Source: Calditrichia bacterium
GTDB taxonomy: Bacteria; Calditrichota; Calditrichia; JAJRVZ01
Reading direction: 5' to 3'
DNA: 64,000 nt
Assembly (NCBI GenBank): GCA_963777955.1
Contig: CAVZSQ010000022.1
Span: forward strand, 96,001-160,000
In this document: positions 1 to 64,000 of the stretch, piece after piece
How positions within the stretch are numbered: position 1 is the first letter of the stretch
How the letters are laid out: every line of letters begins with the position of its first letter
Notes under the pieces: generated by a model
What the model saw: only the letters and a program-made list of their open reading frames with translations
What the model was told of the DNA's origin: nothing
The model's database searches: none
Position numbers and translations under genes: made by a program

Positions 1-1950
1 AATTATTTTAATCGATGGTTTGATTTTTTTAATATGATCAGCCAGTTCATCTCCGCCCATTACCGGCATCACCATATCACTGATCAACAAATCAATCTTA
101 TCAATCAAATTCTCAGCCACCACCATATCCAGTGCGCGCTCGCCGTCTTCTGCTTCGATAAGTTTATATCCCAGGGATTTCAGAGCACTTGATAACCAGC
201 CCCGGACATGGGGATCATCTTCAACCAGCAGAATAGTTTCACCGGTTTGTTTAAATTGTATTTTTGTATCAATGATTGTATTCTCAACGCGGTTTTCGCT
301 GGTAACAGGCCAGTAAATTTCAAAAATAGTTCCGATACCCACTTCACTTTCTACATGGATAGTGCCATTATTTTGTTTAACTATGCCATAAACTGTTGAC
401 AAACCAAGCCCGGTCCCTTCACCATCTTTCTTGGTTGTATAGAATGGTTCAAATATCTTTTCCTTCATTGTTTCGTCCATGCCGATACCGGAATCCTCAA
501 CGGCGATCAGCAGGAATTTCCCTTTATTGCCTTCAGGGTGATCCTCATCTGACTCCACATTTAACTCTCTCTGATCAGTCGTGATTTTGATACACTTCTT
601 TTTTGATCTATCCTTGTCTATCATGATGGCATGATTGGCGTTTACTATAAGATTTATCATGATTTGTTGAATCTGGGCCGGATCGGCTTTTATATCGGGC
701 AAATTTTTGCCCAGGTGCAACTCAAACTGGATATCTTCTTTTATCATCCGCGAGAGCATGCTGTGCAATTCGTTAATAGCCTGATTCAGGTTTATTATTT
801 TCGGCTCGATCATTTGTCTGCGGCTGAAAGCAAGCAGATTACGGATCAACCCTTCTGCTCTTTTACTGCTATCAATAATATTCCTGATCTCCATGTGATG
901 AATACTCGACTCATCCAGATCCATCAGCACAAGATCTGCATACCCTCTTATGGTGGTTAAAATATTATTGAAATCATGTGCAATACCGCCTGCCAGCAAT
1001 CCAATGGATTCCAGTTTTTGCGATCTGGTAAGTTGTTGCTCTAACTTCCGCCTCTCGGTGATGTCATGCAAAATACCCTGATAGGCAATGATTTCACCAT
1101 TCTCATTTCTAACCACTGTCGCCGTTTCCAGAACAGTGATTTTTTTCCCATCCTTACGTTTAAGTTTTAATTCGTAATTTTTTATATGACCCCGGATTTT
1201 CATCGTTTCTTTATAATTCGCTCTATCCTGTGTATGAATATAAAGATCCCGTCCGATGTTGATCTGCAATAATTCCTGGACCGATTCATAGCCGAATAAT
1301 TTTACACCCGCTGTATTGATTTCTAAAAGTTTACCCTCCGGTGTTGAAATAAAAACGACATCTTCAATCTCTGCAAAAAGGTTTTTATACTTCCTGTCCC
1401 GTAACAATTCGGATTGAGCCTGTTTTCTGCGCAGAAAAGATTGAGCTATGATCTGAGCGCACATTTCCAGGAGGTATTGTTCATCTCCGGAAAATAACCG
1501 CAGTTCCCCGACACGATCCACGCCGATAAAACCTATTACATCGTCCTGACTGCACAGGGGCCATAGCAGCATGGACTTAGTATTCTCAACTTCCATAATC
1601 GTTGTCAGGGTGCAGGATTTGGTCAGTAAATCGGAAGATGAGGTAATATGTATCGATTGTTTATTCAGGATTGCAGGCATTAGCCAGTGGAAATCTTCCT
1701 TGTCCACCTGTTCGTGCTGGCGGATTTTACCTTTGACCCCTTTTTGATAATAGTAGTGCGTTAACAGCAGGGAGGTTTTATTAATGAGATAAATATAACA
1801 CCGTTCAGTCTGCAGATAATCTGTAATTTCTTTTAAAGCTGCAGTAATCCTTTGATCAATTTTATCAGGATCCATACTGATAAATTCACTGGCCAGAGTT
1901 GACAAAAACCGCTCAATTTTTAGGCGTTCCTGATAATCTGATTTTTCCAC
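1..1950 (-). CDS. Hybrid sensor histidine kinase (GAF-PAS-HisKA-HATPase-REC), 3' end beyond window
   Basis: Not in the ORF track because it runs off the edge. Read manually from GTG at 1950 (GGAG upstream): MEKSDYQERLKIERFLSTLASEF..., H-box LAGGIAHDFNNIL, IFEPFYTTK..GEGTGLGLSTVYGIV, receiver ILLVEDD...LLISDMVMP. Confidence 0.9.
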   Translation of the reverse strand, partial: MEKSDYQERLKIERFLSTLASEFISMDPDKIDQRITAALKEITDYLQTERCYIYLINKTSLLLTHYYYQKGVKGKIRQHEQVDKEDFHWLMPAILNKQSIHITSSSDLLTKSCTLTTIMEVENTKSMLLWPLCSQDDVIGFIGVDRVGELRLFSGDEQYLLEMCAQIIAQSFLRRKQAQSELLRDRKYKNLFAEIEDVVFISTPEGKLLEINTAGVKLFGYESVQELLQINIGRDLYIHTQDRANYKETMKIRGHIKNYELKLKRKDGKKITVLETATVVRNENGEIIAYQGILHDITERRKLEQQLTRSQKLESIGLLAGGIAHDFNNILTTIRGYADLVLMDLDESSIHHMEIRNIIDSSKRAEGLIRNLLAFSRRQMIEPKIINLNQAINELHSMLSRMIKEDIQFELHLGKNLPDIKADPAQIQQIMINLIVNANHAIMIDKDRSKKKCIKITTDQRELNVESDEDHPEGNKGKFLLIAVEDSGIGMDETMKEKIFEPFYTTKKDGEGTGLGLSTVYGIVKQNNGTIHVESEVGIGTIFEIYWPVTSENRVENTIIDTKIQFKQTGETILLVEDDPHVRGWLSSALKSLGYKLIEAEDGERALDMVVAENLIDKIDLLISDMVMPVMGGDELADHIKKIKPSIKII

Positions 1951-1994
1951 TCAAACCACTCCGCCGGCATTTTTGGTAATGCGCATATAAAAAG

Positions 1995-4900
1995 TTACCT
2001 GCATAAAATCATTTTTATAAACTTAATGTACTTTCCGGTTTTTAACTGCAGAAAATAAATACCGGAGGATACCTGCTCTCCGGCTGCACTGGTACCATAC
2101 CATTCAAGCTGGTAAAAACCGGCCTCCATTTTTACTCCGCTTAGTAAGGTGTTTATTTTCTGACCTAAAATATTATAGATATTGATCGTAACTATGCTCG
2201 CTTCAGGAATACTAAACTTAATTGTTGTTCCGGGATTGAATGGATTAGGGTAGTTCTGCTCGAGATTCCAGGTCAGGGGCAGTTGTTGGAAATTTGACCT
2301 GGCCAGGGCGATATACTGTTCCGTTCCAATAATTATTTTATACCGGCTTTGCTGCTCCGTTGTCTGAATGACCCTCTGCGGATAATAGATGCCTTTATCT
2401 TCTGATACGACGATCCAATCGTAATCATCCGGAAGATTCTCCTCGCGAAAAGATATTTTGATTTGTTCTTCGATATTAGCGGACACTTCGAATTCAAAAA
2501 CATATTGTCCCAGCGCCAATCCGCGGTAATCTGTAGAATACTTTTCGGACGTATTAGGTGGTGCCAGCTTGAGTGAAATATATGTGCCGATCGGCAGAGG
2601 CTCAGGATAATCACAATAATCGATGCCCGCTGTTGCCTGTTTAAATGCACCCACATAATTAAACAGGTCTCTGGCCTGTGCCGATTCGGCTGAAAGTTGA
2701 ATACGCCATCCGTCAACAGCCTGGTTTTGAGACTTTTCTGTCGATTTCAGCACAGCTGCAGCATCCTGCGGAGGTATGAGCAAGACCGTATCTTTGGGTA
2801 CATGTATCGCATATCCCTTGAAGGGTTCGAGTAAAGTGGCGAAAGGCCAGTCCGAACCATCATAGTAGCGCAGGGCTATTTCTGTGCTGACCTGGTTCCA
2901 GGCAACCGGAAAGGCAAACGGGGTGGCAATCAAATTCCAACCCTGCTGTAATTGCAGTTCAAAATTTTGATCGGTGCTTATGGTCTGTGCTGCTGATACG
3001 ATCAAATCCTTTTCCTCTCTGGTAATCAGCCAGATGGCTTTTCCCGGGGAGAGTGTTTTATTCATGCTGGCAATTTCCGTGTAGTGCGTGCCAGCCGTTA
3101 ATTCGTAGATTCTGTATTTTGTATTATCATAAGGACCTAATTCATCTTCAAATAACTCCTGCAAATCCTGGCCGGATGTCGCCAGCGGTACAGAAATCAT
3201 CTGGTATATTTCTTTTTTGGTTTGCCAGGGAAAGTGTATTTGAGGTACAATCACCTGGATGGCATTAGGATTATCCTGGCCATTGGCCGGATAATAGGTT
3301 GAAGTCAAACCCCGCTGGACCTGGACATAGTATTCCAGACCGCGTTCGGTAACCAGAGAGAGCATCTATCTGTGCTGACCAGTTTTCGCTGCTTTGTTGA
3401 TTCAGGGACAATCGTGTGTAGTTGATACTCCCGCCTGTTCTGACCAGAACAAAAGCAGAATCAGGAGAGGGTGATCCCGGTAATGGTAAAGCTTATAATA
3501 GCAGATTGTCCGTCGGTAAATTGATTGCTGGAATGCAGCGGATCGAATGATATGGTAAATCTGACTGGAATTATAACCCCCGCCCGGAACAGCGGTACGA
3601 TCAGTACGGAATCAATGGGATCATTGCTCCTGATTCTCAGGTCAGCCGGTTTATGCTTGTCCTAGCGGGTGAAAATTAATTTTAATCTCCGCCGAATCCT
3701 CAGGGGCTGAACTGTAATATCTTCAGTTTGTTTTCGATCATAAATGCAGCGGTCTGGCTGCCTGTAATGGAGAGAGCGTCGCAGGGGATGATCAACTCGC
3801 CTGGCCCTTATTATGGATATAAAGAGTTTTTATGAATCCCGGTCTATTAATACCTGTCCAAAATCCAATTCTGTTGCCGATAAAATGATTTTCTGCGGCA
3901 ATCCCCGTACCGCTCAGGTCAACCCATATTTTATTTCTATACGGGTCGTTTGAATGAATCACAACCTGGGCCGTCGACCAGACCTGTGCTGATGGGGGTA
4001 AAGCCAATCTGCACATGCAAAGTGCTATCCGGCATAATAGTCGCGGTGAATTCCGGGGGTATATCAATGAGTCTGAATCTTAAACTATCCAAAGGCTGGC
4101 CGGTAATCTTAAGACTGTCTATGATCAGCAGATCATTACCTGAATTTCCGATAATCAGATTAAGCAAACTATCCGCATGGCAGCACGACATTTCCAAAGT
4201 TCAGTTCAGTGGCCGACAGGTTAATTTCAGCGACAGTACCGTTGCCGTGCAGATCCACCGATATTCGGTTCTTGAACGGATCGTTTGATCGGATCACGAG
4301 CTGAGCCGCGACCAGACCCGTTCTGAGCGGAGTGAAGCCGATTTGTACCATCAGAGTGCTGTCCGGCATCAGGGTTGTGGGAAACTCCGCAGGCAGATTG
4401 ATGATTTCAAAGCAGATACTGTCCGGATGCTGGCCGGTAATTTTAAGACTGTCTATGATCAGCAGGTCATGACCTGCATTTCCGATAATCAGATTGAGAG
4501 AGGAATCGGAAAAAACGGGAACATTTCCAAAATCCAGCATTTGCGGTTCCACATATATGGACGATGCTGAGCCTTCCCCCTTGATGGAGACGGCTATACG
4601 CCTTTTATCCGGATCATTACTAAATAGAATCAGTGAATCCTGGAAAATTACCGGCAAGTCCGGTTCAAAAATCACGGTGATACTATCCAATAACTCAGGA
4701 CCGATTACCAGAGAGGATTTGCTTAAAGTGAAGACGGAATCGGCGAGTAACATCATATTCAGACGAAGAGTATCACTCCCCGAATTAAGGATTGGTAAAA
4801 ACAGAGAATCAGAATTCCCAATGGTCACCTTGTTAAAAACAATTTCCGGTAACAGCACATTCAGCTCTGCTGCAATTCCCTCACCACTGAGCGGGATATG

Positions 4901-6130
4901 AACATCGCCATGCGTTACAGTCCGCAGTATTAAATCAGCCTGAAATAGCGAGTCCTGGTCGGGCTGGAATGAAGTCTTTAATTCCAGGCTGTCTGCATAG
5001 GGGACAAAGAAATTTTGTTTATCCGCTGTAAAGACCTGTGCATTATCACCCTGAAAAATAATTTCAGATACATTTATCCCCGAATCGCGGTAGTTGAGAA
5101 TATTCGCAGCAATTGAAGTAGTGCTATCATACGGAACTTTACCGAATGAAATATTCTGCGGCTTTACATACAGGGGCGGATACCAGCCAAATGCTGCCGG
5201 TCCGCCGTAGGCACCCATATCGTTAAGTTTACCCTTAAGGGAAGGAGGAAAATATTTATCATCGTAGGCAGCATCGGGATTACCGGCATCTATACAGGGT
5301 GATTGCATTGGTAAGATATATCGCTCAAGATCGTTAAACCCGGGAACGGAATTAATATTGCCCGTACCGGGATAAACTAATGCCCCCTGAACAGCACTAT
5401 AGGTCACATCCGGAACGTTGTCGACTATATAGATCTGAGAATTATTATAAAAAACAATTGAATTTATAACGGTAAGGGCCCCCTTCTGACAACTGATACC
5501 GATGTTGTGATTGTTGGCAATTACCGTATTCAACAAGGTGATCGCATCATTCTTATTCGTGGAGAGGATACCATCGAGTGAATTATCCGAAATTATTGAA
5601 TTCGAAGCGCCGATTTGTGCAGAATTCAGATATATACCGTTATTCGTATTATGACTTATTACACAATATTTTATTTCGATATTTGTATTTCTTAAATGGA
5701 TCCCATCGCCATTGTTATGGACAATTTTACAATTCGATATTACCGGTATGCTTTGATCAATATATATACCCTGACTCAGGGCACCCTCAATCCGGCAATA
5801 AATGAGATAAGAGGCCACCGAGGTGTTTTTAAAGTTAATACCCGGCCAGCCCGCAGTATTTGAAGAATCAGGTTTAAAAACAATGGAATCACTATAAAAT
5901 CCATGGGCCTGGAGAGTACCATTAACCTCAAATTTATAAGTAGAATCGAATATAACTGTCACGCCTGCCTGAATGGTCAGGTCATCGATGGTGATATCCC
6001 CTTTGATGATATACGGTGAATTCTCAGCAGTCCAGATATCGCCGTCGAGAGTATCCTGGAATACAATCGTCTGGGCAACCAGGAGATTGACTAAGACCAG
6101 AGATAAAAATATTGAATATCTTAATTTCAT
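1995..6130 (-). CDS. Large secreted/surface protein: right-handed beta-helix, tandem ASH/choice-of-anchor-D Ig domains, C-terminal FlgD-Ig/T9SS-A-like sorting domain (several frameshifts at ~3365-4200)
   Basis: ORF pieces 4169-6130, 3937-4197, 3792-4067 and 1995-3365 read as one protein: signal peptide, NxxxGI beta-helix repeats, SPCIDAG..DMGAYGG, repeated 'FGxV...I.N.G...L.I...SNDP...L.G.G' domains, C-terminal LEQNYPNPFNP...SSGIYFLQL...KMILCR. Confidence 0.75.
3900..4540. repeat. Intragenic tandem duplication (~334-nt period) of one ASH-type Ig domain
   Basis: GCTGGCCGGTAAT-TTAAGACTGTCTATGATCAGCAG-TCAT-ACCTG-ATTTCCGATAATCAGATT occurs at ~4095-4160 and ~4429-4494; both copies encode SLNLIIGN.G.DLLIIDSLKITGQ. 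Boundaries approximate. Confidence 0.8.
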
Positions 6131-6144
6131 GATCTCTTTTTTAT

Positions 6145-6715
6145 TTATGGTAACGGCGGAGGCGCCGGTAATGGCTGATTTGTGTTATTGTTTTCTGCGC
6201 CAGCGGAAGATGTGGCGACCAGGACAATAATGGCAGTGACTGCGACACCACCGGCACCCAGCCAAATCCATGGCTTTATACCGGCTTTCTGCTGAGCTTG
6301 CTGAGCTGACTCAGCCTGTTCAGCCTGCAACCTGGCATATTCTATTCTGGTTTCATTCACCAGATCGACAAAGCGGGGGGATTCTTGTTCAAGAGTAGGT
6401 TGATAAGCCGGGTCGAGTTTCAGTAACAACAGCAGGGTTTCTTTTGCTGATTCGAATTCTTCCAGAGTTAAGATACGATCGTGCTAGAATCTTATGGGCA
6501 CGGATACGATCATCCATACTCAGCAAGGAATCGGTCAGACATTGCCGAGTTAGCGTTATGGATTGCTGCGGATTCCCGTTATAATAACTCTCTTCGGCCT
6601 GATCCAATTTTGCTTTAGCGGAGGACTGCTCATCGGCAGCAATCAGCTTTGGCATCCCATTAATTAGCTGCATATAAAGTAGCAGCCAGCAAAGCAATAA
6701 TCGTATCAGGCGCAT
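6145..6715 (-). CDS. TPR-like exported protein with C-terminal transmembrane helix (frameshift ~6469)
   Basis: Removing one base joins ORFs 6389-6796 and 6145-6429: signal peptide MRLIRLLLCWLLL, AEESYYNG...AHKILARSYL..EFESAKETLLLLLKLDPAYQP, TM PWIWLGAGGVAVTAIIVLV, Pro-rich tail. Confidence 0.7.
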
Positions 6716-6800
6716 ACTATATTCGCTAATACTTTTGAGCATCATAACTTTTTGTAGAAAGTGCCAAAATGCACCTTTTTTTCCACTATACACCAAGATT

Positions 6801-9047
6801 CTAGTTCCCCTTCTTTAAAATAAATTTCAGAGAATTATCAACGCCTGTATCTACTAAAATCTCTTTTTCCCCGCCCTCGGTATAATAACCATCCTTTTTT
6901 ACGCCGACTTTATGCAGGCCAACCCGCAGTAAAATTTCACCGGGCCTGCTTTGCTCAATTTTCTTTCCATCAACGTAAATTTCCCCGTTAAGCATATTAT
7001 TCTGATCATCGACCGTTTTTACCTGCAGCGGCAGTTCCTGAGTAAAATTGACGATCACATTTGTTTCCTTATCCCCCTGGACTTGTACCGTTTTCTGCCA
7101 GATACCCAGAGTCGGATGTTCGACCCTGACGTTGTACTGCTCGACCGGCAATCTGACTGTATACTTTATATCCGCTGAAGACTTATGTAATTGGTTGTTT
7201 AGGTAAATCGATCCCCACGGCCTTACCTGGATGTTCAGATTCCCCTCCTGGCGAACCAGTTTAGCGTCAATTGTGTAAGTTTCATTGCGCACAATTTCAA
7301 TTTCTTCCGTAAAGGATGCATAACCAGGATTGGAAACTTCCAGGTGGTGTTTTCCTATGGGCAGACTACTGATATTAAGTACAGGTAAATTTTGCCCATT
7401 CATTTTTTTACCATCCAACAGCACTGTGGCCGATGATGGATCTTTTGTTACAGCTAATCCGCCGCTCAAAGGTGTAAGTTTGGCGTTAATGTTCTGATTG
7501 TTTCCGGCAACAAGTTGCAGATCCTCGGAGTATTTTTCATACCCTTCCCGGCGAATCTCCACCAGGTAAGTCCCCTGGGAAATCCTGTGCAACTGGAGCG
7601 GGGTTTTCCCCTGGAGTTCTCCATTCAACCAGATCTCGGAATCGGACGGATCCGCCTGGATGGATAAGTCAGCAAAGACAGGAGTTGTGGTTATTTGTTC
7701 TGGCGCGGTCGTCTGGACTTCCTGAACAGGGATTTGCCTGTCTTCAATCTCCGGCAATGTAAAAACCAAGGCCACATCGCTGTCTTTGGTTAAAAAAATA
7801 GTTGTATCGAGTGAATTATAATCAGCTTTACTTATTTTCAATGAATATTGACCGGCTGGTAATGAATGATTTTTTATAGGAGTCTGACCAAGCGAATCTC
7901 CATTCAGGATAATCCAGGCGGATACGGGAATACTTGAAATAGTCAGGCGGGGACGCAGCTGGTCATCCTGAACCTGTCTGGTTAGCGCTGAGGCGCCTGG
8001 AAAAAACTTATCTTTAAATAAAATTAATACAAGAATAGCGATAAAGATTAACGCACCAGCCAACTTTAGTACGGGTAGTTTTTTTCCGCGAATGACCGGT
8101 TCGACAGTTTTTTGTGGTAAGGGGCTGTCCATCCTCCTAATAGGTTCATCATGAACCACGGGCACTTGCGCGATCTGTTCTTTGCTTTCTGTCTGCTCTT
8201 TACCGGCAAGATCATACTTCTTTTCGAATTGCTGAATAGCCTGCATCATATCGTCTGCCGTCTGAAATCGGTCATCCGGATTCTTACTGATGGACTTCAT
8301 GATGATCATTTCTAATTCTGCAGGTATTGTAGGATTAATCGATCGCGGGTTCTCAAATTCTTTACGGATAATTGTTTCGCGTATATCAAAATCTGATTTA
8401 ATATTCAGGAAGGGAACAATTCCGGTGAGCATTTCATAGAAAGTCATGCCGATGGAATAAAGATCGCTGCGGGCATCTATAAATGAAAAACCTTTCACGT
8501 GTTCGGGTGACATATAGTATAAAGTTCCGCCGCTGGTAGCCGATACGGTTTGGGAATTAGTGGTCTGATCCTTAGCCAGGCCAAAATCGGTAATTTTAAC
8601 GATGCCTTTGTCGCTGATCATGATATTATTGGGTTTAATATCACGGTGGATGATACCGGCTTCATGAGCATGGCCGATTGCTCCAAGAACCTGCTTAATA
8701 ATGGGCAGTGCTTCCAGCCAGTGGAAAGCGCCGTCTTTTAAAATTTTATCGGTCAGGGTGATGCCCTGTACAAATTCCATCACAATGAACCATTGGTCAT
8801 CGACCGAGCGTAAATCATAGATGCGGACAATATTAGGATCTTCGAATTTTGCCAGGGCTTTCGCCTCGGTTTGGAAACGTTTGATAAAATGCTCGTTCAT
8901 GGACAGGCCCGGGGCAATTATTTTCAGAGCAAATACTTTATCCAGCTTAATATGGATGGCCTTAAAAACAACGCCCATGCCGCCGATTCCCAGTCTTTCC
9001 AGGATGCGGTAATTATCTAATACTTTTCCGATGAACGAAGAATACAT
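6801..9047 (-). CDS. Hanks-type Ser/Thr protein kinase with TM helix and extracytoplasmic PEGA repeats
   Basis: LGIGGMGVVFKA, ALK, HRDIKPNN, DFGLAK, GTLYYMSPE, SDLYSIG; TM LAGALIFIAILVLILF; PEGA-like repeats (S.P..A.I.LNG...G.TP...G.Y...I.K.GY). Confidence 0.93.
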   Translation of the reverse strand: MYSSFIGKVLDNYRILERLGIGGMGVVFKAIHIKLDKVFALKIIAPGLSMNEHFIKRFQTEAKALAKFEDPNIVRIYDLRSVDDQWFIVMEFVQGITLTDKILKDGAFHWLEALPIIKQVLGAIGHAHEAGIIHRDIKPNNIMISDKGIVKITDFGLAKDQTTNSQTVSATSGGTLYYMSPEHVKGFSFIDARSDLYSIGMTFYEMLTGIVPFLNIKSDFDIRETIIRKEFENPRSINPTIPAELEMIIMKSISKNPDDRFQTADDMMQAIQQFEKKYDLAGKEQTESKEQIAQVPVVHDEPIRRMDSPLPQKTVEPVIRGKKLPVLKLAGALIFIAILVLILFKDKFFPGASALTRQVQDDQLRPRLTISSIPVSAWIILNGDSLGQTPIKNHSLPAGQYSLKISKADYNSLDTTIFLTKDSDVALVFTLPEIEDRQIPVQEVQTTAPEQITTTPVFADLSIQADPSDSEIWLNGELQGKTPLQLHRISQGTYLVEIRREGYEKYSEDLQLVAGNNQNINAKLTPLSGGLAVTKDPSSATVLLDGKKMNGQNLPVLNISSLPIGKHHLEVSNPGYASFTEEIEIVRNETYTIDAKLVRQEGNLNIQVRPWGSIYLNNQLHKSSADIKYTVRLPVEQYNVRVEHPTLGIWQKTVQVQGDKETNVIVNFTQELPLQVKTVDDQNNMLNGEIYVDGKKIEQSRPGEILLRVGLHKVGVKKDGYYTEGGEKEILVDTGVDNSLKFILKKGN

Positions 9048-9228
9048 ATTTTTATGTTAAAATTACCTGCCTTAAATCCAACATTCCTATTCTATTGTTT
9101 TATCGTCAAAAAAAAGGATAAGTTTATATTGGATTTTAGTTTTTAAGCCGAATAAGCTATAAAAGAATGAAGCACTTACAGGAATAGGAAGGTATTAAAT
9201 ATGGATGGTATTTTGCCACTTAAAAGAG

Positions 9229-9407
9229 TTACACGGAGAGACACGGAGTAGGCACGGAGAAAATAATTTTAAGGTTAAAAGATTTGAATGCGGTCATCGA
9301 GCAGTTCTGATCACCTATGAAAAGTGAATTCCAAGCACTGATTAGTGAATGTTAATTATCAAATCCTTAAATTTTTCTCCGTGCCTACTCCGTGTCTCTC
9401 CGTGTAA
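9229..9407. repeat. Perfect 35-bp inverted repeat built of CACGGAG units around a 109-bp spacer (REPIN/MITE-like)
   Basis: TTACACGGAGAGACACGGAGTAGGCACGGAGAAAA (9229-9263) and its exact reverse complement (9373-9407). Confidence 0.9.
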
Positions 9408-9428
9408 TTATTTACCCCAAACGCCAAA

Positions 9429-9457
9429 TTGCAAATCCATCCCCTTTTTACTATATT
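9429..9457 (+). promoter_or_regulatory. Putative sigma-70 promoter of the SBP-HK-RR operon
   Basis: TTGCAA-N17-TATATT, ending 55 nt before the ATG at 9513. Confidence 0.45.
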
Positions 9458-9512
9458 TAATCAAAGTTTCAGCGGGTTTCGGCAACGCCGATTAAATTAA
9501 AATGGAATCATC

Positions 9513-10811
9513 ATGAAACGGGCCCTTCAGGTTCTGATCTTCGTCTCGCTGGTCATGATTTCCATCATAATATATTACCTGAGTCATGATTATGAAGCGG
9601 GTGATAGCGTAAAAAAAATTTATTTTGCCGATAATATATCCGCTGCCCACCAGAAACTGATCGACAAATTCAACCAGGAATATCAGGGACGCATTGAAGT
9701 CTTTCCGGTCAATCTGCCCTTCTCCAAATTCAGTACCAATGAACGTAAAGAGTTGCTGGCCCGTTCCCTGCGCAGCAAAAGCGACCGCATCGATGTCTTT
9801 GCCGTCGATTTGATCTGGGTACCCCGTTTTTCCCGCTGGGCTGAATCACTGGACATGTATTTTCCGGCTGAGCAGCACGGTTCGATCATCCCTAATGCCA
9901 TCGAATCGTGTTATTTTAACGGTCAGCTGGTCGGATTTCCTTTTTATATCGATGTGGGTCTGATGTACTACCGTAAAGATATGCTGCAACAACTAGCCGA
10001 TTATCCGTATTGGGAAAAAAAGATACAAGCATCGCTGACCTGGCCGGAACTGCTGACCTTAGCCAAATATCTGCATTCGCCGCAGGGATTCAGTTATATT
10101 TTTGCCGCTGATAATTATGAAGGCCTGGTTTGCAGTTTCCTGGATCTGCTGGTCAGCCAGCGAAGTTCGATTATGAGCGGGGACTCGGTCGACCTGGTTA
10201 CTGCTCCGGCCATTCGTTCACTGCAGTTACTGGTAGATCTGGTCAATACCTACAAAATCACGCCCCCGGCAGTGACTTCTCTTGATGAATATCATACGTA
10301 TCTCTATGCCTTGCGCTTTGATATTCCGTTCCTGCGCGGCTGGCCGGGCGCTAAAACCCAGTACCGTAATACGATTGAAAACGGGGAGAAGTTGAATTTA
10401 TTGGAATTTGCCCCCTTGCCCCATTTTGAAGAGGCGAACCGCACCTTTGTACTGGGCGGTTGGAACCTGATGATTCCCAGGTATTCCCGCCGGAAAACGG
10501 AATCACTGGAATTCATACGCTTTATCCTTCGTCCGGAAAATCAAAAGATATTATATAAGGAAGGCGGATTTATACCGGTCATAAGTGAGATGTATGCCGA
10601 TCAGGAATTTATTAAAGATAATCCGGAACTCAGCCGCTATCAGGCTCTGATCGAACAGGGTTTTCATCGCCCCAAGCTGGTGGATTATACCAAAATTTCG
10701 GATGCGATTTCATATTACAGCAACCTGGCAATCCAGGGACAGTTGACTGTCCCGGAAGCACTGCAGCGAGCCACCCATACTATTAACCAGAATCGCACGG
10801 TGATCAAATAA
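9513..10811 (+). CDS. Family 1 extracellular (sugar) solute-binding protein, N-terminal membrane anchor
   Basis: DVFAVDLIWVPRFS, GQLVGFPFYIDVGLMYYRKD, YEGLVC, FLRGWP and LGGWNLMI are typical of sugar SBPs; no lipobox; no ABC permease nearby. Confidence 0.88.
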   Translation: MKRALQVLIFVSLVMISIIIYYLSHDYEAGDSVKKIYFADNISAAHQKLIDKFNQEYQGRIEVFPVNLPFSKFSTNERKELLARSLRSKSDRIDVFAVDLIWVPRFSRWAESLDMYFPAEQHGSIIPNAIESCYFNGQLVGFPFYIDVGLMYYRKDMLQQLADYPYWEKKIQASLTWPELLTLAKYLHSPQGFSYIFAADNYEGLVCSFLDLLVSQRSSIMSGDSVDLVTAPAIRSLQLLVDLVNTYKITPPAVTSLDEYHTYLYALRFDIPFLRGWPGAKTQYRNTIENGEKLNLLEFAPLPHFEEANRTFVLGGWNLMIPRYSRRKTESLEFIRFILRPENQKILYKEGGFIPVISEMYADQEFIKDNPELSRYQALIEQGFHRPKLVDYTKISDAISYYSNLAIQGQLTVPEALQRATHTINQNRTVIK

Positions 10812-10836
10812 CCGAAAATAAAACAGCGAGATATAA

Positions 10837-12300
10837 ATGAATTCCAGACTATTTTTTCTACGGGGATATCGCTTCGAATTTCGTCACCTGCTGGTTGTGC
10901 TGATTTCCCTGATATTTTTCCAGATCCTTGTATCGATTATTCATAAAACATCGCTGCAGAACCTGCTGCTCAAAACGCAGGATTGGTATCAACGGGATGA
11001 AGCAGAACGCATGGCTAATCTGAGTACTACTTCTCTGGAATTGCTGCTGGAAAATATCCCGGCCCAGTTGTCCGCCGACCAGCAACGCCAGATTATTCAG
11101 GCCTTTGATATTGTACTGGGTCAGCAGTTATTGCAGCAAAATGTACAGGAAATATGCCTGATCGCACCGTACAACAATAAATTCATTGCTCTGGATGAAG
11201 GGAAACAGATCTTTAATTTTTTTATCAATAACGAACGATCAGTGGAAGTACCGGCCGATCAGCATGCTTCGGCGATTAAATTATTCGAGGAAGCCAGGGA
11301 AGAAGTTCAGAACAATGAACGGACTTACAGCCTGCGCGAGGGTGCGCAGACGTTTCATGTTTTTGTACCCTTCGTACCACGGGGTGAATTTACCGGGGCC
11401 ATATATGTAAAAAATACGCCGGATTTCAGTTATATCACGGGTGAAATTATTACCAGTTTTGATAAGATCAGTGCCATCTTTATTGCTTTAATCTTCCTGG
11501 GCCTGCTGGCCATGTTCTATATTTCGTCGTATACCGTCAAAGCGCGGGATGATGCGCAGAAATTACTTTTCCAGGAAAAGGAAAAATTGATCGCCGAACA
11601 AATTCATCACCGCAAGGAAGCACAATTTACCATGCGCATCTATCACACCCATCACAAGGCTGAAAAAATCATGGGTTTTATAAAGGAGGATTTGCGCGAA
11701 CTGACCTCGGCCTCGATTGAACAGATCAAATACCGGGTCAGCAAATATGCCAACTTCATATCCCGGGTGATTTATGATATGAAATGGTATGAGCCGCCGG
11801 TACAATCGATTCGCAATCCGATGTTCCGCACCGATCTCAATGAAGTCATCCGTTTTATCATTGAAAATATTTTTAAACGCACCTCAACGTCTTCCGGTTA
11901 TGATTTTGAACTGGATTTACACGAAGAAATTCCCAAACTTAATGTCAATGAGTTTGTAGTCTGGGAAATCATTGAACCGCTGCTGCAAAACAGTGTCGAT
12001 CATTCCGGGAAAAATGATGTGCGTATAAGTATTATGACCCGGTACGATGCGAATAAAAAAGAGGCCAGTCTGGTTATAACCGATAATGGCAGCGGTATTG
12101 TCGAAGAACTGCTTGAATCAGATGGAACGGGCCGGCAGCATATTTTTGAAGATCATGTTTCAACTAAAGAAGGTAATACCAACTCCGGGTATGGGTGTTA
12201 TATTGCCTATGAAATTGCCACCCAGCGCTGCAACTGGCAGATCGCTGCCGAAAACGGCGAAACGGGTGGAGCAAAATTTACCATAAAAATTCCATTTTAA
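10837..12300 (+). CDS. Membrane sensor histidine kinase (2 TM, periplasmic domain, atypical H-box, HATPase)
   Basis: Two hydrophobic helices; N-box EPLLQNSVDH, ITDNGSGI, IFEDHVSTK, NSGYGCYIA; His cluster RIYHTHHKAEK. Confidence 0.85.
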   Translation: MNSRLFFLRGYRFEFRHLLVVLISLIFFQILVSIIHKTSLQNLLLKTQDWYQRDEAERMANLSTTSLELLLENIPAQLSADQQRQIIQAFDIVLGQQLLQQNVQEICLIAPYNNKFIALDEGKQIFNFFINNERSVEVPADQHASAIKLFEEAREEVQNNERTYSLREGAQTFHVFVPFVPRGEFTGAIYVKNTPDFSYITGEIITSFDKISAIFIALIFLGLLAMFYISSYTVKARDDAQKLLFQEKEKLIAEQIHHRKEAQFTMRIYHTHHKAEKIMGFIKEDLRELTSASIEQIKYRVSKYANFISRVIYDMKWYEPPVQSIRNPMFRTDLNEVIRFIIENIFKRTSTSSGYDFELDLHEEIPKLNVNEFVVWEIIEPLLQNSVDHSGKNDVRISIMTRYDANKKEASLVITDNGSGIVEELLESDGTGRQHIFEDHVSTKEGNTNSGYGCYIAYEIATQRCNWQIAAENGETGGAKFTIKIPF

Positions 12301-12315
12301 AACCGGGCCGGGATT

Positions 12316-13765
12316 ATGAGAAGCCGAGCGATCCGTTTGCTGGTGATTGAAGACGAACAGTACGATGTCCGCCGGATCAGGAATACCTTAAAACCATTTG
12401 AACAGCGTATCCACATCCATGATGTGGTGGCCACCGGGCACTGCCGCCCTTGATTTAATCCGGGAAAATGAAAAATTCTACGATGTCATTATTATGGATT
12501 TTCATATTGCCGGCAGTCTTAATGGTGAAAACCTGATCCGCCAGATCAAAGCCATCGAGCCGCTGGTCCAGATAATCGTCGTGACCAAGATGACCATCAA
12601 TATTACTGATTTTGAATTTGCTAACCGTCTGATCGAAGCGGGAGCCATGTGGTACTGCACAAAATATCCCGTCGATATCGAAGAATATATTTACCAGCCC
12701 ACGGATTTCATCCTGAGTATCCTCAATGCCTATGAGAAACGCTGCCTGGAGCAGGCCCGGATCAGAACCGAGCAACGCCTGCAATATACCATTGATGAAC
12801 AGATCGAAGCCATACCGATCATCGGCAGCTCTCCCGGTATTGCCAAACTGCGTGAACAGATCAACCAGTGTGCCCGCACCGATACGACGGTTTTGATCCT
12901 GGGAGCATCGGGAACCGGCAAAGAACTGGTGGCCAAACACATCCATTTCCAGAGCAACCGTCGAAACGAGAAATTTGTACCGATCAACTGCGGCAGTATC
13001 CCCGAGCATTTGATCGAAAGTGAATTGTTCGGATTCGAGAAGGGGTCTTTCACCGGCGCCGATAAGAGCAAGCCGGGATTGTTTGAACTGGCCGATCACG
13101 GTACGATTTTCCTGGATGAAATCGGCGAGTTGCCGCAACCAGCACAGGTAAAATTACTGCGGGTGCTGCAGGAAGGGGAAATACAGAAAATCGGGCGGAC
13201 CAACCGTATTCAGGTCAATACACGCGTAATCGCCGCAACGAACAGTGATTTATGGAAGAGCGTGGAGCAGAAAAATTTCCGCGAGGATCTGTTCTACCGC
13301 CTGAATGTCCTGACCATAACTGTTCCCCCGGTCCGTGAACACCGCGAAGATGTGCCGGCACTTATCCGGCATTTCTTTATGGACTATGCCGAACGCAATA
13401 TGCTCAAAGTGCCGGAAATTACGGCAGAGGCCATGAAGCAATTGGAAACATTCTCCTGGCCGGGCAATGTACGGCAAATGCAAAATGTGGTGCAGCGCTT
13501 ATTGCTGACCACGAATACAGTGATCAATAAATCGGATGTGGAGAAAGTCATGAGCGGACCCAGCGGCGGAAACCCGCCCGCTGAACCGGTCTATAATTGG
13601 GACCCGGATCATATCCAGAATTGGCGCACGATGGAAAGGGAATTAAGAAAAAACTATTTTGAATTCGTCCGCAGCCACTCTAATTCAGATGCCGATACAG
13701 CACGAAAATTAGGTCTGGCTCCGCCTAATTACTACCGGATGTGTAAAGAAATTGGAATTAAATAA
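12316..13765 (+). CDS. Sigma-54-dependent response regulator (NtrC family: REC-AAA+-HTH); frameshift at GGG 12436-12438
   Basis: ATG 12316 gives MRSRAIRLLVIEDEQYD...VATG; removing one G joins ORF 12398-13765: DVIIMDF, GASGTGKE, ESELFGFEKGSFTGA, FLDEIGE, FREDLFYRLNV, WPGNVR, C-terminal HTH. Confidence 0.92.
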
Positions 13766-13781
13766 TTATCAAATAGATAAT
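13765..13781. promoter_or_regulatory. Candidate enhancer (UAS) for the sigma-54 activator
   Basis: Dyad ATTATC-N5-GATAAT about 85-100 bp upstream of the -24 element; the region is AT-rich, so a chance match is possible. Confidence 0.35.
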
Positions 13782-13837
13782 GAGTATATTATTAATTTAA
13801 TAATAAATTAATAATTTGAGAAAACTAAAATCTTAAA

Positions 13838-13850
13838 AAACAAGATGTTA
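13838..13850 (+). promoter_or_regulatory. IHF-like site
   Basis: AAACAAGATGTTA, one mismatch to WATCAANNNNTTR, between the putative UAS and the sigma-54 promoter. Confidence 0.35.
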
Positions 13851-13865
13851 TATTTTCAGCAGGGA

Positions 13866-13881
13866 TGGCACTATTTTTGTA
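13866..13881 (+). promoter_or_regulatory. Sigma-54 (-24/-12) promoter of the glucan locus
   Basis: TGGCAC-TATTT-TTGTA versus consensus TGGCAC-N5-TTGCW (GT instead of GC at -12); lies between the activator gene and the first hydrolase. Confidence 0.7.
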
Positions 13882-13950
13882 CATCTTTAATATTCTAACC
13901 ATTCTTGCAGACAAAAGCAGGCAGCATTTTAATATGGAAAGGAAAATATT

Positions 13951-14817
13951 CTGAAGAAATTATTCTTTCCGGTAATTTCTGTAATCCTGATTTTCCATTG
14001 CTTACTAAATAGTAGTTGCGATAAAAATAGTACGAAACCACCAGACCAAAAACCGGATTCGATATATGTTCCGCCAGGCTGGACGCTGGTCTGGCACGAT
14101 GAGTTCAATGCTGCTGAGATCGATCTTTCCAAATGGGAGCACGAAGTCAACGCCTGGGGGGGCGGGAATAATGAACTGCAGTATTATACTGCCCGGCCGG
14201 AAAATTCCTACACAACCGACAGTGTACTGATCATCAAAGCGATAAAGGAGACCTATACAGGTCCTGAAGGCACGCGCCAGTATACCTCGGCACGCCTGCG
14301 CACACTCAACCAGGGGGACTGGAAATACGGCCGTTTTGACATCCGGGCGCAATTGCCTTATGGCCAGGGGCTCTGGCCGGCAATCTGGATGCTGCCGTCG
14401 GACTGGATCTACGGCGGCTGGGCGGCCAGCGGGGAGATCGATATCATGGAACTACTCGGCCATGAACCGCCGAAGGTATATGGCACACTGCATTATGGCG
14501 GAGAGTATCCAGATAATGTACGCAGCGGATCATCTTACACCCTGTCCGGCGGTACATTTTCGGAAGATTTTCACCTGTTTACGCTGGAATGGGACACCAC
14601 CGAAATCAACTGGTATGTGGATGGTGAGCATTATCTGACCCTGAACAGCTGGTACAGCGCCAATTATGGTTTTCCGGCGCCTTTCGATCAAAGGTTTCAT
14701 CTCTTATTAAATGTAGCTGTAGGCGGGAACTGGCCGGGCAACCCGGACGCCTCGACAGTTTTCCCGCAGGAGATGAAGATCGATTATGTAAGGGTCTTTG
14801 AAAGGGATGATAATTAA
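13951..14817 (+). CDS. GH16 laminarinase-type endo-beta-1,3-glucanase, probable lipoprotein
   Basis: The frame of ORF 14353-14817 is open back to 13933: (L)KKLFFPVISVILIFHCLLNSSC, WTLVWHDEF, GGGNNELQYY, YTSARL, GLWPAIWML, GEIDIME, LLLNVAVGG. Start is CTG 13951 after AAGGA, or ATG 13934 with a missing base. Confidence 0.9.
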   Translation: MKKLFFPVISVILIFHCLLNSSCDKNSTKPPDQKPDSIYVPPGWTLVWHDEFNAAEIDLSKWEHEVNAWGGGNNELQYYTARPENSYTTDSVLIIKAIKETYTGPEGTRQYTSARLRTLNQGDWKYGRFDIRAQLPYGQGLWPAIWMLPSDWIYGGWAASGEIDIMELLGHEPPKVYGTLHYGGEYPDNVRSGSSYTLSGGTFSEDFHLFTLEWDTTEINWYVDGEHYLTLNSWYSANYGFPAPFDQRFHLLLNVAVGGNWPGNPDASTVFPQEMKIDYVRVFERDDN

Positions 14818-16837
14818 ATGACCAATAAATTAAATTCCAAATCTCAAAATCCAATCAGGCTGTTTATTACGGCGATGATTCTACTGATAGCTTCGCAGAA
14901 CAGTTTTTCTGCATTTTTCAAAACGCAGGGTGACACAATTCTGGACACGAACGGGCAGCCCATATTATTACGCGGGGTTGGTCTGGGCGGCTGGCTGGTT
15001 CCCGAAGGGTATATGCTGCGTACTCCCGGCTTCGGCTCACCCAGCTCAATCCGGGCTCAGTTTGAAGGTTTGATCGGAGCAGAAAATACGGATCTGTTTT
15101 TTGACCTGTACCGGGCCAATTATGTAAATGAAAACGATATCGCGGCCATTGCCGCTCTGGGCTATAATTCCATCCGGCTGCCGTTTCATTATAACCTGTT
15201 TTATGACCCGGACAGTTCCAAATTTGAAGAGGCAGGTTTTGCTTTGGTCGATACATTCCTGGAATGGTGCCGCCAGTATAACCTGTTCGTGATCCTGGAT
15301 ATGCACTGCGCCCCGGGGGGACAGAATGCCGGGAATATATCCGACAGCGACGGTGAAGAGGCGCGCCTGTGGACCAACAGTGCCAACCAGGATCTGACCG
15401 TGCTGATCTGGACAGAAATTGCCGGCCGTTACGTTAATGAAGAATTGATCATCGGTTATGATTTGCTGAATGAACCTGTCCTGCCATCCGGCTATAGTAA
15501 CAACATTCTGAAATCTTTTTATATCAGGATGATTGCTGAAATAAGACAGGTAGATGCAAATCATATACTCTTCATCGAAGGGAACAACTGGGCCACAGAT
15601 TTTAATTTATTAACTCCGCCCCTGGGCTCTAATACGGTCTATGCTTTCCACAAGTACTGGAGCGAGACCACGGTGTCAACCATCCAGAATATGCTCGATA
15701 TCAGGACGCTCTATAATGTTCCGCTATGGATGGGAGAATCGGGAGAGAATTCGAATCCGTGGTTTTATGAAACCATTCACCTGCTGGAACAGAATGATAT
15801 CGGCTGGAACTGGTGGACGCATAAAAAGATCGCCACTACCACCAGCCCGTACTCGGCACTGATTACTGAAAACTACCAGACCGTACTCGATTATCTGGAT
15901 GGCAATACGACCAAACCCTCGGAGGAATTTGCCAAAAACGCCCTGTTTGAGATGGCGGAAAATCTGGCCATTGATAAATGCGAGTACCATCCTGATGTAG
16001 TAGCCGCACTCTTTGACGGGCAATATAATTCGGTCAGCAAACCGTACCAGGATTTAAAAATCCCGGGAACCATCGATGCGGTAAATTATGATATCGGGAA
16101 CAACGGTCTGGCTTACTTCGATTCGGATTACAAACGGATCCGCTGGGATGTCTGGCAGCCCTGGAATTCAGGCGGAGCATACCGCAATGACGGAGTGGAC
16201 ATTGAGGCAGCGCAGGACGCCCAGGGGGCGGCATATAATATCGGCTGGATTAAAAACGGGGAATGGATCAGGTATACGATCAATTCAGAAATTAACGGTA
16301 TTTACCGCTTAGCTCTGCGTATTGCTTCGTCCGCTAATACCGGCCGGCTGAATGTCGAGATAGACGACCAGGCCCAGGTCAGTAATCTTTCCGTACCCAA
16401 TACCGGGGGCTGGCAGAATTGGCAATGGCTGGATGCCGGGGATGTAGAATTAACGGCAGGATCGCATGAACTGCGCTTATACTTTGTCCAGGAAGGATTT
16501 AATATCAACCAGATAAAATTTTCGTTACTGAGCAGTTCCGGATTTGAAAAGATCAATAGTACATTTTTTTGCGGGAAGAATTACCCGAATCCCTTTAACG
16601 GAGTCAATACGATTCCTATTGTTTTGCCAAATCCTACCAGGGTCAGGATTTCAGTGTATGACAACCAGGGCAAATTGATTAAAACCGTAATCGATGGCAA
16701 TCTGTCCGAAGGTTTATCGGAGATCAGGCTGGGATGGCCGCAACAGTTCAGGCGATTCAGTGGCTTCGGGCCAGTATTTTTATCTGCTGGATATAAATAA
16801 TAAAAAGATTACACGGAAGATGATTTTGTTGAGGTAG
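14818..16837 (+). CDS. GH5 glycoside hydrolase + CBM6 + C-terminal sorting domain (frameshift ~16727)
   Basis: GLGGWLVPEGYM, IRLPFHY, ILDMHCAPGGQ, YDLLNEP, FHKYW, WMGESGEN; CBM6 YRNDGVDI..GWIKNGEWIRY..PNTGGWQNW. Removing one G gives WDGRNSSGDSVASGQYFY...KMILLR, stop 16835-16837. Confidence 0.9.
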
Positions 16838-16838
16838 T

Positions 16839-16904
16839 AATAACCCACCCCATACCCCTCCCTTTCAGCCTATAGGCTGAAAGGGAGGGGCTAGGGGAGG
16901 GTCA
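16839..16904. repeat. REP-like GC-rich hairpin element, copy 1
   Basis: CCCCTCCCTTTCAGCC-TATA-GGCTGAAAGGGAGGGG inside a 66-nt unit that is 64/66 identical to 30800-30865 (only the loop differs). Confidence 0.9.
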
Positions 16905-16916
16905 TCAGAGTTAAAT

Positions 16917-18707
16917 ATGCGTATATTAAAAATACTGATATTAATATTGCTCTCGGCGAATCTCCTCCCGGCCAAAACCTATAAAGGGGCTGAATTGCGT
17001 ACGGTGAGCACATACCTGTACGGAAAATTCGAAGTGCGAATGAAGTCGGCAGCCGGCAGCGGATTGCTTTCCTCATTCTTTACTTATTATGACGGGACGG
17101 GTCTGCCGGCCAACTGGAACGAAATTGATATCGAGATCATGGGCCGCTACACGGATCAGGAACAGTTTAATGTGATTTCGCCGGGACAGGTTAACCATGT
17201 GTATAGTCATAACTCTCCTTTCAATCCCCAGCAGGCTTTTCATGTTTATTCTTTTGAATGGACCCCTGATTATATCGCCTGGTCGGTCGATGGCTATGAA
17301 GTATACCGGCAGACAGGTGATCATATCGCCGGTATTTCCCGGGCTCAGAAAATTATGATGAACATCTGGCCACCGGATAATGTGGGTTGGGCCGGTAGTT
17401 TCAATCCGGCTATTTTACCGGTCTATGCTTATTATGATTGGATTAAATACTATTCTTATACTCCGGGTGTTAACGACAATTTTACTTTGCAGTGGACTGA
17501 TGATTTTACCAGCTGGGATCAGGGCAGGTGGGCCAAGGCGACGCATACCTTTGACGGGAATAATTGTGATTTTATCCCGGCTAACGCGGTCTTTACCAAT
17601 GGCTATATGATTTTGTGTCTGACCGATGCTGTCAACACCGGTTATAACGGAGACCCGGTTGGCGATGAAGACATTGATCCCCCTTATATGGCCTGGGCCA
17701 GATCTTATCGTACCTGTGTAGATGCGGCCTTTTCAGAAGAGATCGATCCGCTTTCTGCCCAGACTTTATCGAATTATACCATTCCGGGTGCAGAAATCAA
17801 CAACGTTGTTTTACTGACCGATCAGCGCCGGGTCAGATTGCAGGTTGACAGTCTGGATAATGAGTTGAGTTACAACCTGATTGTCAATGGGATCAAGGAT
17901 CTGGCTGAGCCGGCCCATACCATGAGTCTTACGCTGCGGCAGATTACCAGTCCTCCGGCGGTTCCGCTTAAAATTAATTGCGGCGGTGCGGCCTTATCCG
18001 GTTTTATCGCCGATCAGGTCTGGGATTATTCAAAAGAATATGGCCGGGTGGGCGGTTATACGGTCACACAGCAGTCCGGAACGCAGTTCCAGGGAACCTT
18101 GCAGCCGGAAATATATGAAACGGAATTAAGAGACATCACCTTCTATAATATTCGCCTGGCCGAAGGAATTTACAATATTACCCTGCTGCTGGCCGAAACC
18201 GAATACAGCGCCGCCAATCAAAGAGTTTTTGATGTCTACTGTGAAGGACAATTATATTTTAATAACCTGGATATATATAATGAAGCGGGCAGCTTTACAG
18301 CATTGGAAAAGGTGATCGAAAACCTGACTGTTTCTGACGGATTGTTAGAGTTATACCTGGATACCAGCCAGGGCGAAACCGTATTGAGCGGCATCAAAAT
18401 CGACCTGATCGCTACGGGAATACAAAGTCCCGCGGCAGCGTCTGAGTCGTTTAAGTGGAAGATCTATCCTAATCCATTTAATGCCGCGGTAACTGTTGAA
18501 TATCAATTACCCGGATCCTCGACGGTTCAGTTAAAAGTGTATAACATGCTGGGTCAATTGGTGTTATCACTCGATCAGGGCTATCAATCATCAGGCAATC
18601 ATTCAATCAGGATCGATGGCAGTAGCTTAAGTTCCGGGATTTATTTTATTGAAGTGCTTGTGGATCGTGAAATTTCCGGCAGGATAAAGTTAACTAATTT
18701 AAAGTAG
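16917..18707 (+). CDS. GH16 (EIDIE, lichenase-like) + Ig-like + malectin/CBM57-like + C-terminal sorting domain
   Basis: YGKFEVRMKSAAGSGLLSSFF, WNEIDIEIMG, FHVYSFEWTPDYI; malectin INCGG..FIADQ..YNITLLLAE..RVFDV; IYPNPFN...SSGIYF...KLTNLK. Confidence 0.88.
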   Translation: MRILKILILILLSANLLPAKTYKGAELRTVSTYLYGKFEVRMKSAAGSGLLSSFFTYYDGTGLPANWNEIDIEIMGRYTDQEQFNVISPGQVNHVYSHNSPFNPQQAFHVYSFEWTPDYIAWSVDGYEVYRQTGDHIAGISRAQKIMMNIWPPDNVGWAGSFNPAILPVYAYYDWIKYYSYTPGVNDNFTLQWTDDFTSWDQGRWAKATHTFDGNNCDFIPANAVFTNGYMILCLTDAVNTGYNGDPVGDEDIDPPYMAWARSYRTCVDAAFSEEIDPLSAQTLSNYTIPGAEINNVVLLTDQRRVRLQVDSLDNELSYNLIVNGIKDLAEPAHTMSLTLRQITSPPAVPLKINCGGAALSGFIADQVWDYSKEYGRVGGYTVTQQSGTQFQGTLQPEIYETELRDITFYNIRLAEGIYNITLLLAETEYSAANQRVFDVYCEGQLYFNNLDIYNEAGSFTALEKVIENLTVSDGLLELYLDTSQGETVLSGIKIDLIATGIQSPAAASESFKWKIYPNPFNAAVTVEYQLPGSSTVQLKVYNMLGQLVLSLDQGYQSSGNHSIRIDGSSLSSGIYFIEVLVDREISGRIKLTNLK

Positions 18708-18724
18708 GGTCGATGCAATTCATA

Positions 18725-18822
18725 AGATTTCTCGCTATACCGCTTTGCGGCATTGCTCGAAATGACAAAACCTGCTGTCATTTCGAATCCTCCGGCAGAT
18801 GCCGGATCGGGATGAGAAATCT
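18725..18822. repeat. Inverted pair of TGTCATT...AATCT-type REP units with internal hairpins
   Basis: AGATTTCTC...TCGAAATGACA (18725-18767) and TGTCATTTCGA...GAGAAATCT (18776-18822); inner hairpins CCGC-TTT-GCGG and TCCGGCA-GA-TGCCGGA. Confidence 0.8.
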
Positions 18823-18933
18823 AAGTTGTCCATTTCAAAAGAATAATACTTAAAAAAGGAGGGCATACTGCAGCAAAATAAACTTAACAGAATTGAACAC
18901 ACAATGTTTCATAAACTAATAACGGAGGTTGTT

Positions 18934-21405
18934 ATGCGTAAGTTTTTACCCTTTTATTTTCTGTTGTTTTTATTGATGGCCTACACTGCTCAGGGACAGT
19001 TAGGGCAGGTGATCATCGATTCTTTCGAATCTGCCGAACCGGAAAGTCTGTACCTGATAAATAGCGAAGGCGCTCCCAGCAGATTGGAGCTGACCCAGAA
19101 TACTGCTGATTTTGTCGACGGTTCAGCCTCTCTGGATCTTAATGCGGTGGTCGGGTCATTTCATACCTGGGGCAGTTTTGTCGAATTCAGTTATACGGCC
19201 CCCAGCGGGACAGGGCCCTGGGACTGGAGCCTCAGCGATTCGTTGAGCCTCTGGTTGAAAGTACGGGTTGCACCCACAATCCCGGCGACTTTTCTTTTAC
19301 GGGTCAACTTGTACGATCAGTTGACCACCGGCGGGAACATGGACAGGTACATTTATGAGAACATAGGCGTTCTCGATCAGGTTTCAGGTTGGATTAACCT
19401 GAGAATGCCCCTGGTTCAAAAGACCAGCGATGGATCGGTCAATCCGGACAGCACCGGCTTTGTGATCATCCCGAGCAACTGGAATCCTCCGCCCTCGAAC
19501 AACAGGATACTGGATTTTGACAAGATAGTTCGTTATCAATTTGACTTAGTCGTTTCGGGATCGGGGACCGGAAATCTGCCGGCTGACTCGATGCAGGTTA
19601 CCTTTGATAAATTCAACCGCTTTGGATTCAAAAAGACCCCGTTTATTTACTTCAACGGCAAGGTTTTAGCTTCAAGGTTGACTTCCTGGACCTGGGGAGG
19701 TTCAGCTATGGGGGTCGAAGAAAATGCCGGTTCGGAAGAAGGTACCAATGCCATGAAATGGGTGCAGGGCGCCGGCTGGACAGGATTTGGTTTTGATATC
19801 AGTCCTGCTGATAATATGACCGCAGTCTGGGCCAGTGATTCGGTTAAATTCAGGATGAAAGCCCAGTCAGGCACTGGAGCCCTGCGTATCCAGTTTGAAG
19901 ACGGCACTGCCAAGAAAGGCACGGTATTCACGCCTACGGCCGACGGCAACTGGTACACCTATGCTTTTAAACTGAGTGAAATGGTATATCAGGACGGAAC
20001 CTCAAACTTTGATTCTACGAGTATAACGAAACTTGGTCTGATGGCCGAGAACAGCGGCGTTAACGGGAATGAAGTATATATCGACTTTCTATGGACCGGC
20101 AATCCGGTCATTGATGTAGCCCCGCCGCCCAAGGTGCTGAATTTTGTGGTTGTGCCCGACGCGGTTAATTTCTATAACCTGATGTCCTGGTCGGATCTGC
20201 CCAATGAATTGAATGAGTCTTACCTGATTTTTGTCAGTGACAAAGCGATTACCAACGTTGACGATCCCAAGGTCGAACGCCTGCTCACAGTCAGGGAAGG
20301 GGAGAATAGCGCCATACATTACCCCAGGTATCCGCTGGTGGATCAGTCGGTCAATCTTTATTATGCTATACAGGCCCAGGATGAAGCCGGCAATGTGGGG
20401 CTGATTTCGGCCAAGGGTCCGATTACCAATACTGCCAAAGGAATCGCTACTTTTTCACAAACCCCGCCTGCCAATCTGGTCATCGACGGTGATGTACCGG
20501 AATGGGAGTTGAGCGGAATCGTTCCGTATGTACTGAAGAGATCAAATGTCGCGACCACTTTCGTCAGCCGGGGCGTGGTGACCGATGATGCCGATATAAC
20601 CGCCACGATCTACCTGGCCATGGATGATGCGAATTTGTACATCGGTGCACTTCTATTCGATGATGATTATGAGTTTACAACCGGTAACTGGTGGGAACAG
20701 GATGCCCTGGAAATTTTTATAGGACTGTATAATTCTGTTGGTACCAAACACACGGCGTTCAGACGCGGCAGTGAACCCGATTATAAACTTATCCTGAAAA
20801 CCGATGAATTGGCCCGTGAACCTTCCTGGAAAACCCTGGCTCTGCCCGGGTCGGCGTTTTATCAATTCCAGGACTGGGGCGGCGGAGAGTATAGTTACGA
20901 AGCTGTAATACCTTTCGATTCGGTCAGACAGGAGGGAGACGATCTGTTCGTCCCGGAACGCGGGATGCGCATTCCTCTGGAAATAACCGTACATGACCGG
21001 GATAACAGTGCTTCTGAAGGAAACCTGGTGATGAGTCCTTATAATAAGGATAATGCTTATCTGACACCCTCGGTCTGGTCGCACACCTGGGTTGGCGATA
21101 CCGTAAGTACGGGAGTTATCGGCGATAATAATTCTGTCCTGAACTCGTACGAACTCAGGCAAAATTATCCTAATCCTTTTAATCCACTTACGACTATTGA
21201 ATATTCCATCGGCCGGGCATCGCTGGTGACCCTGGATGTTTATAATATACTGGGACAGCGTGTCAGAAACCTGGTCAACCAGAAACAAGCGAGCGGACGC
21301 TATCAGATCAGTTTTGATGGTAAAGATCTGGCTTCGGGAGTTTATTTCTACCAGATCAAAGCTGGTGATTTCTCCACCATTAAAAAGATGTTGCTGATAA
21401 AGTAA
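18934..21405 (+). CDS. Non-catalytic multi-module glycan-binding protein (two jelly-roll CBM-like domains, FN3-like, CBM9-like, C-terminal sorting domain)
   Basis: ATG 18934 after GGAGG; signal peptide; Trp-rich beta domains; CBM9-like IDGDVPEW..IYLAMDDANLYIG..WEQDALEIFIG..YEAVIPF; LRQNYPNPFNP...KKMLLIK; no GH catalytic motif recognised. Confidence 0.7.
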   Translation: MRKFLPFYFLLFLLMAYTAQGQLGQVIIDSFESAEPESLYLINSEGAPSRLELTQNTADFVDGSASLDLNAVVGSFHTWGSFVEFSYTAPSGTGPWDWSLSDSLSLWLKVRVAPTIPATFLLRVNLYDQLTTGGNMDRYIYENIGVLDQVSGWINLRMPLVQKTSDGSVNPDSTGFVIIPSNWNPPPSNNRILDFDKIVRYQFDLVVSGSGTGNLPADSMQVTFDKFNRFGFKKTPFIYFNGKVLASRLTSWTWGGSAMGVEENAGSEEGTNAMKWVQGAGWTGFGFDISPADNMTAVWASDSVKFRMKAQSGTGALRIQFEDGTAKKGTVFTPTADGNWYTYAFKLSEMVYQDGTSNFDSTSITKLGLMAENSGVNGNEVYIDFLWTGNPVIDVAPPPKVLNFVVVPDAVNFYNLMSWSDLPNELNESYLIFVSDKAITNVDDPKVERLLTVREGENSAIHYPRYPLVDQSVNLYYAIQAQDEAGNVGLISAKGPITNTAKGIATFSQTPPANLVIDGDVPEWELSGIVPYVLKRSNVATTFVSRGVVTDDADITATIYLAMDDANLYIGALLFDDDYEFTTGNWWEQDALEIFIGLYNSVGTKHTAFRRGSEPDYKLILKTDELAREPSWKTLALPGSAFYQFQDWGGGEYSYEAVIPFDSVRQEGDDLFVPERGMRIPLEITVHDRDNSASEGNLVMSPYNKDNAYLTPSVWSHTWVGDTVSTGVIGDNNSVLNSYELRQNYPNPFNPLTTIEYSIGRASLVTLDVYNILGQRVRNLVNQKQASGRYQISFDGKDLASGVYFYQIKAGDFSTIKKMLLIK

Positions 21406-21443
21406 AATTAATGGTGTAGAAGGAACAGCCTGGAAGTGTCGAT

Positions 21444-21558
21444 TGTCATTCCGAATCCCGTCCGGCGCTAGCGAGCCGGACGGGGTGAGGAATCTGTTTT
21501 CTGTAAGTACGCTAAGATTCTTCCTCATTCGCCTGCTGGCGAATTCGTCAGAATGACA
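21444..21558. repeat. Inverted pair of TGTCATT...AATCT-type REP units with internal hairpins
   Basis: TGTCATTCCGAATCC...GAGGAATCT (21444-21495) and AGATTCTTC...CAGAATGACA (21515-21558); weaker outer IR TAGAAGG/CCTTCTA at ~21417 and ~21578. Confidence 0.8.
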
Positions 21559-21714
21559 TTTTAAGGATGACCCTTCTATCTTTTGCCAGCTGTAATATTT
21601 GTGCAGTTACCATTCGGCTAACAGCCGGGAGATAAATACGGAAAATTAGTTTCAGCGCCTGTCAAGCAGTTGACAGCAGGATTTAAAAAAACAGAATTAA
21701 TTAAGGAAGCGAGT

Positions 21715-24414
21715 ATGAAAAAACATCAACTGTCTTTGTTGAGTGTATGTCTGATTGTCCTGTTTTTTCAGACTGCCATGGCACAGACGACCGGGAAAAT
21801 AGCCGGTACGGTTTATGATCAGAACAGCAGAGAGCCGGCGATCGGGGCCAATGTTTTCCTGGAGAACACGGCCCTGGGTACCACCGTCAGTATAGACGGC
21901 AGTTTTTTCATTATTAATGTTCCGCCGGGGACGTACACTATGATCGTGCAAATGATCGGTTATGAAACCGTCCGGATCGAAGACCTGCGTGTTTCGGTAA
22001 ACCGGACAGCGTCAGTGGAAACATTTTTAAAACCGGCAGTGGTCGAAGGTTCGGTAATCGTCGTGCGGGCGGAAAAAATTGCCACCAAAAAGGATCAGAC
22101 CAGCTCTATGCGTACGGTCTCTTCCGAACAGATGGAAATCCTGCCCGTCGAAAGTGTCGGACAGGTGGTGGCCATGCAGGCCGGGGTGGTCAACGGACAT
22201 TTCCGCGGCGGCCGCTACAATGAAGTTTCATACCTGGTTGACGGCATGCCGGTGGATGATAGTTTTAACCGCAGCGGAAAGATGGTCGAGCTGGAAACTA
22301 ATGCCGTTCAGGATCTGGAAGTTATCACCGGAACTTTTAATGCCGAGTACGGCCGGGCCATGAGCGGTATAGTAAATGCGGTGACCCGCGAAGGCGGGAA
22401 TAAAATTTCGGCCAGTGTTACGGCAGGCTTTGCCAATTACTTCACCTCCCATAAGGACATTTTTCTCGGTTTAAAAGATTCGCAGTTTGACCGGAATAAG
22501 GATTACAGCATCGATCTGAGCGGTCCAATCATCAGAGAAAAGTTGACCTTTTTCTCCAATATCCGTTATCAGGATAATAAAAATCATCTGAATGGAATTC
22601 AACGTTTCAATGTTGGCGACTTTAGTGATTTTTCGGAAGATAATCCGAATTTATGGATATCAGAACACAGCGGTGATAGTAAATATGTGCCGATGAATAA
22701 TTCCCTGAATCTTTCTTTTATGGGTAAACTGGCTTATAAAATGACAAATAATATAAAACTTTCGCTGTTATACACGCTCAATGATGACGAATGGCACGGT
22801 TACGATCATGCTTTCAAATATAATCCGGACGGCCGGGCGGCAGCCTATCGTAAAACGGATATGTTGTCTCTGCAACTCAATCATATGTTAAGCACCCGTG
22901 CTTTTTATGAATTCAAACTGTCTTATGTTGAAAATTATAATGGCTGGTATCTGTACGAAGATCCCCTGAATGCTGGTTACATACATGATGGGTATTTAAG
23001 AAGTAATGACCTGACGGGTTTTTATACCGGCGGCCAGCAGAAAGGGCACGCCGAGCGGACTATGACGGATATAAACGCCAAATTTGATTTAACCTGGCAG
23101 ATCAATAAGAGTCATAGTATAAAAACCGGCTGGCAATACATTAACCATGTAGTGGATAACCGCTGGGAAGATATCCGCAATCTTTATTATGGAACGGATG
23201 CTGAAGATGATCTGAGTTTATATGTCCCCATCGTTTATGCTGATTCGTCAGAATATTCAGATATTTACAAAGTGAAACCATATGAATTTGCCGCTTATCT
23301 GCAGGATAAAATGGAATATCAGGACCTGGTAATGAATCTGGGACTGCGTCTCGATTATTTCAATCCCAATACGGCCTATCCATCCGACCGCAGAAATCCG
23401 GCTAATCGGCTGTTGTATGCCGACAGTCTGAACCGTATGTCAACCTATCCGAAAGCGGACCCGCAGATTCAATTGAGCCCGCGTTTCGGCCTGGCCTACC
23501 AGTTAGGCCAAAAGGCCGTGCTGCATTTCAGTTACGGACACTTCTTTCAGATGCCGCCCATGGAAAACCTGTATCAGAATCATTCTTTTGATTTAGGTTC
23601 GGCCGATTATGCCACCACCATGGGAAATTCTCAGTTAAAGGCCCAGAAAACAGTTCAATATGAAATCGGTCTGTGGCAGGAAATAATCAAAGACATGGGC
23701 CTGGAAGTTTCCCTTTATTACCGCGATATCTACGACCTGTTGAGCACGAAATTCATCGCCACCTATAACCAGGTTGTTTACGGTCTGTATACCAATTTAG
23801 ATTACGGGAATGTGAAAGGACTGGAATTAAAATATGATTTCAGGGTGGGACCGGTCCCGATAAATATCAATTATACTCTGCAATATACACGCGGTAATTC
23901 AGATACCCCCCTGCAGAATTTTAACCGTGCCGGTAATAACGCCGATCCGGTTAGTGTACTGATCCCGATGAGCTGGGATCAGCGCCATACACTGAATGCC
24001 ACCGTGGGTTATTATCAGCGGAATTACGGTGCAACACTGACCGGTTATTATAATTCAGGTGCACCGTACACCTGGAGTTCCATTACCGAGAATATCCAGA
24101 CCTATATCAATTTACTACCCAATAATGACTATCGGCCCAGCCGTATTTCGCTGGATCTCAACGCCTATTATGATTTTGATATTTATAAAAATTTCAGGGG
24201 GCGCCTGAGCCTGCTGGTTTATAATATACTGGATCGCCTGAATGAAGAATCGGTGAATGGTCAAACTGGGCGGGCTTATACGGCAATTGTACAGGAAGTA
24301 AATCTGGCCGGCCACCGCAGCGACTTCAACACCTATTACGACCGGATTCAAAATCCAGCGATGTATTCATCACCCAGGATGATCAAACTCCTGATGAGTG
24401 TGTCTTTTAATTAA
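21715..24414 (+). CDS. TonB-dependent receptor with N-terminal carboxypeptidase-regulatory-like domain (not SusC-type)
   Basis: AQTTGKIAGTVYD..GANV..G.FFIINVPPGTY; plug HFRGGR..EVSYLVDG..VITGTFNAEYG.AMSGIVN; barrel AYLQDKMEY..NLGLRLDYF, SPRFGLAY, HFSYGHFFQ, WDQRHTLN. Confidence 0.92.
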   Translation: MKKHQLSLLSVCLIVLFFQTAMAQTTGKIAGTVYDQNSREPAIGANVFLENTALGTTVSIDGSFFIINVPPGTYTMIVQMIGYETVRIEDLRVSVNRTASVETFLKPAVVEGSVIVVRAEKIATKKDQTSSMRTVSSEQMEILPVESVGQVVAMQAGVVNGHFRGGRYNEVSYLVDGMPVDDSFNRSGKMVELETNAVQDLEVITGTFNAEYGRAMSGIVNAVTREGGNKISASVTAGFANYFTSHKDIFLGLKDSQFDRNKDYSIDLSGPIIREKLTFFSNIRYQDNKNHLNGIQRFNVGDFSDFSEDNPNLWISEHSGDSKYVPMNNSLNLSFMGKLAYKMTNNIKLSLLYTLNDDEWHGYDHAFKYNPDGRAAAYRKTDMLSLQLNHMLSTRAFYEFKLSYVENYNGWYLYEDPLNAGYIHDGYLRSNDLTGFYTGGQQKGHAERTMTDINAKFDLTWQINKSHSIKTGWQYINHVVDNRWEDIRNLYYGTDAEDDLSLYVPIVYADSSEYSDIYKVKPYEFAAYLQDKMEYQDLVMNLGLRLDYFNPNTAYPSDRRNPANRLLYADSLNRMSTYPKADPQIQLSPRFGLAYQLGQKAVLHFSYGHFFQMPPMENLYQNHSFDLGSADYATTMGNSQLKAQKTVQYEIGLWQEIIKDMGLEVSLYYRDIYDLLSTKFIATYNQVVYGLYTNLDYGNVKGLELKYDFRVGPVPININYTLQYTRGNSDTPLQNFNRAGNNADPVSVLIPMSWDQRHTLNATVGYYQRNYGATLTGYYNSGAPYTWSSITENIQTYINLLPNNDYRPSRISLDLNAYYDFDIYKNFRGRLSLLVYNILDRLNEESVNGQTGRAYTAIVQEVNLAGHRSDFNTYYDRIQNPAMYSSPRMIKLLMSVSFN

Positions 24415-24469
24415 ACGAACAGGGTATGCCGAAGAGTAGATATAAAAATATCAAAGGAGTTTTTAAAAT

Positions 24470-27400
24470 ATGAATCATAAACTGTGGATCTTTGTGTGGC
24501 TGCTGGCCTTACTGTTTGTTCTGCCCGCTCAGGTATGGGCCCAGGGCAGTCCCTATACCGGACCTGATGATCCTGCCGGCGACGATGCCGCCATCCGGGA
24601 AGGATACATGGACGGCAACCGCATTTATCTTTATTATCAGAATACCACTGAACTGGCCTATTGGATCAGCGGAGTAACCGATCCACTGTGGTCCCGCTGG
24701 CCTAATAATTTTGAAGGGGAGCGCATGATAGAAGGGGTAGGTCTGTTAATTGGGGCCAAGGTCTACGTGGTGGAAAATGATACCATACCGGTAACCAATC
24801 CGGTTGATATTCAAAATGGATATGTTATGATAGATGGGCAGCCCAGAACATATTGTACCCTTATATTATCTGCAAACCAGTTACCGGGAAGAAATGGATA
24901 CGGCACCCGGTGGTTTTCCAAACTGGAGTTTATACCCGGTCTTTGGTTATCTCAATGAAACCAGTGAATGCCCGGCCATCAGTGATGATGAAAATTCCTG
25001 GCCGGCAGTCGGCTGGCCATCGACCGGCGATGAATTGAAATGGCCCGGTGAATGGAACGGGCGCTTCGGACGCGGTATATTTAAAGCCGATCTGGAAACC
25101 TATTTTGTGGCCAACGATGCCCAGGATCAGGAGTATCTTGGCGCTGAAGACCTGACCAAATATTATCCCCGCCCGGGTATAAAAATCGGATATAAAAGAG
25201 CATCTACCATTCAGAATGGCCTGCCCTGGGGGGGTGTCGGTATACGGGTTTCTCAACGGGGTTTTCAATGGAATAATCCGCAGGCCCGCGATGCTATTTT
25301 CTGGGAATATTCCATTGCCAATATATCCGATTATGACCTGACCGAAGTTGCCTTTGGTTACTGGGTCGATAACGGAATCGGCGGAGATCTGGCTGATGAT
25401 GAACTCGGCTATTTTGACCGTGATATCGATATGGCCTATTCCTGGGATTATAACGGTATCGGTCGCGGCGGAATTAAAACCGGTACGATGGGTTTTGCTT
25501 ACCTGGAGAGTCCGGGACTGGGTTTCGATGGTGAGGACAATGATAATGACGGACTACTGGATGAAAGAAGAAATAATGACGCCGGAGTTTTAATCGGACC
25601 GACAGATGGGATAAACGATATTAATCGTTTTCTGGAAGTATACAAATTGAAATTGGAAGAGCTGCAGGACCACTTTCAGGGGGATGAAGATCAGGACTGG
25701 CAACATGGGACAGACGTGAATGGCAACGGTACTTATGCTATTAATATAGGCCAGGATTCGCCGCTGTGGGTTTTAGAGGCAGGTGAGAATGCCGGAGATG
25801 ATGTCGGTTTGGACGGTGTTGGTCCGACCGATTTGAATTATAACGGACCGGATGAAGGGGAAGGAAATGGCAAACCGGATTTCAGAGTCGGTACCGGCTG
25901 CGAACCCAATTTTAATCTGACCGATGTAACCGAATCAGACATGGTAGGCTTGACTTCATTCCGGCTTTTTCCTGTACCCAGTCATTCTTCCAGTGACCGC
26001 TGGTTCCGTGGTGACCAGTCGATGTGGGAACTGATTGGTACGGATACCACCCTGGAATATCTGGGCAATATTTCCAATTTGATAGAAACATTTGCTTCAG
26101 GCCCGTTTCCGTTATACCAGGGTGAAGAGGAACATATATCCATGTCGGAATTACATTCCTTCGATCCGCTGGAAGGATTACAGAACGACTATTCTGCTCC
26201 GGCCTTGTTCAGGTTGAAGGAGATTGTGCAGATTATCTATGAAAACGATTATCAGTTTGCCCGGCCGCCGGAAATGCCTACTTTATCAGCAACTGCCGGA
26301 GACGGGCAAGTTATCCTGACCTGGGACAACCGGGCCGATAAACTTACCCGGGAACCTTTATTGAATAATAAAAATGATTTTGAAGGTTATAAACTCTTCC
26401 GGGCTTCTGATAAATTCATGTCCGATGCCACACAGATTACCGATGGTTACGGTGACGCCAAATATTTAAAACCTCTGTTTCAATGCGATCTGAAAGACGG
26501 CATATCTTTCTTCACCGATTTCGGTATGATCGATGGGGTCGGTTATAACCTGGGTAATGAAACAGGCATCGTGCATCATTTTGTCGACAACAATGTCCAG
26601 AATGGCCGGACCTATTATTATGGTCTGATTGCCTATGATTATGGGATGCCGGATATGGGACCGGGTGTATCCCCTTCCGAGAATAATATTGTGATCCGGC
26701 TCGATGAAAAAGATAATATAATCAAACTCGGGAAAAATGTTGCCGTGGTAACACCGCATCAGGTTGCCGCAGGATATGTTCCTCCCGAAATCGAACAGGG
26801 AACCACGCAAAATGTTCTGGGAACCGGGAAGTTGGCTGCCGAGATCATGGCTAAAACAGATTTAAAAACCGATCACACCTATAAAGTAAAATTTTCCATC
26901 GACACGATATCGGCGGTCACCGGTGTCGAAAATGCGGTACTGTATACGAACAACGGATTAACGGTGTATGATGTAACCTCGGGATCGGATGTTGCGGTAT
27001 ACCATGAAGATTCCCTGAGTTTTTCTTATAATAACCTGAAGAAAAAAACTGAATATTTTTCAGCACCAGGGGATTCGCTTTCTTTCTGGACTCTGAAAAC
27101 TGAATCAGCATTAGCGACGGATGTATTTGATGGATTGCGTGTTACGCTGGATTCCCTGCTGGAACGTCCGGAGTATGATTTCAGTAAATCAGGCTGGAAA
27201 AAATGGCAGACTGCTCCGGCTGCGATCCGCGTTATTCCTTCGCTGCCCGATATCAGTTATTACCCCTGGGATTTTGACCTGATTTTCAGTGCTGATACGG
27301 CTGCCTACCGCGGTAAAGTATATTTTAAGAATTTATACGATGAGTCCTATCAGCCGGTAAGCCGCCGGGATATGTTATTCAGGCAGGCATTTAATTTCTA

Positions 27401-28013
27401 TATCATCAACTCCGTATTCGGTGATACTCTGGATCTGGTGGTTCATGATCAGAATGATAACGATACTCTCGATATTTTTGAGGATCGTATTCTGGCCGGA
27501 ACGCTGACTCCTGAAAGAAACTGGGGTGGAACTGTTTTTGCCATTGATTTCAAGTCGGTTCCGGACAGCAGCCAGTTGCCGCAACCCGGAGATGTATACT
27601 CCATGAGTTTTAAGCGGCCTTACTGGATTACCGATTCGATTTTATTTACGGTCAAACCGGAAGGTATTTTAAATACCGCAGAATTAAAAACCAGTATGGA
27701 TGAGATTAAAGTTGTACCTAATCCGTATGTGGCCACGAACACGATGGAAGAAGCACTGCGCAGTTCAGTGATGAACCAGCAGCGGAAAATAATGTTCACC
27801 CACATCCCGGCCAGATGCACGATCAAGATCTTCACCACCAGCGGTCAGCTGGTAAATACCCTTGAAGTGAATAACCCTGCAGAGAATGGCATAATGCACT
27901 GGGATCTGCTGACCAAAGAGGGGCTGGAAATTGCCGCCGGTATCTACATTTTTTATGTCAAATCAACCCAGACCGGGGAAGAAAAATTCGGCAAATTTGC
28001 AGTGGTTAAATAA
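24470..28013 (+). CDS. Large (~1180 aa) exported TBDR-associated protein with Ca-binding-like Asp motifs, FN3-like domain and variant C-terminal sorting domain (frameshift ~24851)
   Basis: ORFs 24470-24958 and 24834-28013 join by removing one base; signal peptide; DGEDNDNDGLLDE, DDVGLDGVGP; GDGQVILTWD..FEGYKLFR..NGRTYYY; IKVVPNPY...WDLLTKEGLEIAAGIYIFYV...KFAVVK. Confidence 0.8.
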
Positions 28014-28062
28014 GTGGATTTTAAATATATGTTAAAATATCCTTTCAGGAAGGGTACTAAAT

Positions 28063-29121
28063 ATGAATTATAAAAAATTAATCATTTTCTTAATCATGGC
28101 TGTGACACTTCAAACTGCGTTGTATGGCCAAAAACCTCACCGCGTGGGTACAACTGCAGCCAACTTTTTGGAATACGGTTTCGGCGCTGCCGGTGCGGCC
28201 ATGGGTGATGCCTGCGTAGCCACAACCAACGATATCACGGCGATGTACTGGAATCCGGCCGGGATGGCTTTTATGGAGCAGAGCGAGGCCCAGATGGTCT
28301 ATCAGCCCTGGATCGTCGATATCAATACCTCATTCGCCGCGGCGGGCCTGGTAATTCCGTCTATCGGTACCATCGGCCTGGGCTTCATCAGCGTGGATTA
28401 CGGGGAAATGGATGTCACCACTGTTACCATGCAGGAAGGCACCGGCGAAACATTCTCGTCAAACGATTATGCGATCTCCCTGTCCTATGCCCGGCTATTG
28501 ACCGAGGGATTCGGGTTCGGAATTTCCGGCAAGTATATCGGATCCAAGATCTGGCACATGCAGGCAAACGCCCTGGCTGTGGATATGGGCGTGGTGGTCA
28601 GGACCTATTTCTTTTCCCGGAACAACGAACTGGAAAACGGTTTGCGCCTGGCCATGAGTATTTCCAATTACGGAACACGAATGAAGTACGATGGAATTGA
28701 TCTGGTGCAATCAATCGATATCGCGCCTGGTGAGGATGGTAATTTTGAATTTGTCGAGGGACAATACCGGCTGTCCGAATGGGAATTACCCCTGATCTTC
28801 AGAATCGGCGCATCCATGGTTCCCTACCATACCGAAAACCAAAGGTTAGTTGTGGCCGTTGATGCCCTGCATCCTAACAACAATGCCGAATCTGTCAATT
28901 TAGGTATGCAGTACGAATTGGATGTACCATCGACCGGTAAGTTTTTTCTGCGGGGCGGATACAAGGCGCTTTTTCTGCCGGATTCGGAATATGGACTCAG
29001 CCTGGGCGCAGGTATGGTCAAATACCTGATGAATAATCTGGCGTTGAAAATTGATTATGCCTATCGCGACCTGGGTCTGCTGGGTAAGGTGCACAGTTAT
29101 AGTGTCGGGTTTTTGTTCTGA
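28063..29121 (+). CDS. PorV/PorQ-family (UPF0164/FadL-like) outer-membrane beta-barrel
   Basis: GTTAANFLEYGFGAAGAAMGDA..A.YWNPAG, LAVDMG, LPLIFRIG, FFLRGGY, IDYAY...HSYSVGFLF (terminal Phe). Confidence 0.85.
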   Translation: MNYKKLIIFLIMAVTLQTALYGQKPHRVGTTAANFLEYGFGAAGAAMGDACVATTNDITAMYWNPAGMAFMEQSEAQMVYQPWIVDINTSFAAAGLVIPSIGTIGLGFISVDYGEMDVTTVTMQEGTGETFSSNDYAISLSYARLLTEGFGFGISGKYIGSKIWHMQANALAVDMGVVVRTYFFSRNNELENGLRLAMSISNYGTRMKYDGIDLVQSIDIAPGEDGNFEFVEGQYRLSEWELPLIFRIGASMVPYHTENQRLVVAVDALHPNNNAESVNLGMQYELDVPSTGKFFLRGGYKALFLPDSEYGLSLGAGMVKYLMNNLALKIDYAYRDLGLLGKVHSYSVGFLF

Positions 29122-29148
29122 GAAGCGGACGGGTGCAGAAGTTTTGAG

Positions 29149-29228
29149 GGTAAAAAGGTTAACAGGTTAAAAGGTTAAAAGGTTAACAGGTTAAAAGGTT
29201 AAAAGGAAAATAGGTAAATAGGAGATAG
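29149..29228 (+). repeat. Tandem 8-mer array (GGTTAAAA/GGTTAACA), about 10 units
   Basis: ggtaaaaa ggttaaca ggttaaaa ggttaaaa ggttaaca ggttaaaa ggttaaaa ggaaaata ggtaaata ggagatag. Confidence 0.9.
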
Positions 29229-29233
29229 TTTCT

Positions 29234-30733
29234 ATCAGGCGATATATAGAATTATCTATCCTGGCGGTTCTGATAATTTTTTATTCCGGTTGTAAAAAGG
29301 AACATGCTGCTGAGGATAAGAATGAAGTTATTTTAGCACGGGTTGGGGATAAAACCATATCGGTGGATGAGTTTGTACGCCGGGCCGAATATACCATTCG
29401 CCCGGATTACTGCCAGGGCCAGAATTATATTCATAAAAAGATTGTGCTGAATTCACTGATTGCCGAGAAAATGCTGGCTATGGAAGCAGGATCCGATAAC
29501 GAACTAAGCCGCAATGAGGAATTTCAGAATTATTTACGCGGCCGGAAAGAACAGGCCATGCGGCAATGGTATTATTATCAGGAAGCGTACAATGAGGTGA
29601 CTCCCGATACCGCAGAAATTAAAAAGGAATTCGCTGTGGCCGGAAGAACCTATAAGATTTCCTATTTCACCCTGCCACTTAACAACTCTCAGGAAAAAAT
29701 GCGTGAACGGTTAAAACATGATGCCACGGCCTTTGAAACGGTATTCAAAGAAATCGCCGGAGCAGAGAACACCCTGCCGCAAAAAGAGATCGGCTATGAT
29801 AAACCTGAAGATGAACAGATCTATGCACAATTGTTTTTTAATCCTGTACGGCAGGGACAGCTAATCGGTCCGCTGGAAACGGCTGATGGTACACAACTGG
29901 TTCTGCGTGTGGACGGCTGGAGCGATGATCTGGCACTGTCCGGTCAGCAAATTCAGGAGCGCTGGCGTACGGTTAAAGAAAATGTCACCAATCGTAGGCC
30001 TGGACATCTATGAGCGCAAAGTGCTGGATATTATGAAGGGCAAAAAAATAGAATTCAACCGGGATGTTTTTTTTAAGCTGGCCGAAATTGTGGCAGCGGA
30101 TTATTACAAAACTGAAGAGGAGAAGAAACAGAGTTTCAATAAAAAATTCTGGAACGAAGACCGCGACGAGATGGTACTCGATGACCGGTCCAGTCAACTG
30201 GAATCGATCCGGGATCAGCAACTTTTTACTGTCGATGGACAGGCCTGGACCGTGGGGGCCTTTGAGCGGGAATTACAATCTCATCCACTGGTCTTCCGTC
30301 AAAGGCGCTTTCCGCGAAACCGGTTTGCCGAACAATTTAAACTGGCTATTGTGGACATGGTCAGGGATAAATACATCACGGCAGCGGCTTATCAAAAGGG
30401 TTACGATAAGGTTGGAGCGGTCGAGCGGAATTCCCGGATGTGGCAGGATAACCTGTTAGCCCTGTATCAAAAGCATACCTACGTGAATTCTCTGAAGACG
30501 CAGGCTAAAGACCAGCTGCAAATTATTACCGAAGAACTGAATCCTTATGTCCAGGGACTCTTTTTAAAAAATATAGCGATGATATAAAAATTGATGTAAA
30601 GAAATTTGAAGAAATCCAACTAACCGGTGTGGACATGTTTGTGATCCAGCGTAATGTGCCATTTCCGGTGGTAGTTCCGGGTTTCCCGCAGTTGACTACG
30701 CATGACCGGCTGGATTACGGACAAAAAATGTGA
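29234..30733 (+). CDS. SurA/PrsA-like (PPIase-related) lipoprotein; frameshifts at ~29996 and ~30565; non-canonical start
   Basis: The frame of ORF 29363-30013 is open from 29222: IRRYIELSILAVLIIFYSGC (lipobox), VILARVGDKTISVDEF, LNSLIAEKMLAMEA, GQLIGPLET. Continues in 29886-30587, then a third frame KYSDDIKID...VVPGFPQLT...QKM, stop 30731-30733. Confidence 0.7.
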
Positions 30734-30865
30734 TGACCCACTCCATTCCCCCTCCCTGGTCCCCGAGCGGAGTCGAGGGGATAAGGGAGGGGGGTCAAGA
30801 ATAACCCACCCCATACCCCTCCCTTTCAGCCAAAAGGCTGAAAGGGAGGGGCTAGGGGAGGGTCA
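30734..30865. repeat. Two adjacent REP-like hairpin elements (degenerate copy with nested mini-REP; copy 2 of the 66-nt element)
   Basis: TGACCC..CCCCCTCCCT-[TCCCC-GAGCGGAGTCGA-GGGGA]-AGGGAGGGGGGTCA (30734-30797), followed by the 66-nt unit at 30800-30865. Confidence 0.85.
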
Positions 30866-30900
30866 GTGAGAAAACATGAAATATTTCATTGGAGCATATC

Positions 30901-32409
30901 ATGAACAAAATTCATTTCTTTTTATTTGCAATTTTAATTCTGTCATTCATTTCAGGCTGCAGTAATAAGCCCATGATGCAAAATTACTCGAAAGCCACGA
31001 TCCTGCAGACCTCCCGGGCGGGGGATAATTTAAAGAACACAGGGACATTTGAGTTAAGTGCAGCAGGACAAAGCGATAATATCCTGGTCGAGATTTTACC
31101 CGATCAAAAATATCAGCAGCTGGTCGGTTTCGGAGGAGCGTTTACCGAATCATCAGCCCAGGTATTAAAGCAATTAGATCAGGTCAAACGGGATGAAGTG
31201 ATCAGGGCATACTTCAGCCCGGCCGGGGCGGCCTATTCCCTGACCCGCACCCATATCAACAGTTGTGATTTTTCCCTGAATAATTATGCCTATGACAATA
31301 CACCCGGGGATGTCGAGCTGAAGGATTTCAGCATCAAGGAGGATATGGATGATCTGATCCCTCTGATTAAAGACGCCCTGGCGGTTGAAAAGGCTGATTT
31401 TAAAATAATCGCTTCACCCTGGACCGCTCCGCCCTGGATGAAAGATAATAATAATTGGAATAACGGATCATTGAAACCAGAATACTATCCGGCCTGGGCT
31501 CTGTACTTTTCCAGGTACATTAAAGCCTATGAAAAAGAGGGCATTCCGATCTGGGCGGTCACTGTTGAGAATGAACCGGAGGGTAATGGCGGAAATTGGG
31601 AAAGTATGATCTACACCCCCCGGCAAATGGCCGACTTTATAAAAGATCATCTGGGTCCGCAATTTGTCAAAGACAGTATCAAATCTGAAATCCTGATTTT
31701 TGATCACAACAGAGACCATGTCAAGGAATGGGCCGAGCAGATACTCAGTGATGCTGCTGTGGCCAAGTATGTATGGGGCACAGCGGTGCACTGGTACAGC
31801 AGTACGAATAACTGGTACCCCGAAACGCTGAACGAAGTGCACCAGAAATTTCCGGATAAACATTTACTGCATACTGAATCCTGTATAGATACCGAAGTGC
31901 CGGTCTGGCAGGATGACGCCTGGTACTGGAAAAAAGAAGCCACTGATTGGGGCTATGACTGGGCACCGGAAGCAGATAAACCCCTTCATCCCAAATATGT
32001 ACCGGTCTACCGTTATGCCTGCGATATCATCGGCGGCCTGAATAACTGGCTGACCGGCTGGGTGGATTGGAATATTGTGCTGGATGATAAAGGGGGTCCG
32101 AACCATGTCCGTAACTGGTGTATTGCACCGGTTATAGTTAAACCGGAAACAAAAGAGGTGTACTATACACCCCTTTATTATGTAATGTGTCATTTCAGTA
32201 AATATATGCGTCCTGGTGCCGTACGCCTCGGGATCAATAGCAGCAACGCAGATTTAATGATTACCGCCTGTCTGAATACGGATAACAGTATAGCCGCGGC
32301 TGTTTTAAATCGGACAGAAAATCCGGTTACTTATGATATAAAACTGTCCGGCAAGGTAACCACAGTCACTATTCCGGAAAATGCCCTGCAGACCATAGTC
32401 ATTCAATAA
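30901..32409 (+). CDS. GH30 glycoside hydrolase (probable beta-1,6-glucanase/debranching enzyme), lipoprotein
   Basis: Lipobox FISGC; GFGGAFTES, RTHINSCDFS, ASPWTAPPWMK, VENEP (acid/base), VHWY, HTESC (nucleophile), WVDWNIVLD..GGPNH. Confidence 0.9.
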   Translation: MNKIHFFLFAILILSFISGCSNKPMMQNYSKATILQTSRAGDNLKNTGTFELSAAGQSDNILVEILPDQKYQQLVGFGGAFTESSAQVLKQLDQVKRDEVIRAYFSPAGAAYSLTRTHINSCDFSLNNYAYDNTPGDVELKDFSIKEDMDDLIPLIKDALAVEKADFKIIASPWTAPPWMKDNNNWNNGSLKPEYYPAWALYFSRYIKAYEKEGIPIWAVTVENEPEGNGGNWESMIYTPRQMADFIKDHLGPQFVKDSIKSEILIFDHNRDHVKEWAEQILSDAAVAKYVWGTAVHWYSSTNNWYPETLNEVHQKFPDKHLLHTESCIDTEVPVWQDDAWYWKKEATDWGYDWAPEADKPLHPKYVPVYRYACDIIGGLNNWLTGWVDWNIVLDDKGGPNHVRNWCIAPVIVKPETKEVYYTPLYYVMCHFSKYMRPGAVRLGINSSNADLMITACLNTDNSIAAAVLNRTENPVTYDIKLSGKVTTVTIPENALQTIVIQ

Positions 32410-32444
32410 CCGGCTGCAGGATACTGCACAATGGGGAGGGAACT

Positions 32445-34652
32445 TTGAAAACGAATCACATCTTATCGGTTAAGGAAAAAATTGGATACGGACTTGGGGA
32501 TACGGCTTCGAATTTTTATTTCCAGATGTATATCAATTTCCTGCTTTTCTTTTATACTGATGTTTTTGGAATTCCGGCGGCAGTGGCCGGTACCCTGTTT
32601 CTGATTTCAAGAATCTGGGATGGTATCAATGATCCCATCATGGGCATGATCGCGGACCGCACCAACACCCGCTGGGGAAAATTCCGGCCCTATCTGCTGT
32701 GGATGATGCTGCCGCTGGCAATAATCGGTGTGATCATGTTCACCACACCTGATCTGTCGGTTAAAGGGAAAATTATATATGCCTACATCACCTATAATTT
32801 AATGATGATGGCTTATACCGCTATTAATATTCCTTATTCGGCCATGCTGGGCGTCCTTTCACCGGATACACAGCAAAGAACCAGCGCTTCGACCTACCGG
32901 TTTGTGCTGGCCTTTGTCGGTGCTCTGGTAGTGCAAAGTGCCACGCTGCCATTAGTCTATTCCATCGGCCGTGTGGACCAGGGCATAACCCTGGCTGATC
33001 ACACCTTGAGAATTCAGGAAGTTAATAACCGGACCGCCAGAATTATTGTGCAGGCTGATGACGGGATTAACCAGACCACGAATGAATTTTTAATCAACAT
33101 TGACCGGAAGGGCGAACAAAGTCCAATCGTAAAAACGCCGCTAAACGACAGAGTCTTTGAACAGGGTTTTAAAATCAGTGAAACGAATATATCAGCAGTT
33201 TTTAACGATCCGGATGGAGATAAGTTGACCTATGAAGTCAGGAACAAGAACGACGATGTGGTAGAAGCCTATTTAACCGATAGTATCCTGACCCTGGCCG
33301 AAAAAGGGATTGGTGTTTCAGAAATAACTCTAACGGCTCGTGATGGTCATTATGGTCAGACCAACGATTTGTTCACGGTTTACGTTAATGCCGCCGGAAA
33401 TCATGCCCCTGTACTGGCTAGTGCGATTGCCGATACACTATTTGACCTGGGAACCCCGGAGCGCACTATCAATTTATCCGGCAGATTCTCCGACCAGGAC
33501 GGGGACCAACTTAAGTATGAAGTGCAAGCGGAGAATGGTACTGCTGTCTCGGCCAAAGTTTCAGACGCAATGCTGACTTTTCAGCTGAATAAGGTTGGTA
33601 TATCAAAATTTATTTTAACTGCCAGTGATAATAAAGGCGGGGAAGCCCGGGATATATTTTTAGTAAAATGTTCATCAGGAAAAAATGATCCTCCGGCTGT
33701 CGCCATTCCTCTGCAGAATGTCAAACTGGCGGCAGGATTCAAAGAGTACTCGCTTGATATTGGCGGGACTTTCCAGGATCCGGACGGCGATCCGTTGACC
33801 TATTCTATCCGCAAGGTTGATGTGGCCAAAGGATTTCAATTCACTTTAATAATCTACGGTTTGCTGGCCTGTATTTTATTCTATTTTACATTTAGAATGA
33901 CCAAAGAACGCGTACAACCGCCTGTGGATCAAAAAACATCAATGAAGAATGATCTGAAAGATCTGGTTCATAACAGGCCCTGGATGGTCCTGCTGGTTAT
34001 GGGTATTTTCACCCTTGGGTATATTATTATTCGTTCCGGCACCATCATGTATTATTTTAAATATTATATTGAAAATGAGCTCCTGGCTTCTCTGTTCATG
34101 GTTAGCGGAACAGCGGCAGTCATCGCCGGCGTGGCCTGTACGGATTTTCTAGCGAGAATCCTGGGTAAGAAAAAATTATATTTGATCGTCATGGGCCTGT
34201 CCACTATTCTGACCATGCTTTTTTATTTTATTCCCAGGGAACAAATTGTACTGGTTTTTACAGTAAATATTATCCTGCAATTTATCATGGCTCCGCAGGC
34301 CCCCTTGCTCTGGGCTATGTATGCCGATACGGCTGATTATTCTGAATGGAAAAATGGTCGAAGAGCTACCGGTCTTATTTTTTCGGCAGCAACATTTGCG
34401 CAGAAATTTGGCATGGCGTTGGGCGGAGGACTGGCCGGCTGGCTGTTAGCCATGTTCGGGTTCCAGGCCAATGTTCAGCAAACTCCGGAAACTCTCAATG
34501 GTATTTGTCTGATGATGAGTTTTATACCGGCCGTCGGGACCATTATTGCCACCGTGTTTGCTTTTTTCTATGAGTTGGATGATAAGACCATGAAAAAAAT
34601 TGAAAAAGATCTGGCTGAGCGAAAAAGTCAATACGAAATAAAAACAAGTTGA
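32445..34652 (+). CDS. GPH-family (MelB/XylP-like) MFS glycoside:cation symporter with ~285-aa Ig/cadherin-like insertion
   Basis: KEKIGYGLGDTASN, FFYTDVFG, RIWDGINDPIMGMIADRTNTRWGKFRPY, INIPYSA, TKERV, WAMYADTADYSEWKNGRRATG, QKFG; insert at ~32970-33820 with three F.D.DGD.L.Y motifs. Confidence 0.92.
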   Translation: MKTNHILSVKEKIGYGLGDTASNFYFQMYINFLLFFYTDVFGIPAAVAGTLFLISRIWDGINDPIMGMIADRTNTRWGKFRPYLLWMMLPLAIIGVIMFTTPDLSVKGKIIYAYITYNLMMMAYTAINIPYSAMLGVLSPDTQQRTSASTYRFVLAFVGALVVQSATLPLVYSIGRVDQGITLADHTLRIQEVNNRTARIIVQADDGINQTTNEFLINIDRKGEQSPIVKTPLNDRVFEQGFKISETNISAVFNDPDGDKLTYEVRNKNDDVVEAYLTDSILTLAEKGIGVSEITLTARDGHYGQTNDLFTVYVNAAGNHAPVLASAIADTLFDLGTPERTINLSGRFSDQDGDQLKYEVQAENGTAVSAKVSDAMLTFQLNKVGISKFILTASDNKGGEARDIFLVKCSSGKNDPPAVAIPLQNVKLAAGFKEYSLDIGGTFQDPDGDPLTYSIRKVDVAKGFQFTLIIYGLLACILFYFTFRMTKERVQPPVDQKTSMKNDLKDLVHNRPWMVLLVMGIFTLGYIIIRSGTIMYYFKYYIENELLASLFMVSGTAAVIAGVACTDFLARILGKKKLYLIVMGLSTILTMLFYFIPREQIVLVFTVNIILQFIMAPQAPLLWAMYADTADYSEWKNGRRATGLIFSAATFAQKFGMALGGGLAGWLLAMFGFQANVQQTPETLNGICLMMSFIPAVGTIIATVFAFFYELDDKTMKKIEKDLAERKSQYEIKTS

Positions 34653-34687
34653 TAAATAATAACAGTGAATTTAAATCCGGGAGTCGT

Positions 34688-35479
34688 ATGAAAATTAAAT
34701 TATATTTTATCTGCCTGGTTTTGCTGTGCACGGCAACTTATTGCGGCAAGGGGTGGAAACTGGCCTGGTCGGATGAATTTAATTATACCGGCCTGCCGGA
34801 TTCCCTGAAGTGGGGATATGATGTCGGGGGGCATGGCTGGGGAAACCAGGAAAAACAGTATTACACTGAGAACCGCCTGGAAAATGCCCGGGTGGAGAAT
34901 GGCTTGCTTACCATTGAAGCCCGTAGAGATTTCTGGAATGAGCATGAATATACTTCGGTGCGCCTGGTCAGCAGGGGCAAGGGTGACTGGACCTGCGGGC
35001 GTTTTGAGATACGGGCAAAACTCCCCTCAGGCCGGGGAACCTGGCCGGCAATCTGGATGCTGCCTACGACCGGGAATTATGGCAGCGGCGGCTGGCCGGA
35101 TAACGGTGAAATTGATATCATGGAACATGTGGGTTATAATCCGGGAATGATCCATGGTTCTACTCATTGCCAGGCCTATTACTGGAAAAATCATAATCAA
35201 AAAACAGGTACTATCAAAGTCCCCGATGCCGAAACGGAATTTCACAATTATATCCTGGAATGGTATCCGCAGGAAATCAAGGTGTTTCTTGACGACAGTC
35301 TTTATTTTACCTCCAAAAACGAAGGTAGCGGTTGGCAGGTCTGGCCTTTTGATAAACCATTTCATTTGCTGCTAAATATTGCTGTCGGCGGCGCCTGGGG
35401 AGGGGTACAGGGAATAGACAGTACCATTTTTCCGCAAAGGATGGATGTGGATTACGTCCGGGTTTTCCAACAAGAATAA
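34688..35479 (+). CDS. GH16 laminarinase-type endo-beta-1,3-glucanase, exported/lipoprotein
   Basis: WKLAWSDEFN, GWGNQEKQYY, GRGTWPAIWML, WPDNGEIDIMEHVG, WPFDKPFHLLLNIAVGG; ATG 34688 after GGAG. Confidence 0.92.
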   Translation: MKIKLYFICLVLLCTATYCGKGWKLAWSDEFNYTGLPDSLKWGYDVGGHGWGNQEKQYYTENRLENARVENGLLTIEARRDFWNEHEYTSVRLVSRGKGDWTCGRFEIRAKLPSGRGTWPAIWMLPTTGNYGSGGWPDNGEIDIMEHVGYNPGMIHGSTHCQAYYWKNHNQKTGTIKVPDAETEFHNYILEWYPQEIKVFLDDSLYFTSKNEGSGWQVWPFDKPFHLLLNIAVGGAWGGVQGIDSTIFPQRMDVDYVRVFQQE

Positions 35480-35488
35480 TATGCTTTT

Positions 35489-38400
35489 ATGCAGAAGCAG
35501 ATCATTGCCGGCAAAGCCCCGCTTAAGAACAAATCCAAACCGGTCAAGGGCGGATATGTTGTTTTAGAAAATGAACTTTTCTACCGGATCGCCAATTATG
35601 ACTGCATGAATCCCTTCTTCATGAGTATCGTCAGCAATTCCGATCATTGGATGTTCATCTCGTCAAATGGTGCTCTCAGCGCAGGACGGAAAAATCCCGA
35701 TCACGCTTTATTCCCCTATTATACGGAAGACAAAATTCAGGACAGTGCCGGGATTACCGGCAGTAAGACCATTATTCGTCTTGAGGAAAAAGGGCGGGAT
35801 TTTTTATGGGAGCCCTTTTCCACCAGGTATCAGGGACTATACAATATTGACCGCAATATTTATAAAAATATATACGGTAATAAAATAGTTTTTGAAGAAA
35901 TAAATAATGACCTGAAACTCTGTTTTTCGTACACACTGGTTGAATAGCGAGCGGTTCGGCTTCATTAGAAAATCAAAAATCATAAATCTGGGCAGCAGAA
36001 ATGTAGCAGTTAACCTGTTGGATGGAATTCAGAATCTGTTGCCTTATGGTATCAGCCAGCGTTTCCAGGCAGACTATAGTACGCTGGCCGATGCCTATAG
36101 AAAAAATGAGTTAGAGCCTGCTGCCGGCCTGGGTATTTATTCATTAAGTTCCATCCCGGTAGACAAGGCCGAGCCCAGCGAAGCCTTAAAAGCCACCACG
36201 GTCTGGTCAGCTGGTATCCAGGTCAAGAATATACTGATCTCCTCAACTCAATTGGATTCATTCCGTAACGGTCTGGTGATTAAACAGGAGACCGATAAGC
36301 GGGCGGTTCGCGGAGCGTATTTGCTGAATATTGCGACCCGTCTTACGGTACATCAGGGAAAAACATGGTACATTGTAGCTGATGTCGATCAGGATGCAGC
36401 AGATGTCGCGGCCTTAACTCAAATGCTGGTTAGCAAAAAAAATCTGATCCAACAGATTGAAACAGATGTGGATCAGGGCACCGGGAATCTGATCAGCATG
36501 GTGGCCAACTCCGACGGACTGCAGAAATCGGCGGATAGATTAAGTACTTCCCGTCATTTTTCAAATGTGCTGTATAATATATCACGCGGCGGAGTGTTCT
36601 GTGATAATTATCAGATAAATACCGTGGACCTCAGATCATTTATCCATGAGGCCAATAAAAAAGTATTTAAGAAATTTCAGCATTACTTAAAAGGCCTGCC
36701 TGCAGCGATTGATTTCGGCGAGTTAATTAAGCAGGTTGATCAAAAACACGATCCCGATCTGCAGAGATTATGTTATGAATATCTGCCTTTGATCTTCAGC
36801 CGGCGCCATGGCGATCCCAGCCGGCCCTGGAACTGGTTTTCCATCGATATCAAGGATGAACAAGGGGAAAAAAATTTAAATTATCAGGGCAACTGGCGCG
36901 ACATTTTTCAAAACTGGGAAGCACTGGCCCTGTCATTCCCGGTCTATATCGAAAACATGATTTGTAAGTTTGTCAATGCCTCCACGCCCGATGGTTATAA
37001 TCCATACCGGGTCACCCGGGCCGGATTTGACTGGGAAGTGCTGGATCCGGCGGATGCCTGGTCCTATATCGGCTACTGGGGAGATCATCAGGTTATCTAT
37101 TTACTCAAGTTGCTGGAACTCTCGCGAAAATACCACCCCGGGAAATTAGAATATCTTTTAATCAGGGATATTTTTGTTTATGCCGATGTACCCTACCGTA
37201 TCAAAACATACCAGGAAATATTAGCGAATCCGCATAAAACCGTCGATTTTGACCGGGAGCAGGAGGATTTGGTCCGGCAGCGTGTAGAGGAAACCGGCAG
37301 CGATGGGAAACTATTGTGCAGCGGCCAGGGTAATATTTATCATGTCAATCTCGCCGAGAAACTATTGGTGCCCATTTTGACCAAGGTATCCAATTTTATT
37401 CCGGAAGCAGGAATCTGGATGAATACCCAGCGTCCCGAATGGAACGATGCGAACAATGCCCTGGTTGGTCACGGAGTATCGATGGTGACTTTATACTATC
37501 TGCGCCGGCACATATTATTCTGCCGCGACCTGTTTAATGCTTTTCAAACTGAAACTGTTCTGTTGTCCAGCGAGGTCAAGATCTGGTTTACCAGCATCTT
37601 CAGGGAATTGGAGCGACAAAAGTATTTATTGCAGAGCGCTGTCTCTGATAAAAACCGCAGAACCGTACTTGATCGGCTGGGTGAAGCAGCCAGCACTTAT
37701 CGCGCAAAAATTTATTCAAAGGGTTTCTCGGGGTACAGGTTAAAGGTCAAATCCGGACAACTGGTCAAATTTTGTGAATTAGTCCTGGCCTACATCGATC
37801 ATTCAATCCGGGCCAATAAGCGTGCAGATCAGTTGTATCATGCCTATAATCTGATGAAGACCGGAAAACAGAAAACCATCACTATCCGGCATCTGTATGA
37901 AATGCTGGAAGGGCAGGTGGCTATCCTGAGTTCCGGATTTCTGACGGCCAGGCAGGCGATTCAACTTTTGCGGGCGCTGAGAAACAGCAAACTCTATCGT
38001 GAAGATCAAAACACTTATATTCTGTATCCTGACCGCCAGTTACCCCGCTTCAGCAAGAAGAACAATATACCTGCCGGGGCCATTAAAAATCCGGCGTTAT
38101 TAAAAATCCTGCTGAACAGCAGGAATAAAATGATCATGAAACGGGATGCCAGGGGCGGACTTCATTTCAATGGCGCCTTCCGCAATGCTGCGGATCTGCG
38201 GCAGGCTCTGGACAGTATACGGCAAAATGATCCGCGGTCGCTCACTGCAGAGGATCTGGATCTTGTATTAAAAATATTTGAAGACATGTTTGATCATCAG
38301 TCTTTTACCGGAAGATCGGGAACGTTTTACAAGTACGAGGGTTTGGGCTGTATCTACTGGCATATGGTTTCCAAACTCCTGCTGGCCGTTCAGGAAAACT

Positions 38401-38945
38401 ATTATCGTGCTTTGCAGGTTAAAGAGGAAAAGGCCATCCTGGCGGAGTTAAGAGCATATTATTATGCCATCAGGGCCGGACTCGGCCTGGCCAAATCCCC
38501 CGACCTGTACGGCGGTTTTCCGACAGACCCCTACTCTCATACCCCCGGTCACACGGGAGCCCAGCAACCCGGAATGACCGGACAGGTGAAAGAAGATATT
38601 ATTTCCCGCTTTGCGGAACTGGGCATTATGATTCACGATGGGACGATCAGTTTTCATCCCGGATTGCTGCGCCGGGAAGAATTTCTGGTCGAATCCGGTT
38701 TGTTTTCATTTTTTGATGTTAACGGTAAGCGGCAAAGCATCCGGCTGGGATCAAAGTGTCTGGCTTTTACTCTGAACCAGGTGCCGATGGTGTATCATCT
38801 GTCCGAAACTGAAAAAATCGTCATGACCACCATCGCAAACAAAACGAAGACAATCCTGGGACTTACCCTTGACGGAAAATATTCTTTAGCCATTTTTAAT
38901 CGTGAAGGGAAGATCAAAAAACTGGATGTGTATTTAAAGTTTTGA
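35489..38945 (+). CDS. GH149-like beta-1,3-glucan phosphorylase (~1150 aa, cytoplasmic; frameshift ~35936)
   Basis: ORFs 35489-35947 and 35940-38945 join by removing one base; FSRRHGDPSRPWN, YQGNWRDIFQNWEAL, GIWMNTQRPEWNDANNALVG, FTGRSGTFYKYEGLG.IYWHMVSKLLLAV, FPTDPYSHTP..GAQQPGMTGQVKED; no signal peptide. Confidence 0.82.
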
Positions 38946-39105
38946 TTTGGTAATCGAGAAATTCACGAGTACGACGAAGTTACACGAAGATCCACGGTAA
39001 AGAATTTAAATTTTCTCGTGCACTGTAATTCTCTGAAACCATGAATTTTAATCCGGACCTCTAGCTAGAACAAAATTTGGTACATCGAGTTTGGTCAATT
39101 GGAAT

Positions 39106-39559
39106 TTAAAAAAAGTATCTTACGCCTATCGCACCGTTAACGCTGAAATCTGTTCCCGGTACCAGATCCAGGACCGGCGCAAGTTCCAGAAATATATCTA
39201 CCGGCGCCCGGGCAAACATGTAATCGAGTCCTATCACGCCGCGTACGCCGAGGTGTGATTTGTCGGCAAATAAAACACGACCGCCTATACCATAGTACAG
39301 GGGCAGGTCGCCTTGATCAACCGGTATAAAATTAAATTTATGCCAGAGATAATCGCTATGAATATACAGGGCACCCCCTTCACCAAAACCCCAGGCAATG
39401 CCGCCGTCCCAGGCATTTGTTTTCGATAACCAGGATTTTAAACTGATCCCGGTAGGTTCGCCCAGCATAATACCTAGATCCAAAACCACCGGCCGGTCCC
39501 GAAATATTTGCGGCAAAAAGAATACAGGGGATACAACACAGCAAAATTATTTTTTTCAT
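39106..39559 (-). CDS. Small outer-membrane beta-barrel protein (DUF3996-like; frameshift ~39478)
   Basis: MKKIILLCCIPCILFA...GGFG joined to LGIMLGEPTGISLK..YYGIGGR..DIFLELAP..GAIGVRYFF (terminal Phe). Confidence 0.65.
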
Positions 39560-39572
39560 CTCATGCTCCAGG

Positions 39573-40520
39573 TTAATTTGGAATTTGGTGTTTGGAATGC
39601 CTCGACTCCGCTCGGCACAAGTTTGGAATTTCCTCCGGCGGATAGTCGCTTCTCTTTCTTTTCCAGCGTTTATGCGTCCATAACCAGTATTCCGGTTTTT
39701 CGATAATCTGTTTTTCCAGCAGGCGGGTATGCCCTTCGGTAATCGAGCCGTAGGCAGCTGCAGTTGGATTCTCTTCCAGAATCTCAAAAGCAACTTTAAA
39801 ATAACCGCGTTGTACTCTGATTACCCGGGCAAAAATAACCGGATAATTATATTCCCGGGCATATTTTTCCGAGCCATACATAACAGCCGTATCCTGGTTA
39901 AGGAAGTTCGTCCAGTAGACTCTCTTGCTGGCCAGGGAAGGGGATTGATCGGTACCAAATACTACGGCTTTAACTTGATCCTGCTGGCTGGCAAAATATT
40001 CTTTCACGTTTGCTTTAGGCAGGAGTACCACCTGAAAGCGGTTTCGGGAGGCGGAAAACTTTTTTTCAAAATAGGGATTACTGAGCGGGGTATAAATACC
40101 CACGGCCTGATGTTTCATCAGCAGATCACAGCTATGGGCAAACATTTCCCAATTATCATAGTGTCCGGCCACGATAATAACACTGCGGCGCTGATCATAA
40201 AAACTGTCCAGCAATTCGGGATTGGCGACTTTGCACCTGGCCAGTAATTCATTCTTGGGCATGCTGAATAACCTTACGCTTTCGACAATCAGATCACAGA
40301 GATGATGGTAAAATTTCCTGGCGATGGTTTTGATTTCCTGTTTGCTCTTATCAGGAAATGAACGGGTCAGATTGACAAGTACAACTTTTCTGCGGTAGCC
40401 GATCAGGTAATAGATGATATAGTATGACAGATCGGAGCAAAGGTATAATACCCGCAGCGGTAAAAGCGAGAGCGGTTTAATTATCAAATAATAAATAATC
40501 CAGCTGGCAATAGTTATCAT
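39573..40520 (-). CDS. LpxL/HtrB-family lipid A (lysophospholipid) acyltransferase
   Basis: YRRKVVLVNLTRSFPDKS, GHYDNWE, DQSP, FLNQDT, PEYWLWTHKRWK. Confidence 0.88.
   Translation of the reverse strand: MITIASWIIYYLIIKPLSLLPLRVLYLCSDLSYYIIYYLIGYRRKVVLVNLTRSFPDKSKQEIKTIARKFYHHLCDLIVESVRLFSMPKNELLARCKVANPELLDSFYDQRRSVIIVAGHYDNWEMFAHSCDLLMKHQAVGIYTPLSNPYFEKKFSASRNRFQVVLLPKANVKEYFASQQDQVKAVVFGTDQSPSLASKRVYWTNFLNQDTAVMYGSEKYAREYNYPVIFARVIRVQRGYFKVAFEILEENPTAAAYGSITEGHTRLLEKQIIEKPEYWLWTHKRWKRKRSDYPPEEIPNLCRAESRHSKHQIPN
39576..39631. repeat. Heptamer array (TTTGGAA/TTTGGTG) interrupted by a mini-REP
   Basis: atttggaatttggtgtttggaa-[TGCC-TCGACTCCGCTC-GGCA]-caagtttggaattt; overlaps the last codons of the acyltransferase. 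Confidence 0.75.
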
Positions 40521-40561
40521 ATGATTTGTTGTAATGTTTCCCCGGTAGCAGATTACATTAT

Positions 40562-40644
40562 AATATACAAAATACCAAATTCCAAGCACCAAATTCCAAA
40601 CGAATGATTAGATTCTGGTATTTGGAATTTTTCTTTTTGAATTT
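40562..40644. repeat. Inverted heptamer arrays (CAAATTC units)
   Basis: aatatac aaaatac caaattc caagcac caaattc caaac ... tggtatttggaatttttctttttgaattt. Confidence 0.7.
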
Positions 40645-41066
40645 ATTTTTATGTATAGTAAATGAAGGTCTTTATTTCTTTTGCAGAGTATCGACTTTAT
40701 ATGAATCCATTGCTAATGGACAGGCGACGTCGAGAGCATAACCATAATTGTTGAAATATTCCAATGCCAGCAGGAACTGCACGGTGGTCACCGTCTGCTG
40801 ATTCTTTTCAAACCAATCCCATACCCGGATTCTCTGTTCGATGTTTTTGATAATTACATGCATATAGTTTCTTCTCTGCAATTATTCAATAATCTTATCA
40901 TTATTCGGTCAATAGTCCGCGAGTCTTTAGATGACCTGAAGAAGATGATTAGAATCTAACCATATTTTATCACAGGTATATCTTAAATATAAATAATGTG
41001 TTATAGGCTGAAGTATTACTCAGGTTAGCATCGCAAATAAAGAATTTTCCGGATCGGATTTCCCGG

Positions 41067-41849
41067 TTATTCGCTTTTTGCCGGTTTTCTGCCGGCCGGG
41101 ATGCGTGATTTTGGAAGAATAACTTCATGGGGTGCAATGACTGCTCCGGCGCCGATTTCCACATCAGCCATAATTGTAGCTTTCAAACCCATGGTAACCC
41201 CTTTACAGATTTTCACACGTTCGACGACCAGGTAGCCCTTCGAGGCGTAATGCGCTATGATATGCACCGATCCGCCGATGATCACCTTGTCTTCGAGTTC
41301 AATCAAAGCAGGATCGGATATATTGGTAGAATTAATATGTACGCCTTTGCCGATCTTCATACCCATCATCCGGAAATACAGTACATTTAACGGGCTGGGA
41401 GTAATGAATTCCAGGAAGGTATAACGAACTACGTAATGCAGAGCGTTATGAAAGTACCAGGGAATACTGGCCAGCGAGTAAAATCCGCCCCGGAATGGTT
41501 TAAGCCTGAATGGTAATAAAAAGTTGAGCAGCGGTACTACGAATATCAGGGTAAGGCCATAAATAAAATAACCGGTTACTATACCAAAAGCACAGGCAGC
41601 AAAATACAGAATCCGCGGAAAATCAGCAGCGCCAGCGGAAAGAAAATTATAAAATGCGACAGCCGGAGTGGCAGCAATACTCATGGCCAGTATACAAAGC
41701 AAATACAGCGGTATTAAGGCGATGATATAACTCACCAGGCGGAAGCGGCGCAAGGCGGATTCTAAAATACCGGCCAGACCACCTCGCTCTGAAGTCGAGG
41801 CATCCACGTCCTCTACTTTTTTTATATCAGAATCTTGCTTAGAAGTCAT
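41067..41849 (-). CDS. Membrane-anchored hexapeptide-repeat (LbH) acyltransferase-like protein
   Basis: N-terminal TM helices, then RMMGMKIGKGVHINS..ISDP.LIELEDKVIIGG..VKICKGVTMG..VEIGAGAVI. Confidence 0.75.
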   Translation of the reverse strand: MTSKQDSDIKKVEDVDASTSERGGLAGILESALRRFRLVSYIIALIPLYLLCILAMSIAATPAVAFYNFLSAGAADFPRILYFAACAFGIVTGYFIYGLTLIFVVPLLNFLLPFRLKPFRGGFYSLASIPWYFHNALHYVVRYTFLEFITPSPLNVLYFRMMGMKIGKGVHINSTNISDPALIELEDKVIIGGSVHIIAHYASKGYLVVERVKICKGVTMGLKATIMADVEIGAGAVIAPHEVILPKSRIPAGRKPAKSE

Positions 41850-42055
41850 ATTGTTATTCACTTTCTTAAATCGTTTATTTTTATAGACTTATATTATCAG
41901 GATTATTCTTACTCTTCGTATTAATTTGATTTTATTTATCTATCAACTTTCCAGATTAATGAATTTAGATCAACAGGAAATTATTGATTATTTGAATCCT
42001 TTACAATTAAGAAAAGTATTATTTATGGCGATCCGGTCTCAAATCAATAAAAGAT

Positions 42056-42207
42056 TTCTGTGACAACCTCGATGGTAAAGATGTCTTAAAATAAAATGGT
42101 AAATACAATATCAATAATCAGGTGAAAATTCTGAACTTCTGTGACAACCTCATGGAAAGATGCTTAAAATAAATGGTAAAACAATATCAATAATCATGAA
42201 AATTCTG
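42056..42207. repeat. Tandem duplication (78 nt + 71 nt) differing only by 7 missing bases; probably an assembly artefact
   Basis: Copy 1 is 42056-42133 and copy 2 is 42137-42207; no substitutions, only indels. Confidence 0.8.
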
Positions 42208-42314
42208 CCTGAAACTGACGTCTAAGTTCTATCATCACTAAAATAAGGAATGTTTTTAGGGTTAGTTTTTGTTATGTATATTAGAGATAAGGCGGAGATA
42301 GAGGACAATTGACC

Positions 42315-43706
42315 ATGAGTATACTCTGTAAAATAATCGACGTATCTTTATATATTAAAAGATGTGTATTGGCCATACTACCCGCCCGGAAATTATGGCC
42401 CGGATTGTTATTTGTGACGGTCTTATTTTGCAGTAATTATTCATGGGCCCAGAATATCCGGCAATTGACCCTGCAACAGGCTGTACAATTAGCCCTGCGG
42501 GAAAATATCAATCTGCAGCAGGCACAAAACCAGTACCAGCGCAGTACCATTGATTGGCGGCAGGCACGCTCTAATCTGTTCCCTGATCTGTCGGCCAGTG
42601 CCTCATTGAGCCGCGACTATCCGGCCAAGGGCAGCAATAGCCAGAGTTTCAGTGCCGCTGTCAGCAGCAGTCTGAATCTTTTTAATGGTTTTGGCGATAT
42701 GGCCGGCATTCATTCGGCCAGATACAATATGCTGGCTGACCAGTCCAGTCTGGCCAGGCAGAGCGAGGCTATATCTTTCGAGATCGCCAGCCGTTATCTG
42801 CAGACGGTTCTGGATAGTGCTTTCATTGCTATCGAACAGGAAAATCTCAGATCGCAGCAACTGCAATTACAGCGGATCCAGGAATTTCAAAAAGCCGGAA
42901 ACCGTTCGATAGCCGATGTATACCAGCAAATGGCGGATATTAAACAGAGCGAATTACAGGTTTTGCAGGCATTGAATAATTATGACATAAGTTGTCTGCA
43001 GGTACTGCAAACCCTGGGCCAGCCAGCCGAAAACGAGATCAGCTTCATTGCTCCGCCGGTAAGCCGATTAGCCGCTGCCCTGCCGCAGCATCTTGATTCC
43101 ATAACCATCCAACTGGCTGTGGCAAAGCGTAATGATGCGCAGGCGCAACGCCAGCAGATTTCAGCAGCTCTTGAACAGATTCGCAGCGCACAGGCTGATT
43201 ACTGGCCTTCGTTACAACTATCAGCCAGCGGACGATCAAGTTACAGCGACCGCCTGGACACTCCGGGATTTAATGGCCAGTTTTTTGACGACAATCCCAG
43301 CGCCAGCGTCGGTTTAAACATGAGTGTTCCTTTATTCGACCGGTTGCTGACCAGTCATAGCGTTCAGCGTGCCAGGATCAATTATGCGGATCAGAATTTA
43401 AGCCTGAAGAACCTGGAATTACAAATCGGCTCGGAATTGCGCCAGGCCCTGTTAAATTATACCACGGCGGTTAAACAGCGTGAAGTGGCTCAGGCCCTGT
43501 TTCAGTACAGCAATGAAGCCTTAAAAGTTTCGGAAGAGCGCTACCGGGTCGGAGCGGTTACCTTTGTGGAGTTAAGCCAGGTACGGGCGACTTTTGTCGA
43601 TGCCTCCTACCAGCAGGTCAGCGCGGATTATAATCTATTATTGCAATATATTACGGTTTTTTATTATGCCGGGAATATCAATCAGGCCCTGGCCGTGATT
43701 TATTAG
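42315..43706 (+). CDS. TolC-family outer-membrane efflux protein
   Basis: LTLQQAVQLALREN, LFPDLS, LNLFNGF, YWPSL, LNMSVPLFD, ERYRVGA; start uncertain. Confidence 0.88.
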   Translation: MSILCKIIDVSLYIKRCVLAILPARKLWPGLLFVTVLFCSNYSWAQNIRQLTLQQAVQLALRENINLQQAQNQYQRSTIDWRQARSNLFPDLSASASLSRDYPAKGSNSQSFSAAVSSSLNLFNGFGDMAGIHSARYNMLADQSSLARQSEAISFEIASRYLQTVLDSAFIAIEQENLRSQQLQLQRIQEFQKAGNRSIADVYQQMADIKQSELQVLQALNNYDISCLQVLQTLGQPAENEISFIAPPVSRLAAALPQHLDSITIQLAVAKRNDAQAQRQQISAALEQIRSAQADYWPSLQLSASGRSSYSDRLDTPGFNGQFFDDNPSASVGLNMSVPLFDRLLTSHSVQRARINYADQNLSLKNLELQIGSELRQALLNYTTAVKQREVAQALFQYSNEALKVSEERYRVGAVTFVELSQVRATFVDASYQQVSADYNLLLQYITVFYYAGNINQALAVIY

Positions 43707-43729
43707 TGCAGAGCAGGAAGGATAGTGTA

Positions 43730-45007
43730 ATGAAAAAGAAAGTGATTGTCGCTGCCGTCATTTTACTGGGATTGGTACTACTGATTTACGGTATCTATAA
43801 TTTCAGTGGTGGAAATAGTAATAATAAGTTTCAACTGGCTGATATCAGCCGCGGGGATCTGGTTACTACCATTTCCAGCAGCGGAACCCTGAGTCCGGTT
43901 ACCACCGTGGATGTGGGTACCCAGGTCTCGGGAACCCTGGCCCGGATTTTTGTGGACTTCAACGATGTGGTCAAAAAAGGGCAGTTGCTGGCGGTGCTGG
44001 ATACGGTGATGCTCAAGGCCTCGCTGGTAGATGCCGATGCGGGCGTGCAGCGTTCGGAAGCCTTGCTGGAACAAGCGCAACTGGATTATAACCGCAACAA
44101 GCCGCTCTATGAAAAAAACCTGATTTCAGAGGCCGAGTTTTTACCTTACCAGATAAATTTAAAAACACAGAGGGCAAATGTAAAATCAGCTCAGGCATCT
44201 TACCAGCGCGCCGAACGGAATCTGAAATATGCCGTAATCTGCTCACCTATTGCCGGAACAGTAATCCAGCGCAATGTTGAAGAAGGTCAGACGGTAGCGG
44301 CAAGTTTTTCCACGCCGACTCTGTTTAAAATCGCCGAAGATCTGTCCCAGATGGAAATCCTGGCTGATGTGGATGAAAGCGATATCGGCTTAATCAAGGA
44401 GGGCCAGCCGGTGCGTTTTGATGTACAGGCCTACCCTGACAAAAAGTTTGAAGGCACAGTCAACCAAAAGCGTCTGCAGCCGACGGTTGTTTCCAACGTG
44501 GTTACATATACCGTGGTGGTCAGTGCCATTAATAAAGATTATCTGCTGCTGCCGGGTATGACCGCAACCGTGGATTTTATAATCGATGAAAAGAAAGATG
44601 CACTGCTGGTACCCAATACCGCCTTACGCTTCCAGGCCCCGGAAGATATGTTGCAGAAAGCCAGGGCCGAAGCGGAAAAATTTTTTGCAGCACTGCCCGA
44701 TTCGGTCAAAGCGAAACGAGCCGGCGGCGGAATGGGGGCAGGACCGGGAGCACAGGGCCAGGGCGGTACGGAACGGCCGCAAATGGCCGGAAATTTTAAA
44801 ATGATCTGGTACATCGATGAGAATGGCAAACCGGTCGCAGACCGCGTGGTGCTGGGACAGACAGACGGTACCAATACCGAAATTGTGCGCAGCCGGAAAT
44901 TACAGGCCGGGATGAAAGTCATCATAGCCCTGGCCGGTGAAGAACAAAACCGGAAAACCACAACCACCTCCGGGCCGATGGGACCAATGGGCAGGCCGCC
45001 TTTTTAA
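43730..45007 (+). CDS. MacA-like periplasmic adaptor (membrane fusion protein)
   Basis: SGTLSPVTTVDVGTQVSG, VDFNDVVKKGQLLA, SPIAGTVIQRNVEEGQTVAASFSTPTLF, VDESDIG, LLPGMTA. Confidence 0.92.
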   Translation: MKKKVIVAAVILLGLVLLIYGIYNFSGGNSNNKFQLADISRGDLVTTISSSGTLSPVTTVDVGTQVSGTLARIFVDFNDVVKKGQLLAVLDTVMLKASLVDADAGVQRSEALLEQAQLDYNRNKPLYEKNLISEAEFLPYQINLKTQRANVKSAQASYQRAERNLKYAVICSPIAGTVIQRNVEEGQTVAASFSTPTLFKIAEDLSQMEILADVDESDIGLIKEGQPVRFDVQAYPDKKFEGTVNQKRLQPTVVSNVVTYTVVVSAINKDYLLLPGMTATVDFIIDEKKDALLVPNTALRFQAPEDMLQKARAEAEKFFAALPDSVKAKRAGGGMGAGPGAQGQGGTERPQMAGNFKMIWYIDENGKPVADRVVLGQTDGTNTEIVRSRKLQAGMKVIIALAGEEQNRKTTTTSGPMGPMGRPPF

Positions 45008-45055
45008 ACCAGCTGCTATAATTTTATCTCTGAAAGTAGTTTGAGGAAAATCATA

Positions 45056-45817
45056 ATGGATTATGTGATCGAAACCAGGAAACTTACCAAAACATTTACA
45101 ATCGGGGAGGTCTCCGTACATGCCCTGCGCGGAATCGATCTGAAAATCGCCAAAGGTGAATTCGTGGCGATAATGGGAGCTTCCGGCTCCGGAAAGTCTA
45201 CCCTGATGAATCTTCTGGGCTGCCTGGATACTCCCAGCAGCGGAGATTATTTTTTGGATGGGCGCCATATCAACGAGATGAGCCGCGACGAATATGCCGA
45301 CATTCGCAATCAAAAGATCGGATTTGTTTTCCAGGGTTTTAATCTTTTGTCACGCACCAATGCCCTGGAAAATGTGGAATTGCCGTTATTATACGACCGT
45401 CAGTTGCGAATAAAAGATCCAAAACAGGCGGCGCTGGCCGCGCTGGAGCGGGTGAACCTGCTGGATCGCAAAAGTCATGAACCGAATCAACTCTCCGGCG
45501 GACAGCAGCAGCGGGTGGCCATTGCCCGGGCCCTGGTCAATCAGCCGGCCATTATCCTGGCTGATGAACCAACCGGCAATCTGGACTCGCACACTTCGGT
45601 CGATGTTATGGCAGTATTCCAGGAATTGAATGAACAGGGTATTACAATTATTCTGGTAACCCACGAACGGGACATTGCCCAGTATACCCGGCGCATTGTC
45701 GAAATGCGCGATGGACTGATCCTGCATGATCATCCCGTGGAAAATCGCCATGATGCCAGGACCGATTTACTGGCTTTGCAGGATGAATTGATTACTGATC
45801 CAGCCGCGGTTAAGTAA
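45056..45817 (+). CDS. MacB/LolD-type ABC ATP-binding protein
   Basis: [50 protein letters not shown]. Confidence 0.95.
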
Positions 45818-45844
45818 CCATTTGGATTGAGGAGTTGTGCAGTT

Positions 45845-47071
45845 ATGTTACGGTTATATTTCATCATTAAGGCAGCATATAAAAGTTTGTTGAAAAACCG
45901 CACCCGCAGTTTACTCACCTCGCTGGGTATTATCATCGGCGTCAGTGCGGTAATTGTAATGGTGGCGATCGGGGCAGGATCACAGGAAATGATTGCCCGC
46001 AGTATTGATTCACTGGGCAGCAACCTGATTATCGTTTATCCCGGTGTCAGCCGCAGCGGGGGTGTCAGCCGCGGATCCGGAAGTGTTAATCGTATTACAC
46101 TGGAAAATGTGGAGAAACTAAAAAAAGAGGCAACACTGATAGACAAAATTTCCCCGATTGTGCGCAGCGGCGGCCAGATCATCGGCGGGCAGGGAAACTG
46201 GTTTACCTCGGTTTTTGGTGTTTCAACCGATTATTTCGATATACGCTCGATGCAGGTTGAATCAGGCGAATTTTTCAGCGAACGAGATATCCGGGCCCGT
46301 AAAAAAGTGGCAATTCTGGGTAAAACAGTTGCTGATAATCTCTTTCCCAACCAGGATCCCAGTGGTGCAAAAATCCGTATCCGTAACGTGCCTTTTACGG
46401 TGATCGGTGTGTTAAAAGCCAAAGGCCAGAGCGCCATGGGTTCGGATCAGGATGACCTGATCCTGGCGCCCTATACCACTGTCTTATACCGGCTGCGCGG
46501 GCATTGGGGCATGCATGTCGATATGATCAACATCAGCGCCGTAAATAAAGAGCAGATTAAACCAGCCGAACAGGAAATCCGCGGTATTATGCGTGCGGCA
46601 CACCGCCTGGAAGTGGGCCAGGATGATGATTTTACTATTCGTGACCAGGAGGAAATAACCGAAACGGCATCGCAAACCTCGCGGGTGATGACCCTGCTGC
46701 TGGGCTCCATCGCAGCCGTGTCCCTGATTGTCGGCGGGATCGGGATCATGAACATCATGCTGGTATCGGTCACGGAACGGACGCGCGAGATAGGTATCCG
46801 TATGTCGGTGGGAGCACGCAGCGGCGATATCCTGTCCCAGTTTCTGACCGAAGCCACCGTGCTCAGCCTGGCCGGCGGCATTATCGGGATATTATTATCG
46901 TTCGGGATTTCATACATTTTGAATCATTTTACGGAAATTGATGCGTTGATCCAGTTGCCGGTGGTGATTATGGCTGTGCTGTTTTCCGGTATAGTGGGAA
47001 TTTTCTTCGGCTTCTATCCGGCCAGAAAAGCCGCTGCGCTCAATCCGATCGATGCCCTGCGTTATGAATAA
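45845..47071 (+). CDS. MacB/FtsX-type ABC permease
   Basis: RSLLTSLGIIIGVSAVI, SLIVGGIGIMNIMLVSVTERTREIGIR, QFLTEA, FGFYPARKAAALNPIDALRYE. Confidence 0.95.
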   Translation: MLRLYFIIKAAYKSLLKNRTRSLLTSLGIIIGVSAVIVMVAIGAGSQEMIARSIDSLGSNLIIVYPGVSRSGGVSRGSGSVNRITLENVEKLKKEATLIDKISPIVRSGGQIIGGQGNWFTSVFGVSTDYFDIRSMQVESGEFFSERDIRARKKVAILGKTVADNLFPNQDPSGAKIRIRNVPFTVIGVLKAKGQSAMGSDQDDLILAPYTTVLYRLRGHWGMHVDMINISAVNKEQIKPAEQEIRGIMRAAHRLEVGQDDDFTIRDQEEITETASQTSRVMTLLLGSIAAVSLIVGGIGIMNIMLVSVTERTREIGIRMSVGARSGDILSQFLTEATVLSLAGGIIGILLSFGISYILNHFTEIDALIQLPVVIMAVLFSGIVGIFFGFYPARKAAALNPIDALRYE

Positions 47072-47120
47072 AGCAAAAAAGCAGGGCTACCCGTTGTTTA
47101 ACTGATTTCCGGCAGCATGC

Positions 47121-49365
47121 CTACAGATTGAACAGGTAAGTAAATTTAATAAGTAAAGTCCGGTTTTCACTCCGGGTTTGTATGCCTGATAAATCCAATA
47201 ACTCGTTATAAACAATAAACAGATCGCTGCCCGGTCTGTGAATAAAGTTAATCAGCAGATTGCTGCTGATCTCCCGGCTGTCGCTGTTCCACTGAATAAA
47301 TGGTTTGACGAACAGGCGCGGATTGAAAGAATAAACCAGGCGCAGTCCGAGAATTGAGGTATTAAAATCACCAGACACAAGATGGGCGTTGTTATAGTCC
47401 AGCATCAAATTTGTTGTAAGATGAGCCCCGATCTTAAGATTTAATTTCAGCCCGTAACTGGTTAAGTTTCCATTATAAAATCCACCGCTGCGCCAGCTGA
47501 ATAATGCAGAAAGAAAGCGGCTTTTATCTGTCTGGAATTCGGCATAAATATTTTCAAAGCGGTAAACATCCACGGGTATGATTACATCATCAAAAATCTC
47601 GAATTCTTCGGTTAATCTTTCGTAATTCAGCAAATATAAAAATAACAGATACGATCCATTGTTGAACAGGGCCCAAAAACCGGGATAATTCAGACGGGTT
47701 TGTAACTGGCCATTCTGACTGCTCAGATAATTGAAATCGTTAAAGAAATAGATCTGACGGATGCTCAGTATTCCGGGGCGTGGTGAATAGGAGGCATATA
47801 AATCGGTTCGGCGGATATCAGTACGCGGGAAAAATCCCATTTCGGCATTGAAATTTTCCTGGATACTGCTCTGGGCCGCGAGAAAAATCCAGCTGTCATC
47901 CAAATAGAAAAAGTCCAGATAACCGGCGTAATCCTGCCCGTACTGATTGGCAGTGAATGAGCGGGCCAGGTAACCGCTCAACTGAATATTTTGAGACAGC
48001 ATTAAATTCAGATCCACTGCTATATTGCGGTTAAAGGACGAATCTTCGAGTGATTGTTTATTAAGGCCGATTACGCCAAGGGCCGAGTTGTTGAAAATGG
48101 TTTTTTTAACTCTGAACACGGAAAAATTGGTACGACCGATGGAAACCGCTTGCTCATCATCGTTTACATAATCGATTCCTTCAGCCAGTATATTCAAGAG
48201 GCCAATATCGAATCCTGCTGTTTTTCCGGTCAGTTTCAATCCACCGATCAGCGGCATTGGCTCATTATCTTCGGATAGACCCAGGCGGCGGCTGAAGAAG
48301 AGCATGCTGGGCATGAAGTAGGGATTAAACATTCTTTCACTGCAATTAAAGGTACTTGCTCCTTCCAGAAAAAATTCACGTTTTTCCGGAAAAAACAACT
48401 CGAAACGGGTCAGATTAACCTGTTCCTGATCGGCTTCCACCTGGGCAAAATCCGTATTCCAGGTTAACGCTGCCGTCAAGTTCGGGGTGATTAAATATCT
48501 GGCGTCAAGGCCCAAATTCAGTTTTTCTTCATAATGCTCGCTTTGGTTATAATCACGCTGTACACCGGTCAAAGTAAATGGTTTAATTTCCCAGCGGGTA
48601 GGACTTTGGACGTTTTGAATCCCGCTAAGATGGCCGAAGGTAGAGAGATGGTATTTTCCCCAGAAACCGTACTCTCTCAATATAGGCGACCAGAATGCTT
48701 CCTCGCGTTTACGGGGAATAATACGGGCGATGTTAAGTCCCCAGGTCATCTGTTCGGCGGTTTTAAAGCGCAGTGTTTTGAAAGGAATAGCAATTTCAGC
48801 ATGCCAGCCGGTACTATCGATGCTGGAAGCATTTGTCCAGACACCATTCCAATCCCAGTTCTGGACTTCATCTATCAGATTGGCCAGGATGATTCCATCC
48901 CGTTGAGCGCCCAGGGCATTGGTGGAAAAATAGAAGGCCGATTGATGGTCGTGGTAAGTATCCAGGTAAATCTCCAGACAATCATTATCCAGCAGATTCT
49001 GATCCCGGCGCATTTCATTGGCGACTATTTCAGCCGGTTGCACATCGTGACAGTGAATGCCAAAGTACAGGTTATCTTCATCGTAATAAATTAATATCTC
49101 GGTTTTTTCAGAAACCGGCAATCCAGCATTGGGTTCACGCTGGATCAAGCGATCAAGCAAAGTGGCCTGTCGCCAATGAGCTTCATCCAGCCGGCCATCA
49201 ATATGCAGGAGTCTGATTGAGTTTGATTATATGTATAGTTTGGGTGGTATCCGAACTGTGTGCCGCCGGATGTTGTCCCGATCCGGTTTTAAACCCAAGT
49301 AATAACCATAGCAACACAATAGAATATAAGTGCACTCCTCTGAAGAATAATATCGCTCTTACCAT
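47121..49365 (-). CDS. CBM9-like domain + DUF5916-type outer-membrane beta-barrel protein (frameshift ~49208)
   Basis: The signal-peptide frame from ATG 49365 joins HIDGRLDEAHW..QREP..YDEDNLYFG..GWHAEIAIPFKTLRF; NTDFAQVEAD..NLTRFELFFPEKREFFLEG, FFSRRLG, C-terminal KFTYLFNL. Confidence 0.8.
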
Positions 49366-49602
49366 AAGGCAAGCATTATGATGAAAGTAAACTGATTTAA
49401 AGATATACTAATTTTACAGGCAATTTAGCGAATTATCGATGGATTTGGAATAGAAAATGCGTTGGTATTTGTAGTGCTTGCCGGCAATGGTGTGACACCA
49501 GGCATTCAGATTTTTATAAAAACTAGTTTTATCTAGTCCCTGAATACTATAAATTCTCACAAAATACAGAACTTTATACCGGTTAAATGATACGTATGGC
49601 GA

Positions 49603-50514
49603 ATGAATAAATTTGATCTGTGCCTGGCCTGGAATTGGGAATATGATGCAGATTTTATAAAAGTGATGCTGGAAACCTGCCGGAGCCGCCAATTATCACT
49701 GCTGCAGGTGCTGCCCGAAAACCTTAATGATACACTAACAGCTCTGACTAATCAGCAAATTGTTTTCTCGTCTTTTTTAGACCGTGCTTCGGAAGCGGAT
49801 GTCCGTTTCAGGCCGCTGGTCAGCTGGGCTTATGAGCATAATCGCTATTGTCTCAATCGTCATGAGCATGCTGCCCGCAGTTGTGACAAAGCCACCATGC
49901 ATTATACGCTGATAAATGCCGGGATTTATACTCCCTATACGATCATCCTGCCATCTTATGAAGAACAGCCTGTCCTCACTTCGCTTGATCTGGATCCGCT
50001 GGGGAAAAAGTTCATTATTAAACCGGCCCATGGCGGCGGCGGCGAGGGGGTAATTACCGAGGCTATCTCACTGGCACAGGTTCTGGCAGCCCGGCGGGAG
50101 CATGCCCAGGACCGCTACCTGCTGCAGGCATTGATTGTACCCAAAGCAATCGATTCACGCCTGGCCTGGTTTCGGGTGCTGTATTGCGGGGGAGGAATCT
50201 ATCCTTGCTGGTGGAATACCCGGACCAAAATATATATTCCGCTGATCCCGGCCGAAGAAGAGCAATATAACCTGGGTTCTTTAAAAGAGATTACAACTTC
50301 TATCGCGCAACTGAGCGGGCTGGACCTGTTCTCGACCGAAATTGCTTTAACAGCCGAAGGTCATTATGTGGTAGTGGATTATGTCAATGATCAGCCTGAT
50401 TTACGATTGCAGTCCAGAGCAATTGATGGCGTTCCGGACCGAATCGTACAGGATATTGCGGCACGGATTACCGAATTAGTGTCCAGTCATTTCCCCCCGG
50501 CCGGACAGAACTAA
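49603..50514 (+). CDS. ATP-grasp-fold hypothetical protein
   Basis: DKATMH, PYTIILP, FIIKPAHGGGGEGV, YLLQ, WFRV, FSTEIA..VVDYVND follow the ATP-grasp motif order. Confidence 0.6.
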   Translation: MNKFDLCLAWNWEYDADFIKVMLETCRSRQLSLLQVLPENLNDTLTALTNQQIVFSSFLDRASEADVRFRPLVSWAYEHNRYCLNRHEHAARSCDKATMHYTLINAGIYTPYTIILPSYEEQPVLTSLDLDPLGKKFIIKPAHGGGGEGVITEAISLAQVLAARREHAQDRYLLQALIVPKAIDSRLAWFRVLYCGGGIYPCWWNTRTKIYIPLIPAEEEQYNLGSLKEITTSIAQLSGLDLFSTEIALTAEGHYVVVDYVNDQPDLRLQSRAIDGVPDRIVQDIAARITELVSSHFPPAGQN

Positions 50515-50526
50515 AGTAAGGATGTT

Positions 50527-51654
50527 ATGAAAGTACATGTTCAGGAAGTAATTAACAATTCCTCGCTGAAAAGATTTGTCGCTTTTCCTTTTTCACTTTA
50601 TACCGGGCATAAATGCTGGGTACCCCCTTTACACCTGGATGAACTGAGGACCCTGCGCAAAGACAAAAATCCGGCTTTTGAGTTTTGCGAGGCCAAATAC
50701 TGGCTGGCCTGGCAGGATAACCGCATTGTTGGCCGGATCGCCGGCATCATCAATCATAAATTTAATCAGAAGGTGGGTAAAAATTATCTGCGTTTCGGCT
50801 GGATAGATTTTGTCGATGATGCAGAAGTAACCCGGGAACTTTTTACCGCCCTGGAATCATGGGGCCGGGAAAGGAATATGCATTTTATTCATGGTCCCCT
50901 GGGTTTCACGGACATGGATTATGAGGGTATGCTGATTGAAGGATTTGAGGAACTTGGTACTCTGGCTACGATTTATAACTATCCATACTATCCGTCTCAT
51001 CTGGAAAGACTGGGTTACCGCAAAGATATCGATTGGCTGGAATATGAATTAATACCACCCCAACAGATACCGGAAAAAATTTCCAGGGTTGCCGCAGGTA
51101 TTGCTGAACGGTATGATCTTAGATTATTAAAAGTAAAAAAGGCCAGGGAAATATTACCGTATGCGCATCAAATATTTGAAGTATTGAATAGTGCTTATGA
51201 TCAACTATACGGCTTCGTACCCCTGACCGGGAAGCAGATTGATTATTATATCAAACAGTATTTCAGTTTTATCATCCCCGAATATGTACCGGTGGTGCTG
51301 GACCGGAACGATAAAGTGGTAGCCTTTGGTATTACCATGCCTTCGATGTCCAGGGCGCTGCAGAAAAGCAAGGGTAAACTTTTTCCCTTTGGGATCATCC
51401 ATCTGCTGAAGGCGATGAAAAATAATCATAATGTTGATCTATACCTGACTGCGGTGCGTCCGGATATGCAGAATAAAGGGGTTAACGCGATGCTGATCAA
51501 TGAAATGAACAAGATTTATGTAAAGAATAAAATTAGTCACGTCGAATCCAATCCCGAATTAGAGGAAAACCAGAAGATCCAGGCTCAGTGGCGATTAATC
51601 AGTTACCGCCAGCACAAACGCCGCAGATGTTATATTAAAGAAATATTAAGATAA
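50527..51654 (+). CDS. YghO-like tandem-GNAT acyltransferase (bacterial ceramide synthase-like family)
   Basis: FPFSLY..WVPPL..NPAFEFCE..WLA..VGRIAGIIN, RFGWIDF.DD, GPLGFTD..GMLIEGF, YNYPYY..LGY.K, YGFVPL, AVRPDMQNKGV. Confidence 0.7.
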   Translation: MKVHVQEVINNSSLKRFVAFPFSLYTGHKCWVPPLHLDELRTLRKDKNPAFEFCEAKYWLAWQDNRIVGRIAGIINHKFNQKVGKNYLRFGWIDFVDDAEVTRELFTALESWGRERNMHFIHGPLGFTDMDYEGMLIEGFEELGTLATIYNYPYYPSHLERLGYRKDIDWLEYELIPPQQIPEKISRVAAGIAERYDLRLLKVKKAREILPYAHQIFEVLNSAYDQLYGFVPLTGKQIDYYIKQYFSFIIPEYVPVVLDRNDKVVAFGITMPSMSRALQKSKGKLFPFGIIHLLKAMKNNHNVDLYLTAVRPDMQNKGVNAMLINEMNKIYVKNKISHVESNPELEENQKIQAQWRLISYRQHKRRRCYIKEILR

Positions 51655-51658
51655 AAAG

Positions 51659-51755
51659 TTACACGGAGTGCCACGGCGAAACTACTAAATTAGGATTAAA
51701 ATAATCAAATTCTACTCTGTGTTACTCTATGATCTCTCCGTGGAACTCCGTGTAA
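51659..51755. repeat. Second CACGGAG-unit inverted-repeat element
   Basis: TTACACGGAGTGCCACGGCGA (51659-51679) and TCTCCGTGGAACTCCGTGTAA (51735-51755), 19/21 complementary; lies between convergent genes. Confidence 0.8.
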
Positions 51756-51775
51756 TAAAAATACCATTAATAACC

Positions 51776-52492
51776 TTATTCCACAAACATATAACCCGCG
51801 CCGCGGATACTCTTTATATAAACCGGATTTTCGGGATCGGGTTCGAAATATTTTCTCAGCCGCACAATAAAGTTATCCACCGTTCGCGTTTCGATATCGG
51901 GAGCCTGCTTCCAGACTTTTTCCAGAATTTCCTGGCGGGAAATGATTTTTCCTTTATTCTCTATCAGATATTTTAATACCATCGCTTCACGCAGGGTCAG
52001 ATGAATTTCCTGGTTGTCCCGTGTGGCGGTCAGATTCTCGAAATTTATTTCTGCCTGACCAACGCGATAGATCCCGGCAATGACCGACAGGTCTTTATAC
52101 CACATCTTTCTTTTTAACATTCCCTGTAAGCGCAGGAGCAATTCCTGCAGGTGAAAGGGCTTGGCCAGGTAATCATCAGCCCCCAGTTCCAGTCCTTTCA
52201 GGCGGTCCTTTACCCCGGTACGGGCAGTTAAGATCAGGATAGGCAGTTGCGGCGACTTGCTCCTGATCAATGCGGCTAACTCAAAACCATCCAGGTAGGG
52301 CAGCATGATGTCCAGGATGACCAGATCGAATTCGGCCGTGGTCAATAATTTTGCCGCCTGCCGGCCGTCAGCCGCACGGGTGACCTGATAACCTTCGGAG
52401 GTTAAATTATATTCCAGGCCGATGGCCAGAGAATCTTCATCTTCGACCAGAAGAATCCGCGAACCTTTGAGTTGTTCTTTATTTATTTCCAT
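51776..52492 (-). CDS. OmpR-family response regulator
   Basis: ILLVEDE, LVILDIMLP, GLELGADDYLAKPF, TRTVDNFIVRLRK, IRGAGY. Confidence 0.95.
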   Translation of the reverse strand: MEINKEQLKGSRILLVEDEDSLAIGLEYNLTSEGYQVTRAADGRQAAKLLTTAEFDLVILDIMLPYLDGFELAALIRSKSPQLPILILTARTGVKDRLKGLELGADDYLAKPFHLQELLLRLQGMLKRKMWYKDLSVIAGIYRVGQAEINFENLTATRDNQEIHLTLREAMVLKYLIENKGKIISRQEILEKVWKQAPDIETRTVDNFIVRLRKYFEPDPENPVYIKSIRGAGYMFVE

Positions 52493-53501
52493 GGCTTGCT
52501 GTCCTGTCCTGTCCCCGGGATTTTTTCAACAAACGACTTGTAAACCACTTTCTGGACCGGCGGTAAATGGGCAATTCTATCCGAAAGGTAGAACCGCATT
52601 TAGTCCCGGCGCTGAATGCCGCTACGCGTCCGCCGTGCGCTTTAATGATTTCCTTAACCCAGTATAAACCCAGACCGGTTCCTTTCACACTGGGAATATT
52701 CAAACTGTACGCCCGGGCGAACTTATTGAAAATCCGTTTTTGTTCTTTATCGGGTATACCGATACCGTTATCGGTAAAATCCGCCCTGAAATATTTTTTA
52801 TCTGTTGATAATTTTATATCTATCCGAACCGGTTTCTCCGAATATTTAATGGCATTATCAAACAGGTTATTTACTACGATTTTCATGGCCCGCTGATCGA
52901 AGACACATTCACATCCGGTTTGACCCTTTACCGACACAGCAGCTGGTTCCAGATTGAATTGACTGATCGCTTCGGATATCAGTGCCTGCAGCACTTCATC
53001 ACTCTTGCCGACCTGAAAATTATAGGCCAGTTTTTTTTGCTCCAGAGCGGCGATATCGAGTATAGAATTGATCAGGGCATGCAACCGGTCGGCATCTTTC
53101 AGCATGAGCCCGACAAATTGTTTCTGATGTGGTAGAGGTACCTGTTTATCGTTCAGAGTTTCCAGATGTAACTGGATCGACGACAGCGGTGATTTCAGTT
53201 CATGGGTAATATTGGCAATAAAAGTGTCATACATGCGGGTCAGATTCAATTGCCTGGTAAGGTAAATAAAGATCATAGACATGGCCACCGAGATCAATAC
53301 CAGCAAAATCAAACCGCTGACCAGGGCCAGCACATTCATACCGCCGCTGATGATCCGCGTCGATAACCGGTTGCCGGCTTCAGACAGCAGGATGTAATTA
53401 GACACATACCAGTAGATCCATAAGCCCAGCAATGAAAACCAGGCCAGCTGGGCCAGACTGAAGAGTACAATATAGGTAACAAATGAGTTCTGTTTCTTCA
53501 T
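52479..53501 (-). CDS. Sensor histidine kinase (2 TM, HisKA, HATPase)
   Basis: ITHELKSPL, NLFDNAIKYS, DNGIGI, IFNKF, GTGLGL. Confidence 0.95.
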   Translation of the reverse strand: MKKQNSFVTYIVLFSLAQLAWFSLLGLWIYWYVSNYILLSEAGNRLSTRIISGGMNVLALVSGLILLVLISVAMSMIFIYLTRQLNLTRMYDTFIANITHELKSPLSSIQLHLETLNDKQVPLPHQKQFVGLMLKDADRLHALINSILDIAALEQKKLAYNFQVGKSDEVLQALISEAISQFNLEPAAVSVKGQTGCECVFDQRAMKIVVNNLFDNAIKYSEKPVRIDIKLSTDKKYFRADFTDNGIGIPDKEQKRIFNKFARAYSLNIPSVKGTGLGLYWVKEIIKAHGGRVAAFSAGTKCGSTFRIELPIYRRSRKWFTSRLLKKSRGQDRTASHGNK

Positions 53502-53702
53502 GATCGATAGGGTCGCGGATTAATTACCAGGTAATAAAACGCATCGTTAGATCTAATTTACAGATCGCGATATCCATGTGCTAATTCCGCTTAAACTTTT
53601 ACATTAATTTTACAATCTGCCGGGAAAATTTTCCTTATAATTATATTGTAAAATTTATCCTGTTCAAGACAGACTAATATAATCATTAGCGGGAGAATCA
53701 TT

Positions 53703-55181
53703 TTGAAAATTTTACTGGTATATCCGCAAATACCCTCCACTTTCTGGAGTTTTCGCAACGCCTTGAAATTTATTTCCAAACGGTCATCTGAACCGCCGCT
53801 GGGTTTGCTGACGGTCGCCAGTCTATTGCCGGCGGAGTGGGAAAAAAGGCTGATCGATATGAATGTCAGTCCATTAAGCGACGACGATATTTTATGGGCC
53901 GATTATGTTTTCCTCACCGCCATGGCGATTCAGCGCACTTCGTTTAATGAGGTGGTCAGCAGATGTAATGACCTGAAGGTAAAGGTCGTTGCCGGTGGTC
54001 CGATGTGCAGCAGTGATAACCAGGAAGCAGCGGGGGTGGATTATCTTGTACTGAATGAAGCCGAGCTAACTTTACCCCGGTTTGTCAATGATTTGCTGAC
54101 CGGAAATCCTCAAAAGGTATATCGCAGTGATGATTTCCCATCATTGGACTTAACTCCCGTACCGCAATGGCAATTGCTGGATATGAAAAAATATGCCACG
54201 ATGACCATACAGTATTCCCGTGGTTGTCCGCATGATTGTGAATTTTGCAGCATTACTGTGATGAACGGCAGAGTACCGCGTACTAAAAGCAAAGAACAGT
54301 TCTTGAAGGAACTGGATGTCCTGTACGGATTAGGCTGGCGTGGTACAGTTTTTATCGTCGATGACAACTTTATCGGCAACAAGAAAAAATTAAAACAGGA
54401 GATCCTGCCGGCCATGATCCAGTGGTCGCGGGAGCATCATTATCCTTTCAGTTATATAACCGAAGCCCCTATCCAACTGGCCGATGACGATGAACTTATC
54501 CGGATGATGGTTACGGCTGGCTTCGACGGGGCCTTTATAGGCATTGAGACACCCCATGATGAAAGTTTACAGGAATGCGGCAAAAAACATAATCAACACC
54601 GCGATCTGATCAGTGCAGTAAAAAAATTACAACGTAATGGCCTGATGGTTTCAGGCGGTTTTATTGTGGGTTTCGATAATGATCCTGCCAACATCTTTGA
54701 ACGGCAGATCCGTTTTATTCAAAGTAGCGGCATTGTTACGGCAATGGTTGGACTTTTAACCGCCCCGCCGGGAACCCGTTTGTTCAAACGTCTCCATGCT
54801 GAAGACCGTATCCGCCAGGATTTCAGCGGAGATAACATGGATGGTACGACGAATTTTATTCCTAAAATGAATATTCAAAAATTGAAGGAAGGTTACAAAA
54901 ATATACTGGTGACGATTTATGCTCATAAAGAATACTATGAACGGGTCCTGACTTTTTTAAAAGAATATCAGCTTCATTCTTATCGTTCCTGGAAACTTAA
55001 CCGCTATCAGATCCAGGCTTTTATAAAATCGCTGTTGATTCTGGGCATCTGGGAACGGGGACGCAGGCATTTCTGGAAATTTCTCCTGGCAACCCTGATC
55101 CGCTATCCGCATAAATTTGCCCTGGCTATAACTCTGGCCATCTACGGTTTTCATTTTCGCCGGGTGGTGGAGACAATTTAA
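53703..55181 (+). CDS. B12-binding radical SAM protein (DUF4070 type)
   Basis: PPLGLLTVA, VAGGP, SRGCPHDCEFC, FIVDDNFIGN, FIGIETP, GGFIVGFDND. Confidence 0.9.
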   Translation: MKILLVYPQIPSTFWSFRNALKFISKRSSEPPLGLLTVASLLPAEWEKRLIDMNVSPLSDDDILWADYVFLTAMAIQRTSFNEVVSRCNDLKVKVVAGGPMCSSDNQEAAGVDYLVLNEAELTLPRFVNDLLTGNPQKVYRSDDFPSLDLTPVPQWQLLDMKKYATMTIQYSRGCPHDCEFCSITVMNGRVPRTKSKEQFLKELDVLYGLGWRGTVFIVDDNFIGNKKKLKQEILPAMIQWSREHHYPFSYITEAPIQLADDDELIRMMVTAGFDGAFIGIETPHDESLQECGKKHNQHRDLISAVKKLQRNGLMVSGGFIVGFDNDPANIFERQIRFIQSSGIVTAMVGLLTAPPGTRLFKRLHAEDRIRQDFSGDNMDGTTNFIPKMNIQKLKEGYKNILVTIYAHKEYYERVLTFLKEYQLHSYRSWKLNRYQIQAFIKSLLILGIWERGRRHFWKFLLATLIRYPHKFALAITLAIYGFHFRRVVETI

Positions 55182-55545
55182 ATGTCGTTGCAGGGAAGAT
55201 TTTTTTGCCCCGGGCATTAAAGAATTTTGATTATTTGATTTCGTCTTACTATTTGTCTATATTTGTACTAAATTATTAATAAGGTTTAATATCTTTTTAC
55301 ACCTAATTATCAGTTTATATTCACTTTAGGAAGAGATAAATCCTGGCCGAATGCTTTTATTAGTTGCTGCAGAGATTCAAAACAGGAATAAAACCGGTTA
55401 AGTATTTGTTATATCGTTAAAACAAAGACAAAAACGCAAATTAAAAAAGGGCAGAAGAATAGGGCAAAAGAGACTGGCTCAAATATTGTAACTGGCCGAC
55501 AGGTTAGGGATTCATTGTCTTGCGTTTCCTTCCTAGAAAAAAATC

Positions 55546-55575
55546 TTGATCTGATCTCGAGAATTCGCTTATAAT
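55546..55575 (+). promoter_or_regulatory. Putative sigma-70 promoter of the RRM gene
   Basis: TTGATC-N18-TATAAT, about 143 nt upstream of the ATG. Confidence 0.4.
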
Positions 55576-55718
55576 TCTTCCTCAATCAAAGTTGAAAAGA
55601 TCTGTGCTATATTTTATTAAAAACCATGCCAGAGAACTTGAGTTCACAGTGGTATTATAGATGTTTTATTTTTAAAAATAATTAACCTTAAACATTCAAT
55701 ATTCTTAGGAGATTAAGC

Positions 55719-56042
55719 ATGAATATTTACGTTGGTAATTTATCACGCGATGTGGTTGACGATGATCTGCTTCAGGCATTTAAAGAATTTGGTGAAGTAA
55801 AATCGGCTGCCGTATTAAAAGACCGCTACACCGGTGAAGCCAGGGGTTTTGGTTTCGTCGAAATGCCCAACAAGGAAGAAGCGCAAAAAGCAATTCAGGC
55901 CTTGAACAGCAAGGAAATGAAGGGACGTCACATGATCGTGAATGAAGCCCGTCCGCCCAAAGATAAAAAACATACTGGCGGCGGTGGTCCACGCAGGAGT
56001 CGTCCCGGTGGCGGCGGCGGCGGCGGTTACCGCTCATGGTAA
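55719..56042 (+). CDS. RRM (RNP-1) RNA-binding protein with Gly/Arg-rich tail
   Basis: NIYVGNLS (RNP2), RGFGFVEM (RNP1), VNEARP; AGGAG RBS. Confidence 0.95.
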   Translation: MNIYVGNLSRDVVDDDLLQAFKEFGEVKSAAVLKDRYTGEARGFGFVEMPNKEEAQKAIQALNSKEMKGRHMIVNEARPPKDKKHTGGGGPRRSRPGGGGGGGYRSW

Positions 56043-56077
56043 AAATATAACACCTTAAAAATTGTTATAATAAGTTC

Positions 56078-56113
56078 AAAAGCCGGGAGAATAATTTTTC
56101 TCCCGGCTTTTTT
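56078..56113 (+). terminator. Intrinsic (possibly bidirectional) terminator
   Basis: AAAAGCCGGGAGAA-loop-TTCTCCCGGCTTTTTT after the RRM gene. Confidence 0.85.
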
Positions 56114-56169
56114 ATTACTAGGTGCAGTTAATTTACTACGGATAAACGCGGATGGTGTGTATGCTTAAG

Positions 56170-56352
56170 AGATTCTCGCCTGTACTAAAACCTGACAGGG
56201 TATTCGCTCGGCGGGAATGACACCTGACTCCACCTATCACAGGTCTTCGATCTATGTCACTTTCAGCCCAGCGGCTGATAAGGGACTCAGGTATTTTTCC
56301 AGGGGAGTTAGTCACTCAGGTACCTTCAGGTTACTAAGAGACCTCGAAGGTA
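56170..56352. repeat. REP-like remnants between convergent genes
   Basis: AGATTCTCGCC...GGCGGGAATGACA (56170-56222, same family as 18725 and 21515) and TACCTTC-AGGT...ACCTCGAAGGTA (56321-56352). Confidence 0.55.
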
Positions 56353-56367
56353 GCCATACCTCTGTGC

Positions 56368-57889
<1,522 letters not shown>

Positions 57890-57899
57890 TTTCCTTGAG

Positions 57900-59315
57900 T
57901 TAACGGGTTGGTTGAGCATCTAATTTTTTCAGCATAATTGCGGCATTCTGATTGGCGGGATTCAACTCCAGGGATTTCAGATAGTATTGCCTGGCCAGAT
58001 CTTTCTGGCCGTCAATAAAATAGGCTTCGCCCAGACTGTCATAGACATTCGACGAGTGAGGATATTGCCGTGCGTTAAATTTTAATACAGCAATGGCCAG
58101 TCTTTTGTTCTTTTGCTGCAGAAAAAAATAACCCATGGCATTGATACTCCATTCTCCGAGCAAATCAGATTCCACACATTTCATTAATGCCGTCTCGATC
58201 AGTTTTTCTGCTGAATCTGCCTGGTTGATCACGAAAAGGGGATCCGCCTGGTCAAGTTTGGCACCTAATTCCATGTAGGATTGTACTGCCTGGTCGTCGG
58301 TTTTCTCGCGGTAAATCCGGGCGGCCTGGCGGGCTTTTTCCAGGGCAATACCAAGCGCTGCCGTTGATTCGATCTTGATATCGGGTGTAATTCCAACCCC
58401 CTCCCAGTTGGCAGCAGTAAGCGGATTAATGGCCCGGCCGACGGGAATAAAAATATTGAAGCGGGAATTGAGTTCATAGGTAAAACCGGGATTAGCGCCG
58501 CCGCCGGTAGTTTCTCCGATAGAGATGGCGCGTTGCCGTGTTTTTAAATTATAGGTGAATTCTTCTGCTGCTGAAAAGGTAAAATGACTGGTTAAAATAA
58601 ATAATGGCAGCCGGGGCAGTTTCCTGATGGAAACCCGGTCCAGACTCCAGAATTCCTCTGTATAATCATCACGCCGCCAGTAGAAACTGTTCAACAGCAG
58701 CGGCTGATCGAAAAAATGACTGCAGATATACTGAACCGTGCCCGGCATACCGCCGTTATTTTCCCGCAGATCGATGATCAGGGCATCGACATGCTCCAGC
58801 AGTTTCATAGCGGCATCGATTTTTGGCTGGGAGATCTCCAGCGGCTCAAAGGAAGTAATATTTAAATAACCGATATTGCCGATCATTATTTTAACTTCCC
58901 CGATGCCACCGCTTGTTTTTTGGGTCTGGTACATGGGCAGCAGAAATGACAACAGCGGATTTTTCTGCTGCAGTCGTTCTTCTGCCGGCAGCACGGTCTG
59001 TACGCGTACATGTCTATCCTTAAGTACAGTATATATATCACTGGTCAGCTTTTCGGCAAATTGGCGGGGATGACTGAGACGATCGTATTTACCAGAGTCG
59101 AATCGTTCTTTCAGCAGGTCGGAGCACTTTTGTGCCGGGTCCTCAAAAATATAATTTTTTATCAGCAGGGCGCCGATATCATTAATTATTTGCCGGCGCT
59201 CATCTAAAGATAATTTAGTAGTAATATCCTGGCCGGATATGGGATGGCAGAACCATAAATTGAACAGCAGGCTGACGATTGGCAGAATAATCATCTGCTT
59301 AAAATCTACTCGCAT
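57900..59315 (-). CDS. S41-family peptidase (IRBP-like) with C-terminal TPR
   Basis: DRHVRV, GNIGYL, LIIDLRENNGG, TFSAAEEF, GETTGGGANP, WEGVGITPD; TPR NVYDSLGEAY..KSLELNP. Confidence 0.9.
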   Translation of the reverse strand: MRVDFKQMIILPIVSLLFNLWFCHPISGQDITTKLSLDERRQIINDIGALLIKNYIFEDPAQKCSDLLKERFDSGKYDRLSHPRQFAEKLTSDIYTVLKDRHVRVQTVLPAEERLQQKNPLLSFLLPMYQTQKTSGGIGEVKIMIGNIGYLNITSFEPLEISQPKIDAAMKLLEHVDALIIDLRENNGGMPGTVQYICSHFFDQPLLLNSFYWRRDDYTEEFWSLDRVSIRKLPRLPLFILTSHFTFSAAEEFTYNLKTRQRAISIGETTGGGANPGFTYELNSRFNIFIPVGRAINPLTAANWEGVGITPDIKIESTAALGIALEKARQAARIYREKTDDQAVQSYMELGAKLDQADPLFVINQADSAEKLIETALMKCVESDLLGEWSINAMGYFFLQQKNKRLAIAVLKFNARQYPHSSNVYDSLGEAYFIDGQKDLARQYYLKSLELNPANQNAAIMLKKLDAQPTR

Positions 59316-59415
59316 AGTTGCACCTGATAATAAAACAGCTTATCACTCACATTTTAATTAATTGAAATCAATATGGCAATAGAACAATGGAAGGAATGGT
59401 TGAGGTGATTCAGGC

Positions 59416-59443
59416 ATAGGGGCAATTCATGAATTGCCCCTAT
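59416..59443. repeat. Perfect 28-bp palindrome, REP-like
   Basis: ATAGGGGCAATTCA-TGAATTGCCCCTAT immediately downstream of the TPM gene. Confidence 0.8.
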
Positions 59444-59446
59444 CGA

Positions 59447-59884
59447 TTATGAATTACCCCTGCTGGTGGTAATTTCGTTGGGCAATTCGTCCACATCATC
59501 TTTTTGATGTGGAAAGTATTCATGCAATTTTTCAGCGGCTCTTTGTACACCAGCAATTATACCCGTGCTGAACTGGCCTTTCGTAAAATTTTCCTGCATC
59601 TCGGCCTTAACATCAGTCCAGAAATTTTCCGGGACCAGTTGGTTAATACCTTTGTCGCCGTAAATAGCGAACTGCTTATCCTGGACGGCCAGATAAATCA
59701 AGACGCCATTGTGCTGCCTGGTTCGGTGCATTTTCAATCTCTTGAACCATTTGACGGTTCGTTTTGAGACATTTCCCCTGCAGTTCAGTTCCAGGTGCAC
59801 GCGTATCTCCCCGGAAGTCAGCCGTTCGGCAGATTTAATGGCCTGAGTGATTTGCTGTTTTTGTTCGGCGATTGAAGAAATCAT
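59447..59884 (-). CDS. TPM-domain (DUF477) protein
   Basis: AIKSAERLTSGEIRVH, NGVLIYLAV..FAIYGDKGI, DELPNEI. Confidence 0.9.
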   Translation of the reverse strand: MISSIAEQKQQITQAIKSAERLTSGEIRVHLELNCRGNVSKRTVKWFKRLKMHRTRQHNGVLIYLAVQDKQFAIYGDKGINQLVPENFWTDVKAEMQENFTKGQFSTGIIAGVQRAAEKLHEYFPHQKDDVDELPNEITTSRGNS

Positions 59885-60070
59885 TTATATTCATAATGTT
59901 TTTATACTAATTTATTTATTTCATCCGATCCCTGCAGGATCGTAATTATTATAAGAGGACCTCTATTTCTACATACATTTGATGCCTACGGTATCATGAC
60001 CCCATGATTTCTTAATTCTTTAATCTTTCATCTTCAACTCAGTGTCCCCTATGCCTGAGTACTAGTTTTT

Positions 60071-60102
60071 CTTTGTGCCTTTGTACCTCTGTGCCTTTGT
60101 CC
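60071..60102. repeat. Tandem 8-mer array (CTTTGTGC-type), 4 units
   Basis: ctttgtgc ctttgtac ctctgtgc ctttgtcc. Confidence 0.7.
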
Positions 60103-60112
60103 CTTCTGTTGT

Positions 60113-60912
60113 TCACCAACTCCCGCTGGCTCCCCCGCCTCCGGAACTCCCGCCGAATCCACCGCTGAAACCACCGCCGCTGAATCCTCCTCCGCCGAAA
60201 CCGCCACCAAATCCACCGCCGGAACTCCCGCCGCCTCCCCACCAGAATGGTCCGTCATAATACGATTTTTTCCCTTTAGAATCATAACTGACCGAACGTC
60301 GTGTACTCAAAATCACAGAAAGAAAAATAAAAAGAAAGAAAATAAGCGATAATCGTACCCGGACCGAGAGTGAATCCTTCATTGGCCTCTCCGACTGACA
60401 GGAATTTTATATTTTCCTTCTACTGCCGGGATCAGGATATCCAGCGCTGCTTTTATCCCGGCATAATAATTCCCCTGCCTGAATTCAGGCGCCAGATAAT
60501 TGCGGATCAGGGTTGCCGATTGGGCATCGGTTACAACATCTTCCAGGCCATACCCAATCTCGAACCGTACTTTACGATCGTTGCTGAATATAACCAGTAA
60601 AATACCATTATCCTGCTCAGCCAATCCCGGTTTCCATTTATCATAAAGTCTGACTGAAAAATCATCTAAATAATAATTTTCCGGCAGCTGCTTAAAAATT
60701 GCGATGAAAATCTGATTGGACGAACGCTGCTGCAAATCTGCCAGCATATTATCGAGTGTTGTCTTTTCAGCACCGGACAATACACCGGCATAGTCCATTA
60801 CCCAGGAAGTTGGTTTATCAGGCAAGTCCGATGGTGACTGGGCCAGAGCAGGAGTGGCAGTGATCATTACCAGCAAGAAGAAAAATATTTTTATTTTAAA
60901 AAATGTTTTCAT
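60113..60912 (-). CDS. TPM-domain (YgcG-like) membrane protein with Gly-rich tail (frameshift ~60345-60390)
   Basis: VMDYAGVLS, DNGILL..DRKVRFEIGYGLE..TD (ORF 60379-60921) plus TM helix and GGFGGSSGGGGASGSW (ORF 60113-60382). Confidence 0.85.
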
Positions 60913-60956
60913 ATACAACAATTCAGCTGGTCAGATTAATTTTACCAATTTTAAAA

Positions 60957-61556
60957 CTAGAATTTTACCTGAGGAACTTTTTCGCTGCCGGGCTCCGATT
61001 TAAAATACATTTTTTCTTTAAAGCCAAAAATCGCTCCGACTATATTGGCCGGAAATACCCGCACAGCGACATTAAATTGTTGCACGGTTTCATTAAAACG
61101 GCCGCGTTCAACGCTGATACGATTCTCGGTGCCTTCCAACTGTGACTGCAGATCGGCGAAACGCTGATCGGCCTTAAGATTGGGATATGCTTCCACCACA
61201 GCCATTAAACGCTGCAAAGCCGATGAGAGGTCTCCCTGCACTTGTTGAAAACGGGCGAAGGCTTCGGGATTGTTCAGTACTTCGGGACCGATATTGATCT
61301 GTCCGCCGACCTTGGAGCGGGCATCGGTGACTGCTTCCAGGGTTTCCCGTTCATGCGCAGCATACCCTTTGACCACTTCCACCAGATTGGGAATTAAATC
61401 GGCCCGTCGCTGATATACATTTTCCACCTGGGCCCACTTCTGGTTGACCCCTTCTTCCAGGGCGACAAAATTATTATAGTTTCTTTTGAAGAACGAGTAA
61501 CCGAAAATGAGCAGGATAACCAGAATGACTAAAAAGATAATCGTACCTTTTTTCAT
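60957..61556 (-). CDS. lemA: LemA family protein
   Basis: WAQVENVYQRRADLIPNLV..VKGYAAHE, EAYPNLKA, LEGTENRI, FPANI; in the usual LemA-TPM-TPM cluster. Confidence 0.95.
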   Translation of the reverse strand: MKKGTIIFLVILVILLIFGYSFFKRNYNNFVALEEGVNQKWAQVENVYQRRADLIPNLVEVVKGYAAHERETLEAVTDARSKVGGQINIGPEVLNNPEAFARFQQVQGDLSSALQRLMAVVEAYPNLKADQRFADLQSQLEGTENRISVERGRFNETVQQFNVAVRVFPANIVGAIFGFKEKMYFKSEPGSEKVPQVKF

Positions 61557-61832
61557 TTTTCCTCCGATAAAGTTATAATCCGTTCCATATTACTGAACAT
61601 CCGGCCGGCGTTAAAATATTCCATCTTTAAAATGCCAGTATTGATCATCACTTTGATTTTAATCCCGGTTTCGATCAAAATATTTAATTATCCAGATTTT
61701 ATATTTTTTTATTCAAAATTCAAAGTATATTTTCACAAATAATCTCTTTTCGCCGAAAGTATGTTTTTCAAGAGCCCGGTAGGTAAAAAAGAACAATTTA
61801 TAGCCGATCGATTATTTCAAGCAGGAGTAACG

Positions 61833-62211
61833 ATGGATCCGGTTCGCGAGCAGTTATTAAAGAACATGGGTTTTTCTGAGAAAGCCATTGCGATTTTAGA
61901 TCAGAATCTGAATATGGGCAAACTGACGGATGCTTCGGTCAGTGCCCAACACCAGGGAGCCTGTGGTGATATTCTTTTTCTTTTTTTAAAAATTAGTCAG
62001 GATATCATCAGTGAAGCCAGGTTTGAATATATCGGTTGTGCCGGATTGCAGGTGTGCGCCTCGGCCCTGACCGAACTGATTAAAGGATTGACGCTGGATA
62101 AGGCGGGACAGGCTCGAAGCCCGGGATATAATTGATTATTTAGAAAGTATTCCGCAGCGCAAGTATGAATGCGCTGAGATTTCACGTGATACTTTGCGTA
62201 AAGTGATTTAA
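61833..62211 (+). CDS. NifU/IscU-like Fe-S scaffold protein (frameshift ~62113)
   Basis: ATG 61833 after GGAG; GACGD, FEYIGCAG..ASALTELIKG; removing one G gives LEARDIIDYLESIPQRKYECAEI (third Cys). Confidence 0.75.
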
Positions 62212-62258
62212 TCAGCTGGCAGCAGCCGGATTTAAAAGTTATCTGACAGGAGATAAAT

Positions 62259-62721
62259 ATGCAGTGCAAAAAGTGCGGCAGGGAATATCCCTCTGCCTAT
62301 TATTTTCAAACCAAGTACGTCTGCAAACAATGTTACACGACCATGAGTGAAAGTGAAAAAGTTGCGGCTAACAAGGAACAATTTCCAATCGATCCCGCTA
62401 TGACCACCACAACTTTCAACCTGGAAGGGTACCGTGTGGTCAGACAGCTGGGAGTGGTACGGGGTATCATCGTTCGTTCCCGCTCGTTGTTCGGCACCAT
62501 CGGCGGCGCTTTGCACACGCTGGTCGGTGGAAATATAACGCTGTTCACCGAGTTATGCGAGAAAACACGGGAAGATGCTTTTGAAGCCATGCTCAATCAT
62601 GCTCTGGAAATCGGGGCCAATGCCGTGATTGGTGTGCGTTACGATGCGACTGAGACTGATGAGCAGCGTTACGGAAGTATTATGCTATGGAACGGCGGTA
62701 GTAGTAGAACCGGCAAAATAG
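62259..62721 (+). CDS. YbjQ/UPF0145 family protein with N-terminal CxxC-CxxC zinc ribbon (frameshift ~62653)
   Basis: MQCKKCG..VCKQC; LGVVRGIIVRSRS, GANAVIGVRYDATE; removing one base gives LMSSVTEVLCYGTAVVVEPAK-stop. Confidence 0.85.
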
Positions 62722-62979
62722 CATTAACCTGAGCGCGGCCAGGCCGGTAACTCTGCAACTCTGTAGCAATCCGTCAAGGATTTAAAAGATACTATGCGGA
62801 ACAATTAAATCCTTTCTGCGTATCGTTCGGATATCTTAGAACTTACAGGAATCATTATTTTTAAAAGGAGATTAATCAACAGATTTTAATAAGTACACAA
62901 TCAAATAACATATTGATCCCATTATAATTAATAGATTCTGAGAATAAAATCAATTTTTACCTAGATAAGGAGGCTGTTT

Positions 62980-63408
62980 ATGCGGAGAAAATTATTTCTG
63001 TTAATTATGTCGATCATTAGTGCTGTATTACTCTATGGTTGTGCCAGTTCAGGCGCTTTTATTGCGGCAAATGTAACCGGTGTCGAGTTGTCCGAACCAA
63101 ACTTTAAAGTAGCAGCGACCAGTGTCAGTGGCGAATCCTCAGCGAGTTATTTACTGGGTTTCAGTTTTTCGACCGGCACAATAACTAATACCTTGGCTCT
63201 GGTCAGGACAGGGGGTACCGGTCAATTGTATAAAGAAGCACTGGAACAATTGTGGCAAAATTATGAGAAAGATCATGGCAGTGCGGTGGGCAAGAAACTG
63301 GCCCTGGTCAATATACGCTATGATGCCGATATTCTTAATCTGGTCGTATACACGCAGGTAAAATATTATATCCGTGCCGATGTGGTTGAATTCGGGGTAA
63401 AGGAATAA
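62980..63408 (+). CDS. Small lipoprotein (DUF6567-like)
   Basis: Lipobox LYGC; AGGAGG RBS; TGVELSEPNF, ALVNIRYD, ADVVEF. Confidence 0.7.
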   Translation: MRRKLFLLIMSIISAVLLYGCASSGAFIAANVTGVELSEPNFKVAATSVSGESSASYLLGFSFSTGTITNTLALVRTGGTGQLYKEALEQLWQNYEKDHGSAVGKKLALVNIRYDADILNLVVYTQVKYYIRADVVEFGVKE

Positions 63409-63437
63409 AAACCGGCTCATTTGCACTGGAGACTGGT

Positions 63438-64000
63438 ATGTCCGTACTGAATGAATTTGAAAAACTGCTGAGCCGGCCCGAAAAAAAAGTTCTGGAGAAA
63501 CTAAGTACGCCCGCCGGGATCCAGTCCTTCCTGGATTCCATGCCATACTCCTCCGAATCCGTTTACCGCTGCCCTTTGCGCGTATTGCGGGAACAGGTGG
63601 CGCATTGTTTCGACGGAGCGCTGTTCGCTGCTGCCGCGCTGCGGCGGCTCGGATATGCCCCGCTTATCCTGGACCTGATTCCCAGTCAGCGGGACGATGA
63701 TCATGTGTTGGCCCTGTTCAAAATCGAGAAGCACTGGGGCGCTATTGCTAAATCCAATTTTGCGGGTCTGCGCTTCCGCGAACCGATTTTTCGCTCCTTG
63801 CGTGAACTGGCCCTGTCTTATTTTGAACAATACTATAATACAGCCAGAGAAAAAACATTACGCGGATATTCTCTGCCCCTGAATTTAAAAACCTTTGACC
63901 GGCTGGACTGGATGTATCAGGACCAGTCGCTGGAAATAATCGCAGCTGAAATTAGATACGCTGAAGCACTTTCCCTTACTGACCCGGAAAATGATTTCAG
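63438..64000 (+). CDS. Hypothetical protein, transglutaminase/papain-like fold candidate; 3' end beyond window
   Basis: Not in the ORF track. ATG 63438 after GGAG: MSVLNEFEK..IQSFLDSMPY..AHCFDGALFAAAAL..DDDHVLALF..WGAIAKSNF.GLRFREP; open to the window edge. Confidence 0.7.
   Translation, partial: MSVLNEFEKLLSRPEKKVLEKLSTPAGIQSFLDSMPYSSESVYRCPLRVLREQVAHCFDGALFAAAALRRLGYAPLILDLIPSQRDDDHVLALFKIEKHWGAIAKSNFAGLRFREPIFRSLRELALSYFEQYYNTAREKTLRGYSLPLNLKTFDRLDWMYQDQSLEIIAAEIRYAEALSLTDPENDF

Follow-up and report, generated by a model that had tools for sequence, protein, structure and literature searches.

Which protein could stand in for SusD in a locus that appears to be built for beta-glucan use, in a genome where no SusC/SusD pair is recognized? 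The locus lies in a window of 64,000 nucleotides (the whole stretch of DNA analyzed here) from a Calditrichia bacterium. Judged by its genes, the predicted folds of their products, their synteny and the promoter motifs, it is probably a beta-glucan utilization system in which a large T9SS-secreted protein, predicted to be held at the surface by a PorV-like barrel of its own, would serve the importer as SusD does in Bacteroidota.

Gene content and integrity of the locus

Profile searches and ORF translations confirmed the presence of 15 genes, all on the + strand between positions 9513 and 38945, as a previous reading of the sequence alone (the sequence-only reading) had claimed. The gene order is sugar-binding protein (SBP), histidine kinase (HK), NtrC-type response regulator (RR), GH16a, GH5-CBM6-CTD, GH16b-malectin-CTD, multi-CBM-CTD protein, TonB-dependent receptor (TBDR) and a large CTD protein that we call BIG, followed by the PorV-family barrel, a SurA/PpiC-like lipoprotein, GH30, a GPH symporter with Ig insert, GH16c and GH149 (Table 1).

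Table 1. Genes and regulatory elements of the locus, with positions in the window.
Feature	Position	Strand	Characteristics
Membrane-anchored sugar-binding protein, SBP_bac_1/8	9513..10811	+	Pfam; one N-terminal TM segment
Sensor histidine kinase	10837..12300	+	HATPase_c; 2 TM segments; YHTHHKAE motif
NtrC-type sigma-54 activator	12316..13765	+	receiver, AAA+ with GSFTGA, C-terminal DNA-binding region; frameshift near 12439
Two tandem palindromes TTATYA-N3-TRATAA	13766..13803		starts 13766 and 13789; predicted upstream activator sites
Sigma-54 -24/-12 element, GG...GT variant	13866..13880	+	100 and 77 bp after the palindromes
GH16a	13951..14817	+	laminarinase-type (EIDIME); probable lipoprotein; probable CTG start
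GH5 + CBM6 + type A CTD	14818..16837	+	frameshift near 16728 in tail
GH16b, lichenase-type 1,3-1,4-beta-glucanase-like domain + malectin + type A CTD	16917..18707	+	lichenase-type
Multi-CBM protein	18904..21405	+	two jelly-roll CBM-like domains, Fn3, CBM9-like, type A CTD
TonB-dependent receptor	21715..24414	+	N-terminal extension, plug, barrel; not SusC by TIGR04056
BIG, ~1180-aa secreted protein	24470..28013	+	beta-supersandwich with acidic insertion, Fn3-type, variable beta domains, variant PorZ-like CTD; frameshift near 24850
PorV/PorQ-family outer-membrane barrel	28063..29121	+	NF033709 214 bits vs cut-off 90; under PorV and PorQ equivalog cut-offs
SurA/PpiC-like lipoprotein	29230..30733	+	~500 aa in relatives; two frameshifts; exact start uncertain
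GH30	30901..32409	+	nearer glucosylceramidase-type GH30 than BT3312; probable lipoprotein
GPH/MelB-type symporter	32445..34652	+	~270-aa insertion of tandem Ig-like domains
GH16c	34649..35479	+	laminarinase-type; probable lipoprotein; best PDB match 3iln laminarinase, E 3e-105
GH149 beta-1,3-glucan phosphorylase	35489..38945	+	NF058639, main piece 1469 bits vs cut-off 1150; split near 35940

Five of the genes are split by frameshifts, at ~12439 (RR), ~16728 (GH5 tail), ~24850 (BIG), ~30000 and ~30570 (lipoprotein) and ~35940 (GH149). The RR, GH5-tail and BIG breaks are single-base insertions compared to close relatives, and indels also appear at 24850/24851, 29996/30000 and 30561-30577 in contigs from other public sequencing runs. 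Based on these contigs and on the continuous reading frame of the relatives in four of the five cases (RR, GH5, BIG and lipoprotein), we rejected pseudogene decay as the cause for these four genes. The two GH149 ORFs match consecutive parts of NF058639 (positions 2-136 and 138-1133), and no other-run contig spanning ~35940 was found among the matches listed. SprA and PorU of the source genome are likewise in pieces, as expected of an indel-prone assembly; both score above cut-off, and TonB and RpoN (422 bits vs cut-off 277) are also present. A search for the T9SS motor protein GldM gave no match in the source genome and none in the control genomes either.

The enzyme families assigned to extracellular cleavage by the sequence-only reading (three GH16, GH5-CBM6 and GH30) are all present, but only GH5 and GH16b carry a CTD, and an extracellular location is not supported for GH16a, GH16c and GH30, which look like lipoproteins as judged by eye. 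GH16a lacks an ATG, and its apparent start is a CTG at 13951 that is also found in a locus of the same genus (L112). No catalytic domain was recognized in the multi-CBM protein by Pfam or in its AF2 model (pLDDT 80.2), the fold of which matches CBM9 (Z 20.1) and CBM11/CBM30 (Z 16.5). GH30 is a predicted beta-1,6 debranching glucosidase, and no signal peptide was seen in GH149, genes of which are described as clustering with TBDR, GH16 and GH30 genes in beta-1,3-glucan loci (PMC5827456). CAZymes, transporter and regulator for one glycan class are clustered here; judging from the CAZyme families, the likely substrates are beta-1,3, mixed-linkage and 1,6-branched glucans.

A large CTD protein and its predicted barrel, encoded beside the TBDR

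In line with the absence of SusC and SusD stated by the sequence-only reading, neither model passes in the source genome. The best score for SusC (TIGR04056) is 109.9 vs a cut-off of 368 bits, with 49 bits for the TBDR of the window, and SusD (PF07980, SusD_RagB) has no match in this genome, which is 92% complete. No SusD family is among the Pfam matches of the locus proteins, and the gene after the TBDR is modelled as all-beta. Elsewhere in the phylum, 31 of the 86 genomes have one to three SusD matches, indicating that SusD and BIG-type systems are not mutually exclusive. The sequence-only reading had also proposed a parallel PUL in which CTD proteins replace both SusD and the SusE/F lipoproteins; its SusC/SusD part agrees with the profile searches, whereas lipoproteins are still part of the locus. 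The CTD proteins may replace SusD functionally.

BIG itself has few sequence matches: an intact homologue has no Pfam match, BIG matches the FlgD_ig (E 0.001) and PorZ (E 3e-6) models only weakly and the type B CTD models PF13585/TIGR04131 not at all, a sequence search of the PDB returned nothing and an Atlas search only unnamed clusters. In its predicted structure, the intact homologue folds confidently as an all-beta protein with a supersandwich, an Fn3-type domain and a PorZ-like CTD, and the check for a SusD fold in the 24470-28013 product, which the sequence-only reading had set as a possible refutation, came out against SusD. Foldseek found only low-TM matches for the whole model, and the best 50 structural matches contain no SusD/TPR chain except one 'TPR-domain containing' entry over the supersandwich range, with residues 766-1070 barely covered. 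The CTD differs from ~129 canonical type A CTDs and is closest to that of PorZ (Z 11.6, rmsd 2.4, 91 aligned), a CTD described as remaining attached to the barrel PorQ (PMC10202324). By this likeness the BIG CTD may also be retained and barrel-bound, with the adjacent PorV/PorQ-family barrel as its predicted cognate anchor.

Our synteny survey across Calditrichota, KSB1, Marinisomatota and Ignavibacteria, the phyla in which the sequence-only reading expected conservation, showed a conserved core of CBM protein, TBDR, BIG, PorV-like barrel and SurA-like lipoprotein, so that this second of the refutations named by that reading did not apply either. The triad is present in 31 of 33 wide loci, the CBM protein in 28, the lipoprotein in 27 and a GH16, GH5, GH3 or GH30 gene in 28. 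The complete 15-gene set is not kept, and regulator and downstream genes vary: the 80 related loci seldom have the GH30-GPH-GH149 tail and usually carry GH3 and SSS, and a LacI regulator often takes the place of the sigma-54 sensor. The source genome alone harbors 11 clusters of TBDR, variant-CTD protein and barrel; the trio is a general multi-copy module rather than a beta-glucan-specific one. BIG-family matches were found in 84/86 genomes of the source organism's phylum (E <= 1e-30) and, at E <= 1e-100, in 78/151 genomes sampled from the phylum that has a Marinimicrobia-titled locus and in 33/151 sampled from the one that has an Ignavibacteriaceae-titled locus. A close member with 58% identity comes from a cultured organism (P0069; its source gives it as Calab_3088 of Caldithrix abyssi).

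Instead of a binding lid, BIG could be an undescribed surface enzyme, such as an endo-glycanase, lyase or epimerase built on the supersandwich, that feeds the TBDR. Neighbors of this domain include the GH174 endo-fucanase (Z 14.0) and mutarotases/aldose epimerases (Z 12-14), indicating that a supersandwich alone can be catalytic, and it contains many invariant Asp, Glu and Trp residues. Its best matches, however, are the non-catalytic N-domains of GH15, GH94 and GH65 enzymes (Z up to 19.0, rmsd 3.1, 256 aligned), the model lacks a catalytic helical barrel, and many of the invariant acids sit in a DxDxDG-rich insertion of a type that is typical of calcium binding. Moreover, five glycanases are already encoded in the locus, and BIG paralogues adjoin many different TBDRs, while in some triads this type of CTD is found on unrelated cargo; we therefore regard a surface enzyme as quite unlikely.

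The barrel might also be only a secretion shuttle or anchor, with BIG as an adhesin or calcium-bound surface protein that is co-regulated with the TBDR and forms no complex with it. Adhesins such as SprB, with its barrel SprF, and type B CTD proteins are described as having cognate cargo-barrel gene pairs (PMC10202324), and some loci have tandem BIG genes with one barrel, as in L055, where no adjoining TBDR is in view, or a BIG gene with no TBDR in view. Yet a TBDR gene lies directly upstream of BIG in 66/72 loci with flank, and a barrel gene directly downstream in 52/57. This strict TBDR adjacency recurs in the 11 paralogous clusters of one genome and survives the shuffled gene order of L044, L064 and L072, which makes a mere shuttle unlikely. 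That BIG, barrel and lipoprotein are assembly factors for this class of TBDR, without a part in substrate capture, seems highly improbable: it would fit the frequent company of the lipoprotein, intact homologues of which match SurA_N/Rotamase weakly, but BIG combines a supersandwich of the carbohydrate-enzyme type with a T9SS-like CTD, and from one subfamily to another its middle domains differ in the way expected of parts that are specific for a substrate. For the preferred reading, in which BIG is a barrel-anchored lid, we infer a physical link of the BIG/barrel module to the TBDR; a predicted-complex run of TBDR barrel 236-914 with BIG 24-344 scored 0.00 with a construct without the plug and part of the supersandwich, and speaks neither for nor against this link.

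A probable sensor and a predicted sigma-54 promoter upstream of the glucanases

The SBP gene is linked to an HK-RR pair, and the locus contains no ABC permease. The SBP, with trehalose/maltose-binding proteins as best PDB matches, is likely the sensor input. The HK motif is at least 90% conserved (21 sequences), and the activator loop reads GSFTGA in the window protein and GAFTGA or GSFTGA in relatives. The kinase is present in 45 of the 86 genomes of the phylum; a search of four incomplete genomes, chosen by way of their loci, did not find it. SBP and HK are adjacent in all 20 sensor loci retrieved, with the RR next in 19, and GH16 and/or GH5 genes follow in 16 of them; in L122 housekeeping genes follow the sensor.

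Sigma-54 control, as suggested by the sequence-only reading, is supported by the predicted -24/-12 element and two palindromes upstream of it, within ~70-130 bp. The -12 element is GT, not GC. This architecture was found in 13/28 discovery segments and was recovered in held-out loci (palindrome 8/17, -24/-12 element 8/17, both 4/17; shuffle maxima 2, 2 and 0), and seven related loci have palindromes without a strict -24/-12 match. In the window, the -24/-12 pattern alone occurs at chance level (2 seen vs 1.9 expected), so that only position and conservation count as support. There is a single strict sigma-54 site in the locus, so that the distal 25 kb could be controlled only by way of read-through or from further promoters; scans for sigma-70 promoters and terminators stayed at chance level.

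In the mechanism that we propose, GH5-CBM6 and GH16b would be exported via SprA by means of their CTDs. Outside the cell, they would cleave beta-1,3 and mixed-linkage glucan, with the multi-CBM protein as binder of the polymer. BIG would keep its variant CTD, dock on its cognate barrel beside the TBDR and help to capture oligomers, which TonB would drive through the TBDR for trimming and debranching by the lipoprotein GH16s and GH30. The GPH symporter would then bring in short oligomers for phosphorolysis by the cytoplasmic GH149. Periplasmic oligosaccharide bound by the SBP would activate the HK and the NtrC-type activator, which would bind the tandem palindromes and open the sigma-54 promoter at 13866.

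Comparison with known uptake systems

We see an even chance that a second type of utilisome, built independently of the first, operates in Calditrichota, KSB1, Marinisomatota (SAR406) and Ignavibacteria, in which a T9SS-exported lid on a private PorV-like barrel beside the TBDR replaces SusD, with ~10 copies per genome for different substrates and, here, an SBP-kinase-sigma-54 switch. If true, these abundant uncultured phyla would take up glycans mainly by this architecture. Because PUL prediction that relies on susC/susD pairs misses such loci, the extent to which Calditrichota, KSB1 and SAR406 use glycans is probably underestimated. A barrel-anchored lid would link T9SS secretion directly to TonB-dependent import and provide a new marker for PUL detection, and with operator and promoter readable from sequence, the model is directly testable.

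PULs of Bacteroidota are regulated by HTCS, ECF or SusR, in contrast to the SBP-HK-NtrC/sigma-54 control here. The locus resembles their SusC/SusD laminarin/beta-glucan PULs and utilisomes, as described in PMC11658791, in its TBDR with an adjacent conserved surface-partner gene, multi-CBM binder, GH16/GH30/GH5 enzymes and linked sensor, but its TBDR fails TIGR04056 and, in place of a TPR lipoprotein, an all-beta CTD protein that has a barrel of its own is the partner. A SusD-free beta-glucan locus is not new in itself: the Alteromonadales GH149 type II clusters share TBDR, GH16 (malectin), two-component system, PF13347 MFS and GH149, and the available text of PMC5827456 names no SusD for them. 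It describes no CTD protein or PorV-like barrel there either, and GH17, the PF06580 HK and the COG3279 regulator of those clusters have no match among our locus proteins, where the RR is Sigma54_activat and is combined with an SBP.

A CTD protein gene adjoining its own PorV-like barrel gene, in a genome with SprA, is shared with the T9SS pairs PorZ/PorQ, SprB/SprF and type B CTD/PorP, although BIG lacks PF13585/TIGR04131 and the available text of PMC10202324 describes no TBDR-coupled pair. Similarly, SBP genes next to HK-RR pairs that control sugar or substrate genes are described for CuaDSR (PMC10384115), AioXSR and ChiS-CBP (PMC8050422), but here SBP, HK and RR are of other families, and an NtrC-type RR goes together with a defined tandem palindrome and a -24/-12 site that precede beta-glucanase genes. 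Our literature search, with most subscription journals and the supplements outside its scope, found no description of the trio or of the SBP-HK-NtrC sensor; the part not found there is the barrel-anchored partner module of the TBDR rather than the absence of SusD, and its absence from print is not established. A possible parallel is the xylan locus Rmar_1067-1081 of Rhodothermus marinus, which, unlike the locus here, also has a SusC/SusD pair. In Table 1 of PMC6987092, the entries after a TBDR are a hypothetical protein with a CTD and a further hypothetical protein, amid CAZymes that bear CTDs; as far as this table description goes, these three are possibly the same trio as described here, unrecognized in print.

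Gene content, integrity and predicted substrate

Fifteen genes, all on the + strand, span positions 9513-38945 and are bounded on either side by genes on the − strand; searches with Pfam and NCBIfam models bore out the gene labels of the sequence-only reading. Five of the 15 genes are split in the assembly (4.24 Mb, 92% complete). Alignment with close relatives placed single-base insertions at ~12439, ~16728 and ~24848, contigs from other runs showed indels at 24850/24851, 29996/30000 and 30561-30577, and we read the four checked breaks as assembly errors. The break in GH149, for which two consecutive NCBIfam model matches are the sole evidence, is probably another. The nearest relative among the fetched loci, titled 'uncultured Calditrichota bacterium', is 87-92% identical (L002). 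GH16a seems to start at a CTG (13951) preceded by an AAGGA motif, and a related locus, L112, has the same CTG. A REP-like intergenic hairpin is present in near-identical copies at 16840-16900 and 30801-30865; allowing ≤2 mismatches, a 20-mer of it has 33 copies genome-wide.

Features of the window
Feature	Position	Strand	Basis
Ser/Thr kinase with PEGA repeats	within 1995-9047	−	Pfam/NCBIfam
Beta-helix/choice-of-anchor D/CTD protein, in pieces, adjoining the PEGA kinase	within 1995-9047	−	Pfam/NCBIfam
Sensor (SBP-HK-NtrC-type RR)	9513-13765	+	
Tandem palindromes TTATYA-N3-TRATAA	13766 and 13789		motif found by eye
-24/-12 element TGGYAY-N5-TTGH	13866		motif found by eye
Large CTD protein	24470-28013	+	
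PorV/PorQ-family barrel	28063-29121	+	
TolC-MacA-ABC-MacB type exporter cluster, ordinary	42309-47071		Pfam/NCBIfam

The top PDB match of GH16c, with which GH16a shares 43% identity, is the laminarinase 3iln (E 3e-105). Residues 17-252 of GH16b match 1,3-1,4-beta-glucanases, GH5-CBM6 matches GH5 endoglucanases and exo-1,3-glucanases, GH30 scores 268 bits against glucosylceramidase-type GH30 and 198 bits against 5ngk, and GH149 lies above its NCBIfam cut-off. These matches point to beta-1,3-glucan as the target, 1,6-branched and mixed-linkage forms included, a broader range than the laminarin or fungal beta-1,3/1,6-glucan proposed earlier. The model of the multi-CBM protein (833 aa) comprises two jelly-roll CBM-like domains, an Fn3 domain, a CBM9-like domain and a CTD, with similarity to CBM9 (Z 20.1, rmsd 2.4, 185 aligned) and CBM11 (Z 16.5, rmsd 2.3, 142 aligned).

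The GPH symporter (32445-34652) carries, at residues ~190-460, an insert of tandem Ig-like domains that is flanked by hydrophobic segments and, if the topology is that of MelB, as we presume, probably belongs to a periplasmic loop. About ten MFS proteins among the 120 matches listed share the insert and so form a small real family.

Conserved core and fold of the large CTD protein

Scanning of GTDB contigs yielded 156 confirmed stretches, and gene order was derived by ORF clustering in the best 80 of these, whose titles include Calditrichota, KSB1/Zhuqueibacter, Neomarinimicrobiota and Ignavibacteriaceae; two loci without a called ORF for the large CTD protein were dropped. The TBDR gene lies directly upstream of it in 66/72 loci and the barrel gene directly downstream in 52/57. 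Wide flanks were available for 33 loci, of which 31 contain this trio, 25 all five core genes (the trio, the multi-CBM protein and the SurA/PpiC-like lipoprotein) and 28 a beta-glucanase-family gene. Other genes vary in the best 80 stretches: GH3 is found in 25 loci, SSS in 20, LacI in 10 and HK/RR in 8, the last an undercount with a 10-kb flank, as the sensor lies 10.7 kb from the large CTD protein in the window. GH30 occurs in 2 loci and GH149 in 1-2. The conserved unit is therefore the five-gene core plus glucanases, and not the 15-gene set put forward from the sequence alone.

Matches to the large CTD family were found in 84/86 genomes of the phylum, and SusD matches in 31/86 (1-3 per genome). 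In the genome under study, 11 clusters combine a TBDR, a variant CTD and a barrel, and their CTDs differ from the canonical type A CTDs, of which a motif count gave 129; a further cluster of TBDR, CTD protein and barrel is found just outside the left edge of the window (C22:89260-95612). Tandem arrays of the family occur in locus L055:282-10980 (three, then one barrel) and in another genome, G044:C8:122149-156379 (several). The family is large and without a name: one search gave 1436 homologues among 7990 candidates scored, another 672 clusters at 50% identity (E ≤ 1e-30).

We folded an intact homologue (L003/P0001, 64-65% identity) from an alignment of 146 sequences. The model (pLDDT 87.6) is almost all beta. 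VIA-align matches its N-terminal half to the supersandwiches of enzymes from GH15/GH94/GH65 (top Z 19.0, rmsd 3.1, 256 aligned); for its last 110 residues the match is PorZ (Z 11.6, rmsd 2.4, 91 aligned, 24% identity). Conservation is 0.76-0.80 in the supersandwich, Fn3-type domain and CTD, 0.70 in an acidic insertion and 0.52-0.59 in the middle domains. In the 92% complete assembly, PF07980 (SusD) had no match and TIGR04056 (SusC) none above cut-off; SprA, PorU, TonB and RpoN all scored above theirs. Together with the beta fold, this upholds the claim of a SusD-free locus.

Sensor loci and the first promoter

HK orthologues are present in 45/86 genomes of the phylum. In 20 sensor neighbourhoods picked for long contigs, the sensor is followed by GH16 and/or GH5 in 16, and in 10 of those the stretch extends as far as a TBDR; L113, L122 and L126 depart from the pattern, and the L116 stretch ends early. 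L115, L119, L121, L124, L128 and L131 are beta-glucanase loci with this sensor at their head and a more distant TBDR/large CTD subfamily (TBDR identity 35-39%), so trio subfamilies seem to be exchangeable within this PUL type. GDSL-TPR and CotH-kinase-CTD proteins recur in the related loci L118, L119, L121 and L131, and in L006, L028, L030, L035, L043, L067 and L070.

Downstream of the RR, tandem palindromes and a -24/-12 element were recognized by eye. Across 28 discovery segments, window included, the palindrome occurs in 22, the element in 13 and both in 13 (shuffle maxima 4, 1 and 0), a circular count, as the motifs derive from these segments. Twenty further loci were held out; in the 17 with an RR end, the numbers were 8, 8 and 4 (shuffle means 0.35, 0.16 and 0). 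Related loci do not count as independent, but palindromes with a downstream -24/-12 element are the promoter architecture of bEBPs. The first promoter therefore very probably depends on sigma-54, which agrees, as far as this promoter goes, with the control predicted earlier. Seven loci (L054, L060, L061, L065, L069, L077 and L080) have tandem palindromes without a strict -24/-12 match, and six of these carry a TGGTCTGGTA motif instead.

Proposed mechanism and comparison with known systems

Gene content, folds, synteny and promoter motifs are the directly supported parts of our model. We favor, with some confidence, a beta-glucan utilisation system in which the large CTD protein, held by the barrel, serves the TBDR as SusD would. 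By analogy with the cargo-barrel pairs PorZ/PorQ and type B/PorP, known from T9SS according to the available text of PMC10202324, the protein would be secreted and dock on the barrel; it would also contact the TBDR. As the supersandwich also occurs in GH174 and mutarotases, the large CTD protein could instead be an enzyme, but its model lacks the catalytic helical barrel and we consider this improbable. A role as adhesin, linked to the TBDR by co-regulation alone, is only slightly less improbable, and one as assembly factor very improbable. Whether the barrel-held protein represents a second utilisome, with a T9SS-exported lid on a private PorV-like barrel replacing SusD in Calditrichota, KSB1, Marinisomatota and Ignavibacteria, we regard as evenly balanced.

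Literature searches of main texts found no published description of either the trio or the sensor. The trio goes unmentioned in the available portions of the C. abyssi and M. roseus genome papers, the Jermuk laminarinase paper and T9SS/TBDT reviews, and the R. marinus xylan locus table, as far as available, may include it as hypothetical proteins (PMC6987092). SBP-assisted kinases are already known (PMC10384115; PMC8050422, available sections), as are SusD-free beta-1,3-glucan loci: in the accessible text of PMC5827456, SusD is not listed for those of Alteromonadales. Compared with a SusC/SusD PUL, the cluster is PUL-like in its working but falls outside that class on both SusC and SusD; with the Alteromonadales GH149 loci, as that same text describes them, it shares a TBDR, GH16, a two-component system, MFS and GH149.
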